Of a stretch of 64,000 bases of DNA, positions 1 to 64,000 are shown one piece after another; the stretch's first letter is position 1; every line of letters begins with the position of its first letter. Origin of the DNA: Candidatus Latescibacterota bacterium. Lineage in GTDB: Bacteria > Latescibacterota > UBA2968 > UBA8231. The stretch is taken from positions 4,704,001 through 4,768,000 of the forward strand of contig OZ241867.1 in assembly GCA_965203175.1 (NCBI GenBank), read 5' to 3'. Position numbers and translations under genes: made by a program. The notes under the pieces were generated by a model. That model ran no database searches. It was not told where the DNA came from and saw only the letters and a list, made by a program, of their open reading frames with translations.

Positions 1-1802
1 ACATTGACCGGCTCAAAGGCGCTGGCCGCCTCGACCACAGCCGCCTCCAACTCCACTACGTCGACGCGCTCCATTGCGTCGATGGCAGCCAACCAACCGG
101 CCGTAGATCCGGTCCCAAGTCCAATGACTAGGGCATTGCGCGGCTGTGGATGCAGAATGGCTCCGATCATCCCGCTCATGATCTGGGTAGAGGCGTCCCC
201 CACTGCAGACCCTTCGCTCTTGCCGTTCAAAAAGAGCACAGGGCCCCGGTCGGACACGCGGATGGCCACCGAGCTTTCAATACCTTCCCGCTCCCAGCGC
301 ACGGCGCGCCGCTGCCCTTGCATCCACCCCCGTATCCCGTTGGCATTCAAATTGGCCAGCATTTTCAGCCCCGCCCCAATCGGAGTGTGCCGCCACGCAG
401 CTGTAGGCCCGGTCGCCAACAATAAGGACGCGGCGACCGCGGCCAAAACGACGGCTAGTCCCGACTGCAGGCCAATCCATTTTGCGCTTTCCCCCTCCCG
501 TCCGTCTCTCGCCCACGCAAACGCAGCAATACCGCCTCCCAAAACCGCGAGCAGCACTACCACGAGTTGCCACGCGCCCAAGGCGGAAAGCCACGGCAGC
601 AAGGCGAAGCCTCCGAGCAAAGCGCCCAGAATGGCACCCAGTGTGTTCCAAGCATAGGTCCAGCCCACGTCGAGCCCAAGCTGGCGCGCGCCGGGACCGA
701 GTAGGGCAATGAGGAGCGGAAATTGATACCCCGCAACAATAGCCGTAGGCAGCACCACAATACTCACCACTACGGACCACGACAGCACCAATCCGCCAAA
801 ACCCAGCGTCCCCCACTCGCGCAAACCGCCTGCCAGCACAGCTAGCTGATCGCCCAGCGCAAAAGGAATGGCTACACACAGCGCTTCCAGAATGCACGTC
901 AGCGCCAGCCCAGAGAGCGCAGGAGTCCGCTTGCGCCCCCACAACGCATAGGCGGTTCCCCCCAAGCCAATCCCCAGCAGCGCCACGGCCAAGATGAGAC
1001 CAAAGGTATAGGTGGTGCCCCCGAGCAGCGGAGCCAGCATCCGGTACCAGACCAGTTCCATGAGCAGAAAGGCCATCCCGACCACCGCAGCAGTGGCAAA
1101 AATCAGCAGCCGCACGTAACCAGAGCGCCGCACCTCTCCATCTGCTGCTGGCACAACAGCCACCTCCTTGTCAAAGACGGCTGGGTAAGAGCGCGCAATC
1201 CAGAGGGCACCGCCACCGACAACAGCGTTTAACACAGCGGCAGCCCACAGGGTCGCATCGGCCCCTAGACGTTCCAGCAGCGCGAAAGTAGCCAGCAAAG
1301 CCCCAGTCACAGCGCCGAGCGTGTTGATTCCGTACAGCACGGCGACCCGGCGTCTCCCAGTATCCTCATCGCCCCCGACAGCTCTGGCTGCGGCAGGCAG
1401 CGTACCGCCCATGAGAAAGGTCGGAACGGCCAGCGCACACGCGGTTAGCACGAGCCGCACCAGCGTGGCCACGACCGGCCCCAGCGACAGGACTCCGCCC
1501 AGGGCGACGTAGAACTCGCGCGCCATCCACACTAGCAATGGAGTAAGGGCAGCCGAGGCCGCAATGAACAGTTCAAGGTAGGCGTATAGGGCTAAAGGTC
1601 GCGGGTTGCGGTCAACGCGCCGCCCGAACCAGAACCCGCCCGCGCCGAGCCCCCCCAAAAAGACAGACAGCACCGCGGCCGAGGCCAACGTAGAAGCACC
1701 AAAGACAAAGCGGAATTCGCGCAACCAGACCATCTGGTAGATCAGGGCGCACATCCCCGACCCAAACAATAAGCCAGCGACTACAATCACGTGTCGCAAC
1801 AT
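1..1802 (-). CDS. Fused multi-TM (MFS-like)/spermidine-synthase-like SAM-fold protein, runs off left edge
   Basis: Not in the ORF track. Manual translation from ATG at 1802 gives MLRHVIVVAGLLFGSGMCALIYQMVWLREFRFVFGAST...; the same frame at the edge gives LHPQPRNALVIGLGTGSTAGWLAAIDAMERVDVVELE. Paralog of 13787-16369. Confidence 0.88.
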   Translation of the reverse strand, partial: MLRHVIVVAGLLFGSGMCALIYQMVWLREFRFVFGASTLASAAVLSVFLGGLGAGGFWFGRRVDRNPRPLALYAYLELFIAASAALTPLLVWMAREFYVALGGVLSLGPVVATLVRLVLTACALAVPTFLMGGTLPAAARAVGGDEDTGRRRVAVLYGINTLGAVTGALLATFALLERLGADATLWAAAVLNAVVGGGALWIARSYPAVFDKEVAVVPAADGEVRRSGYVRLLIFATAAVVGMAFLLMELVWYRMLAPLLGGTTYTFGLILAVALLGIGLGGTAYALWGRKRTPALSGLALTCILEALCVAIPFALGDQLAVLAGGLREWGTLGFGGLVLSWSVVVSIVVLPTAIVAGYQFPLLIALLGPGARQLGLDVGWTYAWNTLGAILGALLGGFALLPWLSALGAWQLVVVLLAVLGGGIAAFAWARDGREGESAKWIGLQSGLAVVLAAVAASLLLATGPTAAWRHTPIGAGLKMLANLNANGIRGWMQGQRRAVRWEREGIESSVAIRVSDRGPVLFLNGKSEGSAVGDASTQIMSGMIGAILHPQPRNALVIGLGTGSTAGWLAAIDAMERVDVVELEAAVVEAASAFEPVN

Positions 1803-1897
1803 GTGCAACCTATCCCGTCTTGGCCGGTCGCGGACTCGGACCAGTGCGCCCAGTCGGCGCTCCTCGAAAGCCATGCTGACCGGCTCCGCTCAGAGGA

Positions 1898-1929
1898 TGT
1901 TTGACAGTCGAACAATGTAAATATATGAT
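1898..1929 (+). promoter_or_regulatory. Sigma70-type promoter with overlapping imperfect palindrome
   Basis: TTGACA(1901-1906)-N17-TATGAT(1924-1929); TGTTTGAC-A-GTCGAACA (1898-1914) covers the -35. Confidence 0.65.
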
Positions 1930-1969
1930 TCCGTCCGAGTGTACTCCCTGCCGACACAGGAGACGCGAA

Positions 1970-3793
1970 ATGGCTCCTGACAAAACCCTCACCCTGGCCA
2001 ATAAGGGCATCCCCAAAACCGCTATTGTCCTGCCCGATGGCACCGGAGAAGTACTCCGCGAAGCGGCCATGGATCTGCAGGCCATTCTCGAAAAAATCAT
2101 TGGTACAGCTCCTCCGCTGAAACCGGATGACGGCAAACCCGCACCCCGGGGAAGCACCGCCCTCCACGTGGGAGCCACTGCATGCGCCCAATCCTTGGGT
2201 CTGGACGCCGGAGACGCGGGCGTCGAGGGCTATCGCCTGATCACCTCTGGCAGAGACCTCTTCATTCTGGGCGGCAGCGACAGCGGCACGGGCTACGGCG
2301 TGTACGGGCTCCTCGAGGATCACCTCGGCGTCCGCTTTTTCATGCCCGGCGAACTCTTCGCGGACATCCCCGTGCAAACCACCCTGCGGCTGGCCCCGAT
2401 AAACGAGGAAAAGCGGCCCCATTTCCTCCACCGCGAATTCAGCGGCATCTCCGGTCTGGAAGGAGCGCAATGGGAGCGCCGCAACCGGATCAGCTACCGT
2501 CGGCCGCAATTGCCCTACGCCGGCTTTCACCACGCCCTCTACAGCATCTTTCCGGTCGCTCGCTACGGCAAGAGCCATCCCGAGTACTACGCCCTCATCG
2601 ACGGTCAGCGCCTCATTCCCACCAGCGACGCCGAAAGCAATGCCCGCTTTGGCCAGCCCTGCACCAGCAATCCCGCGGTCGTCGACCTTACCATCCAGGC
2701 CGTGCGCCGCTACTTCGATGCCAATCCCGAGGCCCACTGCTTCTCTTTGGGCATGAACGACAACGCGGATTTTTGCCAGTGCGAAAACTGCCGGGCACTC
2801 GACGTGCCCGGTCTGGTCTTTCGCAACCGTCGGGTCTACTCCGACCGGTGGTTCACCTACATCAACACCGTGGCCCGGGCGCTGCAGGAATCCCACCCGG
2901 GAAAGTTCGTCGGTTGCCTAGCCTACATCAACGTGGAATCGCCTCCCCAGACCATCGATCATCTGGAGCCCAACGTCGCCATCTTCCTCACTCAGGACAC
3001 GGCCCAGCACTTCGACCTCGAATACCGCGACAAGGACCGCGCATTCATTTGCACCTGGAGTCGGCAATGCGACCACGTCTGCAAGTACGATTACTATGGC
3101 CTAGGCTGGGCGCTGCCCCGTTTCTTCCCCCACCTGCTGGCCGACGACATCAAATTCCAGTACCGCACCGGCATCAAGGGCTTCTACGCCGAAGCCTATC
3201 CCCACTGGCCCGGCTTCGGCCCTCACATCTGGCTGGCCTCCAAGCTCTGGTGGGACTCAGACCAGGATGTGGATGCGCTCCTCGACGAATTTTTCCGCCG
3301 GCTCTTCCACAAGGCGGCCGGCGAAGTCCGCGCCTTCTACGACCGCCTCGAAGCCATCTGGCAACACCCTAGGCAGGGTCGCTGGTTCCAAGGGCTGAGC
3401 GGCCTCCACGACCAGGTCTCCTGCTTCACTGCGGAAGACGTCGACGACCTAGAGGCCATCCTCGCTCGCGCCCGCAGGGCCTCGCGGGATCCGCTCGTAC
3501 GCCTGAGAATCGACTACATCTGCCGCTGGTTCGCTTTTCCCGCCACCCTCATCCGGGGCTGGCATACAGCCGACGAAATCCTAACCATGTCCCCCGGACC
3601 AGCAGCTCGTCACAAGGCCGCCGCGCTCGCCAAACTCAAGTCCCGCCTCAAAAGGACCTACCGCCAGGCCATTCTGGAAGATCGCTGGATGCCCAAGACC
3701 GCTTACTTCAACGACGGCAGGTACCAGGCCCGCGTGGCAGATCCCTGGAACGAGAAAATTGATCGGGCCGTGACCCACGCCCATCAGGGCTAG
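1970..3793 (+). CDS. DUF4838-family protein (glycoside-hydrolase-like)
   Basis: GH67/GH20 N-terminal-like segment (EGYRL...GYGVYGLLEDHLGVRFFMPGE), QPCTSNP, SLGMND..FCQCENC, WLASKLWWD. ATG 1970 follows AGGAG and lies downstream of the promoter, so the ORF-track start at 1901 is unlikely. Confidence 0.75.
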   Translation: MAPDKTLTLANKGIPKTAIVLPDGTGEVLREAAMDLQAILEKIIGTAPPLKPDDGKPAPRGSTALHVGATACAQSLGLDAGDAGVEGYRLITSGRDLFILGGSDSGTGYGVYGLLEDHLGVRFFMPGELFADIPVQTTLRLAPINEEKRPHFLHREFSGISGLEGAQWERRNRISYRRPQLPYAGFHHALYSIFPVARYGKSHPEYYALIDGQRLIPTSDAESNARFGQPCTSNPAVVDLTIQAVRRYFDANPEAHCFSLGMNDNADFCQCENCRALDVPGLVFRNRRVYSDRWFTYINTVARALQESHPGKFVGCLAYINVESPPQTIDHLEPNVAIFLTQDTAQHFDLEYRDKDRAFICTWSRQCDHVCKYDYYGLGWALPRFFPHLLADDIKFQYRTGIKGFYAEAYPHWPGFGPHIWLASKLWWDSDQDVDALLDEFFRRLFHKAAGEVRAFYDRLEAIWQHPRQGRWFQGLSGLHDQVSCFTAEDVDDLEAILARARRASRDPLVRLRIDYICRWFAFPATLIRGWHTADEILTMSPGPAARHKAAALAKLKSRLKRTYRQAILEDRWMPKTAYFNDGRYQARVADPWNEKIDRAVTHAHQG

Positions 3794-3796
3794 CCA

Positions 3797-4948
3797 TCAA
3801 ACCTGTCTGATGTAGATCCGCCGTCGGTGCAGCCCCCGGTCGAGCCGCCACGTCCTGATGCTAGCGTCGTCAACGTGCATGGTAATGTCGTAGAACCCCA
3901 TCCTCGTGGGTTCCCACGCATGCGACCAGAGCGTCCAAGTATCGTTGGTCTCCTGCGCGTAGGGCATGTTGATCGGAACTGGGTCTCGGTCCTGGCCGAA
4001 CCGAATCATCAATTTGTCGGTCGGCCGCTCGCCCCCCCACATCAGACCGACCACCCGATAGACGATCCGCTCGGCGAGACGCCATTTTTCAACGCGGATG
4101 GGCAGAGCCGCTTGGTCAATCAGCGCGGGGTCGAAGTCCCTGGCGAGCTTGGGAGCGCCCTGCTGGTTGATGCGACTGGCAAACTCCAGCATCTGACTCG
4201 TCGCCATTGCACCGTCATCAACCAACGCAATCTCATTGACCCATTTGATGTCCACGCAGCTAAACCACCGGGGCACGACTAGGCGCACGGGGAAACCGTG
4301 ATCGCGCGGCAGCGGTTCGCCATTCATCTCAGTCGCCAAGAAAGCGCCGTATTTCTCAAGCTCCGCAAAGGTGAAAACCCAGCTCGCCCCCGGAATCGAA
4401 GAGTGCGGTTTGGTTGAGTACTCGTCAAAGCCCGAGATCAGGACACGGGTCGCTTCGGCTCTGATATTCAACCTTGCTAGCACCTCAGTCAGGGGAACGC
4501 CCGACCACTGGGCCGCACTCATCAGCCCAAAGGGCCGGCGCTGATTGCCGGCGCACTCCAGCAGCACAGTGCCCATGGGTCTGACCAAGGGCTTTAACTC
4601 GTCCAGACCGATTTCCACTGGCCGCTCGACTAGTCCTCGCACCGCGATCTTCCACGGCTGGGCAAAATCGAGCAGGTCGGAACAGCGCGTGCGCACAAAA
4701 AACTGCTCATTGGGAGTGATCAAGGTGGCGGGCGTGAGCGCGGTCAAATCAGTGTGGAACCGCGCGTCAAGTCCATCCCCTAGTTGCAGGGGTTCTTTGC
4801 CGTCGAGGAAGCTCTGATTCCCCAGCAATTCGCCGCTAGCAAAGGGGTCGGAGTCGCTCTCTGGACGGGCACACGAAAAACCCAAGGCCAGCGCGCCACC
4901 CGCGCCAAGCGCCTGCTGGATAAACGTCCTACGCGTCCATTCCTCCAT
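3797..4948 (-). CDS. Sulfite-oxidase-family molybdopterin oxidoreductase, Tat-exported
   Basis: TRRTFIQ Tat motif, TPNEQFFVR, LECAGN (Mo-ligating Cys), MNGEPLPRDHGFPVRLVVP, KWV; GGAGG RBS. Confidence 0.88.
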   Translation of the reverse strand: MEEWTRRTFIQQALGAGGALALGFSCARPESDSDPFASGELLGNQSFLDGKEPLQLGDGLDARFHTDLTALTPATLITPNEQFFVRTRCSDLLDFAQPWKIAVRGLVERPVEIGLDELKPLVRPMGTVLLECAGNQRRPFGLMSAAQWSGVPLTEVLARLNIRAEATRVLISGFDEYSTKPHSSIPGASWVFTFAELEKYGAFLATEMNGEPLPRDHGFPVRLVVPRWFSCVDIKWVNEIALVDDGAMATSQMLEFASRINQQGAPKLARDFDPALIDQAALPIRVEKWRLAERIVYRVVGLMWGGERPTDKLMIRFGQDRDPVPINMPYAQETNDTWTLWSHAWEPTRMGFYDITMHVDDASIRTWRLDRGLHRRRIYIRQV

Positions 4949-5068
4949 CGACTGCCTCCTAAGGTAGCCCGAGTTCTACCTCGTCGCGATTGCAGGCTTC
5001 GCGCAGGGCTAGAAAACCGAACGTTTGATAGTGGGCCACCTGTGCTGTGGTTATCACGCTAGCTCCTT

Positions 5069-7504
5069 CTATTTTGCCAGAGCCGCAGCCACGGCCTTCA
5101 GCGCCTCCAACCGCATCTCAAGCAATTCCCCGGGCGTGCCGCTGTGCAGGTCCACCTGTACCAAATCGGCCCGACCATCCTGCCTGTTGACCAAGCGGGC
5201 CGGACCTTCTCGGTGGAGTTGTGCCAGACTTGCATCGCCGGTCTTTGTCGCGACAGTGCCCAGATGACGCCACAATTCGACATCTTCGATGCCTTCTCGC
5301 CAAGCCTCCCGCCGCTTGCTGGTGATCGGCCCGTGCTCAGTGGCATAGACCATGCCGTAGCTGGGATAGCGGCCCGCGTAGTCGTTGAACTGTCCGCCGT
5401 CGTCTCCCCAGACCCACATGCCAGCACCGTCCAACCCCAACTCGACGGTGGCCATGTGGTGCAGGCGATAGTACCGGTGGGGATCGCTGGCTTTGGAACT
5501 TCCCACGACGTACTGGGAACCGGCGTGTTCTTCCGCCAGCACGTGGGCGAGGATTTCGGGGTGTTGGCGGTAGTACTTTAGCGGACAGCAGTGGATGTCA
5601 ATGGCATCGGGATACTTTTCCAGCATCTCCAGCGAAATTTGATGATCCTCCCAAATGAGGATCGTCGGATCGACCTCCTTGGCGAATTTCGACGACGGAA
5701 TAATGTACTTCACAAATCCGTCGTCTCCAGGCTCATCGACCCAGTAAAAGGCCCATTTATCCGTCGGATAGCCCCTCGCCTGCATGTGGTCGCGGATTTG
5801 CCGTACCCACTCCTTGAACAGGGCTTCGTGTTCGGGGGTGCCGACCTTTGGCACATGAGTCGCGCGGTGATAATTGAGGTCCATGAAGCCGAATTCAAAA
5901 CCGGTCCACAGCAGCCACTGTCTCACATAGGGCCGGTACGCGAGCATCTCGTCGAGTTTGGCGAAATCAACCTCAATCGGTCGGACAAACTCACCAGTCG
6001 CCTTATCGACCTTGGGCCAAGGGATGTACGCGTGGTGCAGCACGTGGGCATTGGCATAGCAGCGCTCGAGTTCCGCAGCGGCCTGCTGCTCGTACCCCTG
6101 GGATGGCGTCCAAGTGAAGTAGCCCCACGACTGGGCGATATACGTCGGATCGACCGGCATTTCCACCGGGAACACCGCAGCACTGAGCGGAATCTCAAAG
6201 TGCGCATCGCCGACGGTGACCGCGACCTTTCCCTCGTACTGTTGCGGCTCGACGCCCCGCGAGTGGAGCACCAGCCACACTTGGCGCGTCATGCCCGGTG
6301 GCAAGGTCGCGCCGCCGTCTTCGAGGGGAGGCAAAGCGTCGTCGAAAAACAAGAATCCACTGCCCACGACGTGGGTTGCAATATGTCGCGTGATCTGCGC
6401 ATCCGGCCAGACATCCTCTCCCTCAACTCCCCTCAATGCGCCCACTTCGACTTGAATATTCAACGGCTCGGCGGTATTGTTCGACACGTTGAAGGCGACC
6501 GGTTCGTACTCGCCGATCATCATGTCCGCGTGCAAGTTGGGCGCAACCTCGCTTACCGGTCGTGCAAATGGGTTGGTCCGGTGCGACCACATCGAGTCAG
6601 TCGGCTGCCAGATGATCGCGGCTCGGTCGTCGCGGCGGCTGAAATAGGTGCCCATTGCCGCGCAAATTCTGCGGCCGACCTCGGTGTGAGGCAGCCCCTC
6701 GGAGTAATCCACTTCTTCGCCACCGCTGCCGGTGAAAACGACGCTCTCCAAGGTTTCGAGTTGGCGCAAAACAGCGGCCGCGTCTGCTCCCTGCATGGAC
6801 ATCACCTGATTGCGGGCGGTTTGGACAAAGTAGAGGTCGATATTCTTCTGCACGGCACCCTCGGCGCGTTTTAAAGCGTCGCTTTCGATCGCGCTTTGGT
6901 CGATTCCGGCCTCTGCGAAAGAAACAGCCGCCGGATCGCCGTGCCCCCGCATCACCTCGATTTCGTCCACGAATCCGTAAAAGCCCCCCTTGGCGACGTA
7001 TATTCCCAAATGGCGTCCCCGAGTTTTCAGGCCTTGGGCAACAAAGCGATGGCGCACGTACTGGTCCTGGGGAATCGCCTCATTGATCAGATCGGCCACA
7101 TAGTGCCAAGTCTGCCCGTCGTCGGACACATAGGCGAAGAGCGCTGTGGGAAAAGTGACTTGGGACGCGCCGGAAGTAGTGTCAAAACCAAGAGCATCGA
7201 TAGAGTACACATCCCCGAGATCAACAGAGATGAGGACGCCGGGCTTGCGGCCGAATTGCCAGCCGACCGTTCCCTTGTCGGTCCAGAAGCCAGTGTCGCC
7301 GGGCTGCCAGAACTCGCCATCGAACAGATCGGTCTCATCGCCCCCAGCACACAAGCTGTAGTTGGGCTCCAAAGAAAAAGTCGCGCTCTTGCCCAAGGCT
7401 AGGTTCGTTCCCGCCAGCGGCTCTATTACTGTATCAGCGCTGGGGTCTGTCGCCGTGGCCATACCCAAGGCGACGATGAAGCATGCTTTCTGCCAGCTAT
7501 TCAT
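5069..7504 (-). CDS. Secreted protein: N-terminal discoidin/F5-8-like domain, C-terminal GH123/DUF4091-like region
   Basis: Signal peptide, NLALGK...LFDG...VDLG...VDEIEV, FYWVDEP, SKRREAWREGIEDVE. Confidence 0.6.
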   Translation of the reverse strand: MNSWQKACFIVALGMATATDPSADTVIEPLAGTNLALGKSATFSLEPNYSLCAGGDETDLFDGEFWQPGDTGFWTDKGTVGWQFGRKPGVLISVDLGDVYSIDALGFDTTSGASQVTFPTALFAYVSDDGQTWHYVADLINEAIPQDQYVRHRFVAQGLKTRGRHLGIYVAKGGFYGFVDEIEVMRGHGDPAAVSFAEAGIDQSAIESDALKRAEGAVQKNIDLYFVQTARNQVMSMQGADAAAVLRQLETLESVVFTGSGGEEVDYSEGLPHTEVGRRICAAMGTYFSRRDDRAAIIWQPTDSMWSHRTNPFARPVSEVAPNLHADMMIGEYEPVAFNVSNNTAEPLNIQVEVGALRGVEGEDVWPDAQITRHIATHVVGSGFLFFDDALPPLEDGGATLPPGMTRQVWLVLHSRGVEPQQYEGKVAVTVGDAHFEIPLSAAVFPVEMPVDPTYIAQSWGYFTWTPSQGYEQQAAAELERCYANAHVLHHAYIPWPKVDKATGEFVRPIEVDFAKLDEMLAYRPYVRQWLLWTGFEFGFMDLNYHRATHVPKVGTPEHEALFKEWVRQIRDHMQARGYPTDKWAFYWVDEPGDDGFVKYIIPSSKFAKEVDPTILIWEDHQISLEMLEKYPDAIDIHCCPLKYYRQHPEILAHVLAEEHAGSQYVVGSSKASDPHRYYRLHHMATVELGLDGAGMWVWGDDGGQFNDYAGRYPSYGMVYATEHGPITSKRREAWREGIEDVELWRHLGTVATKTGDASLAQLHREGPARLVNRQDGRADLVQVDLHSGTPGELLEMRLEALKAVAAALAK

Positions 7505-7542
7505 CCGATTCCTCCCTCTCGCACGGGGCGAGGGTCAATGGC

Positions 7543-9195
7543 TCATTGAGCGCCGTGTTGCTGAACGTAATCCTGCGCCTCTTTGAGCGCGGGCAAATCG
7601 GCATCGGCATTGCGCCAGATGTCGAGAAGTTCGCGATAAAAATGCACGGCTTCTCCCGTCCTGCCCAATGTCGCTTCAGCCCGCGCCAAACCGAGCACAT
7701 ATAACGGGTCCTGTGGCCGCATTTCCAAAAGCTGGGCAAACAACGAGCGGGCCTTTGGGGCATGACCCTGTTCCAGGAGCAGTTCCGCGTACAGCTCACT
7801 GCCCAAAATGTCGGGCGGGACTTTTTCCCGTCGCTCCCCTTCCATGGCCTGTCGAGCCGACTCCAGCGCGGCAGCGGCATCTCCGCGCGCCCGAGCGTGG
7901 ACAGCGTCTAGATAGTGGGCCACGGCCTGCAGGTAATTTTTGAATCTCCCCAAGACCGGCATATATGAGTAAGCACGCACGCGTCCAACGGCGAGGCGAA
8001 ACAGCGAGTCCTGCCCCGCCACCGCGGCGCGATAGCCAATAAAGCGCGCGCCTTGGCCCGGCGGCATGGCGGCCACATCGACTTCCTCCGTGATCGGAAG
8101 CCTCACATCGGTGCGACCCATGGCCAGTGCGGCCCGTTGGTAGCGGCTTCTGAACATGATCGCATTGTAGGGAATGAGATCCAGTTTCTCGCCTCGCCGC
8201 TGGGCTTCGCCCGCAACGGCGTCGAGTTCATCAAGCACGCCCTGAGCGTCCTGCAAACGGCCGAGCTTGAGATAGGCGTCCAACAGCCAGTCGAGCGAGT
8301 GGAAGTCGCGCTTGTACAGGGGCCGCCCCGTCCGCTCCTGCCACTGCACGGTCGCCGCGTAGGAATCCTCGTTTGAAGCAGCCATCTCCTGCCACATGCC
8401 GAGCCAGCGAAAAGTGTGACTCGGCATGTGCAGCGCGTGCGATGAGGCCGGTGCCAGGCGAGCATAGAACCGGGCCAAGTCCAAGCCCCTATGGGCAAAG
8501 GTGCGCGAATCGTACACGTGGATGAGATAGTGCACCACGCCGGGATGCTCGGGACGGCGCTGGTACACTTCCTCCAAAATGGCGGCGAGCGGCTCCACAA
8601 ACGCGGAATCGTCCCAAGTAAATCCCCTTTGGACCCGGGCGGCGCTCATGCGGGCCAATGCCGCGAAGATGATCGCTTCGTCGTCGTCTGGGTAGCGCGC
8701 AGCGAGTTGCTCCATGGCCGCAGCAAAAGCCCGGCGACCCTTTGGACTACCCCGCTCGCGATAGAGCGGCCGCAGCGCATCGACGAATCCCTGCTCGCGC
8801 GCCGTCCATTGCAGCTTTTCCTGCGCTTGCAGTTCATCCAACTGGTCGAGAATCGCTTGGCCGGCCTTTGAATCCTGCACGCCTCGGGTTCCCTGCAGAG
8901 GCGCGTCATGCGTCATGGCCTCACCCCAATAGGCCATGGCAAAACCGGGGTCCAGTTCCCGCGCCTTGCGAAAGTGGTCCCGCGCCTCCTCGTACCAGAA
9001 GCTGTGCAGCGCCAGCACCCCCAAGTCGAACTCCTCTTGAGCCGCAGGCGCACCAGAAGTGGGAAAGTCGATGCGACCGAGAAGCAGAGGTTGGTCTGGC
9101 GGCGATTCTTGGGCTTGGTCCGGCGAGTGTTCTGCAGGGCCACACGCCCAATACATGGCTGCCACTACCGATAAAACAAGAGTTGATATTCGCAT
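7543..9195 (-). CDS. TPR-containing putative lipoprotein with His-rich motifs
   Basis: GGAGG before ATG 9195; lipobox-like YWAC; FPTSG..AQ..F..G...LHSFWY, DPGFAMAYWG, HPGVVHYLIH, HALHMPSH; C-terminal TPRs. Confidence 0.75.
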   Translation of the reverse strand: MRISTLVLSVVAAMYWACGPAEHSPDQAQESPPDQPLLLGRIDFPTSGAPAAQEEFDLGVLALHSFWYEEARDHFRKARELDPGFAMAYWGEAMTHDAPLQGTRGVQDSKAGQAILDQLDELQAQEKLQWTAREQGFVDALRPLYRERGSPKGRRAFAAAMEQLAARYPDDDEAIIFAALARMSAARVQRGFTWDDSAFVEPLAAILEEVYQRRPEHPGVVHYLIHVYDSRTFAHRGLDLARFYARLAPASSHALHMPSHTFRWLGMWQEMAASNEDSYAATVQWQERTGRPLYKRDFHSLDWLLDAYLKLGRLQDAQGVLDELDAVAGEAQRRGEKLDLIPYNAIMFRSRYQRAALAMGRTDVRLPITEEVDVAAMPPGQGARFIGYRAAVAGQDSLFRLAVGRVRAYSYMPVLGRFKNYLQAVAHYLDAVHARARGDAAAALESARQAMEGERREKVPPDILGSELYAELLLEQGHAPKARSLFAQLLEMRPQDPLYVLGLARAEATLGRTGEAVHFYRELLDIWRNADADLPALKEAQDYVQQHGAQ

Positions 9196-9302
9196 CACGT
9201 TCAATTCCTCCAATGCTGGAGAGCAACATAGCGGCCAGAAAAAGATGACACAACACCCTTTCAACACTATCTTCCGATATACAATTTGCGGGATGAACGT
9301 CT

Positions 9303-11183
9303 ATGAAAGTAGCGCGCTTCCTTTCCTTATCCTGGATTTTTTCTTTGGCGCTCGGTTTTTGGGCCGGCCCAGCCTCGGGTCTGACCATTTACCGGTTCGG
9401 CGGCGAAGATCGGCCCAAACCCCCTGAGGAAGGCCAGGCCGGGGTGGACTTCAGACAATTGAGCTGGATGAATTTCGATGCCGAACCTCATGGGGAAACC
9501 ATTGACTTGGCCGTAGATAGTACCGGCATCCAGCCCCTCAAGCGCAATCCAGACTTCAACATAGCCCCCGGAATCGAAGAGAAAGGAGGGGCACATTTAA
9601 GGGCCAATATAAATAGAGAAGTGTGGGATGGTGATACGGGTACTTTCTGGCTGGCGGAAAAGTATCTGTGCGCCGATCACAGTATCAGATCCGGGGCCTG
9701 CACCGATGATTTCAGTCGGGCGGGCACGGCCAATATCTACCTAGGCGGTCTCTACAACATCGACCGGATTCGGGTGATATCCGGATTTACCGACCCGGGC
9801 CGAACCGTGGGCATCCTCCGCGTCCACCTCGGCCCGCGCCCCATAGTCAACTACGGCATCGTCCCGCCGAAATCGCCCTATATTGTCGAAGTGAGAGACA
9901 ACCGGGAGCAAATCCTCGACATTCCCATCCCATCGCACGAGGCAGTAGAGTTTGTCCAGGTGGCCTTGGCCGAGCACAACACGGACTGGGAAGTGAACGA
10001 GATCGAAGTCTACGCCAAGGGGTTCGTCAAACAGGCCACTTATATTTCCGATGTCATCGATTTCGAGCGGCCTATGGCTTGGGGAGACCTGCGCTGGTCC
10101 GGGGTTCAGGAGGCCGGAGCCCAAGTTCTCATCCGGACCCGCAGCGGCCTAGACGACGATGCGGACGTATTCTGGCGCTTCACCGGTCGCGGCAGCAAAG
10201 CCGAGGTGAGTCGCGCTAGCTATAGCGACCTCAAACTCAATGAACGGGCCGGCATCACCCACGACCTCGACCACTGGACCTTTTGGTCGGCCCCCTATGA
10301 CTTTGCCGACAGCAGCGGCACGCCGGTCGTGTCGACAAGCCCCAGACGCTACCTCCAGTTCAAGATCGACTTCCTGCCCCGTGAAAACGCCGGCGGCCGG
10401 GTGGGTTTCGTGGAGTTGCGCGCCTCCGAGCCGGTGGCGACTAACCTAGTGGGCGAGGTCTGGCCGGTCGAAGCAAAAGTAGGGCAGCAATCGTCCTTCA
10501 CCTATGCGTTGCGGCCGACGATTCACTCAGGCGATGTCGGCTTTGACCGGCTGGAAATCGAGACTTCCTCAATTATCAGCGCGGTGGAGGCGGTGCGCAT
10601 CGGCGACGCGCCCGTGGCCTTTACAGTAGAAGCCGAGGAGCCGCATCGGCTGGCGGTCAGTTTCCCGCGCCTCCAGGAGCAGGACTCGGGGACGCTGGTC
10701 GAGGTCGACTTCGCAGCACAGGTGCTGCGCTACGGAGCAATCTTTGCGGCGCAGGTGTCGGACAGCGACCAGCCTTTAGAGGTGCCGCAGGGGGTCAATC
10801 CGGGAGACGCTACGACGAAATACGAGGGCAACCGGGTGTCGGTGGCCACCGCCGCGCAGGAGCAGAGGCTGTTGCAGGTGCGAGTCGAGCCGACCATTTT
10901 TACGCCCAATGGCGATGGCCGCAACGACGAGATAGGCATCTTCTATCACATCTTGGAGATTACGGGCAGTGCGCAGGTAGCAGTGGAGGTGTGGGACTTG
11001 TCGGGTCGCCGGGTGCGGCGGGTGTATTCGGGCGCGGATGGAATCGGCGAGTACGAGCGGGCGTGGGATGGTCGGGACGAGGCCGGCGGTTTGGTGCCGC
11101 CAGGGATTTACCTGTATCGAGTTTCGGTCGATGCCGATCGGGAAAAGGTCGAAAAAACTGGCGTCTTGTATGCCGCGTACTGA
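9303..11183 (+). CDS. Secreted protein with FlgD/gliding-motility-type C-terminal domain (short class)
   Basis: Signal peptide, discoidin-like region, RTRSG...WTFWSAPY module, FTPNGDGRND...WDGRD...PPGIYLY, ends LYAAY. Confidence 0.8.
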   Translation: MKVARFLSLSWIFSLALGFWAGPASGLTIYRFGGEDRPKPPEEGQAGVDFRQLSWMNFDAEPHGETIDLAVDSTGIQPLKRNPDFNIAPGIEEKGGAHLRANINREVWDGDTGTFWLAEKYLCADHSIRSGACTDDFSRAGTANIYLGGLYNIDRIRVISGFTDPGRTVGILRVHLGPRPIVNYGIVPPKSPYIVEVRDNREQILDIPIPSHEAVEFVQVALAEHNTDWEVNEIEVYAKGFVKQATYISDVIDFERPMAWGDLRWSGVQEAGAQVLIRTRSGLDDDADVFWRFTGRGSKAEVSRASYSDLKLNERAGITHDLDHWTFWSAPYDFADSSGTPVVSTSPRRYLQFKIDFLPRENAGGRVGFVELRASEPVATNLVGEVWPVEAKVGQQSSFTYALRPTIHSGDVGFDRLEIETSSIISAVEAVRIGDAPVAFTVEAEEPHRLAVSFPRLQEQDSGTLVEVDFAAQVLRYGAIFAAQVSDSDQPLEVPQGVNPGDATTKYEGNRVSVATAAQEQRLLQVRVEPTIFTPNGDGRNDEIGIFYHILEITGSAQVAVEVWDLSGRRVRRVYSGADGIGEYERAWDGRDEAGGLVPPGIYLYRVSVDADREKVEKTGVLYAAY

Positions 11184-11194
11184 AAGGTACCTGC

Positions 11195-13765
11195 GAGGAA
11201 TTGCGTTAGACTCTCAGTACACACTGGCCACGACGGTAGCCACCGTAGATTCACCAATACCCTCCGCGTCCACCTCTGGCCCCACCCGGCAGATATACAA
11301 GCCAGGCGGCAACAGCACTCCATCCCGATCCCGGCCATCCCAACTCACCTCCTGCACACCAGCGGCGTGCGCCACGGACTGCGCTCGACGGTGCACTAGC
11401 GATCCGTCGAGCGCATAGACCTCCAATAGCAGCGAAGCCTGTCCCGGCATCTTAAATACGGGAAAGACAAATTTCACCGCATCGTTGATGCCGTCTCCGT
11501 TCGGCGTGAATGGATTTCCCAGTACCTCCATATCGCCTACCAGTCCACCAGCCACTGGCGTCAGCACGGTCAGGCCCTCGCCCGAGGCCGTCGCGTCCAC
11601 TCGCTGCCACACCACCTCCTCTTCCTCGCCCAGTCCCACCGAGACGAGAAAGGCATTGCTCGCCAGATAGAACGCACTCGAAAAGCGCAGCACAACTTGG
11701 GACTCTGGCTCCCGGACCACCTCGGGCAGGCGCACCCACAACGAGTCAACTCCGGTTTTTACCTCCAGTTCATCCACCCAGTATATCTGGCCGCCCCCCA
11801 CCTCCTGTTCGCTCTCTAGGCTCACGGTCACATCCACCAACTCTACCTCGGCGCTCGGAGGCACTTCAAAGAGTACTTGATCGAACCCCATACCCTCCGA
11901 GCCCGCCTCGTTGGGCGGGATCGTCAGCGACAACGCGAACGCTTCGCGGAGACCGCTCTGCTGGGCGCGGCGCGGCGCGATTTCGCCCAGAATCTGATGC
12001 ACCAGCGGATCCCTCAAGCCGATATTGAGGCGGCGCAACACCGCGGATTGGTTGGGATCGTCCGAGAGCAGAGCAGCCTCAATCATTATATAGCGCCGAG
12101 GGCTAGGCGAGGTGATGGCCGCTCCAGGTTGCTCGTAAAACTGACTCCACGGACTCCAATCCGCCTCGTCGGGCACAAAAGCCACTGTCGAATCCCCCCG
12201 CATAAACGACAGCGTCTTGCGATAGTCGGCCTCGGAGATTTCAACCCCCTGTTTGTTGAAGAAATGCTTGTCTTCGGTGAGTCGGTTTCCGGTCCGGGTG
12301 CGGATCTGCAGTTGGGTGCCGGGCGGCGTTTGTGCCTCCCAGGAGATGCTAGAAAGGATGCGGGGGGCATCTCCCAACTCGATCGCCGGCGTTTGCAGCG
12401 TGACCTGCGGCAGAAAACCAAAGCCATAGAGCAAAAGCTCCTTTACACCAGAACGGATCAACCCGGTAGTGACGACGCGATAGTCGAACCTAAAAAAGCG
12501 TCCCTTGATAGGAGAGAAGATATTGGCCTGCATGAAGGTGTTCGTTGGCAGCGACCCGGCGGGCGCAAGAGCCTCGCGGCCAAGCGTGACATCGTCTCTG
12601 CCGCGCGCAACCACGGAGGTAAAGATCTGGCTGCCATCGGGCGCCAGACTGCCATCCGAAAGATTGAGCACATAATTGGGGAATGTGGCACTACCATAGA
12701 CAATAAAGGCGCGGTCAACCCAGTACCAGGTGCCCAAGTCCAATAAGAGGTCCCGATCCCGGTTCTTGATCAACACAGTGAAATCGTCATCTCGACTACC
12801 TATGCCCTTGGTGGAAAATCCCGCTTCTGCACTCCAGACGGTGGTATAATCGCCGTCGACTGCATTGGAATGTCCGCCCGCTTCCCCAAATCCCTTGATC
12901 GACCCGCCGCGCTCCTTCCAGCCCAGACTAATATTCTCCCCCACCGTCCATACCTCCACCTCCACCAACCGAGGACGCTCCGAACGATAATAGCGAATCG
13001 GGCCCTTAAAACGATCCTCCCGTATCGCTTCATACTCCGCCTGAGATACCTCCCGCTCTACCCCCGTCGACTCCCGACGAAAATACAACGCATCCCCCCG
13101 ATCCACCTCCGCCAATCCCTCCCAACCAGAAGCGCTCACCTCCGCCCCACGACGCCCATCGCTGGCCGTGGCCACTATCTGAACATACTGGACTAAATCA
13201 CCACTCAAACCCGAATCCGCCGACTTGGCTGGACGCAAAGCATATTCGAATACCCGCTGCGTCTTGTTCAACCCCTCGCTGCGACCAGCCACCCGGTAGT
13301 TCAGACTCTGACTGCCCTGAAAGGCCTCATCGCCATTGGAGGTGAGCACCTTGAACTGCAAAAAAGGATCGCCTACCCCTTCGGCGACGAATTTCACCAC
13401 CACTTTCTCAGCCCACACCACCCGACCTAGATCCACCTCGACCCACCAGTCGCGCAGCGGCGCGTCCAGCGCTGGCTCCCAGTAGGTTTCCTCCAGACCG
13501 TCCATGAGCTGCGCGGCCCCGGCGAAATTGGTTCCCGCCCGTCGGATGCCCCCGGTCACGTCCTCGCGGCTGAAGGCCCCCGCGTTCAGCGCGGCATTGA
13601 TCTGCCGCTGCACAAAATGGGGGCGAACCCCTTCGGCGCTAAAATCCACACTGCCGGCGGGGAAATTCCACTCCGACCAGTCGCTCTCGCTGATGATTAA
13701 CTGGTTCGGCTCAAGGCGATAGCCCTGGGCCCAGACCGGGGCGCTGAGTAGCAGGGTATAGTGAA
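11195..13765. repeat. ~2.55-kb direct repeat copy 1 (partner ~18513-21035)
   Basis: Long near-identical DNA runs; similarity extends ~20 nt past the stop (gaggaattgcgttagactctcagtacac vs gaggaatttgcgtttatactctcagtacac). Confidence 0.9.
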
Positions 13766-13781
13766 TGAGGCGCAGGTTCAT
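11214..13781 (-). CDS. Secreted protein with FlgD/gliding-motility-type C-terminal domain (long class, copy A)
   Basis: MNLRLIHYTLLLSAPVWA signal peptide, two discoidin-like regions, NPFTPNGDGIND...WDGRD, ends VASVY; near-identical to 18533-21058. Confidence 0.82.
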   Translation of the reverse strand: MNLRLIHYTLLLSAPVWAQGYRLEPNQLIISESDWSEWNFPAGSVDFSAEGVRPHFVQRQINAALNAGAFSREDVTGGIRRAGTNFAGAAQLMDGLEETYWEPALDAPLRDWWVEVDLGRVVWAEKVVVKFVAEGVGDPFLQFKVLTSNGDEAFQGSQSLNYRVAGRSEGLNKTQRVFEYALRPAKSADSGLSGDLVQYVQIVATASDGRRGAEVSASGWEGLAEVDRGDALYFRRESTGVEREVSQAEYEAIREDRFKGPIRYYRSERPRLVEVEVWTVGENISLGWKERGGSIKGFGEAGGHSNAVDGDYTTVWSAEAGFSTKGIGSRDDDFTVLIKNRDRDLLLDLGTWYWVDRAFIVYGSATFPNYVLNLSDGSLAPDGSQIFTSVVARGRDDVTLGREALAPAGSLPTNTFMQANIFSPIKGRFFRFDYRVVTTGLIRSGVKELLLYGFGFLPQVTLQTPAIELGDAPRILSSISWEAQTPPGTQLQIRTRTGNRLTEDKHFFNKQGVEISEADYRKTLSFMRGDSTVAFVPDEADWSPWSQFYEQPGAAITSPSPRRYIMIEAALLSDDPNQSAVLRRLNIGLRDPLVHQILGEIAPRRAQQSGLREAFALSLTIPPNEAGSEGMGFDQVLFEVPPSAEVELVDVTVSLESEQEVGGGQIYWVDELEVKTGVDSLWVRLPEVVREPESQVVLRFSSAFYLASNAFLVSVGLGEEEEVVWQRVDATASGEGLTVLTPVAGGLVGDMEVLGNPFTPNGDGINDAVKFVFPVFKMPGQASLLLEVYALDGSLVHRRAQSVAHAAGVQEVSWDGRDRDGVLLPPGLYICRVGPEVDAEGIGESTVATVVASVY

Positions 13782-13786
13782 CGCAC

Positions 13787-16369
13787 TCAATCCTTGGCCT
13801 GCCGACCCTCGATCCTTTCGAGGAGCCAAAGCGCCTTAGTATGCGCCGGCACCTCGGCCAGCACCTCTCGCGCAGTCTGCTCGGCCAATTCTAGTTGTCC
13901 CGCCTGCAAGGCCTTGTTGCCGCGGTCGACGATCAGGTTGGCCAAGGCGTACAGATTGTGTTTGCGCATTTGTTCAATGCGGGCCATGCGCCTCCCATCG
14001 AGCGCAGCAGAGGCCGCCTTGCTCAAGGGTTTTTCGATCTCGAGCAAGGCACCCACGGTGCGCACCTCGATATCTTGATGCGGATCGAGTTCGTAGTCAA
14101 ATCTAGGCACGTTATCCACGAGAATCCGCCCACCGCGACTTAGACTGCGCAGATCCTCGGCCGACGCTAGGAAGCTCCCCAAGACGCTGTCGGACTCGTT
14201 GAGCCACCCCGTATTCGCGTCCAGTGGGTGCCGATAGTGCAGATCACGGCGAATTTCGGGCCTCCCCAGCCGCTCTTCAAGGGCTGGGATGTCGAGCGCA
14301 AAGGTATCCGCCCGTCGGCCAATCAAGACGAACTCTGGTCCATTGAACCAGAGCTGACTCTGCGGAAAGACGCTGATGAAGGTGGCGACGATGTCGAGCA
14401 CCTGCGGCGTGGAAAGCATCCGCACTGGCACGAATTGTGTCACTAGACCGCCGGGATCTAGCCGCTGTCTGAGGCGCTGGTAAAAATCTTTGGTGTAAAA
14501 GGAAACGACGCCCGGGCGAAAGAGTTGGCCCACTTCAATGCCGATCACATCGTAGCGGGCTTGACTGTGGCGGATGTAATCCCGGCCGTCTTCTGCCAAG
14601 GCGCGCACCCGAGGGTCGTCCAGCCAAGTCGCGCCAAAGTAGCGGCGGGCGAGATCGAAAACAGCTACTTCCACATCTAGGCAATCGAGCCTATGGACAT
14701 CCCACAACAGAAACCGCCCCGCAGCTTGGCCGGTACCCATACCCACTACGAGTACATCCGTCCCATTGCCATCGCCGCGCAACAGCATGGGCAGATGACC
14801 GGCAAAGGTCTGTTGGTTCTTCTTGTTTGAACCCTGCCACAAGCGGTCAATCCCCAGCAGCACCTTGTCTTCGAGTTGCACCACGGCAAGGCTGGCACCT
14901 TGACCCTCCACTACTTCGAGCAGGGTCCCCTCGGAAGACAGATGGTCGTGGGGAAGACTCGTTTTGAGCAGGGTCGCGGCGAGCCCCCACCCGATTACAC
15001 TGAAGGCGATCAGCAAGGCAGCAACTCGCCGACCTAGCTGGCGGCCCGCTCCTGCGGCAAAGGCCACGCAGCCCCCAACAATGGCCATGCCGGTGACCGT
15101 CCTCAGCGCGAGATCAAGCCCCAACCAAGAAAGCCCCCAAGCCATGATCATTGCGCTCGCAATGGAACCTGCGGTATTGATTGCCGTCAGCCGGCCGATC
15201 GTCCAACTCGCATCGGCTACGTTCCTCGACACCAGTCGGACCACGAGGGGAAACGAAGCGCCCGAAGCCAGCGCACCCGGCAGCAACATGGCACCGTGCA
15301 GGCCCATGAAGTGGTTGGCGCTTATCAGCTCTGGAGCGGCCTGCGCGAGCGCCGTCCAGATGTCCCGGGGCAGCTTCATCGCGACTAGGACGCTCAGTCC
15401 TGTGAAAGCCTGAAGGCTGCCGAAGACGACGACTGGATGCCGACTGCGGTCGCACAGCGGCGCAATGACGAGGCTGCCGATGCCGATGCCGAGCAGGATC
15501 ACGACGAGCGGCAGCGTGTACGCGTACACCGAACTGGTAATCATCAAGGGCAGGTAGCGCGCCCACAGAATCTCGATGGCCACGCCGACAAACCCGGTCA
15601 GGAAGAACAAGGGCAGCAGGACGGAGACCTGCTGCATTCTTCCCGCGTCTGTCGCTTGGTCTTCTCGGTTGGACTGCTCAGTAAGAGGAGCGGAGTGCGT
15701 TTGCCAACAGACCAGTAGCACGGCGACGCCACACAGGACATTGAGACCTGCCCCTAGGTAGATAGTCGCGGCGAGCCCCAGAACCGGCAGGGTCGCAAAG
15801 CCAGCTAAGGCAGCCCCAGCGGCAGCTCCCAGCGCATTGATGCCGTAGAGGCCACCCGCAGTGAATCCGAGGCTGCGGTGTCGGCGGATGATCGCCCTAG
15901 CGAGCAAGGGAACCGTCGTCCCCATCAGAACCGTGGGCACGATGATTACGGCTGCCACCAAGGCCAAGCGCGCCAGCGCGATCCATGGAGCCGAGCCATC
16001 GGCCCAGCGATAGAGCATTCCGTAGCCGTCGTCGGCCACGTCCAGCAGTGCGTTGCTCGCTAGGCCCAACACCGCGATGGCCAGTTCGACGATCCCATAG
16101 ATCCGCAACGGACGGTGCAGCGACGTCGACAGACGACCGGCCAAGGCACTGCCCATGGCCAGTCCGAGGAAAAAAACGGCGAGCACCGTTGCTAAGGCGA
16201 AGGTCGTGCTGCCAAAGAACAGTCCGGCCTTTCTGATCCAGCAGACTTCGTAGAACAGGCTCGCGGCCCCCGACAGGAAAAGGCAACTGAGCGCCGTTGC
16301 CATCTCGAATGGAGAAGGACCGGACGCCCCACTGGGGGAAGCAGGCTCTAGCGCGGCCACGTTGGGCAA
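13787..16369 (-). CDS. Fused multi-TM (MFS-like)/spermidine-synthase-like SAM-fold protein
   Basis: FLSGAASLFYEVCW, FGSTT, LYGINALG, many TM helices; VLVVGMGTG, EDGRDY, YDVI, FYTKDFY. Start may be ATG 16303. Confidence 0.88.
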   Translation of the reverse strand: MPNVAALEPASPSGASGPSPFEMATALSCLFLSGAASLFYEVCWIRKAGLFFGSTTFALATVLAVFFLGLAMGSALAGRLSTSLHRPLRIYGIVELAIAVLGLASNALLDVADDGYGMLYRWADGSAPWIALARLALVAAVIIVPTVLMGTTVPLLARAIIRRHRSLGFTAGGLYGINALGAAAGAALAGFATLPVLGLAATIYLGAGLNVLCGVAVLLVCWQTHSAPLTEQSNREDQATDAGRMQQVSVLLPLFFLTGFVGVAIEILWARYLPLMITSSVYAYTLPLVVILLGIGIGSLVIAPLCDRSRHPVVVFGSLQAFTGLSVLVAMKLPRDIWTALAQAAPELISANHFMGLHGAMLLPGALASGASFPLVVRLVSRNVADASWTIGRLTAINTAGSIASAMIMAWGLSWLGLDLALRTVTGMAIVGGCVAFAAGAGRQLGRRVAALLIAFSVIGWGLAATLLKTSLPHDHLSSEGTLLEVVEGQGASLAVVQLEDKVLLGIDRLWQGSNKKNQQTFAGHLPMLLRGDGNGTDVLVVGMGTGQAAGRFLLWDVHRLDCLDVEVAVFDLARRYFGATWLDDPRVRALAEDGRDYIRHSQARYDVIGIEVGQLFRPGVVSFYTKDFYQRLRQRLDPGGLVTQFVPVRMLSTPQVLDIVATFISVFPQSQLWFNGPEFVLIGRRADTFALDIPALEERLGRPEIRRDLHYRHPLDANTGWLNESDSVLGSFLASAEDLRSLSRGGRILVDNVPRFDYELDPHQDIEVRTVGALLEIEKPLSKAASAALDGRRMARIEQMRKHNLYALANLIVDRGNKALQAGQLELAEQTAREVLAEVPAHTKALWLLERIEGRQAKD

Positions 16370-18364
16370 CTATACTTGGGTGAGGAAACTGTCCATGTGG
16401 CCGGTGAAATAATCGATGACCAGCCAGACTCCGGCCGCCACAATTTCTCCGAGGATAAGACCGAGGAAAAACGGGCGTAAGCTGCGGTACAGTTTGGGGC
16501 CGCCATACCGCAGGATGACCAATTTGAGGAACCAAGCGAGGACTACGCTGGCGTAAATGTGACTGGTCTTCCAATTGGCGCTGATCAAATAACCCAGTGG
16601 ACTGAGGGGCCACCATAGGGCCTGGTGCCTGACCCACATCAATCCCGCCATCACCGCCCCGCCAATGCCCATGAATAGCCAGGCGTCGAGGCGAGGGCCC
16701 GTGGGCTCTGCGACAATGCGCGGGGCCATATCCGTGGGGCCAATGCCCCCCTTCCAGCCGAAAAAGAGCGGATTGAGGTTGATGCCGCCGTATTTATAGG
16801 CCAAGTACAAAACCATGTACGTAGAGCCTATTAGACTGACCACAATAGCGATGAGCACGGCCCAGAACAGCCGGCGCTTGGACCCGCCGATGATCTCGCT
16901 CATTTTTAGCCCATTGGCCACCGACGCCATCACAAAAGAGCGGATCTCGGAGTGCCAGCCATAGGAAAAACCCAGCGCCACCAGCCCAGAAGCCCCTAAG
17001 ACTTGGGTGCCGCCCCCCGAGATGACAAAGGTCGAACTCATCACCGGCGGTCTCATGGCCGGGACGCCGCCTTCGGTCACGACGCGGGTCAGGCTGAGAA
17101 AAATTACCATGGCGCTGAAGATGAACATCAGGGTTCCCAACAGCGGCAGGCCGCTTACCGACAGGCCAAAGCCAAAGAGGAACAGCGAACCGAATAGACC
17201 CAACACCGCCTGCCGATAAGACACCACCTCGCCGGAGTCGTCTATTTCGGGGGCGCGTCCAATTGCCTTGCGGAATACATCGCCTAGGTGTTCGCGCGTC
17301 CCCCACAACATGATCAGCACGAAGACGATCATCGCCCCCATGCCCTGATGGGAGGTGTACGTATCGCGAGCGTAGTGGTCTATCCGCTCCGTACTCTGGA
17401 TGCCGACGACGTTGAAGATGCCCTTCTGAATCAGGGTGAGGGTGTGGAAAACCCAGATGGACGCGGAAATGTCGAGACCGACGAAATAGAAGAAGCCGAG
17501 CCAAGATGGACTGAAGGAGAACCAAAGCGTGACTGTGTCGCGGAAAATGGGCAGCCTGAAATCCCGCTCAATGGACGGAAAGGAAGGGGAATAGGAATGC
17601 AGCCCGTTGATACTTATCAGAATAAACGAAAAGGCAAAGGCGACCCACATTGATTTATTGGTAAAGAAGGACTTGCCAATAATTCCCTTTCTCTGCTGCT
17701 GGATCATCTCCATGGGCACCTGGACCAAGGGATAGACCAGTTTTTCGCGGTCCACCCACTGCTTGCGCAGAATGATCATCGTAAACGTCATGACCAGACA
17801 CAGCGAGAGGAAGAAACCGTACCAGTAGGCCAGCGGCACAACCCAAGGCTCCCAGGGAATGGGGGCACCTTGGGGCAGTCCTTCGTAGAAATAGCGCGCG
17901 ACGTCTTCCCCCTGCGGAATGAGCCAGTTGGGTATGAACTGGTTGTACACTTCGGCCCAGTCGTTCTCAGGGGTGGCGTAGTAAATGGGCCCCACCAGTT
18001 GGGGCAGCAGAACCGGCGTCAACCCCATGCTAGGGACGCAGCAGCTCACTATCATCATGATGTAGATAGTGATCAGTTCGGTCTGGCTTAGCGCCAAGGG
18101 CCTGCGGATGAGGGCTACTAGGCCGCTGGCCAGCACCAGAATAAAGAAGAAGAACAGGGCCGCCGGCGTGCTAAAATTCAACGTCAGGTACGACCCGCGT
18201 ATCATGAGGGTGCAATACACATCGAGGAAATTGATCAGAAAGGCGAGCACCGCACCGATCAATATGCCCCTCAGGGGAATGCCGGTGGCACTTTGCTGAT
18301 CAGCTTCCAAGTTGGTCTCTTTCGTCAGGTATTGCAGGTACTCTGCGGGGATTTTCTTTTTCAC
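16370..18364 (-). CDS. DUF6785/DUF6784-like polytopic membrane protein (putative transporter)
   Basis: ELITIYIM, YYATPENDW, ILRKQWVDREKLVYPL, WWPLSPLGY, LRYGGPKLY..LRPFFLGLILGE. Confidence 0.75.
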   Translation of the reverse strand: MKKKIPAEYLQYLTKETNLEADQQSATGIPLRGILIGAVLAFLINFLDVYCTLMIRGSYLTLNFSTPAALFFFFILVLASGLVALIRRPLALSQTELITIYIMMIVSCCVPSMGLTPVLLPQLVGPIYYATPENDWAEVYNQFIPNWLIPQGEDVARYFYEGLPQGAPIPWEPWVVPLAYWYGFFLSLCLVMTFTMIILRKQWVDREKLVYPLVQVPMEMIQQQRKGIIGKSFFTNKSMWVAFAFSFILISINGLHSYSPSFPSIERDFRLPIFRDTVTLWFSFSPSWLGFFYFVGLDISASIWVFHTLTLIQKGIFNVVGIQSTERIDHYARDTYTSHQGMGAMIVFVLIMLWGTREHLGDVFRKAIGRAPEIDDSGEVVSYRQAVLGLFGSLFLFGFGLSVSGLPLLGTLMFIFSAMVIFLSLTRVVTEGGVPAMRPPVMSSTFVISGGGTQVLGASGLVALGFSYGWHSEIRSFVMASVANGLKMSEIIGGSKRRLFWAVLIAIVVSLIGSTYMVLYLAYKYGGINLNPLFFGWKGGIGPTDMAPRIVAEPTGPRLDAWLFMGIGGAVMAGLMWVRHQALWWPLSPLGYLISANWKTSHIYASVVLAWFLKLVILRYGGPKLYRSLRPFFLGLILGEIVAAGVWLVIDYFTGHMDSFLTQV

Positions 18365-18368
18365 ACCA

Positions 18369-18483
18369 CCCTCTGTCCCGAGCGGCTATAGGGACCGGCT
18401 AGTACCTGCCCTACAGTTGGGCAGGCGATGGAGGAATGGAATCAGAGGGACGACGTCCCGCAGGGCCACCAGCCCCTGCGGGA
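18369..18483 (-). promoter_or_regulatory. Multi-hairpin intergenic leader, possible cis-regulatory RNA
   Basis: Stems CCCTCTG/CAGAGGG (18369-75/18443-49), GTCCC/GGGAC, CCTGCCC/GGGCAGG (18405-11/18419-25), TCCCGCAGGG/CCCTGCGGGA (18456-65/18474-83). Confidence 0.35.
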
Positions 18484-18512
18484 TTGACGGCCTGCGCTGC
18501 GGCAACGCCGGG

Positions 18513-21035
18513 AGGAATTTGCGTTTATACTCTCAGTACACACTAGCCACGACCGTGGCCACCGTCGATTCACCAACACTCTCTGCGTCCACCTCTGGAC
18601 CGACCCGACAGATATACAAGCCAGGCGGCAACAGCACTCCATCCCGGTCCCGGCCGTCCCAACTCACCTCCTGCACACCCGCGGCGTGCGCTACGGGCTG
18701 CGCCCGGCGGTGTACTAGCGATCCGTCGAGAGCATAGACCTCCAATATCAGCGAGGCCTGCCCCGGCATCTTAAATACGGGGAAGACGAATTTCACCGCA
18801 TCGTTAATGCCGTCTCCATTCGGCGTGAACGGATTCGCCACTACCTCCATATCGCCTACCAGTCCACCGGCCACCGGCGTCAGCACGGTCAGGCCCTCGC
18901 CCGCGTCAGTCGCGTCCACCCGCTGCCACACCACCTCCTCTTCCGCGCCTAAGCCCACCGAGACCAGAAAGGCATTGCTCGCCAGATAAAACGCGCTTGA
19001 AAAGCGCAGGGCTACCTCGGTGCCGGCCTCTTGCACGACCGCGGGCATGTGGATCCACAGCGAGTCAGAGCCGGTGGTGATCCCCAGTTCACTCGCCGAG
19101 TACACCTCTTGGCCCACGGTCACATCCACCAACTCCACTTCGGCGCTAGGGGGCACTTCAAAGAGCACCTGATCAAACCCCAAACCCGCCGACCCTGCCT
19201 CGTTGGGCGGGATCGTCAGAAACAGCGTGAACTCCTCGGGTTGACCGCTCTGTTGAGCTCTGCGGGGCGTTACTTCACCCAGAATTTGGTGGGCCAATGG
19301 ATCTTTCAGACCAATATTCAGGTTGTGCAACACCGCAGATTGGTGGGGATCGTCCGAGAGCAGAGCAGCCTCAATTATTATATAGCGCCGAGGGCTAGGC
19401 GAGGTGATGGCCGCCCCAGGTTGCTCGTAAAATTGGCTCCACGGACTCCAATCCCCCTCGTCGGGCACAAACGCCACCGTCGAATCCCCCCGCATAAACG
19501 ACAGCGTCTTGCGATAGTCGGCCTCGGTCACTTCAACCCCTTGTTTGTTAAAAAAATGCTTGTCCTCGGTGAGTCGGTTTCCGGTCCGGGTGCGGATCTG
19601 TAGCTGAGTGCCAGGCGGCGTTTGGGCCTCCCAAGAAATGTTGGAAAGGATGCGGGGGGCATCTCCCAACTCGATCGCCGGCGTTTGCAGCGTGACCTGC
19701 GGCAGAAAACCAAAGCCGTAGAGCAGCAGTTGCCTTATATCGGCTCCCCACGCTACCCGCCCGACGTTGATCAGGCGATAGTCGAACTTGAAATAGCGCC
19801 CCTTTATGGGGGGAAAGGTATTGGCCTGCATGGTCGTGTTCGACAGCAGCGACCCGGCGGGCGCTTGGGCCTCGCGGCCAAGCGTGACATCGTCTCTGCC
19901 GCGCGCAATCACAGAGGCAAAGACCCGGCTGCCATCGGGTGCCAGACTGCCATCCGAAAGACTGAGTATATAATTGGGAAAAATGTTATTGCCGTAGACA
20001 ATAAAGGTGCTGTCAACCCAGTACCAGGTACCCAAGTCGAACAGTAGGTTTCGGTCCCGATTCTTGACTTGCGCTCCACCCACGCCGGAAAACGACACTT
20101 CTGCATTCCAAGCGGTGGTGTAATTGCCGTCAACTGTATTAGATTGTCCGCCCACGCCCCCAAAGGCCTCGATCGACCCTCCGCGCTCCTTCCAGCCCAA
20201 ACTAATATTCTCCCCCACCGTCCACACCTCCACTTCCGCCAACCGAGGACGCTCCGAACGATAATAGCGAATCGGACCCTTAAAACGATCCTCCCGAATC
20301 GCCTCATACTCCGCCTGAGATACCTCCCGCTCCAACCCCGTCGACTCCCGACGAAAATAAAGCACATCCCCCCGGTCCGACGCTGGCAAACCCTCCCAAC
20401 CCGACGCACTCACCTCCGCCCCGCGACGACCATCGCTGGCCGTAGCCACAATCTGCACATACTGGACTAAATCCCCGCTCAAACCCGGATCCGCCAACTT
20501 GGCAGGACGCAGCGCATATTCGAAAACCCGCTGCGTCTTGTTCAACCCCTCGCTGCGACCAGCCACCCGGTAGTCTAGGCTCTGACTGCCCTGAAAAGCT
20601 TCATCGCCATTGGAGGTGAGTACCTTGAACTGCAAAAAGGGATCGCCCACCCCCTCGGCGACAAATTTCACTACCACTTTCTCGGCCCATACCACTCGAC
20701 CTAGATCCACCTCGACCCACCAGTCGCGCAGCGGCGCGTCCAGTGCCGGCTCCCAGTAGGTCTCCTCCAGCCCGTCCATGAGCTGCGCGGCCCCGTCAAA
20801 ATTGGTCCCCGCCCGTCGGATGCCCCCGGTCATGTCCTCGCGGCTGAAGGCACCCGCGTTCAATGAGGCATTGATCTGCCGCCGCACAAAATGAGGCCGA
20901 ACCCCTTCGTCGCTAAAATCCAGGCTGCCCTTGGGGAAATTCCACCCCGGCCAGTCGCTCTCGCTAATGATCAATTGGTTCGGCTCAAGGCGATAGCCTT
21001 GGGCCCAGACCGTAGCGGAGAGCAACAAGGTATAG
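18513..21035. repeat. ~2.5-kb direct repeat copy 2 (partner ~11195-13765)
   Basis: See copy 1. Confidence 0.9.
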
Positions 21036-21058
21036 AGAATGGCTCGCATGCTGTTCAT
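18533..21058 (-). CDS. Secreted protein with FlgD/gliding-motility-type C-terminal domain (long class, copy B)
   Basis: Near-identical paralog of 11214-13781; signal peptide; ends VASVY. Confidence 0.82.
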   Translation of the reverse strand: MNSMRAILYTLLLSATVWAQGYRLEPNQLIISESDWPGWNFPKGSLDFSDEGVRPHFVRRQINASLNAGAFSREDMTGGIRRAGTNFDGAAQLMDGLEETYWEPALDAPLRDWWVEVDLGRVVWAEKVVVKFVAEGVGDPFLQFKVLTSNGDEAFQGSQSLDYRVAGRSEGLNKTQRVFEYALRPAKLADPGLSGDLVQYVQIVATASDGRRGAEVSASGWEGLPASDRGDVLYFRRESTGLEREVSQAEYEAIREDRFKGPIRYYRSERPRLAEVEVWTVGENISLGWKERGGSIEAFGGVGGQSNTVDGNYTTAWNAEVSFSGVGGAQVKNRDRNLLFDLGTWYWVDSTFIVYGNNIFPNYILSLSDGSLAPDGSRVFASVIARGRDDVTLGREAQAPAGSLLSNTTMQANTFPPIKGRYFKFDYRLINVGRVAWGADIRQLLLYGFGFLPQVTLQTPAIELGDAPRILSNISWEAQTPPGTQLQIRTRTGNRLTEDKHFFNKQGVEVTEADYRKTLSFMRGDSTVAFVPDEGDWSPWSQFYEQPGAAITSPSPRRYIIIEAALLSDDPHQSAVLHNLNIGLKDPLAHQILGEVTPRRAQQSGQPEEFTLFLTIPPNEAGSAGLGFDQVLFEVPPSAEVELVDVTVGQEVYSASELGITTGSDSLWIHMPAVVQEAGTEVALRFSSAFYLASNAFLVSVGLGAEEEVVWQRVDATDAGEGLTVLTPVAGGLVGDMEVVANPFTPNGDGINDAVKFVFPVFKMPGQASLILEVYALDGSLVHRRAQPVAHAAGVQEVSWDGRDRDGVLLPPGLYICRVGPEVDAESVGESTVATVVASVY

Positions 21059-21083
21059 AAGATCTGCTCTACCCCCTTGCGAC

Positions 21084-23000
21084 CTAGTAAACCACTGCAA
21101 TGGTTCCAGTTTGCTGATCGTCCCCGTTTTTGGCCTTCACGACGATGCGGTACATATAGAGGCCGGGTGCCACCAGTTCTTGCTGATCGTCTCTACCGTT
21201 CCACGAAAAGCTGAATCGGCCGCTCTCGTGCAGCCCTTCCTGCTGGCGCAACAGCCGACCGGACAGGTCGAAAATTTCCAGTCTCAAGGGCACGTTTTCC
21301 GTCACCTGTAGCAGATTCAAAGAGAATCTGGAGATATCGTTCACCCCATCCCCATTGGGGCTGAAGACCCTAGGCTCAACCAGTAGGTCTGCCAGCAGAC
21401 GCGGGCTCAGCGAAGTGCGCACCGAGAGGGTTTCGCTCACGAATTCGGGCGCGGCATTGCCCGGATTGATCCGCTGTGCCAATTCCAAGGGACGCTCGGA
21501 ATCCCGAACCCAGCCGTCGAATGGAGTGCCGTAGCGCAACACGGGGGCGCGAAAGTACACCTCGACTGGCCCACCTAGATCGCCCGCTTCTCGGCGCGGC
21601 GAAAGCTTCACGGAAAAGAGGGTCGAATCCGGGCTCTCGACCTGGACGGACCAATCCACTAGACCCGTGGCCCGCACCGAATCAACACCGGCAAAGCCAA
21701 AGGGGGCAGCTATTTCAATCTGGTCGAAACCAGAGTGGTCCGGCGTCATAGTGGGAGAAACCGCGTACGTGAATTGCGAGATTTCGCCCAAAGGCACTTC
21801 GGGGGGATAGACTTCTCCTACTACATTCTGAGCTAAAGGAGGCTTGGTGACCGAAAACTCGACGAAATCCACCTCCCCGCCCAGCAAGGCATCGGGCTGG
21901 AAATCGACGCGGAATTGGAAGACGTTATTGGGGCTTGGCGAGATCACGGAAGTGCCGAGGCTGTCGGCGAATTCATAAGGAGGCGACCAGAAGCTCCAGT
22001 TTTCGATATCGTAGGTAATTTCCGCAGCCTCGCCGGTTTTCAAGCCGGCATAGCCCTTTGCATCCAGCAGCTTCCCCCTCTCGTCAAAGCGGGAAAGCTC
22101 GTCCCCCCGTCCGGTATTGCGCCAGTACACATTGGGGTCCAATGTCTTGCCGGAGCGCGAATGGATATCGATTCTGACTCCTGGGTCTTTCCGGCCCTGC
22201 CAGCGCATCTCGCCTAAAATGGCCGGTTCTTCCAAGTCGAACATCTTGCTGACATAGGAGGCCCTATTGACAAAACCCTCCCCGTAGATCTCCACCTCGG
22301 CTATTTCCATATTTCTACTGGTCGTCACGGTGATCTGCAAGCCCACCTCCGTGGCCCGCATAGTGGGAAAGACCGCCTCTACGGTGTCTTGGGTATTTTC
22401 TACTATGGAAAAAACCGTCCTGCCGGGATCCACGCCGCCGTATGAGCCCCGCTCTACAATCTGGGGAATCGTGCTAGTAGTGACTAGGAGCTTGTCTGGA
22501 TAAAGGGAGGTGCCCTGCGTACTGATGAGCCGAACCCGGTTTACGGAGAAGGCCCCCCCCAAATCGAAGATGAGCCAACTCGAGCGGTCCCCGGACTGAA
22601 ATACATAGCCGTAGGGCTGCTTTAGGTAAAAGGTACTAAGATCCCCATCGACCATCCGCGTAGCATGGCAACCGTCGAGGAGAAATTGGTACCCTCCGCA
22701 CCCGCGCGAAAAGGGCCCACCGCCGCGCGTCAAACTAGTCAGGGCGATATTGTCCTCTGGGGTCAGGAAGAGAGGCCGCAGAATATCCTCCTCGGCAAAT
22801 ACCTCGTCGTCAAAACCGTCTTTCTCCAGAAAATCACTCCACGGCACTGGGGTGAAAGTGACCGAGGGATCCGACGCCTCCGGCGGTGGCGGCAAATTTT
22901 CGCCGCCAATGCGAAAAATCTCCAAGGCACCGGATCGACCCGCCAGCATGGCTAGAGCCAAAGCGGCTATAAGCAGTGAAATCGGCATCGTTCTTTTCAT
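21084..23000 (-). CDS. Secreted protein with FlgD/gliding-motility-type C-terminal domain (short class)
   Basis: Signal peptide then LEIFRIGG (cf. LTIYRFGG in 9303), discoidin-like DLGG...EVEIYGEG, FSPNGDGVND...WNGRD, ends IAVVY. Confidence 0.8.
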   Translation of the reverse strand: MKRTMPISLLIAALALAMLAGRSGALEIFRIGGENLPPPPEASDPSVTFTPVPWSDFLEKDGFDDEVFAEEDILRPLFLTPEDNIALTSLTRGGGPFSRGCGGYQFLLDGCHATRMVDGDLSTFYLKQPYGYVFQSGDRSSWLIFDLGGAFSVNRVRLISTQGTSLYPDKLLVTTSTIPQIVERGSYGGVDPGRTVFSIVENTQDTVEAVFPTMRATEVGLQITVTTSRNMEIAEVEIYGEGFVNRASYVSKMFDLEEPAILGEMRWQGRKDPGVRIDIHSRSGKTLDPNVYWRNTGRGDELSRFDERGKLLDAKGYAGLKTGEAAEITYDIENWSFWSPPYEFADSLGTSVISPSPNNVFQFRVDFQPDALLGGEVDFVEFSVTKPPLAQNVVGEVYPPEVPLGEISQFTYAVSPTMTPDHSGFDQIEIAAPFGFAGVDSVRATGLVDWSVQVESPDSTLFSVKLSPRREAGDLGGPVEVYFRAPVLRYGTPFDGWVRDSERPLELAQRINPGNAAPEFVSETLSVRTSLSPRLLADLLVEPRVFSPNGDGVNDISRFSLNLLQVTENVPLRLEIFDLSGRLLRQQEGLHESGRFSFSWNGRDDQQELVAPGLYMYRIVVKAKNGDDQQTGTIAVVY

Positions 23001-23049
23001 GCCGCTACCTCCGGGTGTACCCCGTTCGAGGGCCGCGCACTGGCGCGCG

Positions 23050-25776
23050 TTAATCGAGTCCTGCGATTACAGTAATGAACTGCGATATGCCCGTAGAGGG
23101 ATTTTGTCCCTTTTCGTCTATGCGGTTGATTCTCACGCCCAACTGGGTGGTCAAAGCATATCCCAGATAAGCGCCTGTATTGGAGTACTGGACCGCCAGC
23201 ACCAACTCCTGGAAATCTTCTTGCAGACCTAGGGCTTTCGCATCTTCTTCGAATTGGTTGAATAGGGTGTACTCGACGCCCACCTGTACTTCCGAGCCGG
23301 TCAGTATAGGAGTCTGGCCAATGAGGAACAGGATCAGGGTGTCCTCTTTGCGCACCGGCTCGTTGCTCAGCAAGGGCGTTTCAAAACGCAGCTCGTTTTT
23401 GATCTTGGGAAAGAGCCGAAAGCGTCCCAACTGTTGCCGGTACTCTGCCTTGTTGATAAGGCCGAAAAACTGGTACTTGTCGCGAAAGTCCGCCTGTTCC
23501 TCTCGCTGATGCCAGACGTCGTATTTCACTTTGTTGACCAGTTTCAGCTTGGCGCTCGCGGTGTAGTCAAAACCGAGATAGGCGGAATTTATCCACGTAT
23601 TGGGAGCGGCCAGCAGATCTGGAACCCGCTGCAGATTCGCCTCGGTACCCGCCGGCTGCACCCACTGGACGACATCGTCCGGGATAGTGTCCTCGACCAG
23701 CTTGACCATGTCGAAGACCCGCAGCCGGCCTAACCCGGCTATATCCCGATCCCAAGTGAACATCCCGTAGCTGCTGTTTTCCTCTCGATCGCTGGCCAGC
23801 GTGCGCTCCTGCTTGCGGCCAACCGTCACCCGCATCCCAGGCATGATGTGAGCGCCTACATAGATATTGCCTCCGCGGCGGTCGCGGTCGTAGGGGAAAT
23901 CGGGCTCTTCGTCGTTTTCAAAGCGATCGATCCAGAAATTGTTGTTCATGTCCACTCCGAAGAGGAACTCGGGGCGATCGACGCTGTAGCGCAAGAAAGG
24001 CTCTTCGTAATCGGGAATGTAATTCGGCCGGAAGTCGGTGTCGTTCTGGTTGAAATCGGAGATGAAATCGTTGTTTTCGTCCCAGCCCGGGAAGATTTCC
24101 CGGTCCGGTCCCGCTTGATTGATGCGCTGCCAGTCGGGCGTGCGATCCTGATCGTCGTTGTCCTCGACGAATTCGTAGAAAAACCGGCGTTCGTTGGTGT
24201 AGTCGATGTCTCCGTTCGCTTCCGTGAGCAAGCCGGTAGTGCCGTAGTCGTAATCCATGCTGTAGAGTTCGCCAAAAAGGAAGAAGGCATAGCCCCGCCG
24301 CGCCAGATTGATCATCCAAGCACTAGCCTCGTCGGAGTCCATGAGGTGTTCGGTGAATTTGCGATTGGGGTATTTGCGGAAGCGCCGGCTGCGATCGAAC
24401 TCGGCGTACAGGTCAAAGCCCAGCAGATCGTTTACTTCGATGGTGCCGCCGAAGATATCGTTGCCCGTGGGCAAGCCGTAATCAAAGCGCACCAATTGCA
24501 GATTGGAGCCGTCTTTTACATTGCCCGCAGCCCGCGCCTGAGTCAGGAAGACCGGCTGGCGCTCGGGCAGATTGGTCTGGCGATCCGACCCCATCTCAAT
24601 GCGGTAGTCGTTGGCCACGGCCAATTCGATGGTGACCTTGCGGATGGTGGACAGATCCGGGCCGTTGTATGAGCGGTTCTCGCTAGTGAAATCATAAGTC
24701 AACACGATCTGTTCGCTGCCGTCGGCGGCGAGAAAGCCCCGCCGGCGAAACCCCCCGTTGATGAGGGCGCTGAAGCCGATCTCGCTGCCGCGCACCGTCT
24801 CTTTGCGAATTTCGATCTTCTCTTCGCCATCGTCTGTTACAACCACGACCTCGGTCTCGGCCTCGATGATGATATCGTGGGAAAACAGCGCGGCCCCCCC
24901 TTCGCGATCCGTGGGTGAATCATCGCTCAGACGGACGAAGATCTGGCTGATGGGTTCGAGGTTCTGCCCCACGGTCAGGGCTCCGCTTATGGGGTCTCCC
25001 TCAAGGCTCTCTAGCAGGGTCTGGGAATGATGAGCGTTGACATACGTGGCACCCACCTTGACAAAATCGCCGATCTGACTCGTTCCCCTAAAGCCGAGGA
25101 GATTGGTGCTATTGGTGCCTTCCACCGTTATAGTGCTTGCTCTACCCGGCGAACTGATGCGCGACATCAACACCGTGATCGCATGCTTGTCGGACTGGAG
25201 ATCCATCTGCACCCCGTCGAAAGCCGGCTTGGAAAAAGTCATGGGCGTCAGCGTGGTGCGGATTTGTTCGCCAATAGTCAGGGCCGTGTGGTACTGGCCG
25301 CTGCGGTCCGAGGAGATGACCAGCCGATTGAACCACGCTCCAAACCGCGGATCTTTGAAAATGGCGCTGCCGAACTGCTGAGGCTGCTGCTGGCGCCAAT
25401 CGTAGATGAGCCATCCTTTAGTGATGAAAGACCCATACAGGTCGTAAAAATAATCCCCCTCTATGTCGGGGCTCAAATAACGCTGATAGTGGTCCCGGGC
25501 ATAATTGGTGTACTCCCATTGCTTCCAGCGATAGAGTAGGAAGAGTTCCTGCGGCACGTACCAGCGCCGCACGGCCGGGTCCAAGGCGTCAAAGAGCACG
25601 CCCGAACCCACTGGTTCGTACGACACCTCGCCGCCGCGCTGCAGGCCCAATCTGTGGCCATAATCGAGTCCTTGGGCTACGGCTCCTTCGGGCACTGCGA
25701 CAATACTCAGCAGTAGTGCGATACCCGCAGCTGCGAGGAAAAGCTGCCGGCCCGTACGCGTACTCCATCTGGTCAT
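23050..25776 (-). CDS. Large secreted protein, putative outer-membrane beta-barrel with Asp-rich region (paralog 1)
   Basis: Signal peptide; amphipathic beta-strand patterning in the C-terminal third; VEDNDDQDR, GWDENND, GVDMNNN motifs; collinear with 45378-48095. Confidence 0.65.
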   Translation of the reverse strand: MTRWSTRTGRQLFLAAAGIALLLSIVAVPEGAVAQGLDYGHRLGLQRGGEVSYEPVGSGVLFDALDPAVRRWYVPQELFLLYRWKQWEYTNYARDHYQRYLSPDIEGDYFYDLYGSFITKGWLIYDWRQQQPQQFGSAIFKDPRFGAWFNRLVISSDRSGQYHTALTIGEQIRTTLTPMTFSKPAFDGVQMDLQSDKHAITVLMSRISSPGRASTITVEGTNSTNLLGFRGTSQIGDFVKVGATYVNAHHSQTLLESLEGDPISGALTVGQNLEPISQIFVRLSDDSPTDREGGAALFSHDIIIEAETEVVVVTDDGEEKIEIRKETVRGSEIGFSALINGGFRRRGFLAADGSEQIVLTYDFTSENRSYNGPDLSTIRKVTIELAVANDYRIEMGSDRQTNLPERQPVFLTQARAAGNVKDGSNLQLVRFDYGLPTGNDIFGGTIEVNDLLGFDLYAEFDRSRRFRKYPNRKFTEHLMDSDEASAWMINLARRGYAFFLFGELYSMDYDYGTTGLLTEANGDIDYTNERRFFYEFVEDNDDQDRTPDWQRINQAGPDREIFPGWDENNDFISDFNQNDTDFRPNYIPDYEEPFLRYSVDRPEFLFGVDMNNNFWIDRFENDEEPDFPYDRDRRGGNIYVGAHIMPGMRVTVGRKQERTLASDREENSSYGMFTWDRDIAGLGRLRVFDMVKLVEDTIPDDVVQWVQPAGTEANLQRVPDLLAAPNTWINSAYLGFDYTASAKLKLVNKVKYDVWHQREEQADFRDKYQFFGLINKAEYRQQLGRFRLFPKIKNELRFETPLLSNEPVRKEDTLILFLIGQTPILTGSEVQVGVEYTLFNQFEEDAKALGLQEDFQELVLAVQYSNTGAYLGYALTTQLGVRINRIDEKGQNPSTGISQFITVIAGLD

Positions 25777-25794
25777 ATGACCCCCCTGTTGATG

Positions 25795-27540
25795 CTAATA
25801 GATGACTGCCACAGTACTGCTGCGGCTCACCGTGCCGCTGTCCGTTACCACTTTCACCTGCAAGACGTAAAGTCCCGGCGGCAGATAGCGGCCTTGGTCA
25901 TTCTGGCCGCTCCATTGCACCAGATGACGCCCACTCTGGTTTTTTTTCACCGGCAATTCCGCCACTTGCCTTCCGGCTAGGTCGTAGACCCGCAAAGAAA
26001 CCGGAACATCGTTGATCAGGTGCAGTAGATCGTAGCTGATGGTCGTCTGATCGTTGATCCCGTCTCCATTGGGCGTAAAAGGGTTGGGGGTCACGGTCAC
26101 CCGGTGGACGACTGGGTCCTGAGCCAGCGGCACCCGCACGCTCAGATCGTCGCCGAGCAGCGATCCCGCCGCATCTCCTTCTTCAATTTCCTGGGGCAAG
26201 CCGTCCGACTGACTGTCGCGCAGGCGCCCGCTAAAAACCGTCTCGTAGCGCAAAATCGCGGCGTCGAAAACCATCCGCAGATCGTGGTTGCCGCTCTGGT
26301 GGGGAAAGGTCACCCTCAAGCCGCTCTCGTGGGACTCCGCGACGAAATCCTCCACCTCCAAGTCGTCGAGGTGCAGCGACCGAACCGTATGCACCGGAAC
26401 AGAGCTATCGATCTCCAAGCGGTCGAAACCTCGGCTACCGACCACTTGGACGGCATAAGTAAAGACCGTATCCACCCCAACCGGCACATTCTGGGGCCAT
26501 ATTTCCCCGACTATGGACTCCGCTACTGGAGCGGAAAATTCAAACGCCAGTGAATCCACTGCGGTACCGTCCTCCAGCCCATCGCTTTCAAAGTCCAAGC
26601 GGAACTGGAAGTACTGCCTTGGTGCCGGCGAAAGAATCGGGGTATTTCCGCTCAGGTAGGGAGCGGACCAAGGGCTCCAAGCGTCCGGTTCATCTGTAGG
26701 AGACGGACTGCTGCCGCTGCGAGTGCGGATGAAAAACCGGGACTTTTCGGGATGTCCCACGGCCTCGGCCGCCCAGTGCAGTTGGCCCCAGAGCGTGGGC
26801 TGATTAAAATCGAAGACTTGGGACAAATAGTCGGCCTCGGGGACAAAACCCCGCCCGAAGACTTCAATCTCGTCAATTTCCCAATTGGATCTGTCCGTGG
26901 CCTGCAACAGGAGATAGCGCACATAGCGCAAGGGAAACTGCACGTTTACAGTATCCTGGCTATTGCCGGTCTGCTGATCTATCTGGACGAAGAGGTTTTT
27001 ACTCGGCAGCCCGTCGATAGACTCGGCTACGAATTCAGCTCCGAAAATACCGTCGTTGATGAAGAGCGCATAGCCCCTCATGAAGTCATCCGGAAAAGCG
27101 GTGCGCGGGAAAAAGCGGATGCGATTCACCCCGAAGCGAGCGCCTAGGTCGAAGATCACGAGAATGCCCGAAGCCGTTATGTTCTTGACTTCAAAAGCCG
27201 TCTGAGGATCTCCGTCCACCATGCTCTCTAGGTTTGCCGCCAGCGTCTCCTTGTCGCCCCGCAAGACGGCCTGGGCATTTGGCGAAACCACTCTGCCACC
27301 ACGCGCTAAAGTCCCCGAGGCGATGTTGGTGGTAGTATCGATAAAACTGGGCAGGATCCACCCAGGGCGGCTGGTAAAATCAATGATCGGCGCGGCCGCG
27401 GCACGCTCCTCCCAGCTCTCCCCACCGGCACTGCCGCCGACCACTCGGATATCTGCAGCCTGCGCTGCCGCCGCCAGCGCCAACCAGAGCGACACTAGCA
27501 GGGGCCGGTAAACCCGCGAGATTGAACAATCTCTCCTCAT
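25795..27540 (-). CDS. Secreted protein with discoidin-like and FlgD/gliding-motility-type C-terminal domain (short class)
   Basis: Signal peptide, MVDGD...FDLGARFGVNRIRFFP...EIDEIEVFG, RTRSG...WSPWSAPY, PNPFTPNGDGIND, ends VAVIY. Confidence 0.8.
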   Translation of the reverse strand: MRRDCSISRVYRPLLVSLWLALAAAAQAADIRVVGGSAGGESWEERAAAAPIIDFTSRPGWILPSFIDTTTNIASGTLARGGRVVSPNAQAVLRGDKETLAANLESMVDGDPQTAFEVKNITASGILVIFDLGARFGVNRIRFFPRTAFPDDFMRGYALFINDGIFGAEFVAESIDGLPSKNLFVQIDQQTGNSQDTVNVQFPLRYVRYLLLQATDRSNWEIDEIEVFGRGFVPEADYLSQVFDFNQPTLWGQLHWAAEAVGHPEKSRFFIRTRSGSSPSPTDEPDAWSPWSAPYLSGNTPILSPAPRQYFQFRLDFESDGLEDGTAVDSLAFEFSAPVAESIVGEIWPQNVPVGVDTVFTYAVQVVGSRGFDRLEIDSSVPVHTVRSLHLDDLEVEDFVAESHESGLRVTFPHQSGNHDLRMVFDAAILRYETVFSGRLRDSQSDGLPQEIEEGDAAGSLLGDDLSVRVPLAQDPVVHRVTVTPNPFTPNGDGINDQTTISYDLLHLINDVPVSLRVYDLAGRQVAELPVKKNQSGRHLVQWSGQNDQGRYLPPGLYVLQVKVVTDSGTVSRSSTVAVIY

Positions 27541-27581
27541 CTACAACTCCTGCCCCTTTCGGTGCCATGCTACCACGTATA

Positions 27582-27625
27582 CAAAAATGCCGCCATGCCA
27601 GAAGAAACTCTCGGCATGGCGGCAT
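27582..27625 (-). terminator. Rho-independent terminator
   Basis: 13-bp stem ATGCCGCCATGCC/GGCATGGCGGCAT followed by a T-run on the minus strand, 40 nt after the stop at 27665. Confidence 0.75.
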
Positions 27626-27664
27626 GGCGATCATGTGCAGCCAAACCTCTACTGCGCAGTGCAA

Positions 27665-28579
27665 CTACTCGGCAAAGGTGGCCTTTATATGGCCCCAGGT
27701 CTTTTCCTCCACCGCTGTGCCCGCTCGGACTTGCGAGGCCCAGTCGATGTCGGGATCAACCGGACTCAGATAAAAGTCGCTGAGGAAATCGGCGTGGTGA
27801 CAGCTATTGGTGTCGCCACTCAAGGTCCAGTAGCCATCGTAGCCGCCACCAGTGTCCGAATCCAAGACCGTGAAGTTGAAACCGAAGATCTCATTTTCTT
27901 TGAGAATGTGCTGGACGCTGTTCGGTACGTCGGTCCAGCGCAGATCGTTCCACGGAGTATAGGCATACTCGGCATAGAAGTTGCCGGGCTCCCCTGGTCC
28001 GTTGGTACAGGAGAAGGCTGCGTCGCCAAACGGTGGCAAGGCATGCTCGTAGGTCTTGTGCCAAGCATAGCGTCCGTTCGGGCGCAGACCGTACCCCTGA
28101 GCCTGCTGGCCATGCAGAATGTCTTTCTCTTCCTGGGTCAGGGAGTCGTCGTTCCAGGAGTTGAACTGACCGCCGCTGTGGTCGCCGTCGATCTGGATCT
28201 CTAGGAAATCGCGGGCATTGCCGGTACAGCCACTGCCTTTGGCGTTTTCCCAACTGTTATCGCCCACCCAGACGGCGTCATCCCAGCGATCTTCCATGAT
28301 GTAGACTTTGTTGGTCTCCGGGCTCCAACCGACGAAGGCCCGCAGGGCCAGATCCGCGGCATCGCGCTGAGTGCCCAGTCCGGTCACCGTCTCGGTCAAA
28401 TCCTCGTGGGTGATCAAATAGGGATCAGTAACCACGTCCCAATCGGACAGATCACTGTCGATGATGGGAAGGTGTCCGGTGGGAAATTGAACAGCCGGCC
28501 TCACCACCCCTTCGGGCAAATGAGCCCAGCAAGTAGTGGAGACTAAAATAGCTCCAGCAATAAGGGCAACTTTCTTCAT
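27665..28579 (-). CDS. Secreted CBM9/DOMON-like protein with C-terminal TWGHIK tail
   Basis: Signal peptide MKKVALIAGAILVSTTCWA; PIIDSDLSDW, DFLEIQIDGDHSGG, YAEYAYTPW, IFGFNFTVLDSD; ends AVEEKTWGHIKATFAE. Confidence 0.65.
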   Translation of the reverse strand: MKKVALIAGAILVSTTCWAHLPEGVVRPAVQFPTGHLPIIDSDLSDWDVVTDPYLITHEDLTETVTGLGTQRDAADLALRAFVGWSPETNKVYIMEDRWDDAVWVGDNSWENAKGSGCTGNARDFLEIQIDGDHSGGQFNSWNDDSLTQEEKDILHGQQAQGYGLRPNGRYAWHKTYEHALPPFGDAAFSCTNGPGEPGNFYAEYAYTPWNDLRWTDVPNSVQHILKENEIFGFNFTVLDSDTGGGYDGYWTLSGDTNSCHHADFLSDFYLSPVDPDIDWASQVRAGTAVEEKTWGHIKATFAE

Positions 28580-28869
28580 GGTTTTAAACTCCGAGGTTGA
28601 GGTCAATGCGAAACGTCTGGGCTTAGGCCCAGGTACTAACCTGATCTACTCCGATTTACTCCGACGAAAAAGGGACACCTCCTTTCTGTCATAAGATATT
28701 AATTTTTTAAAGACTTATCACACCTATACCGGAAGTATTCCAGTCCACCGGTGTATTCGACGTGATGTAAAGATATGGAGTTAGAATACAAAATCCGACT
28801 GGTTAAAATCAAGTTTTTTTTCCCGTGCTCCCGCCCAATCAGCCAGTCCACGTCTAATTTCGCATTGGC

Positions 28870-29970
28870 TTACCAAGGAATGGTGTCGTACAGGAAATCC
28901 CCCGCTTCCCTGTGAGCTCGACTATTGGGGTGAAAATCCGTCGGGTGGACCCAGTAATCCCGTTCGTCCTTGCCGGCAAATTGAGCGAGGAGATCGACGT
29001 AGTGTATCCCCTCGTGCTGGGCAAGTGCCCCGAGCGTTTCGTGCACCTCTGTTAGGGGATAGGCTTCGAGCTGGTAGAACACGGGAAAGACGACCAAAGA
29101 GAATTTAATACCCTTAGCGGCGCAGGATTTCTTCATCTTGCTGAGCAACTGCCGGGTCAGGATCCAACCTAGATTATCTTTGTAGAGTTGTCGGTACCAC
29201 GCAACAGTATCTCGGGAAAGCTGCTGTCTCTTCAAGCGCGCGGCAAACCAATGCAGCGTATAGCTATTCCTCCCCGCCAGAAATCGGGCTGCCCCCACAT
29301 TGGACCGCAAGTGCATAAAATCGGCCAGTTCCTTTTCCATCTCGAGTAGACGCCCGCTCCTAAATGGATCGTTCAGGGTAAACGAGTACACGACGCGCTC
29401 GACCCGAGCAAAGTACTCGACATAGCGCTCCATGGTCTTGGCGATCCGCTTGATATTCATACCCGGCACACAGGCATTGAAAAGCTGATAGCGCTCCGCA
29501 GGGCGCTCTCGATTCAAGCGAATCTCCAAGATATGCGAAAAACGTTCCGCGACCCGGACCCCCTGCCCAAAGCCAAAGGAGTCGCCGATTACTAGGACGA
29601 TTTTGGCATTTTGCCCGTCGAACTCAGCCATCGGCCGCTCGCGCAATTGCTCTTCGTTGCGGCGCATCTCAATGGCATTGGGCACTTTGAATGGCGCTAG
29701 ATTGGCGAGGGTGGAATCATTGTTGGCATTGCCTAAATAGGTCAACTGCCCGTACGGATGTGCCCGCCGCAGATCCCAGTCAGGGGTGCCCGCAAAGTGC
29801 TCGTCGTAGCACCACAGATCGAGGTTAGGATCGGCCGTTTCGTAATAGACCAAGGGGTAGATCTGCTCGGACCGAGCAAAGAGCCAAAAAGAGACTTCAA
29901 TGGCGAGCGCGGTAACGGCCAAACTGGCAACTACCAACAGCAGCTTACCGCCAATCTCGATTCGATCCAT
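28870..29970 (-). CDS. SGNH/GDSL hydrolase-family protein, membrane anchored
   Basis: N-terminal TM helix; IGDSFGFGQG, FTLND, DFHPN. Confidence 0.85.
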   Translation of the reverse strand: MDRIEIGGKLLLVVASLAVTALAIEVSFWLFARSEQIYPLVYYETADPNLDLWCYDEHFAGTPDWDLRRAHPYGQLTYLGNANNDSTLANLAPFKVPNAIEMRRNEEQLRERPMAEFDGQNAKIVLVIGDSFGFGQGVRVAERFSHILEIRLNRERPAERYQLFNACVPGMNIKRIAKTMERYVEYFARVERVVYSFTLNDPFRSGRLLEMEKELADFMHLRSNVGAARFLAGRNSYTLHWFAARLKRQQLSRDTVAWYRQLYKDNLGWILTRQLLSKMKKSCAAKGIKFSLVVFPVFYQLEAYPLTEVHETLGALAQHEGIHYVDLLAQFAGKDERDYWVHPTDFHPNSRAHREAGDFLYDTIPW

Positions 29971-30028
29971 TTTTAACGATTAAACCGATGGGACAATCGG
30001 GTCGAGTTGTATCTATTCCCCCACCAGC

Positions 30029-31951
30029 CTAGCCGCGCCCTTCCGCGGTCAATTCCCGACCCAACTTTTCGATGTTATCATCGAAATAGCGCACCTCATC
30101 TTCGTACGAGGCGCGCAGGTCTTTCAACCAACGCCCGAACAATTCTCGCTCGCTCTCCTTGCGGATATTAGCTCGTATCTGCCTCTCGCGTTCTTCGTAG
30201 GAACGCGCTTCTGATTCCCGCCGACTGAGAATTTTGGCAATAGAATAGGAAGGCCCAACCTGAATGGGACCGATGAGCGAACCGATTTCCCTCTCAAAGG
30301 CCGCTGTGACCAAATCCCCAAAGCGCGCCGTCTCGTACCAGTAGAGATGGTAGTGCCCCTCTGTTTCGCTGGCGCCCGGTCGCAGACTGCGGGTGCTGGC
30401 CTGTTCCCGCATGATGTACTCTTCGGCCAACTCTTTTGGACTCGATGCCGCAGCTATTTCCTCTAGGACCGTCTCTACTCCGCCCCGCTCGTCCAACCGC
30501 TGGCAGAGCCATTCCAGAACCTCGAGATCGTCGTCCATTTTCCGCAACGCCAGTACCTCCTCTGTCAGGTCCCGCCCGGCCTGCTGCTTTTGTTTCATCT
30601 TGGTGAGCAGGTCGATCAAAGGAGAAACCCGACGGAAGATGCCGCGAATCTCGGCGAGCAGCGCCTCGGCCTCGGCCTCGCTGGCCAACTGGATCTCCAC
30701 CACGTTCACCTCCGAGGCGGTCCGGTACTGGTCCTTGGTTTCTTCGTAGTAATCGAGTACCTCTTGTTCGCTTATCTCCTCGTCTGTCGCAGTAGCGATC
30801 TGGCGCATGGTCACAATCAGTACTTCTTCTTCCTTGCGCTTGACCCATTCTTCGAGTTCGCGGTCGAGCTCCAACTTATCCGCCTCCATCCACATGAGTT
30901 GCGGGATTACTACGTCGCGCTCCAAAAAATGGGCCACTCTCGCACTGTCGGATACGTTTCTGCCTTGGCGAATGAACGGAGATTGCAAGATGGCTTCTCC
31001 GAGCGCGATCTGTCCCCCCGCATACTTGAAGAGGGGCATCTCGGCGGCACCTTCTGGAATTTGGAACGTCTTTTTGCCGGTCTCCGGATCCTCCCGACCA
31101 CTGTGCAATATTTCCATCAGGGTGCCCAAGCCGTGCGGATCCGGCGTCAATTGGAACTGCTCGGCCAGCGAATCTGCATACGCCTTTCTGCGGGCGTCCA
31201 ACCATTCTTCGGACAGTGTCTTAAAAAGAAAATCCCTAGTTTGCTCGTAGGTCCCTTGCAACTCATTTAGGACCTTGAAAATTTCGTAACCTTGGGGGAC
31301 GGCTATGGGCTCTGATATTTCCCCAACTTTGAGACTGAAGAGTACATCGCGCACCAGTGGGACGGCGTGGAAGCGGCTGTAATACAAAGGTTTCACGCCT
31401 CCGAGCGAAGCCGTGCGCGAATGAGTCGAAAATTCGCGCGCTACTTCCTCAAAAGGAGTACCGGCCCGCAGAGCCGCCATCGCCTCCTCGGCGCGCTCCT
31501 GGGTGGGTACGACGATATGGGCAATTTTGATCCAGCGCTCCCAGTTCTGCTCGGCAAACACGCGCCGCATTTCCGCCTCGGTAATGGAGACCTGGTCCTG
31601 GACAGCGCGCTGCTCGATCTCTCGTATCAGCCGCCGTCGCAGAGCCGTCGCCACCTCGCTGACAAACGCCGGACTCCGGTCTAATTTGCCGGCGCGCGCT
31701 TCTCGGAGAATGAGCGTCCGATCGATCAGCGACTGCAAGTATTCGCGGACTTTTGCACCGCCTTCCTGTTCGCTCTTGGCCCACTCGGCCACATTGTCAA
31801 TCAGGTAACGTATATCCCGATCCGTGATCACCTCTTCGCCTACCTGGGCCAGCGGCAATGCCTCCTTTTGGGCGCTCGGCTCCTGCTCCCCGCAAGCGAC
31901 GAGCACCGCAATGCCCAGTGCACTCCACATCGACAACTTTCGCAAGTACAT
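30029..31951 (-). CDS. PpiC/SurA-like peptidyl-prolyl isomerase lipoprotein
   Basis: Lipobox LVAC; SurA_N-like helices; IAHIVV...FEEVAREFS...GEISEPI..GYEIFKV; second parvulin domain with an insertion. Confidence 0.82.
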   Translation of the reverse strand: MYLRKLSMWSALGIAVLVACGEQEPSAQKEALPLAQVGEEVITDRDIRYLIDNVAEWAKSEQEGGAKVREYLQSLIDRTLILREARAGKLDRSPAFVSEVATALRRRLIREIEQRAVQDQVSITEAEMRRVFAEQNWERWIKIAHIVVPTQERAEEAMAALRAGTPFEEVAREFSTHSRTASLGGVKPLYYSRFHAVPLVRDVLFSLKVGEISEPIAVPQGYEIFKVLNELQGTYEQTRDFLFKTLSEEWLDARRKAYADSLAEQFQLTPDPHGLGTLMEILHSGREDPETGKKTFQIPEGAAEMPLFKYAGGQIALGEAILQSPFIRQGRNVSDSARVAHFLERDVVIPQLMWMEADKLELDRELEEWVKRKEEEVLIVTMRQIATATDEEISEQEVLDYYEETKDQYRTASEVNVVEIQLASEAEAEALLAEIRGIFRRVSPLIDLLTKMKQKQQAGRDLTEEVLALRKMDDDLEVLEWLCQRLDERGGVETVLEEIAAASSPKELAEEYIMREQASTRSLRPGASETEGHYHLYWYETARFGDLVTAAFEREIGSLIGPIQVGPSYSIAKILSRRESEARSYEERERQIRANIRKESERELFGRWLKDLRASYEDEVRYFDDNIEKLGRELTAEGRG

Positions 31952-31962
31952 ATTCTCTCCTA

Positions 31963-32991
31963 TTAACGTGGCCAGAGCAGCGCCCGCTCCGCGTCAATGC
32001 TCGGATACACGGTCTCTCCCGGAGCAAAACTCCGTTCCTTAGACGCAATGATGTGGATGGACGCCCCGGCCCAATCCACCCATAAAATCCACGCGGCCCC
32101 AGCGTCCTCAACGACGCGCACCACCCCCGGCACATGCCCTCCTTCAGGCGCGATGTCTTCCGGCCGGATGCCGAGCAGCATCTCACCTGCCCCATTCAGC
32201 GCTGGCATTCGCTCGGCTTCGTTCGGGCCAATCCACGCATCCCCGCGCCGCTGCACGCTGAGGATGTTGATCGCAGGTTGCCCCAATTGGCGCGCTACTA
32301 CGGGCGAGACCGGCCGACGATAAATAACCTCTGGGCTGCCCTGCTGCAAAATCCGTCCCTCGGCCAGCACGGCGATGGAATCGCCCATGGACAGGGCCTC
32401 GGCTTGGTCGTGGGTCACGTAGATCGCCGGGATGCCTAACTCCTGTCGCAACAGAGCCAGCTCTAGGCGGAGGGATTCCCGCAGCTTGGCATCCAAATTA
32501 GTCAACGGCTCGTCAAAAAGAAACAGCCGCGGTCTCCGCACAATCGCCTGCCCAATGGCCACCCGCTGCATCTCCCCGCCCGACAGACGGGCCGCGGGCC
32601 GATCGAGCAGCTGCTCAATTTTCAGCAGCTCAGCCGCCCAGCCGACGCGCTGGTCAATCTCGCCACGCGCAAGCTGCTGGCGCGGTGCCTTGAGCGGAAA
32701 CTCTAAGTTGCGCCGCACGCTCCAGTCGGGATACAGGGCGAAGTGTTGGAAGACCAACGCAATGTCGCGGTCGGCCGGCGGCCAATGCGTCACCTCCTCG
32801 CCGTCCATCTCGACCTGACCAGCGTCGGGCACGTCTAACCCGGCGACGATCCGCAGCAGCGTGGTCTTGCCCGCGCCAGTCGGCCCCAGCACCACCAGCA
32901 TCTCGTCGGCCCCCAGCGACAGGTCAATGCCAGACAGAACCTCGGCCTTGCCAAAACGCCGCGTCACTCCTTTTAGCTGCAACCAGGACAT
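31963..32991 (-). CDS. Sugar ABC transporter ATP-binding protein (MalK-like)
   Basis: GPTGAGKTT, LSGGEMQR, LFDEPLTNLD, VTHDQ; real start MSWLQL at 32991. Confidence 0.92.
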   Translation of the reverse strand: MSWLQLKGVTRRFGKAEVLSGIDLSLGADEMLVVLGPTGAGKTTLLRIVAGLDVPDAGQVEMDGEEVTHWPPADRDIALVFQHFALYPDWSVRRNLEFPLKAPRQQLARGEIDQRVGWAAELLKIEQLLDRPAARLSGGEMQRVAIGQAIVRRPRLFLFDEPLTNLDAKLRESLRLELALLRQELGIPAIYVTHDQAEALSMGDSIAVLAEGRILQQGSPEVIYRRPVSPVVARQLGQPAINILSVQRRGDAWIGPNEAERMPALNGAGEMLLGIRPEDIAPEGGHVPGVVRVVEDAGAAWILWVDWAGASIHIIASKERSFAPGETVYPSIDAERALLWPR

Positions 32992-32992
32992 C

Positions 32993-34033
32993 TTAAAGCC
33001 GCTTGCCACTTGTCGGGTCGAACAACAGCACCCGGGCAAAGTCCAAACCCAAAGATGCTCCCACGGCCACCCGCTCTCTATCAGCCACCCGTATGACCAG
33101 TCGACCACACTCAGCCTGTAGGTGGATGTAGCGGCACGCCCCTTGGTATTCATCGCGCACCACCTCGGCCCGCAGCCGACCTTTAGCATCCGGCCGCACG
33201 AACTCCGGTCGCACCCCCAGCGTCGCCGTCCCCGACCGCACCGACTCGGCCAACGGCCAGACCAACCCAAGCGCAACAAAGCAGTCCTCGCGAATTTCTC
33301 CAGTAATGAAATTCATGCTGGGGCTGCCGATAAAGTGGGCCACAAACAAGTCAGCCGGCTGGTCGTACACCAAGGCCGCAGCCCCACTCTGGCGAATCCG
33401 GCCCTCGTCCATGACCACCACTTGATCGGCCAAGCTCATGGCCTCCTCTTGGTCGTGGGTCACATACAAGGTGGCGATCCCCGCATCGAGCTGTTGGGCG
33501 CGGATCATCTCCCGCATCTCCAGCCGCAAATCCGCGTCGAGCGTGCCCAACGGCTCGTCCATCAGGTAGATCTGTGGCCGCCGCACCATCGCCCGCGCTA
33601 AAGCCACCCGCTGCTGATCACCGCCCGATAACTGCCGAGGATAGCGCCCGACCAACGCGCCTAGCCCCAACCGCTCGACAATGTCGGCCACCCGCTGCCG
33701 TCGCTCCCGCCGATTCAACCCCATGCTCTCCAGTGGAAAGCCGATGTTGTCCTCGACCTTCAGATGCGGATAAAGCGCGTAAAACTGAAACGCGAACCCC
33801 ACGTCTCGCTCGGCGGGCGAGCAGTCGGTGATGTCCGCACCGGCCAGCACGATCTGCCCAGCCGTGGGCTTTTCGAGGCCGGCGACCATCCGCAGCGTAG
33901 TCGTCTTGCCACATCCAGAAGGCCCCAACAGCACGGCGAACTCGCCCTCGCCACAGCGCAAATCAATGCCTTGGACGGCACGCGTGCCGTCGGCAAAGGT
34001 CTTGACCAAATCCCGGCACTCGAGAAAACTCAT
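32993..34033 (-). CDS. Sugar ABC transporter ATP-binding protein (MalK-like)
   Basis: GPSGCGKTT, LSGGDQQR, LMDEP, VTHDQEEA; start MSFLE at 34033. Confidence 0.92.
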   Translation of the reverse strand: MSFLECRDLVKTFADGTRAVQGIDLRCGEGEFAVLLGPSGCGKTTTLRMVAGLEKPTAGQIVLAGADITDCSPAERDVGFAFQFYALYPHLKVEDNIGFPLESMGLNRRERRQRVADIVERLGLGALVGRYPRQLSGGDQQRVALARAMVRRPQIYLMDEPLGTLDADLRLEMREMIRAQQLDAGIATLYVTHDQEEAMSLADQVVVMDEGRIRQSGAAALVYDQPADLFVAHFIGSPSMNFITGEIREDCFVALGLVWPLAESVRSGTATLGVRPEFVRPDAKGRLRAEVVRDEYQGACRYIHLQAECGRLVIRVADRERVAVGASLGLDFARVLLFDPTSGKRL

Positions 34034-34194
34034 GGCTCTTCCATCTGCCGCCGCGACGTCACAACGTGCAACAGCGTGCTGAAAGCTGCAATAAAAAATC
34101 CATACTTCAGCCCCGTCCCCCAGAACGGTTGCAACATCAATCCCACTCCGGCGACCATGCCCACGCGAGCGCAGCGATCTAACCAGTGAATCAT
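34030..34194 (-). CDS. 54-aa two-TM small protein inside the ABC operon
   Basis: MIHWLDRCARVGMVAGVGLMLQPFWGTGLKYGFFIAAFSTLLHVVTSRRQMEEP; ATGA overlaps with both neighbours. Confidence 0.75.
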   Translation of the reverse strand: MIHWLDRCARVGMVAGVGLMLQPFWGTGLKYGFFIAAFSTLLHVVTSRRQMEEP

Positions 34195-35054
34195 CGCTTG
34201 ATCGTCCCAAAGGTGACGCCGCGCAACAGATGCTTGCGCACCAATACCGTGAAGACGATGATCGGCGCGACAAAAATCAGCATCCCCGCGCTGATCTGCG
34301 CCCACGGCAAGCCCGACACATTGCCCTGCAAACCAGCGAAGTAAACCGGCACTGTAACGGCCTTTTGGTTGTTGAGCGTCATGGCAAACCCGTACTCGTT
34401 CCACGCAGAGATCAAGCAGAACACCGCAGTTACCGCCATCCCGGGCACGGCCCGCGGCAGGACGACCAAGCGGAAGGCTTGGAAGCGAGTATAACCAGCC
34501 ACTAGCGCAGCCTCTTCGTACGCCGTGGGTATCTCGTCGATGAAGCCCTTCATCAGCCACACGGCCAGCGACATATTGAACGCCGTGTACAGCAGCACCA
34601 AGCCCATGTGGCTGTTCTGGAGATCGAATTCGCGATACATCATCAACACCGGCACCACCACGGCAAGGGGCGGCAAAAAGCGCGTCGAGAGAATGAAGAA
34701 CAGCCAGTCTCGTCCCCCGGGGATGTCAAAGCGGCTAAAGCCATAGGCCGCACAGGTGCCGATCAGCACCGAGCACAAGGTGCTGAGCAGACCAATGACC
34801 AAGCTGTTGCCCAAGTAGTGGAAAAAGGCGTGGTCCCCGCCGGCGTACACCGAGGCCAGTTGGCGATAACCGTCGAGATTGGCGCGGAAGTAAACTCCGT
34901 CGGCCGCGACTTCCTCGGCCCAAGTGGGTGCGAACTTTGGATGCACGGCAATGCTGTCGTCCCGCATCTTAAACGAGGTCAGCAAAAGCCATATCAGCGG
35001 CAGCATGGCCGCGCAAAAGTAGCCCCCGACAAAGGCGATGCGCAGCGCCTTCAC
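34191..35054 (-). CDS. Carbohydrate ABC transporter permease (MalG-like)
   Basis: NSLVI, AAYGFSRF, EAA motif (YEEAALVAG); GTGA overlap with the upstream gene. Confidence 0.92.
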   Translation of the reverse strand: MKALRIAFVGGYFCAAMLPLIWLLLTSFKMRDDSIAVHPKFAPTWAEEVAADGVYFRANLDGYRQLASVYAGGDHAFFHYLGNSLVIGLLSTLCSVLIGTCAAYGFSRFDIPGGRDWLFFILSTRFLPPLAVVVPVLMMYREFDLQNSHMGLVLLYTAFNMSLAVWLMKGFIDEIPTAYEEAALVAGYTRFQAFRLVVLPRAVPGMAVTAVFCLISAWNEYGFAMTLNNQKAVTVPVYFAGLQGNVSGLPWAQISAGMLIFVAPIIVFTVLVRKHLLRGVTFGTIKR

Positions 35055-35947
35055 TGCGCCCCGGCCTCCTCGCGCCGCTGCACTGAACTCATGTAGCGCA
35101 CAAACACACTGGCCAGCGCGAGTACCAGTACCAGCACCACGTACGAATACGCCGCGCCCAACCCCACTTTGCCGTCGCGGAACACCACCTGATAGAGTAG
35201 AGCACTCACCGTTTGCGTTGCGGGGTCGTTGGGGCCGGTGATGGCTATAACCAAATCGAACTGCTTGATCGCGTCCGTGGCCCGCAGCAACACGGCCAGG
35301 CCCAAAAGCGGCGCACACAGAGGTAAGGTAATCCGGCGGAAGACCTTCCACCGCGAGGCCCGGTCAATGGCCGCAGCCTCGTACAGATAGCCAGGGATGG
35401 CATTGAGAGCCGCCAGTGCGATTAGCATCATAAACGGCGTCCACATCCACACGTCAACCAGCAAAATCGACAGCAGCTTGAGGTCGGGATCTGTAATCCA
35501 CTGAGGTTGACCCAGGCCTAGCGCGCCGAGGCATTGGTTGAGGATGCCGTAGTGCCCGTTGAGCACCAGCTTCCAAAAGAGCGCGATCACGGCCGGCGGC
35601 AACATCATCGGCACCAAAAGCGCGGTCAGTGCAAACGCCCGGCCGCTGAAGCGATCTTTGAGTGCCAGTGCCAAGGCAAAGCCCAAGACCAATTCCACGG
35701 CCACGGCCACGCAGACAAAAAGCGCGGTGGTTCGCAGCGCGGCCCCATATTTGGCAAACTTGAACGCCACGGCGTAGTTGAATCCCCCCACGAATTTCCA
35801 CGTCCCGCCGACCAAGTCCACATTGGTGAAACTGAGCGCGATGCTGTACAGCAATGGGAAGACGTTTATGCCAATGAGCAAAATGAGGGCCGGCCCCACG
35901 AACGCATACTGCGTCCAGTCGCGGCACCGGCCCATACTACCCTTCAC
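35051..35947 (-). CDS. Carbohydrate ABC transporter permease (MalF-like)
   Basis: DVWMWTPF, LYEAAAIDRAS, FRRITLP. Confidence 0.92.
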   Translation of the reverse strand: MKGSMGRCRDWTQYAFVGPALILLIGINVFPLLYSIALSFTNVDLVGGTWKFVGGFNYAVAFKFAKYGAALRTTALFVCVAVAVELVLGFALALALKDRFSGRAFALTALLVPMMLPPAVIALFWKLVLNGHYGILNQCLGALGLGQPQWITDPDLKLLSILLVDVWMWTPFMMLIALAALNAIPGYLYEAAAIDRASRWKVFRRITLPLCAPLLGLAVLLRATDAIKQFDLVIAITGPNDPATQTVSALLYQVVFRDGKVGLGAAYSYVVLVLVLALASVFVRYMSSVQRREEAGAQ

Positions 35948-35955
35948 GCCACCTC

Positions 35956-37260
35956 CTATTCCATCTCTAGCAAGCCTGCTTCCATCAGAATCATCTCGTG
36001 CTCAGCGGCCAGCGCGTCGAGCGCATCGGCGCTCGCACTCGTGCCGTCGAGGGCTGCGCCCAAGTGTCGCACGGCCGAGGCTAACAGTTCGTTGTACACT
36101 GGCACGTTCCAAAAGTCCTGCAAGTAATCCAGCGACGCGGCAAACACGGCGTTGTACGGCGCGGCCGCGGCAAACTCCTCACTCGCTAGCAACTCGGTAT
36201 TAGCCGTGAACGAGCCAGGATAGGATATCCATTTCTCTTGTATAGAGGTCTGGGAAAACCAAGCGATAAACTGCTTGGCCCATTCCTGCTTTTGCGGCGT
36301 AGTCTTGGTCGAAATGCTAAAGCCCTGTCCGCCCAGCGAGATAACGCGCTGGTCGCCGTGGCGCGGCACCATGAAGAAGCCAACTTGGTCGCCCATGCTG
36401 GCGACGATGCCCGGATAGAACGGGAAGTAGTCCAAGACCATGGCCGTGGAGCCGTTGGAGAACGCCTCTAAGTTGAAGAAGTAATCGGCATTCGTGCCGC
36501 CTTCGGGCGTGAATTGCAGCAGGGACTTGAAAAACTCCAGCCCCGCCACGGCCCCCTCGGTGTTGAGGTGCCCCTGCACCTTGTAGCTCTGCGGGTCGCC
36601 CCAAGCGCCGCCCCAAGCCCAGAGAAAGGGCTGAAAGCCCATGACGATAGAATCGTAGCCCCGGCCCGTCAGCAACGAGCAGCCATAGCGCTTTTGCTCC
36701 GGGCGATGGAAAAACTCGGCCACGGCGCGAAATTCCTCCCACGTGTCAGGCGCGGCCAGCGGGCGGCCATAGCGAGCGGCAAACGCCTCCTGCTCGGCTG
36801 GATCTGTAAACCAGTCGCGGCGATAGACAAAGCCAATGGCATCCGTCTGGCAAGGCGCGGCGAAAAACCGGCTGCTGCCCGGCGGGTATTCGCACAAATA
36901 GCGCGCGGCGCGCGGATGGATCGCGCCCACATCAACGGCCTCGGTCAGCCAATCGGTCAGCTCCAGATACAGCCCCTTGGTCGCGCCGCGGCCAATCCAC
37001 TGACTGTCGCCGACGACGATGTCGAAGTCGGTCTGCTTGTTGCCGAAATTGAGAAAGACTTGGTCCTGATAAGCGGGCCAGGGAATCTGGTACACCTCGA
37101 CGGCAATCCCGGTCTCTTCGGCGAACTCGTGGCCTAGCTCTTGTAGCGCCGCGGCCGGATCCCATTGCGCCCACCAGATGGTGATCTTTTTGTCTTCGGC
37201 ATGGCCCGTTTGCACCGCTAGCAGCAGAATCGCCGCCAGCCCGAACATCCGCAGTCTCAT
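35956..37260 (-). CDS. Sugar ABC transporter substrate-binding protein
   Basis: AGGAGG RBS, signal peptide, FDIVVGDSQW, YRRDWF, PDTWEEF, LGGQG. Confidence 0.92.
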   Translation of the reverse strand: MRLRMFGLAAILLLAVQTGHAEDKKITIWWAQWDPAAALQELGHEFAEETGIAVEVYQIPWPAYQDQVFLNFGNKQTDFDIVVGDSQWIGRGATKGLYLELTDWLTEAVDVGAIHPRAARYLCEYPPGSSRFFAAPCQTDAIGFVYRRDWFTDPAEQEAFAARYGRPLAAPDTWEEFRAVAEFFHRPEQKRYGCSLLTGRGYDSIVMGFQPFLWAWGGAWGDPQSYKVQGHLNTEGAVAGLEFFKSLLQFTPEGGTNADYFFNLEAFSNGSTAMVLDYFPFYPGIVASMGDQVGFFMVPRHGDQRVISLGGQGFSISTKTTPQKQEWAKQFIAWFSQTSIQEKWISYPGSFTANTELLASEEFAAAAPYNAVFAASLDYLQDFWNVPVYNELLASAVRHLGAALDGTSASADALDALAAEHEMILMEAGLLEME

Positions 37261-37394
37261 ACAATCTCCTCCTCTTAGAAGCATTTTTTAACGTCGACAC
37301 AAGCGTACTTACCGCACCCTGAGTACGTCGTAGGCCGCTTGATGAATGCGCCCGACAATATCCAACTGATTGGATCGGCGTGCAATGGCCACCG

Positions 37395-38222
37395 CTAGGT
37401 CCCTGCAAAGCTCCACACCTGCAGAGCCGTGCGGTGGAAAAGCCACGCCTTGTCGTCGTCGGTGAGGAAATCGACGTGATCGCGGAACATCTCCAGGGCC
37501 GGGCCGTACCCCACCTCTTTCATTACGCCGGGGAAATTGGTCCCCCACATCAGCCGTTGCGGCCCAAAGGCGTCGTAGATGCGGCGGAAGGCGGGAAATG
37601 TATCCGCGTGCGGAAAGGGCAACTCGGACTTGTGCGCCTGCGGCGTGAATTTCACGTACACCTTGGGAAAGCGCGCCAAGTCGAGCACGTGGCTCAACAG
37701 CGGAAAGGGCGCTTCCTCATTAGTCGGCGCTCCGCCGATGTGGTCCAACACCACTGGCACCTCGGGAAAGCGGCCGATGATGGGCTCCAGGTGGGGCAGA
37801 TTAGCCGCCGGGCCGTGGACGATAAAACAAGTGCCCAACTCCTCTGACCGCCGCCACAGCGGATCCTGGTCGGGGGCGGCCCATTCCGAAGGGTGGTCGA
37901 GCCGCGACGAGTGAATGCGCAAGCCGCCAAAACCGTCCTCGCGCACTAGCTTTTCCAGCCGGTCAACCGCATCCGGAGCCTTGGGATCGACCAAGCCAAT
38001 GGCGGCAAAGCGGCCCGGAAAGCGGCGCAGACAGTCGGCCACGTACCGGTTGTCGAACAAATAGTAAATCGGCTGCACAATGACCGCTTTGTCGACCCCA
38101 ACCTCGTCCATGGTCTGGTTGAGCAATTCCACGGATCCACCGCCTACCTGAGTCCGGCCCTCGGCAAAGGGATAGCGCTCCGCGTCGTCGCTCCACACGT
38201 GCAGATGAGTGTCAATGATCAC
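37395..38222 (-). CDS. Amidohydrolase_2 family (lactonase-like) protein
   Basis: IIDTHLHVW, VVLDHIG, FGPQRLMWGTNFP. Confidence 0.88.
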   Translation of the reverse strand: MIIDTHLHVWSDDAERYPFAEGRTQVGGGSVELLNQTMDEVGVDKAVIVQPIYYLFDNRYVADCLRRFPGRFAAIGLVDPKAPDAVDRLEKLVREDGFGGLRIHSSRLDHPSEWAAPDQDPLWRRSEELGTCFIVHGPAANLPHLEPIIGRFPEVPVVLDHIGGAPTNEEAPFPLLSHVLDLARFPKVYVKFTPQAHKSELPFPHADTFPAFRRIYDAFGPQRLMWGTNFPGVMKEVGYGPALEMFRDHVDFLTDDDKAWLFHRTALQVWSFAGT

Positions 38223-38262
38223 GAGTCCCTCCTAATGTGAAAACTGAATCGCATGGCCCACA

Positions 38263-39180
38263 CTAACTGCCATTGTCCACCACGCACTCGGGGGCCAACG
38301 CCCCCACGGCTAGGCGGGTAACCTCGGCAATCGCCTCGGCAGCGGCGGGCCCGTCGCTGCGAGCCAAGGCAAAGGCCACCGCGACCAAAGGGCCGCCTGG
38401 CAAAAACACAAGGCCAGCATCCCCTTTGATGATGCCGCTAGAGCCGTACTTGTGTGCTACCACCACATCCGGCTGCAGATAGCGCCGGATCATGCGGGTA
38501 TCCCGACCGGTTTTGAGCAGCTCGATCATGGCTTTGGAGGCCACCGCACTGACGACCTGTCCGCGATATATAGCAGCTAATAAAGAAGCCAACTCGCCGG
38601 GAGCGGCCACGTTGTTTTCCAGCGAATCCCCAAAGGATACGCTGCCGTAGTCGAGTCCCTGAGTGTTGATCCGCTCCCTGTACACTGCATCGTTGGCCTG
38701 ATTGGTGGGCATTTCGTCCATCCCCACCATGCGGTAGTGATAGCGGCCCATGGTCGCGGCTGCCCGCACATTGGCACAGCCCAGTCGGTCGAGGGTGGCG
38801 TTAATCTGGTCCAGACCCAGTAGCCCCATGAGGAAATCAGTGGCAATGTTGTCGCTGATGCCCATCATCAGGCGGGCGTAGTCGCGCAAGGTCAACTCGG
38901 GCTCGTCTTGGGCAATTTGCAACACCCCCGAGCCGTGCGTTGAAATATCGCCCCGCAACCGGTGCCGGTCGTCCAGCGACAGCCGTCCTGCCTCGGCTTG
39001 GTGGAACAACTCGACCAATACGGCAATTTTGATGACCGAGGCCGTAGGAAAGCGCTCGTCGGCTCTGTACTGATGCACTTGGCCAATAGCCAAATCTTCT
39101 ATATACCAGCCTATGCGGCCGTCAAAGGCCGTGGCTACCTGGCGTAGGGCCGCATCGGGGAAAACGTCCATTCTCGTCAA
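38263..39180 (-). CDS. Class A beta-lactamase-like serine hydrolase, no signal peptide
   Basis: FPTASVIK (SxxK), SDN, HKYG. Confidence 0.85.
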   Translation of the reverse strand: MTRMDVFPDAALRQVATAFDGRIGWYIEDLAIGQVHQYRADERFPTASVIKIAVLVELFHQAEAGRLSLDDRHRLRGDISTHGSGVLQIAQDEPELTLRDYARLMMGISDNIATDFLMGLLGLDQINATLDRLGCANVRAAATMGRYHYRMVGMDEMPTNQANDAVYRERINTQGLDYGSVSFGDSLENNVAAPGELASLLAAIYRGQVVSAVASKAMIELLKTGRDTRMIRRYLQPDVVVAHKYGSSGIIKGDAGLVFLPGGPLVAVAFALARSDGPAAAEAIAEVTRLAVGALAPECVVDNGS

Positions 39181-40322
39181 CGCGCTTCGGCTTTAATCTG
39201 TCCCCACGACTTCGATTCGACATTCGTCATCGTCACTCCAATGGGGTACCATGCGGGAGAACCGTCTCCCGCCGGATGATTGGTTATGTTGATCGGGTTG
39301 GTCCCGTCCGCGTTCATTACAAAGATATCCCCATTGTCATCGCGGGTTGAGGTAAAGGCAATTTGGGTTCCGTCTGGCGACCAAACCGGAGACCCATCCT
39401 CGGCTGGGTGGTTGGTCACATTGAGGGGATCCGCAGTCCCTGTAATCACCTCCCCTTTCAGGAACGGTAAGAGTTTATTGTAGTCCTCTGCGCTTACTTC
39501 TGTCCCATCCTTGCGAAAATAGCGCCGTTCCCTTGTCTCTGGATCAATTACGTAAATCTCATTATCGCCCGAGCGATTGGAAGTAAAGGCGATTTGTCGT
39601 CCGTCCGGAGACCAAGAAGGTGAGATGTCGTCTGCCGGATGATCCGTCAATTGGATGAGATCTGCTCCCAACGCAATTACCTGACCTTTTAACATAGATG
39701 GGAGCTTATTGTAGCCCTCTTCGCTTACTTCTTTCCCATCCTTGCGAGAATAGCGCCACTCTTCGACCTCAGTATTCATCATATAAATCTCATTATTGCC
39801 CGAGCGATTGGAAGTAAAGGCAATCCGACGTTCGTCCGGAGACCACACAGGGTTCGCATCATCAGCCGGATGGTAGGTCCTATTCACCAACTCCGTTCCA
39901 TCCGCATTGATCACAAAAATTTCATCATTGCCGAAGTGTCGTGACGTGAAGGCGATTTGGCGTCCATCCGGCGACCACGCCGGCGCTCCGTTCCCAACGA
40001 GATGATCCGTCAATCTAACGAGGCCGGTCCCATCCGCATTCATCACAAATATCTGCCGGGCACCTATTCGGTTTGTTATAAAGGCTATCCTCGTTCCATC
40101 GGGGGACCAAGCAAGGCTAGTGACTTCCGTCACAGGTGCAATCTGCACCCAAGCATCCGTAGTGAGTCGGACTAGGTCGGTCCCATCTGCATCCATCACA
40201 TAGATCTCAGGCGTGCCGTCGCGGTCTGATCCAAAAAGAATCCTATTCGTCGCTTGGCCGTAAACAGAATTAGCCAATAGCAGCATAGAGACCACACTGA
40301 ACAACAAGCTCATTAAACGCAT
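39177..40322 (-). CDS. TolB-like PD40 beta-propeller protein with two inserted modules and a SWGQIK tail
   Basis: Signal peptide; five WSPD(G/E)..IAF repeats; ends NVESKSWGQIKAEAR. Confidence 0.88.
   Translation of the reverse strand: MRLMSLLFSVVSMLLLANSVYGQATNRILFGSDRDGTPEIYVMDADGTDLVRLTTDAWVQIAPVTEVTSLAWSPDGTRIAFITNRIGARQIFVMNADGTGLVRLTDHLVGNGAPAWSPDGRQIAFTSRHFGNDEIFVINADGTELVNRTYHPADDANPVWSPDERRIAFTSNRSGNNEIYMMNTEVEEWRYSRKDGKEVSEEGYNKLPSMLKGQVIALGADLIQLTDHPADDISPSWSPDGRQIAFTSNRSGDNEIYVIDPETRERRYFRKDGTEVSAEDYNKLLPFLKGEVITGTADPLNVTNHPAEDGSPVWSPDGTQIAFTSTRDDNGDIFVMNADGTNPINITNHPAGDGSPAWYPIGVTMTNVESKSWGQIKAEAR
39420..39880. repeat. Intragenic tandem duplication, 231-bp (77-aa) period
   Basis: aaatctcattat.gcccgagcgattggaagtaaaggc at 39554 and 39785; cgcttacttct.tcccatccttgcga in both units. 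Confidence 0.85.
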
Positions 40323-40415
40323 GGCAAACCTCCTTCTTGGAATAGGTTACAAGATAATCGCGCTGTCTCCAGCGGCAAGGCGATGAGGCGTTCCTACTTT
40401 GGCTATCCTCCGCGC

Positions 40416-41111
40416 CTAGCATCTCCCATTCTCATCGGCGTGTAGCTTGTCCAGCACCTGCCACTGTTGACGCTGGCGGCTTTCGGCCGAGTCGAAGACC
40501 TCGCGCACGAAATGGTCGCGGCTTTTGCCACCGGCCAGTTCGGCCAAGCGGTTTTGCAAGTCATCGGACGAGGGATCGCGGTCGAGCGCCGCGCGGTAGA
40601 CTCCCCGCACGAAATCCTCCTCAGCCGTTTCGTCTAGCAAGTCTTGAGCCTCATAGGCGAAGGTCTTGACGGTATGGGCTAAAGAGGCAGCCAACCAGGC
40701 CTTGTGCTCTGCAAACGGACCCAAAGTAGCGTACAACTCGACGCACAGTTCCGAATCACCAGCCACCTGCTGAGCTTCTTCAGCAGGCTTGCCTTCAGAC
40801 CAAGCTTGCAGAGTTTGCACATACGTCTTGGCCCGACTCCGGCGCTGGTCGTCCATTTCCCAAGCCCGGGTGAGCACATCGACGGCCGGCTGGCCCGAAT
40901 AGGTGCCCTCGCCGATGGCGCGGACGATCAGGTCGAGGTTGTCAAAGGCACAGTAGTGGGTCAGCGAGTCGAAGCGCGAGATCAGGGCGCGGATGTGGCG
41001 CACCGCGTCGGGCAACTCCTCCAGTGGGGCGACTTGGGCGTCGATGCGCTGCATAGCCTCATCGGGTTCGTCGTGGTGGTGCAGAATATTGCGCCAGTGG
41101 GAATCAGGCAT
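40416..41111 (-). CDS. Hypothetical protein with C-terminal DUF4214-like motif
   Basis: AGGAG RBS; EDFVRGVYRAALDRDP...GKSRDHFVREVFDSAE. Confidence 0.6.
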   Translation of the reverse strand: MPDSHWRNILHHHDEPDEAMQRIDAQVAPLEELPDAVRHIRALISRFDSLTHYCAFDNLDLIVRAIGEGTYSGQPAVDVLTRAWEMDDQRRSRAKTYVQTLQAWSEGKPAEEAQQVAGDSELCVELYATLGPFAEHKAWLAASLAHTVKTFAYEAQDLLDETAEEDFVRGVYRAALDRDPSSDDLQNRLAELAGGKSRDHFVREVFDSAESRQRQQWQVLDKLHADENGRC

Positions 41112-41150
41112 GATGTCTCCTGTCGAGTTAGGTATTGAGCAGATTGCGTG

Positions 41151-42191
41151 TTACGCGCGGAACAAATGGCCCTCAATGGGCAGACTCACTTCAATGCCTG
41201 AAGTGGCCGCCTGCAAGCCGGCTTCCATAATCTCTTGGGCGTGCCGCGATTGGGTGGCATCGGTCGTGCCCTGGGGCGACTGGCCCGAGCGGATGCAGTG
41301 GAGAAAATGCGTGGCGGCATTGCGCTGGGGAGCGGACAATTCGTCGAGTTCCACCTCTGTTCCCTCCCGATTCTGGCGGGTGTACACAGTCACCTGACTC
41401 CCCACTATCATAGTCCCCTCGGTGCCATAAAGCACTACGTCGTGGGGCGGCACGTGAGGCACGGCTTCGGTCCAGGACATTTCCAAGCGGCACAAAGCCT
41501 GGGGGTAGCGCAGCACCATAATGCCGTTGTCGTCAACCGGCAGGTGAGTCTTGAGCAAGCGGCCAGCCATGGCCACGACGCTGTGCGGCCGGCCCAAAAA
41601 GTGGACGCACAGGCTAGCGCCGTACCCGCTGTAGTCGTTAAAGGCCCCGGCTCCGTTGAGCTGGGGATCGAAGAGAAAGCCACAGAACTCGTCGGAGCAG
41701 CCCAGTTCGTCGGGGCCACAGTGACCGCCGCGCCAAGTGAGCTGCCACAATTGCCCGATGGCCCCTTCCCCGACGAGGCGATGAGCCGTGTGCAAGGGCC
41801 GCGACCAAGCCGTGGGCCAGTTGACCATCAGACAGGTCTGGTGGCGCTGGGCCGCAGTCAGCATGCGGTCGGCCTGTTCAAGCGTAGCAGCCATGGGTTT
41901 TTCGACCATCACGTGAATGCCCCGCGCCGCGCACAGCTCGACGATGGGGGCGTGGTGCGCGGTCGCCGAAAAGACGAAGGCCGCATCGGGAGTTTGCGCG
42001 TCGAGCAGGGCTTCGTGCTCGCCGTACACTTGGTCACAGCCCGTACGCTCGCGGAAGCGGTCCTGTAGCACGGGGTTGGGGTCGGCACCCCCTACGAGGG
42101 AAGCACCCTCCTGATCGGCTAGTTCCTTGAGGTTGCCCCACAAGTGATCGTGGGCCATGCCCAGCACGGCGACTTTGATTGGATCGGCCAT
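41151..42191 (-). CDS. Gfo/Idh/MocA family oxidoreductase
   Basis: VAVLGMAHDH, HVMVEKPMA, GAGAFNDY; AGGAG before ATG 42191. Confidence 0.9.
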   Translation of the reverse strand: MADPIKVAVLGMAHDHLWGNLKELADQEGASLVGGADPNPVLQDRFRERTGCDQVYGEHEALLDAQTPDAAFVFSATAHHAPIVELCAARGIHVMVEKPMAATLEQADRMLTAAQRHQTCLMVNWPTAWSRPLHTAHRLVGEGAIGQLWQLTWRGGHCGPDELGCSDEFCGFLFDPQLNGAGAFNDYSGYGASLCVHFLGRPHSVVAMAGRLLKTHLPVDDNGIMVLRYPQALCRLEMSWTEAVPHVPPHDVVLYGTEGTMIVGSQVTVYTRQNREGTEVELDELSAPQRNAATHFLHCIRSGQSPQGTTDATQSRHAQEIMEAGLQAATSGIEVSLPIEGHLFRA

Positions 42192-42288
42192 GGACAATAA
42201 GCTCCTGAGTATCGTTGAGTGTGTGATATGGAAGACGCCAACTGCTCTGGTCAATCTATATCCCTGAGGATAACAAGGGCAAGCCGCC

Positions 42289-42317
42289 TTGAACGAGGAA
42301 GGGCCGCCCGCTATAAT
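42289..42317 (+). promoter_or_regulatory. Sigma70-type promoter, copy 1 of a duplicated 29-bp element
   Basis: TTGAAC-GAGGAAGGGCCGCCCGC-TATAAT. Confidence 0.75.
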
Positions 42318-42382
42318 ACCCTTGCTATTATAGCACGGAGAAGTGCCGCCGTAATCCTCGAAACAAAACGAAAGGATGAAAT

Positions 42383-43363
42383 ATGAAAATCGCTTTGGCT
42401 CTCGGACCAGACGCCAGCGCCGTATCGACTTTCGGTACCCAATGTGGAGTCGAGCATGCCGTCGGCACCTTCGGCCTCGCGCCGATACCAGATAAACCGA
42501 TCAATGACGAAGCACAGCCGTTCAGCCGCCAATCCCTAGCTCGTTTCAAGACGCAGTACGAGCAAAATGGCTATCAGCTATCGGTCATTGAAAGCCGTCC
42601 TCCCATGGAAAAAATCAAGCTAGCCCTGCCGGGACGCGACGAAGAGATCGCCGTCGTCTGCGAGTTTATCCGCAACATGGGGGCGGTCGGCATCCCGGTG
42701 TGGTGCCCTGCGTGGATGCCGATCCTCTTCGTGATTCGCACGTCGTCCGAAATCCCGACGCGAGGCGGCGCCAAGGTGACCGGCTTCGACCTTGAAGAAT
42801 TCAACAAGACCCACCCCGCCGGAGAGCATGGCGAAGTCACCGAGGAGGACCAGTGGGACAACCTGAAATACTTCCTCGAGCGCGTTGTCCCCGTCGCCGA
42901 AGAGGCGAACGTCAAGCTCGCCATGCATCCCGACGATCCGCCCCTGTCGCCGATTCAGGGCATCGCCCGCATCATCAGCAGCGTTGAGAACTACCAGAAG
43001 ATGGTCGATCTCGTTCCCAGCCCGGCAAACGGCATCGGCCTCTGTCAAGGCAACTTCGGCCTGATGACCGACGACCTGCCGAGCGTCATTCGCCATTTCG
43101 GCGAGCAGAAAAAGGTCCACTTCGTCCATTTCCGCGACATCAGGGGCACGCCGGAGAAGTTCGACGAGGCCTTCCACGACGACGGCAAGCACGATATGGC
43201 GGCCTGTGTCAGAGCCTATCGCGACACGGGATACGAGGGAGTCGCACGCCCCGATCATTTCCCGCAGTTGACCTACGAGGATTTCGTCGATGTGCACTCG
43301 ATGGAGCGCCTCTACGCCATTGGCTACATGAGAGGCTTGATCGAGGCGGTGTACAGCGAATGA
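42383..43363 (+). CDS. uxuA: Mannonate dehydratase family protein
   Basis: IES, GRDEEI, WDNLKYFLERVVPVAEEANVKLAMHPDDPP, HFVHFRD, RPDH, YAIGYMRGL. Confidence 0.85.
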   Translation: MKIALALGPDASAVSTFGTQCGVEHAVGTFGLAPIPDKPINDEAQPFSRQSLARFKTQYEQNGYQLSVIESRPPMEKIKLALPGRDEEIAVVCEFIRNMGAVGIPVWCPAWMPILFVIRTSSEIPTRGGAKVTGFDLEEFNKTHPAGEHGEVTEEDQWDNLKYFLERVVPVAEEANVKLAMHPDDPPLSPIQGIARIISSVENYQKMVDLVPSPANGIGLCQGNFGLMTDDLPSVIRHFGEQKKVHFVHFRDIRGTPEKFDEAFHDDGKHDMAACVRAYRDTGYEGVARPDHFPQLTYEDFVDVHSMERLYAIGYMRGLIEAVYSE

Positions 43364-43448
43364 CTGCGGAACTATTCGGTAGATGGCCGATCGCCCGTCG
43401 CTGGGCGCAGGTCTCCGGCTATAATGCCGTTTCTCAGGAGAATTGCTT

Positions 43449-44192
43449 GTGAAAGTAGCCATTATGGGTGCCGCCGGGTGGGTTGGCCGGGCCGTGCTGG
43501 AAAACTTTGCCGGTCGCCATCAGGTGCGCGCCTTCGATTACAGGCCCGAAGCTTGGGCGACGTACCACCGATTCGACGGCGACTGGGAGGGTGAAAAGCA
43601 CTACGGGGACATCGCCGACTTCCACGCCGTCCACAAGACCTTGGAAGGTATGGACGGCGTCGTCCATCTAGCCGCCTACTTTGGCTACGAGAACCCGCCC
43701 GAAGACGATATGAACCCCTTTCGCATCAATCTCAAGGGGATGTGGAACGTCCTAGAGTCGGCCCGTCGCCACGAGCTCAAACGAGTGGTACACATGAGTT
43801 CCTGCGTCGTACAACATCCAGACGGCCTTTTCCTATCGTCGGATGTCCGCAGCAAGGAAGGAAGCCTGTACGGCATATCCAAGCGCCTGCAGGAGGAAAT
43901 GTGCCGCCAGTTCCACGACGCCTATGGCTTGCGGATCATCGTTTTCCGGCCCTGTAGCATCGGCGACAGCAGGCTCGGCATCAGTCGAGACGGCAGCCCC
44001 GCTCGCAGCAGCGTTGGCTGGGTCTGTCGGCACGATTTGGCCGAGGCCTGCCACTTGGCGCTAACATCCGAGACCATTGACTTCGACATCATGCACACGG
44101 CTAGTCACCCGGACGCGGATAAGTACTGCAACGTCACCCGGTCCAGGGAATTGCTCGGTCTGGAGTACAAAGGGCACTTTCCCGGCGACTGA
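43449..44192 (+). CDS. NAD-dependent epimerase/dehydrogenase (uronate-dehydrogenase-like extended SDR)
   Basis: GAAGWVG, VVHLAA, YGISK; AGGAG then GTG at 43449; TATAAT upstream. Confidence 0.82.
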   Translation: MKVAIMGAAGWVGRAVLENFAGRHQVRAFDYRPEAWATYHRFDGDWEGEKHYGDIADFHAVHKTLEGMDGVVHLAAYFGYENPPEDDMNPFRINLKGMWNVLESARRHELKRVVHMSSCVVQHPDGLFLSSDVRSKEGSLYGISKRLQEEMCRQFHDAYGLRIIVFRPCSIGDSRLGISRDGSPARSSVGWVCRHDLAEACHLALTSETIDFDIMHTASHPDADKYCNVTRSRELLGLEYKGHFPGD

Positions 44193-44222
44193 CACCATTA
44201 TCCTCTTCCCAAAAGGAACACT

Positions 44223-45368
44223 ATGCCCCCCCACTACGACGTCCTACTCAAAAACGGCCATCTCATCGACCCCAAAAACGGCCTTGACGGCCCGGCCGAT
44301 CTCGCCGTCAAAGACGGAAAAGTTGCCGCTGTGGGGCCGCAGTTGCCCGGCACTGCGGAACGACAAGCCGATGTCGCCGGCCTCTACGTCACCCCCGGCC
44401 TCATCGACATCCACCTGCACGTGTACGGCGGTTTTAATGCTTGGCTCTTCCCCGATCCTCACAACCTGCCGCACGGCGTCACCACCTGCGTCGATACGGG
44501 CGGTGCCGGGTGCAAGGATATTGCGGATTTCAAAGAAACCATCATGGACCAGTCCATCACCCGCGTCCTCGCCTTTGTCAACATCGTCGGCGCTGGCATG
44601 ACCGGCCCCCCTGAGCAGGACACCACCGACATGGACCCCATCCCCTGCGCCGCTGCGGTCGAGCGCTATCCCGAGCACATCGTCGGGGTCAAATCGGCCC
44701 ACTTTGGCGGGCCGGGGTGGGAATCGACCGGCGGGGCCATTGAGGCGGCGCGGCGGGCCGGCAGTATTGTCATGGTCGATTTCTCGCCCAAACCCACCCG
44801 CACGTACCCCGAGTTGCTCGCCCGCTACAGCCCCGGCGACATCCACACCCACTGCTACTCCATGCGCACGCCCATGCTCGACGATAACGACCGCATCTTC
44901 GACTTTGTCTGGCAGGCCCGCGAGCGCGGCGTGATTTTCGACTTGGGCCACGGCAACGCCTCCTTCCGCTTCCACATTGCCGTGCCAGCTATGGCCCAAG
45001 GCTTCCCGCCCGATACCATCAGCACCGACCTGCACCGCCGCAGCCGCCTGCTGCCCAATGCCACGATGAATATCACCATGTCGAAAATGCTGGCCTTGAG
45101 AATGCCGTTGCAAGAGGTCATCTACCGCTCGACCCAGCGCCCCGCCGAAGTCATCCGCCGGCCCGAGCTAGGCCACCTGAGCGTAGGCGCAGAAGCCGAC
45201 GTGGCAGTGCTGGCCGTGCACGAAGGCCGCTTCGGCTTTGTCGATGCCACTCGCAGCACCCTGCAAGGCAGCCAAAAAATAGAGGGCCGCATGACCCTGC
45301 GAGCCGGCGAAATTGTCTGGGATCAGGACGGTTTGAGCCTGCCGTCGTGGGAGGAAGGGCCGCGCTAA
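44223..45368 (+). CDS. Amidohydrolase/deacetylase family metallohydrolase (dihydroorotase-like)
   Basis: PGLIDIHLH, GVTTCVDTG, VGVK, GDIHTH, FDLGHGNASF, ISTDLH. Confidence 0.88.
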   Translation: MPPHYDVLLKNGHLIDPKNGLDGPADLAVKDGKVAAVGPQLPGTAERQADVAGLYVTPGLIDIHLHVYGGFNAWLFPDPHNLPHGVTTCVDTGGAGCKDIADFKETIMDQSITRVLAFVNIVGAGMTGPPEQDTTDMDPIPCAAAVERYPEHIVGVKSAHFGGPGWESTGGAIEAARRAGSIVMVDFSPKPTRTYPELLARYSPGDIHTHCYSMRTPMLDDNDRIFDFVWQARERGVIFDLGHGNASFRFHIAVPAMAQGFPPDTISTDLHRRSRLLPNATMNITMSKMLALRMPLQEVIYRSTQRPAEVIRRPELGHLSVGAEADVAVLAVHEGRFGFVDATRSTLQGSQKIEGRMTLRAGEIVWDQDGLSLPSWEEGPR

Positions 45369-45377
45369 GCGCTCGAC

Positions 45378-48095
45378 CTATTGCAACCCGGCGTAGAGGG
45401 TAACAAAACTCTGGGTAGCCGTGAGAGTCTCGGCCTCCGCAAAATTCTTGCGCTCCACCACAAAACCAGCCAGAGCTTGGATCCGATACCCCAGATAGGC
45501 CGATTCCGTCACTAACTGGAAAGCCCAACTCAGCGAGTTGAAGTCCTCACTATCTCGGTCTAAATCGTTGAAAAAGGCGTACTCCATCCCGGCCTGCGCC
45601 CTAGTCGCGGACAAAAGCTGAGTCTCCAACAACACCGAAACCAACTCCAGCAGCGTCGTTTGCTTCGCCTGATCAAACAGCGACCGGCTCTGTTGCACCC
45701 ACTCGCTCTTCCAACGCGGCTCCACAGTTACGCCCCGCCAAGCGTAGCGGTAACTCGCCTTATTGATCAAGCCAAAGAAAAAGTCCGACGGAGCTAAGTC
45801 GTGCTGTCGGCGTTGTTTCGCGCTCATCAACTGCCGGAAAAGCACCCAGTTGAGCTTGCTCATCACCTGGAGATTTTCGCCCGTCAGACTGTGGCCGACA
45901 AAGAGTTGATTGACCCACGTATCCCGCGCCAACAGCGGATCGTCAAGATGCACCAACTGTCCACCCCGCAAGGTATTGTCTGGCCGCCACTGCAAGAGCG
46001 GATTGGGAATGTCGTCCGCGACCAACTGGCTCATCTCAAACAGCCGCACTCGGCCCCAGCGCGGCCACACCCGCTCGTAGCCCACCTGCACGTACGTGCT
46101 GTGATTTTTGCGGTCGGCTGAGATCTGCGCCTCGCGCAAGGCCCCGGCTTTAAACTGCCAATGCCGACCTAGCCCCACGCCGCCATAGACATTGAAGCCT
46201 GCCTGATCGCGGCGGTAGGGATAGTCCGGCTCAGTGTCGTTCTCGTACAGATCAACCCAGAAGTTGTGGTTCATATCCACGCCAAAGAGGAACTCGGGCC
46301 GGTCCACCTGGAAGCGCAGGAAGGGCTCTTGGTAATCGGGGATGTTATTGGCCTTGACGCGATTGTCGTTCTGGTTGAAGTCGGGCACCAAGTCGTTGTT
46401 CAGATCCCAACCGGGAAAAACCTGCCGATCGTCAACGAGAAAATCGGCGCGGAAGGCATCGGGGAAGCGGTCTTGGTCGTCGTTGTCTTCGACCAGATCA
46501 AAGCGGTTGCCCTGGCGAGCGTAGTCGAGTCCAGTAGTAGTAGTGACAAAAGCTTGGGTATTGTAGCGCGGGTCAATGGAATACACCTCGCCGAACAACG
46601 TGAACGGTGCCCAAGCTTTGCGGACATTCACCATCCAAGCCGGCGCACTGGGTTGGCCCTTAACCCCCGCCGAGGCCGTGTGCGTTTCCTCGGCGACGTT
46701 GGGGTATTGACGCCAACTCCAACTCAAATCGTATTCGCCGTACGCGTCGAATCCGAGCAGATCCTGCACCCGGAGGGTGCCACCGGCCACAGTGGTAGCA
46801 GTGGGCAGGCCGTAGGCAAAGCTGACCACGCCTAAATTGGAAATGTCCTGCACATTGCCCGCCGCCTGCGACACCAGCGTAAAAAAGGGATTTTCCGTCG
46901 GCGCTACGTCGAGCCGGGTAAATCCCTCTTCGCCCAAGCCGCGCACTCCCTCACCCGGATCGAGCAGTCCCAACTGGCGATCGGAACTCATCCAGACCTG
47001 ATAGTCATTGGCTAGTACCAACCGAAATTCTACTGCGACGATCTCCGCCTTGTCTGCCGCAGCCCGGTTGACAAACGACGCACTGTCAAAGTCGTAGAGC
47101 AGGCTGATTTGCTCGCTGCCGTCCGCGCTGAGAAAGCCCCGCCGCTCCAATCCCCCTTCAATCACCGGACCAAAGCGGATGTCCCGGCCCTGCTCCACCG
47201 TGCCGTCGCGATAGGTGATGATCACGTCCGAGGCGTCCGGGAAAAAGGCCGCACCGCCGAGGCCGTCCTCCGGCGAGTCGTCCCGCAAGAGGATTTCGAT
47301 CTGCCCAACTGTCTGGTTCTGTTCGTTGGTCAAAGATCCTTTGTGCAAGGTCTCCACGAGTTGGTCAGCCACACTATTGGTCTGGTGGGCGCTAACCGCG
47401 TGCAACCCCACCTCGACGAAATCGCCCACCTGCGCTGCAAAACGGCCTCCCGCCAAAGACGTGGCGTCCGTAAAGGCCCGCTCCGTCTCCTGGATGGCCC
47501 TAGGCCCTGAGATCAGCGAATGGAGGAACGTCATTTGATACTTGTCCGTGGCCAAATCCAGTTGGAATCCATTCAAGCGCGGCTTGGAAAAGGCCAGTGG
47601 CGTCAGGGTCGTGCGTAGATTGTTGCTCACTGTCAGCGCGTAGTGATACTGGCCCTTCCGGTCCCCGGCGATCACCAACTGATTAAACCATCGGTCGAAC
47701 ACATTCGTCTTGAACAGGGTGCTGCCCGCCTCCTGAGGCCGCGTCTGCGCGGTGTTGAACACCAGCCAGCCTTGGGTCAGGTAATTCCCATACAAATCGT
47801 AGAAGTAATCCCCCTGTAGATCGACTTCCACATAGCGCCGGTACGGCAGCCGCGCCCGATTGGTGTACTGCCACTGCCGCCAGTGGTATTCTTCGTATAG
47901 TTCCTGCGGCACGTACCAGCGCCGCACCGCCGGATCCAGCGCGGCCAGATACACTTCTGGACTCAGAGTCATCAGCCGAGCTTCCGCACCCTGCTGCAAC
48001 CCCAACCGACTGCCGTACTCGACCTGAGCGGCGCTGTCGCAAAAGACCGCAAGGCCGAGCAGTATGGCGAATTTTTGTCTCGTCGAGTTGCTCAT
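45378..48095 (-). CDS. Large secreted protein, putative outer-membrane beta-barrel with Asp-rich region (paralog 2)
   Basis: Shares ALDPAVRRWYVPQEL, GDYFYDLYG, VEDNDDQDR, DRPEFLFGVDMN, FFGLINKA and the C-terminal AGL(D/Q) with 23050-25776. Confidence 0.65.
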   Translation of the reverse strand: MSNSTRQKFAILLGLAVFCDSAAQVEYGSRLGLQQGAEARLMTLSPEVYLAALDPAVRRWYVPQELYEEYHWRQWQYTNRARLPYRRYVEVDLQGDYFYDLYGNYLTQGWLVFNTAQTRPQEAGSTLFKTNVFDRWFNQLVIAGDRKGQYHYALTVSNNLRTTLTPLAFSKPRLNGFQLDLATDKYQMTFLHSLISGPRAIQETERAFTDATSLAGGRFAAQVGDFVEVGLHAVSAHQTNSVADQLVETLHKGSLTNEQNQTVGQIEILLRDDSPEDGLGGAAFFPDASDVIITYRDGTVEQGRDIRFGPVIEGGLERRGFLSADGSEQISLLYDFDSASFVNRAAADKAEIVAVEFRLVLANDYQVWMSSDRQLGLLDPGEGVRGLGEEGFTRLDVAPTENPFFTLVSQAAGNVQDISNLGVVSFAYGLPTATTVAGGTLRVQDLLGFDAYGEYDLSWSWRQYPNVAEETHTASAGVKGQPSAPAWMVNVRKAWAPFTLFGEVYSIDPRYNTQAFVTTTTGLDYARQGNRFDLVEDNDDQDRFPDAFRADFLVDDRQVFPGWDLNNDLVPDFNQNDNRVKANNIPDYQEPFLRFQVDRPEFLFGVDMNHNFWVDLYENDTEPDYPYRRDQAGFNVYGGVGLGRHWQFKAGALREAQISADRKNHSTYVQVGYERVWPRWGRVRLFEMSQLVADDIPNPLLQWRPDNTLRGGQLVHLDDPLLARDTWVNQLFVGHSLTGENLQVMSKLNWVLFRQLMSAKQRRQHDLAPSDFFFGLINKASYRYAWRGVTVEPRWKSEWVQQSRSLFDQAKQTTLLELVSVLLETQLLSATRAQAGMEYAFFNDLDRDSEDFNSLSWAFQLVTESAYLGYRIQALAGFVVERKNFAEAETLTATQSFVTLYAGLQ

Positions 48096-48112
48096 AGGAC
48101 GACCGCCGCGTC

Positions 48113-51100
48113 TCAATAGGCCACGGCAATGAGGCGGACTCGGGTCTGTCCGCTAAAGGCCGTAGCGTCCGCGTCCACCTCGATCTTGCACAAATACAAG
48201 CCCGGTGCCACAACCTGCCCCTCCTCGTCTCTCCCATCCCAGATAAACCGCTGCTGCCCACCCGTAGCCAACGCCTCCAACTGCCTCACTTGACTACCCG
48301 CTAGCGTATAGATCCGCACTGCCAACGACCGCTCCGCCTGTACCCGAAACAAGGAAAAGCCGATCTCGGCCACCTCGTTGACCCCATCGCCGTTGGGCGT
48401 AAAAGGATTCGGCGCGATCGCTACCTGGGCAATGGCCGCGTCGGCCCCTTGCGCGCGAATGGCCAAGCTCTTTGCGGGACTCAGCCCAGTGACATCGCCG
48501 CCGTCGGCCGCCTGCCACGCGGTCAGGGGCTGGCTCTGCCGCACTGCAACGGCCAAGCGCGTCCCCTGCAAATACACCCGCGAGGCAAAGCGCAGCCGCA
48601 TCAATCGGCCCCGGTCCATCACCCAACCCCGCTGATCACCCAGCCTGTTGTACCGACTCTGGTCAAGACTATCACCAGCCGCATCAAAGGGCACCTGATC
48701 GCCCAAACCAACGACCTTGCGGAAGTAGCGCACCGGCCCCTGCTCGGCTGCGGCTAGCGCCTCGTAGGTTTCCGCGTCCACCTCGACCAGACCACCACTC
48801 TCCTGCCGCTGAAAGTAGCGCACCGCGCCCTGTTCGGCCTCGGGCAGAAGACTGTACGAGGTAAAGGTCAACAAATTGCGATCTAGCCCGGTGGGCACCT
48901 CGTCGCCGGGAATCACCGCACGGTAGTATACCGGCGCGAGGATTTCGGAGGATGCCCCCTGCACAGTCTCGGGAAAACGCAACCACAGCGAATCGCCTTC
49001 GGCGTGCACGGCCAACTCGGCCCCCTGCACATCGAGCAGCCGACCGTCGCCACCTCGCGCAAAGCGCTGAAACGAAGTCTCGGACGCCAACTCCGCTTCT
49101 GTGCCCAAGGCCACATCGACCAGCCGCAGGTCCAGCCCCGGCTCGGCGCGCAGCCGCACTTCGTCGAAACCTAGGCTGCGCATATTAGCTGGCTGCGCTA
49201 AAAAGTCGGGTTGGACAAAAAGAGCAAATGTGTCGAGCACTCCTGCCTCCACTGCCGTCGGCCACACCTCGGCGCGCAGCCGCTGCACCACCGGCTGATG
49301 AAGACCCACTGAAATGCGATGCAGCGCTGGCACGTGCTGACCGCCGTCGTTTTTGAGCCGCACCTGGAGCTGCATAAAGCGCCGCAGACTCGGCGAACTC
49401 GCCAATTCTCCCGGCTGCCGATACTGTTGGCTCCACGCGCTCCACCCCGGTCCGACGACCACCGTGGTATCCGAAGGCCCCTTGAGAAAACCGGCCAAAG
49501 TTCTGTATTCGTCCGCAGTCTTCTCATTGCCGGTTTTGTCGAAGTAGCGGATTTGCTGCAACAGTTGGTCGCCAGTGCGGGTGCGGATTTCCACGTCCGT
49601 ACCCGGCGGCGTGTCGGCGTCCCAGTGGACCGCACCGAGAGCCACCAGCCCCGGCAACTCGATCAAGTCCGATTCCAACACCACCTCGGCCGGCGGACGG
49701 CTGGAAAACAGCATGATCTCGGTGATCGACGACCAGAAGGCATTGACCAAAATCCCCTGCCCGGCTCCGCTTTCGGAGCGACCGCCGACAAAACCCGGAG
49801 GAAAGTGGGCAAAGACGATCAAGTCGAGGAGACGGGCTTTGAGCGGCGGATCCTGGGGATCGACAATCGAACTGAAGCGGCCCGAGTCACCGCGCGGCAG
49901 CGCTGCGGCCACGCTGTACTCGCGCTCTGGTGGACTAATGCGCTGCCATTTAAGGCCACCGCGGACGTCGCGCCCGCCAGCAGAAGCCCGCATGATATAG
50001 CCGCGCATACCCGACCCCGTAAGACGCACCTGCTCCAGCCACACTGCGCCGCCAATATCGACGGTCAGCACATTGCCGCCGGGATTGAGGGGATTGCGGG
50101 TTTGATGGGAGTAATAGGTAGCGTCGTCCCCGTCGAATGCCGTCAGCGGATTCTTACCCGGCGTGGTCAGCGCGAGCGAGCCGCCGTTTTTGACCAAGTT
50201 GATGCCGATGTTGTCGCCCCAACCCCAGGCCTCGACCTCGGCCAAGCGCGGCAATTCCCGGCGGTAATAGCCCCGCCGCCCCTGCCGCTCTGCGGCCAGA
50301 GCTTGATAGGTCGCCTCGTCCACCGGCTCCTCGCGTCCGGCCACGTCCCGCGCAAAGTAAACCACATCGCCCCGCTCGTCGGCCGACAACTCCTCCCACG
50401 CTTCCTCGGTAATCTGTTCGGCCCGCCCTCCCCGCGTATCCGTGATTACAATGCGGATGGTCTCAATGCTCTTGCCCGTCCACTCGGGCGAGGGCTTTCT
50501 CGCTTCGATCAGCAGCCTATCACTAACCACGCCGGAAGCTGGGGGCAGTTCGGGGCTGGTGTGCTCGCTTTCAAAAATGTATTCGCGCTGCGTGGTACTG
50601 GGCGCGTCCTGCGGAATGAACAGTTGGAAGCCAATGCGGCTATTCGGCTCGTGCAACAGCGCGCTCTGCCGACGCGACAACAGCATGATAAACTGCAGAA
50701 ACGGATCGCCGAGTTCTTCGCCGACGAACTGGAGCTTGAGCCGCTCCACAGGCACAGCCCGCCCCAGATCGACCTCAATCCACCACTGCTCGATGGGGTC
50801 GCGTGGGTCCGGCTCCCAAAACGTGGTCGGATCGCCGTCGAGAATACGCTCCGCTAACTGCGGATTGGACCCCACCCGGCTAATCCCCGGCCGCACCCAG
50901 TAGTCGAAGACCAGTTCGTTGAGCGTATTGCGAATCGGCTCGCCAAATACATCGAACTGCATAGTGCTGTCGATCGTGCCAATGCGCGGGTCATCCGTGT
51001 TGATGACTATCGGCCGTCTGAGCGTGCGATCCTCTAAGACATTGTACACCGTCCGCAACTGGCGCGTCCGCACGGCCCCAGCCTCGTCGATGTGCGCTAG

Positions 51101-51250
51101 ATGGGCGGGGATCTTCCACTGCCGCCAGTGCTGCGCCAGATCGACCACCACCTCGTCGCCGCTTAACTGGTAGCCCCGTTGGGCCTCAACAGGTGCCAGA
51201 CTCAGCGCCAAGCCGACAAAAATCTTCTGCACGACAAAGCTGTGTTTCAT
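48113..51250 (-). CDS. Secreted protein with FlgD/gliding-motility-type C-terminal domain (long class, ~1045 aa)
   Basis: Signal peptide, WWIEVDLGR, GDPFLQF, RTRTG...WSAWSQ, PNPFTPNGDGVNE...WDGRD, ends IAVAY. Confidence 0.82.
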   Translation of the reverse strand: MKHSFVVQKIFVGLALSLAPVEAQRGYQLSGDEVVVDLAQHWRQWKIPAHLAHIDEAGAVRTRQLRTVYNVLEDRTLRRPIVINTDDPRIGTIDSTMQFDVFGEPIRNTLNELVFDYWVRPGISRVGSNPQLAERILDGDPTTFWEPDPRDPIEQWWIEVDLGRAVPVERLKLQFVGEELGDPFLQFIMLLSRRQSALLHEPNSRIGFQLFIPQDAPSTTQREYIFESEHTSPELPPASGVVSDRLLIEARKPSPEWTGKSIETIRIVITDTRGGRAEQITEEAWEELSADERGDVVYFARDVAGREEPVDEATYQALAAERQGRRGYYRRELPRLAEVEAWGWGDNIGINLVKNGGSLALTTPGKNPLTAFDGDDATYYSHQTRNPLNPGGNVLTVDIGGAVWLEQVRLTGSGMRGYIMRASAGGRDVRGGLKWQRISPPEREYSVAAALPRGDSGRFSSIVDPQDPPLKARLLDLIVFAHFPPGFVGGRSESGAGQGILVNAFWSSITEIMLFSSRPPAEVVLESDLIELPGLVALGAVHWDADTPPGTDVEIRTRTGDQLLQQIRYFDKTGNEKTADEYRTLAGFLKGPSDTTVVVGPGWSAWSQQYRQPGELASSPSLRRFMQLQVRLKNDGGQHVPALHRISVGLHQPVVQRLRAEVWPTAVEAGVLDTFALFVQPDFLAQPANMRSLGFDEVRLRAEPGLDLRLVDVALGTEAELASETSFQRFARGGDGRLLDVQGAELAVHAEGDSLWLRFPETVQGASSEILAPVYYRAVIPGDEVPTGLDRNLLTFTSYSLLPEAEQGAVRYFQRQESGGLVEVDAETYEALAAAEQGPVRYFRKVVGLGDQVPFDAAGDSLDQSRYNRLGDQRGWVMDRGRLMRLRFASRVYLQGTRLAVAVRQSQPLTAWQAADGGDVTGLSPAKSLAIRAQGADAAIAQVAIAPNPFTPNGDGVNEVAEIGFSLFRVQAERSLAVRIYTLAGSQVRQLEALATGGQQRFIWDGRDEEGQVVAPGLYLCKIEVDADATAFSGQTRVRLIAVAY

Positions 51251-51364
51251 GGCTGCGTGAATTCTCTCACCCATAGGTAAAGATCAAATCAGGTATAATT
51301 ACAGTGTCCGTCGCAACTATATGCCGCTTTCCCTACAGATGTCAAACGCATATGCTGAACAAAT

Positions 51365-51393
51365 TTGAAAGAGGAAGGGCCGCCCGCTATATT
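51365..51393 (+). promoter_or_regulatory. Sigma70-type promoter, copy 2 of the duplicated 29-bp element
   Basis: TTGAAA-GAGGAAGGGCCGCCCGC-TATATT. Confidence 0.7.
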
Positions 51394-51438
51394 CCTCGCT
51401 CACAATCCGCACTTCCTACCCCACCTCCTGCCAACCTC

Positions 51439-53403
51439 ATGTCGCGTCTGGGAATTCGCTGGGTAGTCCTCTATTTCCTGTCCATTCTCGTGCCAGCCGC
51501 CCTGCTGGCCTTTCTGAGCGTGCGCTCGCTGCGCGATGTCCGCGACAGTGTGCGCCAAGAATTGCGCTCCAAGACGGTGCTAGTGCAGGACGCCTTCGAT
51601 CGCTTGATCAACAGCCGCGCCCAACTCCTAGCCGCATATACCGAAGAGAGTGGAATGGATCCGCGCTCGTACGCGGGTTTTTCCGAGATTGAGCAAATCT
51701 TCGCCGTCGATCCCACGGGAGTGCTGCTCCATCCTGCAGTGCAGCCCTTGCGCTTGCAGGAGCCTCGGGCGGCCTTCGCCGCGCAGATGGAGAAAGCCGA
51801 AGAGCGCGAATTCGGCCACCAAGACTGGGCGGGCGGCGTGCAACTCTACCGCCAAGCATGGAAGGAGGCGACCAGCCCCGCAGAGGAAGCCGAAGCCCTC
51901 AATACCCTTGCCCGCTGCGCCTATAAAGGGAAAGACATGGCGATGGTGGAGGAAATACACCAGATGCTAGCGGCCCTTTACAGCCAAGTCTTCGACGCCG
52001 ACGGAGCCCATCCCGTTACCCTGAGCCACTTGCGCCTAGGGCGCTATGCCGCGCCCGAGCAGGCCCAGGCTAGTCTAATGGCTTGGACCGAGGCTCTGCT
52101 CAAAGGCCGCTATCCCCTGTACGCGGGCTGTCAGCAGGCGCTGCAAGAGGCCCACACGTTGGCGCAAGGTCGGCTGGCAGACATGGAAGACCGTCCCGTT
52201 CTACTGGAGCGGTTGGCCCTGATCGAGGCGGCCCTTGATTTTGCGCTGCGCTTCGGCCCCGTGTTGGAGAACCAATGGGCCACGGCCCGGAAGCAGGGTT
52301 ATATATCGGGAGTGGGCGACGACGGGACGAGTTTTCTCATGTGCCTAGGGATAGCTGAAGGTGGTGGCGCGGTAGGCATTCTATTCGACTGGGCTTCGCT
52401 GACGGCCCTAGTGCAGGAGCAGGTAGAAGGTCTGGCAGAGCGGGATTTTGCCCTTGCCCTATTCGACGCCGACGCGGAGGCCGCCTTTGCAACGGATCAT
52501 CGGGAAACCATCTACGAGACTGGTCCAGCCAGCCGCTGGATGGACCAAGTGCGGCTGGGGATCTGGGCAGCCGATACTTCCGCGGCCACCGGATACTACC
52601 GCACGCGTAACTGGCTGGTGGGCGGCGGCATTTTCGCCTTGGCCGTATCCGTGGTCTTAGGTGGGCTTATGATCCTGCGGGATGCCGGGCGCGAGGTGCA
52701 GGTAGCCCGCCTGCGCTCCGAATTTGTCGCCAATGTATCGCACGAGTTGCGCACCCCGCTCACCGCGATCCGCATGTACGCCGAGACCCTGCTCTTGGGC
52801 CGCTACCGGTCGAATGAACAGATGCAAGACTATCTGATCACCCTTCTGCACGAGAGCCAACGGCTGTCGCGCTTAGTAGATAATGTGCTCGATTTCGCCC
52901 GCATTGAGCGCGGCGACCGGACCTACCAGCGCCAACCCTGCGACCTAGGGGACGCAGCTCGGGCCGCGCTGGAGACCTTTGGCGGAGTATTTGCCGCAGA
53001 AGGCTTTGAAGTGGAGGAAGCTATTGCTGCGGAACTACCTCCAGTACTAGCCGACCAAGAAGCAGTGGAGGGCGCGGTAGCCAATCTCCTAGGCAACGCA
53101 GTCAAGTACTCGTCCGAGCACAAAGCCATCCGCCTAGCCGTAGAACAGCGCGCTGCCGAGGTAGTCATAGAAGTAGCCGACCGAGGCATCGGCCTCCCCA
53201 CAGGTGAAGAAGAGCGCATCTTTGGGCAATTCCATCGAGGGGCTAACGCGGCCAGCACGGCCGGGACCGGATTGGGATTGTCTCTAGTCAAAAGCGTGGT
53301 CGAGGCGCATGAAGGCCGGGTGGAAGCAGCCCATCGACCGGACGGCGGCAGTGTATTCCGGCTGTACTTCCCGGTGCAGGCCGAGGAGAAGACCCATGCC
53401 TAA
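51439..53403 (+). CDS. Sensor histidine kinase with large periplasmic domain
   Basis: Two TM helices; FVANVSHELRTPL, NLLGNAVKYS, DRGIG, GTGLGL; start 51439 lies downstream of the promoter. Confidence 0.93.
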   Translation: MSRLGIRWVVLYFLSILVPAALLAFLSVRSLRDVRDSVRQELRSKTVLVQDAFDRLINSRAQLLAAYTEESGMDPRSYAGFSEIEQIFAVDPTGVLLHPAVQPLRLQEPRAAFAAQMEKAEEREFGHQDWAGGVQLYRQAWKEATSPAEEAEALNTLARCAYKGKDMAMVEEIHQMLAALYSQVFDADGAHPVTLSHLRLGRYAAPEQAQASLMAWTEALLKGRYPLYAGCQQALQEAHTLAQGRLADMEDRPVLLERLALIEAALDFALRFGPVLENQWATARKQGYISGVGDDGTSFLMCLGIAEGGGAVGILFDWASLTALVQEQVEGLAERDFALALFDADAEAAFATDHRETIYETGPASRWMDQVRLGIWAADTSAATGYYRTRNWLVGGGIFALAVSVVLGGLMILRDAGREVQVARLRSEFVANVSHELRTPLTAIRMYAETLLLGRYRSNEQMQDYLITLLHESQRLSRLVDNVLDFARIERGDRTYQRQPCDLGDAARAALETFGGVFAAEGFEVEEAIAAELPPVLADQEAVEGAVANLLGNAVKYSSEHKAIRLAVEQRAAEVVIEVADRGIGLPTGEEERIFGQFHRGANAASTAGTGLGLSLVKSVVEAHEGRVEAAHRPDGGSVFRLYFPVQAEEKTHA

Positions 53404-54076
53404 AATTTTGGTCGTCGAGGACGAAGCGGCCATCGCCCGGGTGCTGGTCGATAATCTGACCTTTGAAGGCCACGAGGCCGAGGCGGTCGCCGATGGAGCC
53501 GAGGGGCTAGAGCGGGCCTTGGCTTGGCAGCCGGACCTGATTCTGCTGGATGTGGTGATGCCCACTATGGATGGGTACGAGGTGTGCCGTCGTCTGCGGG
53601 CGCAGGGGGCGGCCACGCCTATCATCATGCTCACGGCGCGCGGCGAAGAGGTCGATAAAGTTCTAGGCCTAGAGTTGGGGGCTGACGACTACGTCACCAA
53701 ACCAGTGGGCGTCCGCGAACTCATGGCGCGGATCAAAGCGGTGCTGCGGCGCAGCGAGTTGGCATCGACCACAGGCACGGTGCTAGCGTTCGGACCAGCG
53801 CGAATCGACTTCGACCGCTACGAGGCGACCGTGGATAGCCAGACCGTGCATCTGTCCCCCAAGGCATTTGGCGTGCTGCGTCTCCTGTGGGAGCGCAAAG
53901 GCCATGCCCTGACCCGAGCGCAGATCTTGGAGCAGGTGTGGGGCTACGAAGTGTACCCCACTACGCGCACGGTGGACAACCACATCGCCGAATTGCGCAA
54001 CCGCTTGGAGGCCGATCCGGCCCAGCCGCGCCACATCCTCACGGTACACGGAATCGGATACCGCTTTGTGGAGTGA
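53396..54076 (+). CDS. OmpR/PhoB-family response regulator
   Basis: ILVVEDE, LLDVVMP, GADDYVTKP, TRTVDNHI..LR, TVHGIGYRF. Confidence 0.95.
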   Translation: MPKILVVEDEAAIARVLVDNLTFEGHEAEAVADGAEGLERALAWQPDLILLDVVMPTMDGYEVCRRLRAQGAATPIIMLTARGEEVDKVLGLELGADDYVTKPVGVRELMARIKAVLRRSELASTTGTVLAFGPARIDFDRYEATVDSQTVHLSPKAFGVLRLLWERKGHALTRAQILEQVWGYEVYPTTRTVDNHIAELRNRLEADPAQPRHILTVHGIGYRFVE

Positions 54077-54104
54077 GGCCAGAAAGTACAACCTTTTTGC
54101 ACAT

Positions 54105-54133
54105 CCATGACAAAACCATGACAACTTGGACAA
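54105..54133. promoter_or_regulatory. Direct-repeat box, likely OmpR-family binding site
   Basis: CCATGACAA at 54105 and 54116 (11-bp period) plus a degenerate GACAA at 54129. Confidence 0.65.
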
Positions 54134-54201
54134 CGTTGGCGTTTAGGTTCAAAGGTGAGTGCGCAACCGCGCATTCACTCACCTAAACGAGGAGTCCCAT
54201 C

Positions 54202-56067
54202 ATGGAGCGCGTTATCACAATTCTCCTAAGTTGCGTATTGCTGACCGCCAGCAGCTTGCAGGCTAGCAGTGTCGAAGAGACTTATCAGGCGGCCCTCACG
54301 CAGGAGAAGGGCGAGGGCAACTTAGAGGAGGCCATTCGCCTCTACCAACAAGTGATTGAGGCACACGAGAAGGGCGAGGCGGACGAGAGCTTGGCGGCCC
54401 GGGCGCAGCTACGCATCGGCGTGTGCCAGGAGAAGTTGGGACTGGCACAGGCGCGTCAGACCTACGAAGCTGCACGCGACAAGTACTCCGACCAGCCACA
54501 GGTGCAGGTGGAAGCGGTACAACGCTTAAAATCGACCCACCAGCGCGAGGCGACGATCGAGCGGTCGAGAGCCCTTACAGCCTCTGAATTTGAAATCCGC
54601 CGTCGGCCAAGGTCTGGAAAGTGGGTCAGTCCCGACTCGGTGCTTATCGCGTATAGGATACAGCAGGATGCAGGGGGCAGGATCGACTCGGCGCGTATCA
54701 ACGAGCAGATGCGCCAGTTCCGGCGAATAATGGAGCGAGCTAGGCAGCAGAAGGAACTGACCGAGCGGCAGTTGGAAGCCTTCCAGCGGCAGCTAGAACG
54801 ACAGCTAAATCGGATGGAGCAACAGTTGAAGGTCATCCAAAGAAATCCGCTACGGGATGTGCGAATCAGGTCCCCACACTTCTTGGAGTTCGGATCGGAT
54901 CAGCGGTACTACCACTACGCCAACACACCTCCGGTGATCCCCTACGCCTATGAAGAGGTGGCCGAGGTGCCCATACAGTGGAAATTCCGCCTCGATGAGA
55001 GCACGCATCCGCAGCGGCACCGCTACGCCACGCTGGACTTCGACGACTCGGATTGGGCTACAATCAACATCGGACAGGCTTACGAGGATCAAGGCTACGC
55101 TGGTTATGACGGGTGGGCTTGGTATAGGGCTACCTTCACGGTGGCGGCGGATTCGGTGCGGTCGGTGCTCATGGCTTTCGGCGGGTTCGGGGCTAAGGAC
55201 GCCTTTGTGTATGTCAACGGCCACTTGGTTGGTCAGCACTACGACCAGTGGGACCGGCCGTTCATCCTCGATATAAGCGACCACGTCGTGCGCGACGGGG
55301 AGAATACAGTGGCGTTGTATTTGTATGACGACAACGGCATGGGCGGTGTATATGGCCTGATTAATGTACATCAGCCCACGGACGAGGTAGAAACAGACGA
55401 CTTTGCCACCAACCGGGGCGGGCACTTGGAGATGGTGAGATGGCACGGCTGGCCGGTTTTTAAGGACCATTTCACCAGCGGCAAGCTCTATAGCCGCTAT
55501 GCTCACCGGCCTCCGCGCATTCCCTACGCCTATAAAGCGGTAGCCAAAATTCCCATGCAGTGGAAATTCCTCCTCAGCCCCTACCAGGAACACCAAGAAG
55601 TTATCCTTAGCCGTGCCGATTTCGACGATTCGCATTGGGCCGATATCGACATCGGCCAGGCCTGGGAAGATCAGGGCTACAGTGGCTATGACGAAGGGGC
55701 TTGGTACCGAGCCCAGATTGAGGTGGACGCGGAAGAGGGGCGGCCTGTACATCTGGCCTTCGGCGGCGTGGATAACAACGCCTCTGTGTACGTCAATGGC
55801 ACCTTTGTAGGAGAACACTACGGATGGAATACCCCTTTCATCCTCGACATCAGCGAGACGGTCAATTACAAAGGCCAGAACACGGTCGCCGTGTGGGTGT
55901 ACGACGGGGCCAACATGGGTGGCATCTTCGGCACCATAGAAATAATTCAACCCACCGTGAAGGAGGACCTCGACCGCTACTTGGCCAATCGCGGTATCTC
56001 GGCGCAGCAGAAGCAGACCGACCGAGACGGGTCAAAGAAGCGGAGCTTTTGGAGTCGCTTTTTCTAG
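54202..56067 (+). CDS. Secreted protein: TPR + coiled coil + two tandem GH2-N-like sugar-binding jelly-roll domains
   Basis: Signal peptide; EEAIRLYQQVI...AQLRIG; duplicated WKF...DFDDS.W..I.IGQA.EDQGY.GYD..AWYR...FGG...VYVNG...GMGG. Confidence 0.75.
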   Translation: MERVITILLSCVLLTASSLQASSVEETYQAALTQEKGEGNLEEAIRLYQQVIEAHEKGEADESLAARAQLRIGVCQEKLGLAQARQTYEAARDKYSDQPQVQVEAVQRLKSTHQREATIERSRALTASEFEIRRRPRSGKWVSPDSVLIAYRIQQDAGGRIDSARINEQMRQFRRIMERARQQKELTERQLEAFQRQLERQLNRMEQQLKVIQRNPLRDVRIRSPHFLEFGSDQRYYHYANTPPVIPYAYEEVAEVPIQWKFRLDESTHPQRHRYATLDFDDSDWATINIGQAYEDQGYAGYDGWAWYRATFTVAADSVRSVLMAFGGFGAKDAFVYVNGHLVGQHYDQWDRPFILDISDHVVRDGENTVALYLYDDNGMGGVYGLINVHQPTDEVETDDFATNRGGHLEMVRWHGWPVFKDHFTSGKLYSRYAHRPPRIPYAYKAVAKIPMQWKFLLSPYQEHQEVILSRADFDDSHWADIDIGQAWEDQGYSGYDEGAWYRAQIEVDAEEGRPVHLAFGGVDNNASVYVNGTFVGEHYGWNTPFILDISETVNYKGQNTVAVWVYDGANMGGIFGTIEIIQPTVKEDLDRYLANRGISAQQKQTDRDGSKKRSFWSRFF

Positions 56068-56134
56068 CGCCAGGTCGGTCGCAGGCGCTGCGGCCGCCCT
56101 GACTATAGTGAATCACGCTCAGAGGAGATAGACA

Positions 56135-57046
56135 ATGGACAAGGCGGCAGCAGCGTTAGCGCGTATGAAGGGGCCAGTAGTCCCGCTCAATTTGTGCTTT
56201 GACGAAAGCGGCGCATTAGACCACCAAGCAGTGGCGGCATACGTAGATTGGCTCAGCGAACACGGAGCGCCCATCCTGATGTTGACCTACGGCAGCAGCG
56301 AATTCGCCTGCCTAGACGACGAGGATATATGGGCGGTGACCGAGACCGTGGGCCAGGCCTGCGCTGGTCGGGCCTTCTGCATCGGCGGCACGGGTTTTTG
56401 GAAGCCAGCCAAGACGCGGGATTATCTAGCCCACGCCCAAGCTGTAGGGATGGACGCGGTCAAAGTCCAAGTCCATCCCTATCTGGGCAATACCACGCCG
56501 GTTCTGGTCAATTACTTCGACGCCTTGGAAGGGGCCGCCGACATTCCCCTGCTGCTGTGGGCCGGCGGCCAGCCCCCCTTCCCCTTGGAGGCCGCCGTGA
56601 AATTGGCCCAGCGCCCCCACATCATTGGCATGAAAAACGATGGCGACCAATTCTACACGTATTACGACCTGATCCGCCAGACGCGCAATTTTGGTTTCGG
56701 GGTGATCAGCGGCGGGCAGATGCGCAATTTCGCCTTTGGCTATCCGCTCGGCTCCCCCGCCTATTTGTGCACAGTCGCACCCTTCCGGCCCGACATTGCC
56801 AATGCCTTCTACCATGCGCTGGTCAACGGCGATGCAGCCGGAGCTTGGGATTTGGTGTACCGCTATGAAGAGCCGTGGTTGCAGTGGGCCATCAAACACA
56901 ACTGGCTGGCTTCCATAAAAGCGGCCATCCAATTGAAGGGCCTCTACCCCAACCACCGCTTAGGGCCACCCCATCCAGCGCCGGAGCCGGGGCTCGTCGA
57001 AAAGCTCAAAGCCCTGTTCGACGAGATATACGAGGGGGAATTTTAA
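56135..57046 (+). CDS. DapA/NAL-family lyase
   Basis: GPVVP..LCFDESGALD, YGSSEF, IGGTG, HIIGMKND (Schiff-base Lys). Confidence 0.82.
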   Translation: MDKAAAALARMKGPVVPLNLCFDESGALDHQAVAAYVDWLSEHGAPILMLTYGSSEFACLDDEDIWAVTETVGQACAGRAFCIGGTGFWKPAKTRDYLAHAQAVGMDAVKVQVHPYLGNTTPVLVNYFDALEGAADIPLLLWAGGQPPFPLEAAVKLAQRPHIIGMKNDGDQFYTYYDLIRQTRNFGFGVISGGQMRNFAFGYPLGSPAYLCTVAPFRPDIANAFYHALVNGDAAGAWDLVYRYEEPWLQWAIKHNWLASIKAAIQLKGLYPNHRLGPPHPAPEPGLVEKLKALFDEIYEGEF

Positions 57047-57047
57047 T

Positions 57048-57662
57048 TCACAGCCTAACGGCAATAAGGTGCGACTTTTCCAGCGGCAGGATGTAGGTCA
57101 GCCAATCGGCAGTCTCGTCTAAGCGGCTTCTAAAGGCGGCCCAAGCCGGATTCTGGTCCCATTGTTCGACTTTGGACCAGCCATCGACAAAGAGAAACGC
57201 CCCTACCACCAGACGGCTTTCCAACATGGTGAACATGGGCGCAAATGCGGGCAGGCCAAAATCCACGAAGACAAAGTCCACGCGCTCGGGAAGAGCCGCG
57301 ATAAAGGCATCCCCCTCCCCAGTGTAGCATTCCACTAGGTGGTCCAAGCCAGCTTGGCACAAATTGGCTTGGGCCGCCACCGTTTTTTCAGACACCCGAT
57401 CCAAGCTGAAGACGCGACCCCCGGTGCGTTGAGCCGCAGCGGCTAGGTGCAGGGTAGAATAGCCGTGCGAAGTGCCAAATTCGACCAAGGTCCGGGCCTG
57501 CTGGTGGATCGCGGCCAGACAGAGGTAATGGGCCACTTGAGGGCTGACAGCCCTGAGACGCAACGGGTCCGTGGACCCGGCTTGACGCTCCTGCTGATCG
57601 CGTCTGTGCAGACCAGCGACAAGGGCTTGTTGCGTCGGCGTGAAGAGATCCTCAATGTGCAT
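57048..57662 (-). CDS. Class I SAM-dependent O-methyltransferase
   Basis: LVEFGTSHGYSTLHLA, VDFVFVD. Confidence 0.85.
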   Translation of the reverse strand: MHIEDLFTPTQQALVAGLHRRDQQERQAGSTDPLRLRAVSPQVAHYLCLAAIHQQARTLVEFGTSHGYSTLHLAAAAQRTGGRVFSLDRVSEKTVAAQANLCQAGLDHLVECYTGEGDAFIAALPERVDFVFVDFGLPAFAPMFTMLESRLVVGAFLFVDGWSKVEQWDQNPAWAAFRSRLDETADWLTYILPLEKSHLIAVRL

Positions 57663-59138
57663 TTAGTCGGCCTCAGCAAAAGGCGGCACCACCCCGTCGT
57701 CCAGCGGAAAAATGGGACGCACACAGTGCTGGTAGGGCAAGGTTTTGAGATTGGCGCTGGTGGACCCGGGCACATCGACAGCGACAATGCGGGCGGCTAT
57801 AGGCTGGTAGTGAGTGCGAAAGCCATTGGGCGATTTGCACACGACCAAATCGTAGTCGGCTGGATCGTGCCCTTGGCTTTGGTACACCTTGCGTCCGACG
57901 ATGGGGGCGGCTTCTTGGGTCACTAGCAATGTAAGATTGCCACTGGTCAAAATGGCGGTGCGGCTAGGCGGCACTACATACCCGAATTCAGTAGTGAAGG
58001 CCCCGTCGGACAGGCTTTTGACGTACAGAGGCAATTCCACCGGCGCAAAGCGCTCTGAATCGAGGGTGCCGCCCAAAGGCCAAGTGAACTGCCCCCCTAC
58101 TCCAGTCCGATAGGCAGCTTCCACCGCAGGAGCATCGACTATGGGAATGAGGGCGCGCTTGCTGTAATTGTATTGGAGCAGCCCCTTGAGAATGGCGTTG
58201 CTATCGCCGCTGGCACCCGAGGCCGTAGAATCCGCGGCATCGGAGAACACCGTAAGCCCCTCGGTCTCCTCGGCCAGACGCACGGCTTGTTCGAGCGAGG
58301 TGAGTTTGGGAATCCAGTGAGGGCGGTTTTCCCACATGAAGCGAGCCAATTCCAGCGCCAGTTCTTGGGCTTGAGCTGGATCGTCGTCGGTGGTGACGAT
58401 TGCATTGGACTGCAAATCGGGCACGTCGGTAAAGGGGTTGCCAATGATGACGCCTGCGGCCAAACCGCCTGGAGACGCCTCAATTTCACGGCAGCGGCGG
58501 ATGGCTTCGCCAAAGCGACCGCTGGCGGTGATGAGTTCATCGCCACGAGCCAATAATGGGATGGATACGCGAGCCGTGGTGGGCTTGACTTCCCCGTCCA
58601 ATTGGCGCAACAACAGACGAGCCGCGCGCTGGCCAGTGTCGCGCATATCCGTGTGTGGATAGGTGTGGAGAAAGACCAAGGCGTCGGCTGCATCGACCAG
58701 TCGTTGCGAGATGACCGCGTGCAGGTCCATGGCCGCGACAATGGGCACGTCTCCGACGATTTGCCGGATGCCGGATGCGACGCGGCCTTCGGGATCGATT
58801 TCGGTTTCGCCGGCCATGGCCCCGTGCAGCGACAGACAGACCGCATCAACTGGGGCGTGGGCCTCGACAGCGGCCAACAATTCGCCGATGAGACGCTCCA
58901 TATCGGGACCAGCGACCAATCCACCAGTGGTATTGCACCAAGCCCCGTACGTGGAAACCAGTTCGATGTCGGGACGGGCTTCGAGAACGTCGATATTGCC
59001 CGCCAGCGTGGAATTGGAAGAGCGGGTAGCTTCTATAAGATCTGGCCCCCGGTGGATCGTGAAGTCGTCGTAATAAGTAAGCTGGGGGTTAAAGCTACCA
59101 ACTTCGTGGTTGAATTTGGCCAAAAGAACGCGTTTCAT
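57663..59138 (-). CDS. M81/MlrC family metallopeptidase
   Basis: HEVGSFNP, LSLHGAM...DPEG, MDLHA, TYPHTD, VVCKS..GFR. Confidence 0.9.
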   Translation of the reverse strand: MKRVLLAKFNHEVGSFNPQLTYYDDFTIHRGPDLIEATRSSNSTLAGNIDVLEARPDIELVSTYGAWCNTTGGLVAGPDMERLIGELLAAVEAHAPVDAVCLSLHGAMAGETEIDPEGRVASGIRQIVGDVPIVAAMDLHAVISQRLVDAADALVFLHTYPHTDMRDTGQRAARLLLRQLDGEVKPTTARVSIPLLARGDELITASGRFGEAIRRCREIEASPGGLAAGVIIGNPFTDVPDLQSNAIVTTDDDPAQAQELALELARFMWENRPHWIPKLTSLEQAVRLAEETEGLTVFSDAADSTASGASGDSNAILKGLLQYNYSKRALIPIVDAPAVEAAYRTGVGGQFTWPLGGTLDSERFAPVELPLYVKSLSDGAFTTEFGYVVPPSRTAILTSGNLTLLVTQEAAPIVGRKVYQSQGHDPADYDLVVCKSPNGFRTHYQPIAARIVAVDVPGSTSANLKTLPYQHCVRPIFPLDDGVVPPFAEAD

Positions 59139-59260
59139 AAGGAACCTTCCGCAGAGGCGATGTTGGATGGGTTGCAAGGAGACAAAGCTGGCGTGAAACT
59201 TAGTAAGACGAAGAGTTCGCGCCAAAATGTATGAATACTACTTGCGAGAGGAGCACACTC

Positions 59261-60238
59261 ATGAACGTACCCCCTACCGACGGCATCCGCATCGCCGTCA
59301 CCGACCTTGAGCAACTGGTCGTCGATATTTTCAAGGCAGTGCCGATACCAGAAGAGCACGCTCGGCTCATCGCCAGCAAATTAGTCGAATGCGACCTGCG
59401 CGGCGTCGTCAGCCACGGCACCCTCCAAGTCAATCGCTACGTCCGTTCATTCCAAGACGGCACCGTCAACCCAAACCCGCAAATCCGCGTACTCAAGGAG
59501 GGACCGACCACTGCCGCGCTCTCCGGCGACGGCGGCTTGGGCTACCTCGTCGCTACTAAGAGCATGGAAATGGCCATCGCCAAAGCCCAAGAAGCCGGAA
59601 TCGGCGCGGCCACCTCCACCTACCACGGTCATCTTGGCAGCACCGGCAACTACGCGCGCATGGCCATGCGCGCAGACCTAATCGGCATCTCCACCTCCGG
59701 TCGCAATGCCTCCGACCACTACAATCGCGATACGACGATCCGAGGCTCCATCCAAGGCAGCCCGCCTTTGGCCTTCGGCATGCCGGCCGGAGCGGGCAAA
59801 CCGACCTTCCTACTCGACTTCGCCAGCCACTACGCGATCGACGACGAGACTTTCCTGAAGTACCCGCCAGTTTTCATCAAGGCCATCGGCATCTCGCACG
59901 TGGGCAATATCCTATCGGGTACGCTAGGAGGGCAGATGCTGACGGAGTTTTCGCGGGGCAACATCGAGTTCACAGGTGCCGATCAATCGGGCTTCTTCCT
60001 CGCCCTAGACGTAAACTGCTTTTCCGATCTCGACGCCTTCAAGGCCGACATGGACCACCTGATGGACGAAGCCAGTCGCATGAAACCACTACCCAGTTTC
60101 GACGAGTCCTTCCTGCCCGGCGGCAAGGAGCTAGCGCGGGAAACCGAGTACCGCAGAGATGGCGTGCCGATTTCGGCGGAAGCGGTCGAGGGACTTGAGG
60201 AAGTAGCTAAGGAATTCTCCATCGCCACTCCGTGGTAG
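59261..60238 (+). CDS. Ldh_2 family oxidoreductase
   Basis: DLRGVVSHG, GDGGLG, HGHLG, PLAFGMP, FLLDFA, LPG; GAGGAG RBS. Confidence 0.88.
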   Translation: MNVPPTDGIRIAVTDLEQLVVDIFKAVPIPEEHARLIASKLVECDLRGVVSHGTLQVNRYVRSFQDGTVNPNPQIRVLKEGPTTAALSGDGGLGYLVATKSMEMAIAKAQEAGIGAATSTYHGHLGSTGNYARMAMRADLIGISTSGRNASDHYNRDTTIRGSIQGSPPLAFGMPAGAGKPTFLLDFASHYAIDDETFLKYPPVFIKAIGISHVGNILSGTLGGQMLTEFSRGNIEFTGADQSGFFLALDVNCFSDLDAFKADMDHLMDEASRMKPLPSFDESFLPGGKELARETEYRRDGVPISAEAVEGLEEVAKEFSIATPW

Positions 60239-60299
60239 CCCTGGCGCATACCGTAACACTCGACCCAGAAACCATTGACGCGAAACGGAGCTAAAAAAA

Positions 60300-61757
60300 A
60301 TGAATATCGCGCTCATTGTAATTGATACCCTCCGCTACGATTATATCGGTGCAAACGGCAATCCCTGGATCGAAACGCCGAATATCGACCGCTTTGCAGC
60401 AAAAGCATGGGCATTTGACCGCGCCTTCTGCGCTAGCTTCCCAACGATCCCGTACCGAACTGATGTCATAACCGGTCAGTACGGAGGCCCCTTCCATCCG
60501 TGGCAGCCGCTGCGCCACGAACGGCAGACCCTCCCCTCGACACTTGCCGAACGCGGCTATGCCACGCAACTGATCCACGACACCCCACACCTGGTCAACG
60601 GCGGCCACAACTTCGATTGGCCGTTTCACGCGTGGACGTTCATCCATGGGGCTGAAGTTGATCGCGACTGGATCGACGATTCCGCGGCCTGGCCGGACAA
60701 CTGGTGCCACCAACCGATGTTTGCCTGCCTCGGCGAAAACGCCGCGAGAAGCGGGCCCCTCCAGACCTACGCTCGGGCGAACCGCAACCGCAAAAAGCCG
60801 GAGGATTGGAACTGCGCAAAGTTGTTCAGCAGCGCGGCCCAATTCCTCAAAGACAATGCGCAGCGCGAGAATTTCTTCCTCTGGGTGGATTGTTTCGATC
60901 CCCACGAACCGTGGGATGCACCACCCGAGTTTATGAAAAAATACGACGCGCGGTCGGACTACGATGGGCGCGTTGACCCACGCAGCTTCTTCGGCGGGCG
61001 GAACAACAAAGACCTCCCCGCCGAGGCCAAGGAACACATCAAAGCGCAATACCCAGCGAAATTGACCTGGATGGACCACTGTTTTGGGCAATTTTTGGAC
61101 GCGCTCGAATCCACCGGGCTCGACCGGAACACGGCAGTCATCTTAACCGGCGACCACGGCACCAACGTCGGAGAGCGCGGCACTTTTGGCAAAGGGCAAC
61201 CAGTGCGCGAGGCCGAAGCGCATGTCCCGCTCTTCATCCGAATGCCAGATGGCGATACCGGACGGAGCGATGTTATTGTGCAACCGCAAGACTTCTTCTC
61301 CACCATCCTCGCAATCCTCGGCGAAACGGAACCGGAAGGCATTGAAGGCTGTGATATTTTAACCCCCGCCCGGCGCGGTGAAGGTGGCGAGCGGCAGCTC
61401 GCATTGGCAGGTGGGAGCCTTGAACGCTGGAATCAAGCCGAGCAGAATCCGAACTTCGTCTTCTTCACCGCCTTTGACAAAACCTGGAGCCTCGAAGTCG
61501 CCGCGCAGCCGGAACACTCGCGCTTGGCGCGACTTGGTTCGTTGGACTACGTTGAGCAGGCGCAGCCAGAGGTCGTCACTGCAATGCACGCCGCGGCAAT
61601 TGATGAACTCGAACGCCGCGGCACGGACCCCGGATTAATCGCTTGGCTCCGCAACGGCGGCGAAGGCGAACTGCCCGCTAATGCCCAATACTGGGACGGG
61701 TATCCCGGCCCAGCCGGTTTTAAGCCCTACTTTTCCAAACTCTACACTGACAGTTGA
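60300..61757 (+). CDS. Sulfatase-like (alkaline phosphatase superfamily) hydrolase, Thr at the nucleophile position
   Basis: IVIDTLRYD, TPNIDRFA, PTIPYRT..ITG, FDPHEPW, TGDHG, HVPL. Confidence 0.85.
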   Translation: MNIALIVIDTLRYDYIGANGNPWIETPNIDRFAAKAWAFDRAFCASFPTIPYRTDVITGQYGGPFHPWQPLRHERQTLPSTLAERGYATQLIHDTPHLVNGGHNFDWPFHAWTFIHGAEVDRDWIDDSAAWPDNWCHQPMFACLGENAARSGPLQTYARANRNRKKPEDWNCAKLFSSAAQFLKDNAQRENFFLWVDCFDPHEPWDAPPEFMKKYDARSDYDGRVDPRSFFGGRNNKDLPAEAKEHIKAQYPAKLTWMDHCFGQFLDALESTGLDRNTAVILTGDHGTNVGERGTFGKGQPVREAEAHVPLFIRMPDGDTGRSDVIVQPQDFFSTILAILGETEPEGIEGCDILTPARRGEGGERQLALAGGSLERWNQAEQNPNFVFFTAFDKTWSLEVAAQPEHSRLARLGSLDYVEQAQPEVVTAMHAAAIDELERRGTDPGLIAWLRNGGEGELPANAQYWDGYPGPAGFKPYFSKLYTDS

Positions 61758-61771
61758 TAAAGGAGAACATT

Positions 61772-62821
61772 ATGCCGCGTACCTATAGAGCCTGCTTGAT
61801 CGGATGTGGACGGATGGGCGCGACCATTGACGACGAAGTCGAAGGCCGTCCGGATCGCTATCTGTGGCAACCGTTCTCGCACGCCGCAGCCGCTGTCGCC
61901 TGCGACAGAACCGACCTCGTCGCGGTTTCAGACGTGATCGCCGAGAAAGCGGAGTCCATCCGGCAACGCTACGGTGCCGAGCGCGCCTACACCGATTATC
62001 GCCAGATGATTGAAAAGGAGCAGCCGGACATCGTCTGCATCGCCACCCGACCCGGGCCGCACGCGGACATCACGGTTTTCGCCGCTGAAAACAACGTCAG
62101 GGGCATCTACTGCGAAAAGCCGCTCTGCTGTTCGATGGAGGAAGCGGATGCGATGGTCGCCGTCGTCCAAAAGTACGGAGTCAAATTCAACTACGGTACG
62201 CAACGCCGCTATATGCCGGTCTATCGCAAGGTACGAGAGTTGGTGGATGCCGGTGAAATAGGCAATATCCAATGTACGATCGCACAATACGGCGCGAGTT
62301 CAGCGCTCTGGGGCTTGACGCACGCCGCCGACATGCTGCTCTTCCTCGCCAGCGACCCAGAAGTCGATTTCGTCCAGGGAACCATCGTCTGTAGCGATGC
62401 GGATTGGGATGGCAATCGGCTGGACGTCGATCCGGCGATTACCAGTGGCTACGTCTGTTTTGCCAATGGCGTCCACGGCTATAACACCGCGGGTACCGGT
62501 CCTGAATTCGAGGTCTGCGGCAGCGAAGGGAAGATCCGCATCCTCAACAACAGCCGAGAATGCCAATTCCGCAAAAAGAGCCACACCTTTTTTGAAGAGG
62601 TACCGTTCCCAGACGTACCCCGCACCACCGGAACAGTGATGGGCATCGCAGACATCGCAGAGGCGATAGATACGGACCGCGAGACAAAGGGGCCGGTTCA
62701 CCTCGCTCGCCGGAGCCAAGAGATGTTGATGGGCATGATCGAGTCACACCGATTGGGCGGGCAACGCGTCGCGCTCCCAATGACCAATCGGAGCCTGTAC
62801 GTCGGCCGCCGAGATTGGTAA
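61772..62821 (+). CDS. Gfo/Idh/MocA family oxidoreductase
   Basis: LIGCGRMG, PDIVCIAT, IYCEKPL; AAGGAG RBS. Confidence 0.9.
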   Translation: MPRTYRACLIGCGRMGATIDDEVEGRPDRYLWQPFSHAAAAVACDRTDLVAVSDVIAEKAESIRQRYGAERAYTDYRQMIEKEQPDIVCIATRPGPHADITVFAAENNVRGIYCEKPLCCSMEEADAMVAVVQKYGVKFNYGTQRRYMPVYRKVRELVDAGEIGNIQCTIAQYGASSALWGLTHAADMLLFLASDPEVDFVQGTIVCSDADWDGNRLDVDPAITSGYVCFANGVHGYNTAGTGPEFEVCGSEGKIRILNNSRECQFRKKSHTFFEEVPFPDVPRTTGTVMGIADIAEAIDTDRETKGPVHLARRSQEMLMGMIESHRLGGQRVALPMTNRSLYVGRRDW

Positions 62822-62962
62822 TTGAAACGGATGTCGCACACCTTTTGGCACGCGCTCCCCTTCCTCATTTTCAGCACGTGAAACGAGAATAAATGACTTG
62901 CAAGGGTTGACTAGGTTTCATGGGATTCTGACAATTTTGATAAAGCCTAAGAAAGGGGCAGG

Positions 62963-64000
62963 ATGGAGCACAGGGTAGCGCAGGCGTCGTTGTTCAATGA
63001 GAAGGATGCGGCGGATAAGGGATCAGTCTTCAGCGACCCGGCCTTTTCCGGCAACAAGCGCCTTCCCATCCATCGATGGGTGCCGTGGATTGCCGGATAC
63101 TCCCAGCAGTTTGTCCAAGACGCCCTCAAGCGCTATCTGCCAACTCAGGGGACAGTGCTCGATCCTTTCGCTGGAGTAGGAACGACCTTGGTCGAAGCCA
63201 TACTCTCAGGTCATCAGGCCCTAGGATTTGAGATCAATCCTTATGCGGCGCTAGCCTGCCGTACCAAGCTAAATGCCTGCACCCTCGATCCACAGACCGT
63301 GCGGGCAATGCTCACGAGGTTCTGGACGTTCTACGAGTCGGCGGCTGACGACGCTTACACACCACACAGTACCCCGCCCCCAGGTTTTAAAACCCGAGGC
63401 TCATTCTACAGCCCTAAAGTCTTGCACAAAGTCCTCGGCGTGCAGGACTTCATAGCGGAACTAGAAGAGGGCCTGTTGCAAGACCTCTTTCGGGTTGCCT
63501 TTGGGGCCACCATGATCACCTACTCAAACTACTCATACGAGCCGAGTTTGGGCCGCAGGTCTACGGCTGGCAAAGCCGATATTGAAGATTTTCCCGTGGG
63601 CGAGACGATTGCACAGAAGCTCACGGATATGGCCCAAGATATCGAGTGGATGAGAGGACAGTTGAACGGCGAGCATCCTGACAACGAGGTATTTCCCGAA
63701 TCTTTTTTTACCTGCAAGGACCACCTTGCCGCCGATTCAGTAGATGTGCTCATCACTTCACCCCCCTATCTGAACAACTATCACTACAACCGCAATACCC
63801 GGCCTCATCTCTATTGGTTGGGATTTGCAGAGGCTCCCCGCGACCTCAAGCCGCTAGAAGAGCAAAATTTTGGCAAATTCTGGCAAACGGTCCGGGATCA
63901 GGAGTGCGTGGGTCTCAGCTTTGACCTAGATGATTCAGAAATTCAAGGATGCTTGGAGACGCTGCGAAAAAAACATCCGGAAAAAGGCGTGTACGGCGGC
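62963..64000 (+). CDS. Site-specific DNA amino-methyltransferase (N4-cytosine type), runs off right edge
   Basis: Not in the ORF track. Manual translation gives MEHRVAQ...IHRWVPWIAGYS...VLDPFAGVGTT...GFEINP and, in the same frame, VDVLITSPPYLNNY. TTGACT-N17-GACAAT at 62907-62935. Confidence 0.88.
   Translation, partial: MEHRVAQASLFNEKDAADKGSVFSDPAFSGNKRLPIHRWVPWIAGYSQQFVQDALKRYLPTQGTVLDPFAGVGTTLVEAILSGHQALGFEINPYAALACRTKLNACTLDPQTVRAMLTRFWTFYESAADDAYTPHSTPPPGFKTRGSFYSPKVLHKVLGVQDFIAELEEGLLQDLFRVAFGATMITYSNYSYEPSLGRRSTAGKADIEDFPVGETIAQKLTDMAQDIEWMRGQLNGEHPDNEVFPESFFTCKDHLAADSVDVLITSPPYLNNYHYNRNTRPHLYWLGFAEAPRDLKPLEEQNFGKFWQTVRDQECVGLSFDLDDSEIQGCLETLRKKHPEKGVYGG

Follow-up and report, generated by a model that had tools for sequence, protein, structure and literature searches.

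A proposed modular cell-surface cassette, in a full and a minimal version, in a sponge-associated Latescibacterota genome

What links six secreted proteins that all end in tyrosine to two proteins of about 900 residues encoded among them? The question is raised by a stretch of 64,000 nucleotides (the window) from the 6.58-Mb genome (93% complete) of an uncultured, sponge-associated Latescibacterota bacterium, in which a first-pass annotation had described six cargo genes and two ~900-aa genes and had read them as a lineage-specific modular surface complex or secretion/display system. All eight open reading frames exist at the coordinates given below. They are not the whole set, as the source genome holds 62 paralogs of the ~900-aa family (X) and 170 genes of the short and long cargo families (S and L). 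Two copies of a modular Latescibacterota cell-surface cassette lie in the window, a full one and a minimal one, and S, L, X and the companions C and P are families without described function. A literature search found no description of the cassette, and the genome is of interest for its roughly forty diverged, undescribed cassettes that pair predicted sugar-binding surface proteins with very large putative outer-membrane barrels.

The main run of the full copy lies on the reverse strand in the order CBM9-like gene, short cargo, 900-aa gene, short cargo, long cargo, DUF6785 gene, spermine-synthase fusion and long cargo, just as had been annotated, with intergenic gaps of -43 to 168 bp. It begins with C, a secreted protein of 313 aa without a C-terminal domain (CTD) that is called CBM9-like on an Atlas lead (27665..28606), and continues with S(E) (25795..27540, 581 aa; FlgD_ig 37.1 and CHU_C 35.1 bits), X (23050..25776, 908 aa; an outer-membrane barrel by predicted structure), S(D) (21084..23000, 638 aa; CHU_C 35.2 and FlgD_ig 30.8 bits) and L(C) (18533..21100, 855 aa; FlgD_ig 26.2 bits and F5_F8_type_C 29.0 bits, cut-off 28.2). 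The polytopic membrane protein T (16370..18364; DUF6785 and DUF6784 at 410.6 and 106.7 bits, over the Pfam cut-off) and M, a membrane domain fused to a spermine/spermidine-synthase fold (13787..16369, 860 aa; Spermine_synth 40.5 bits), separate this group from L(B) (11214..13829, 871 aa), a recent duplicate of L(C) with 83% identity. On the forward strand, S(A) (9303..11183, 626 aa; CHU_C 35.2 and FlgD_ig 34.5 bits) is convergent with L(B), and on the reverse strand beyond C lies P, a SurA/parvulin-type peptidyl-prolyl isomerase (30029..31951; Rotamase_2 69.7 bits). S(D) is 31% identical to S(E), and S(A) is 35% identical to S(D). Open reading frames were called crudely, from the first start codon (ATG/GTG/TTG) and at 100 aa or more, and three of them, 11214-13829, 18533-21100 and 27665-28606, probably begin a few codons further in than called.

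The minimal copy, also on the reverse strand, consists of L(F) (48113..51274, 1053 aa; F5_F8_type_C 35.9, CHU_C 24.9 and FlgD_ig 25.9 bits) and a second X-family barrel (45378..48116, 912 aa) that is 41% identical to X over 925 columns. Both ~900-aa genes lie directly downstream of a cargo gene, as the annotation had observed: X starts 18 bp after S(E), and the second barrel gene shares 4 bp with the 3' end of L(F). The DNA between the two cassettes encodes a sugar ABC importer and sugar-acid enzymes.

The nature of the ~900-aa protein was probed by structure prediction. The model of X (pLDDT 76.8, pTM 0.74) returned 97 Foldseek matches at E<=0.001, of which the rows listed are all outer-membrane barrels or porins with SlpA, MtrB and LptD leading, and all 50 VIA rows are outer-membrane barrels, headed by 7zgx (Z 13.9 over 386 aligned residues, rmsd 6.2). 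Model, Foldseek and VIA agree with the proposal that the ~900-aa proteins are barrels, a soluble fold is not supported, and the X family models as a giant outer-membrane beta-barrel. Deinococcus SlpA (PDB 7zgx, 8ae1) is the 30-strand barrel of the S-layer deinoxanthin-binding complex. It is the top fold match of X (Foldseek E 2.6e-9), whereas TM-scores between the two are low (0.18-0.27) and identity is 7-10%. Furthermore, the SlpA_C model (PF21620) matches one of 51 aligned X-family members (5.3e-5) and X itself not at all, and X differs from SlpA in carrying an Asp-rich stretch and an EF-hand-like loop. X is without any Pfam family, and consequently no SLH domain was found in it.

Sequence comparisons place X in an undescribed barrel family, in line with the earlier description of the system as uncharacterised. 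X has no match in Pfam at E<=10 or in NCBIfam at E<=0.01, and the X-family profile finds only two chance-level rows among PDB sequences (E 0.63 and 0.65). The second barrel has no Pfam match at E<=0.01 and, at E<=10, only a chance-level one to DUF7596 (E 0.11). In the Atlas, X lies at 0.89 from a DUF6029 cluster, which falls under the 0.9 mark and is a lead only. The family comprises 1,314 clusters at 50% identity in public data, and the best 150 matches of its profile against 1.84 billion representatives all belong to the same family. X-family proteins also occur in non-sponge records, for example under lake and marine MAG titles. Two stretches of X are the most conserved: the Asp-rich stretch at residues 511-632 (56%) and an aromatic N-terminal stretch at residues 27-107 (48%). 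An EF-hand-like loop at 609-620 recurs as a pattern in 58 of the 62 paralogs and at residue 614 in the second barrel, and the Asp-rich stretch probably binds Ca. No plug or TonB box is recognisable in X. Assignment of X as a TonB-dependent receptor or SusC was rejected, as there is no Pfam match at E<=10 and the genome's 32 Plug matches all lie outside X genes. Membership of PorP/SprF was likewise rejected, as TIGR03519 matches no X coordinate and NCBIfam gives nothing at E<=0.01.

The cargo proteins are lectin-type. All six translations from the window carry hydrophobic N-terminal leaders, in agreement with the signal peptides ascribed to them. The S(E) model (pLDDT 91.9) consists of a signal peptide, a CBM32/discoidin domain (~67-231), two beta-sandwich domains and a CTD (474-581). 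The first of these domains superposes on the carbohydrate-binding module 4zxe (VIA Z 15.8, rmsd 2.3 over 129 residues) and on many further CBM32 entries at Z 12-15, so that S is, on its predicted structure, a CBM32-type lectin. L(C) combines an F5/8 type C domain with S-type middle domains and a Tyr-terminated CTD. A discoidin-like domain had been ascribed to each of the six cargo proteins, and this held in part: F5/8 type C is found at E<=0.01 in four of six, two of them over the cut-off of 28.2 bits (29.0 and 35.9) and two under it (26.1 and 16.4), while the domain gives no match in the other two. Both S and L are non-catalytic and lectin-type by fold, and the cassette core contains no enzyme gene. 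Conservation across the four folded domains of S, measured as mean pairwise identity, is lowest in CBM32 (28%) and highest in the CTD (39%).

The tail of these proteins sets them apart within the genome. The six C-termini in the window read LYAAY, VASVY (twice), IAVVY, VAVIY and IAVAY, as quoted in the first-pass annotation, and Tyr ends all 166 C-terminal S/L tails of the source genome (101/101 S and 65/65 L). The other C-terminal CTD proteins of the genome (n=64) end in K, R, E, P, D, Q or H, with Tyr in 0/64, and among S/L tails from foreign loci the final residue is Tyr in 219 of 222. The split within the genome, like the 41% identity of the two barrels, lies far outside chance expectation. 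[quoted passage not shown] The C-terminus is matched by FlgD_ig and CHU_C in all six cargo proteins of the window. The annotation had linked this tail to the type-B CTD of Bacteroidota. The type-B Pfam model CHU_C (PF13585, cut-off 27) is over its cut-off in the three short proteins (35.1-35.2 bits) and stays at 18.9-24.9 bits in the three long ones, whereas TIGR04131 (cut-off 35) is under its cut-off in all six, with 16.1-25.5 bits in four and no match at E<=0.01 in two. The type-A model TIGR04183 (cut-off 23) gives 17.8-20.8 bits in three and nothing at E<=0.01 in the other three. By its sequence matches the tail is best called type-B-like, and its uniform Tyr end suggests a separate sorting class.

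Export genes were sought across the genome. The SprA model TIGR04189 matches twice over its cut-off (490.3 and 124.4 bits), the PorU model NF033707 once over its cut-off (632.5 bits), and a PorV-like gene beside PorU reaches 147.5 bits against a cut-off of 250; three more weak PorV-like genes bring the total to four. Together with at least 230 CTD proteins in the genome, the SprA, PorU and PorV-like genes indicate that the cassette is not a separate secretion system, and that part of the earlier proposal falls. TIGR03517, TIGR03513 and TIGR03523 (GldL/M/N) have no match in the genome, with their controls equally silent, and for TIGR03525 (GldK, cut-off 350) the matches do not exceed 84 bits and are of the generic FGE-sulfatase type. 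The failure to detect GldKLMN over the cut-offs, which the silent L, M and N controls make hard to weigh, would fit a chaperone-usher-like arrangement in which S and L are exported through X itself, with P as periplasmic chaperone and the CTD as an Ig-like module and no T9SS signal. FimD ushers do occur among the fold matches of X, and a dedicated SurA-like gene is found in 33 of 39 loci. This arrangement is nevertheless highly improbable, since the tail superposes on the PorU CTD and scores with CHU_C, SprA and PorU are over their cut-offs, and S and L are globular with several domains, unlike pilin-type subunits.

PorP/SprF (TIGR03519) has a single match in the genome, at 21.3 bits against a cut-off of 90.55, which falls on the PorV-like gene, and none in the window. 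With no PorP/SprF partner found in the genome, the adjacent barrel is the obvious candidate partner of the cargo. A weak PorV-like protein could instead serve as the shuttle for Tyr tails, which counts against the reading favoured here. Such a shuttle, or PorU through LPS linkage, would fix S and L as ordinary T9SS cargo if the locus resembled a polysaccharide utilisation locus, with X as a substrate-specific diffusion or uptake pore to which S and L only feed glycans. PorU and four PorV-like genes are available for this role, X is in the size class of LptD, MtrB and SlpA and has a family member that matches SlpA_C, the surrounding DNA carries ABC sugar importers and sugar-acid genes, and the 62 X genes outnumber the 32 Plug-domain receptor matches. 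The pore reading is nonetheless unlikely: X has no visible plug or energy coupling, and neither the separate tail class (Tyr in 166/166 versus 0/64) nor the partnership of S and L with specific barrels is explained by it.

The extent of this partnership was assessed from gene neighbourhoods, with family membership assigned by best phmmer match and family alignments made from 30 sequences each. The X genes of the source genome group into 39 loci, of which 38 contain S and 35 contain L, and for 48 of the 62 X genes the nearest S or L gene is no more than 500 bp away. A cassette typically has one to three X, one to three S and usually one L gene, often with C and P. S, L and X make up 8.5% of the genome's DNA, and 10.1% with C and P added. 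The conserved neighbourhood anticipated for these families is seen elsewhere: X adjoins S in all 80 foreign-assembly loci (with L in 63, C in 62 and P in 53), and in a phylum sample of 151 genomes X is present in 95 and S in 85, all 85 S-bearing genomes carrying X. In the same sample, neither X nor S was found in the 51 genomes of families f2, f3 and f4. Furthermore, Mantel correlations with X are 0.68 for S, 0.55 for L, 0.55 for C and 0.42 for P, values reached by none of 300 permutations. The cassette modules diversify as units, and as such co-diversification of neighbours is also expected from block duplication it is no proof of binding.

RNA-library contigs from four libraries in four studies cover 27 to 30 of the 30 bins of 21084-28606, and one contig of 5012 nt, from RNA run X20, reaches from X through S(E) into C; contigs from RNA libraries indicate the presence of the sequence, so neither transcription nor a single transcript is proven by them. 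The sponge-labelled libraries that contain this stretch speak for the proposal that the cassettes form an adhesin or a phase-variable or antigenically varied coat, serving in sponge-matrix attachment or in evasion of phagocytosis or phage and not in nutrient uptake. The huge number of paralogs, the outermost lectin domain as the most variable part, the S-layer-complex barrel as top structural match of X and the lack of enzymes in the cassette core are all as expected of such a coat. Bin coverage in the four libraries, being a measure of presence and not of on/off state, carries little weight either way, and the lake and marine MAG records of the X family speak against the proposal, which is considered quite unlikely.

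The explanation held here with slightly more belief than doubt is that the cassettes encode T9SS-exported lectins that sit on a cognate X barrel, probably for glycan capture, with both contact and glycan binding inferred. S and L would leave the cytoplasm through Sec and pass the outer membrane via SprA, and the Tyr-terminated, type-B-like CTD would hand them to the X barrel encoded alongside, by analogy with Bacteroidota type-B cargo on PorP/SprF-like barrels. X would retain them on the surface, possibly via its Asp-rich (probably Ca-binding) and aromatic N-terminal stretches, and P may aid the folding or delivery of barrel or cargo. Once assembled, the complex would bind glycans with its variable modules (CBM32 and CBM9). 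The roughly forty cassettes, having diverged, would each have their own ligand, with the matrix of the sponge host or food as its source, and the wide barrel may admit captured oligosaccharides to the periplasm for nearby ABC sugar importers. When residues 100-908 of X and the S(E) CTD (474-581) were modelled as a complex, the score was 0.00, which, with no controls run, carries no weight for or against binding. A bolder form of this explanation, possible although on balance doubtful, is that the Tyr tail is a third T9SS sorting class whose final strand attaches S and L to their cognate barrel or lodges them inside it. The result would be a T9SS-assembled, TonB-independent lectin-pore machine, in function a counterpart of the Bacteroidota SusCD utilisome but of independent origin, with about forty specificities and a tenth of the genome taken up by it.

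The closest described parallels, in the parts of the published accounts available, are T9SS type-B cargo proteins with a PorP/SprF-like partner, such as SprB-SprF of Flavobacterium johnsoniae and PG1035-PorP-PorE of Porphyromonas gingivalis (PMC9143113, PMC12618676). As far as those accounts go, S and L resemble type-B cargo in having a Sec leader, a C-terminal beta-sandwich with an FxPNGDGxND-type start and a non-catalytic, adhesin- or lectin-like character, and the systems are also alike in that the genes for barrel and cargo are immediate neighbours and many cognate pairs occur per genome. In contrast to type-B systems, the partner here is a ~900-aa barrel of a new family without a TIGR03519 match over the cut-off, S and L are under the TIGR04131 cut-off with a tail that is always Tyr-ended, SurA-like and CBM9-like genes travel with the pair, and the binding of cargo to barrel is a predicted one. 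The scale also differs, as the available text of PMC12618676 reports 12 type-B substrates in F. johnsoniae, against 62 barrels and 170 cargo genes here. A second parallel is offered by polysaccharide utilisation loci of the SusC/SusD type, with their utilisomes in the outer membrane (PMC7618045). To the extent described in the text available, these loci likewise number in the tens of diverged copies per genome and combine an outer-membrane barrel and surface glycan-binding proteins with sugar importers and catabolic genes nearby. Set against the same text, X has no Plug or TonB-dependent receptor domain, and the cassette lacks a SusD-like lid, uses binders with a T9SS-type tail instead of a lipoprotein form and has no glycoside hydrolases in its core. 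If the favoured explanation is true, cargo sorting by T9SS goes beyond the two CTD types known so far, PorP/SprF proteins are not the sole partner barrels, and an uncultured FCB phylum captures glycans at its outer membrane with a modular system of its own. The cassette would also provide a concrete handle on the recognition of host or food glycans by sponge-associated Latescibacterota, and the Tyr rule (166/166 versus 0/64) is directly testable.

The companion genes differ in how closely they follow the barrel. C has no Pfam match even at E 10, CBM9 (PF06452) included, and its Atlas neighbours are clusters at 0.97, 0.97 and 0.93 in which CBM9_1 is found on 37%, 13% and 100% of members, a lead only. 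C ends in a short tag, TAVE..TWGHIKATFAE, that is present in 35 of 42 C-family members. P has a lipoprotein-like leader and a SurA_N_3 match of 22.4 bits, under the cut-off; with 37 paralogs in the family, it is a candidate cassette-linked chaperone. The DUF6785 protein T does stand in the run where the first-pass annotation placed it. Its family has 56 paralogs, many standing alone, and its Mantel rho with X is 0.28, inside a permutation range that reaches 0.48; without co-diversification with the barrel, T is a frequent neighbour but probably not core, and its candidacy as the inner-membrane part of the cassette was set aside. The M family, with eight paralogs in the genome, is an occasional cassette neighbour.

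The eight open reading frames named in the first-pass annotation, six Tyr-terminated cargo proteins (short, S, or long, L) and two ~900-aa proteins, are all present with unchanged coordinates in the ORF calls, and their gene order is as it described, the gaps within the main run being short (-43 to 168 bp). The translations reproduce the six quoted C-termini exactly (LYAAY, VASVY twice, IAVVY, VAVIY and IAVAY) and carry hydrophobic leaders at the N-terminus. The discoidin-like domain attributed to every cargo protein was recovered in part, with the Pfam F5/8 type C model scoring above cut-off in two of the six, below cut-off in two and going unreported in two. In the C-terminal domain (CTD), all six tails match the Pfam models FlgD_ig and CHU_C (CHU_C 35.1–35.2 bits in the three short and 18.9–24.9 bits in the three long cargo, cut-off 27); the type-B model TIGR04131 and the type-A model TIGR04183 reach at most 25.5 and 20.8 bits, below their cut-offs of 35 and 23, respectively.

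The terminal Tyr was followed through the source genome, a single contig of 6.58 Mb (93% complete) on which the window spans positions 4,704,001–4,768,000. An HMM built from the six tails of the window found 247 ORFs genome-wide, with the match located at the C-terminus in 230. All of the S (101/101) and L (65/65) proteins among these C-terminal matches end in Tyr, and the other 64 CTD proteins never do (last residue K in 25, R in 22, E in 9, P in 4, D in 2, and Q and H in one each). Consequently, a final Tyr marks out the cassette cargo as a class and is not a general CTD trait of this organism. The S and L tails from 80 related loci of other assemblies are likewise Tyr-ended in 219 of 222 cases, the remaining three ending in H (two) or F (one).

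The domain organization of the short cargo is apparent from a model of the protein encoded at 25795–27540, which was built from an alignment of 42 family members (pLDDT 91.9). Residues 67–231 resemble CBM32/discoidin domains in the VIA search (4zxe, Z 15.8, rmsd 2.3 over 129 residues; many more CBM32 entries at Z 12–15), and residues 474–581 resemble the P. gingivalis PorU CTD (24% identity; Z 13.2 with an rmsd of 2.2 across 99 residues); two β-sandwich domains lie between them. Pfam and structural searches of S found no catalytic domain. Mean pairwise identity across the S family is highest in the CTD (39%) and, of the four folded domains, lowest in the CBM32 domain (28%), with the short N-terminal extension (26%) being the sole part below it. 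A separate observation concerns the long cargo genes at 11214–13829 and 18533–21100, which lie on either side of the DUF6785 (T) and spermine-synthase-fusion (M) genes and share 83% identity across 867 columns; the identity and flanking position of this pair suggest a recent local duplication or insertion.

The ~900-aa protein encoded at 23050–25776 (X) and its counterpart at 45378–48116 are 41% identical, and neither has a Pfam or NCBIfam match. The proposal that they are outer-membrane proteins is supported by structural comparison. The X model, built from 51 family members (pLDDT 76.8, pTM 0.74), contains long antiparallel strands from approximately residue 108 to the C-terminal end. Foldseek returned 97 PDB matches at E ≤ 0.001, and the matches listed are all outer-membrane barrels or porins, albeit at low TM-scores (0.1–0.3); entries of the Deinococcus SlpA complex rank first (E 2.6e-9), ahead of MtrB, LptD and a porin, OccAB4, and lower down come FimD ushers and TonB-dependent receptors. 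The independent VIA search agrees, as the 50 matches listed are all barrels (top match 7zgx, Z 13.9, 386 residues, rmsd 6.2). At the sequence level, Pfam SlpA_C matches one of the 51 family members (5.3e-5), and an X-family profile found nothing real among PDB sequences.

Conservation within X is uneven. Mean pairwise identity is lowest in the barrel strands toward the C-terminus (35%) and highest in an Asp-rich stretch (residues 511–632, 56%) and an aromatic N-terminal stretch (residues 27–107, 48%), the latter modelled with low confidence. Of the 62 X paralogs, 58 carry a pattern of 12 residues, D-x-[ND]-x-[ND]-x3-[DN]-x2-E, which occurs just 81 times across all ORFs; at residue 609 of X it reads DMNNNFWIDRFE. 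We take this pattern to resemble the Ca loops of EF-hands or dockerins. Separate from the main family, more distant X-like barrels (25–29% identity to X in its alignment, 134–215 bits) occur in pairs or triplets at genome positions 2792466–2802400, 5640422–5650904, 6156224–6164891 and 6511322–6519563.

The two cassettes in the window belong to a large set. Searching the complete set of 16,296 ORFs (length 100 aa or more) with the window proteins gave, by best-hit assignment on crude ORF calls, 62 X, 104 S (103 tailed), 66 L (66 tailed), 56 T, 32 CBM9-like proteins (C) with another 10 in a sister group, and 8 M. Together S, L and X occupy 8.5% of the genome. The X genes form 39 loci, which contain S in 38, L in 35, C in 24 and T in 23 cases; for 48 of the 62 X genes, S or L is encoded no more than 500 bp away, and the remainder mostly adjoin a second X. 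Clustering of the unassigned neighbors identified two more recurrent families, each found at 33 of the 39 loci. One is a SurA/parvulin-like protein (P; 37 members, window copy 30029–31951), and the addition of C and P raises the genome share to 10.1%. The other, with 84 members making up 2.3% of the genome and none within the window, is a PMT_2-TPR membrane protein. Its PMT_2 part is GT-C glycosyltransferase-like and its TPR repeats are C-terminal; these proteins might glycosylate cargo or envelope components.

The conserved neighborhood that the first-pass annotation proposed to test for is found in other genomes. Related stretches were confirmed in 552 cases among species-representative genomes, and the best 80 of these (~40 assemblies by accession-prefix count) carry titles of Latescibacterota, Gemmatimonadota/Gemmatimonadaceae or Handelsmanbacteria. 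X is flanked by S in all 80 loci, and the other families flank it less often (L 63, C 62, P 53, PMT_2-TPR 38 and T 32 loci). In a phylum sample of 151 genomes, in which kin are not independent, X is present in 95 and S in 85, and all 85 genomes with S also have X; ten genomes from two families (f7 and f10) have X and lack S at the stricter threshold applied to S. Both X and S occur in 63/63 sampled members of the window's own family, and neither occurs in the 51 genomes of families f2 (0/30), f3 (0/19) and f4. Families f2 and f3 are of the same class. Within the phylum, only certain lineages carry the cassette. Furthermore, the similarity matrix of X correlates with those of its nearest neighbors (rho 0.68 for S, 0.55 for both L and C, and 0.42 for P) at levels reached by none of 300 permutations; for T there is no clear correlation (rho 0.28, permutation maximum 0.48). 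Accordingly, P, C, S, X and L duplicate and diverge as a block, although co-divergence alone is no proof of contact. The parts of the cassette and their linkage are established.

The export machinery sought in the genome was located in part. SprA and PorU score above cut-off, and a PorV-like gene adjoining PorU falls below it (147.5 bits), with three weaker PorV-like genes besides. Searches with the GldL, GldM and GldN models gave no match, the controls being equally silent, and GldK matches were of the generic FGE type only. PorP/SprF was not found in the genome, the single 21-bit match sitting on the PorV-like gene. The evidence leans slightly toward a reading in which S and L are exported by Sec and then pass through SprA, guided by the Tyr-ended, type-B-like tail. 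Within the same reading we infer a subsequent hand-over to the cognate X barrel, which would retain both proteins; P would assist, and C would add another binding module. We likewise infer the ligand class, in that the variable CBM32/CBM9 modules would bind glycans; oligosaccharides could possibly cross the wide barrel to the nearby ABC importers (31963–37284).

The nearest known arrangement pairs type-B cargo and a cognate barrel of the PorP/SprF-like kind (PMC9143113; PMC12618676). The logic is identical; however, the cassette differs in partner family, the tail Tyr rule, the sub-threshold TIGR04131 score, accessory genes and copy number. The likeness to polysaccharide utilization loci is in logic only. 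Searches of open-access Latescibacter literature on T9SS, polysaccharide utilization loci, the outer membrane, discoidin/CBM32 or sponge symbionts yielded no description of the cassette, the available portions of PMC4454575 and PMC12993501 do not mention it, and no open-access papers on DUF6785 were found.

The CBM9-like protein C (27665–28606) has no Pfam match, and CBM9_1 is annotated on 37%, 13% and 100% of the members of its nearest Atlas clusters. It ends in a tag of approximately TAVE-x2-3-[ST]W[GA]x[IVL]K, after which come 2–6 residues and no membrane helix; the tag is also present in a PD40 propeller protein (39177–40322). The tag core occurs 94 times in all ORFs, 86 of these in the last 16 residues, and is carried by 35 of the 42 CBM9-like proteins and 51 others, mostly small with a leader. 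Possibly, the tag serves as a third signal for sorting or docking. Some carriers form tandem arrays (genome positions 1.361–1.376, 4.966–4.984 and 5.057–5.066 Mb).

The region between the two cassettes (31963–45368) encodes a sugar-type ABC importer made up of two MalK-like ATPases, two permeases and one binding protein, together with two amidohydrolases, a class-A β-lactamase-family protein, the PD40 propeller, a GFO/IDH/MocA oxidoreductase, a UxuA mannonate dehydratase and an epimerase. This importer and sugar-acid gene content fits a sugar-acid catabolic context. A histidine kinase (HisKA, HATPase_c; 51304–53403, + strand), divergent from the long cargo of the second cassette, could be a regulator. 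In RNA libraries, contigs from four libraries of four studies cover 27–30 of 30 bins of the stretch 21084–28606, which proves no transcription and ranks no genes. The same stretch has 20% of its sampled words in a marine RNA library and up to 86% in DNA-type runs. Its sampled words are contained at 22–30% in five RNA libraries, of which four carry the label sponge metagenome and the fifth a coded organism name, and this distribution points to a sponge-associated lifestyle for the lineage.
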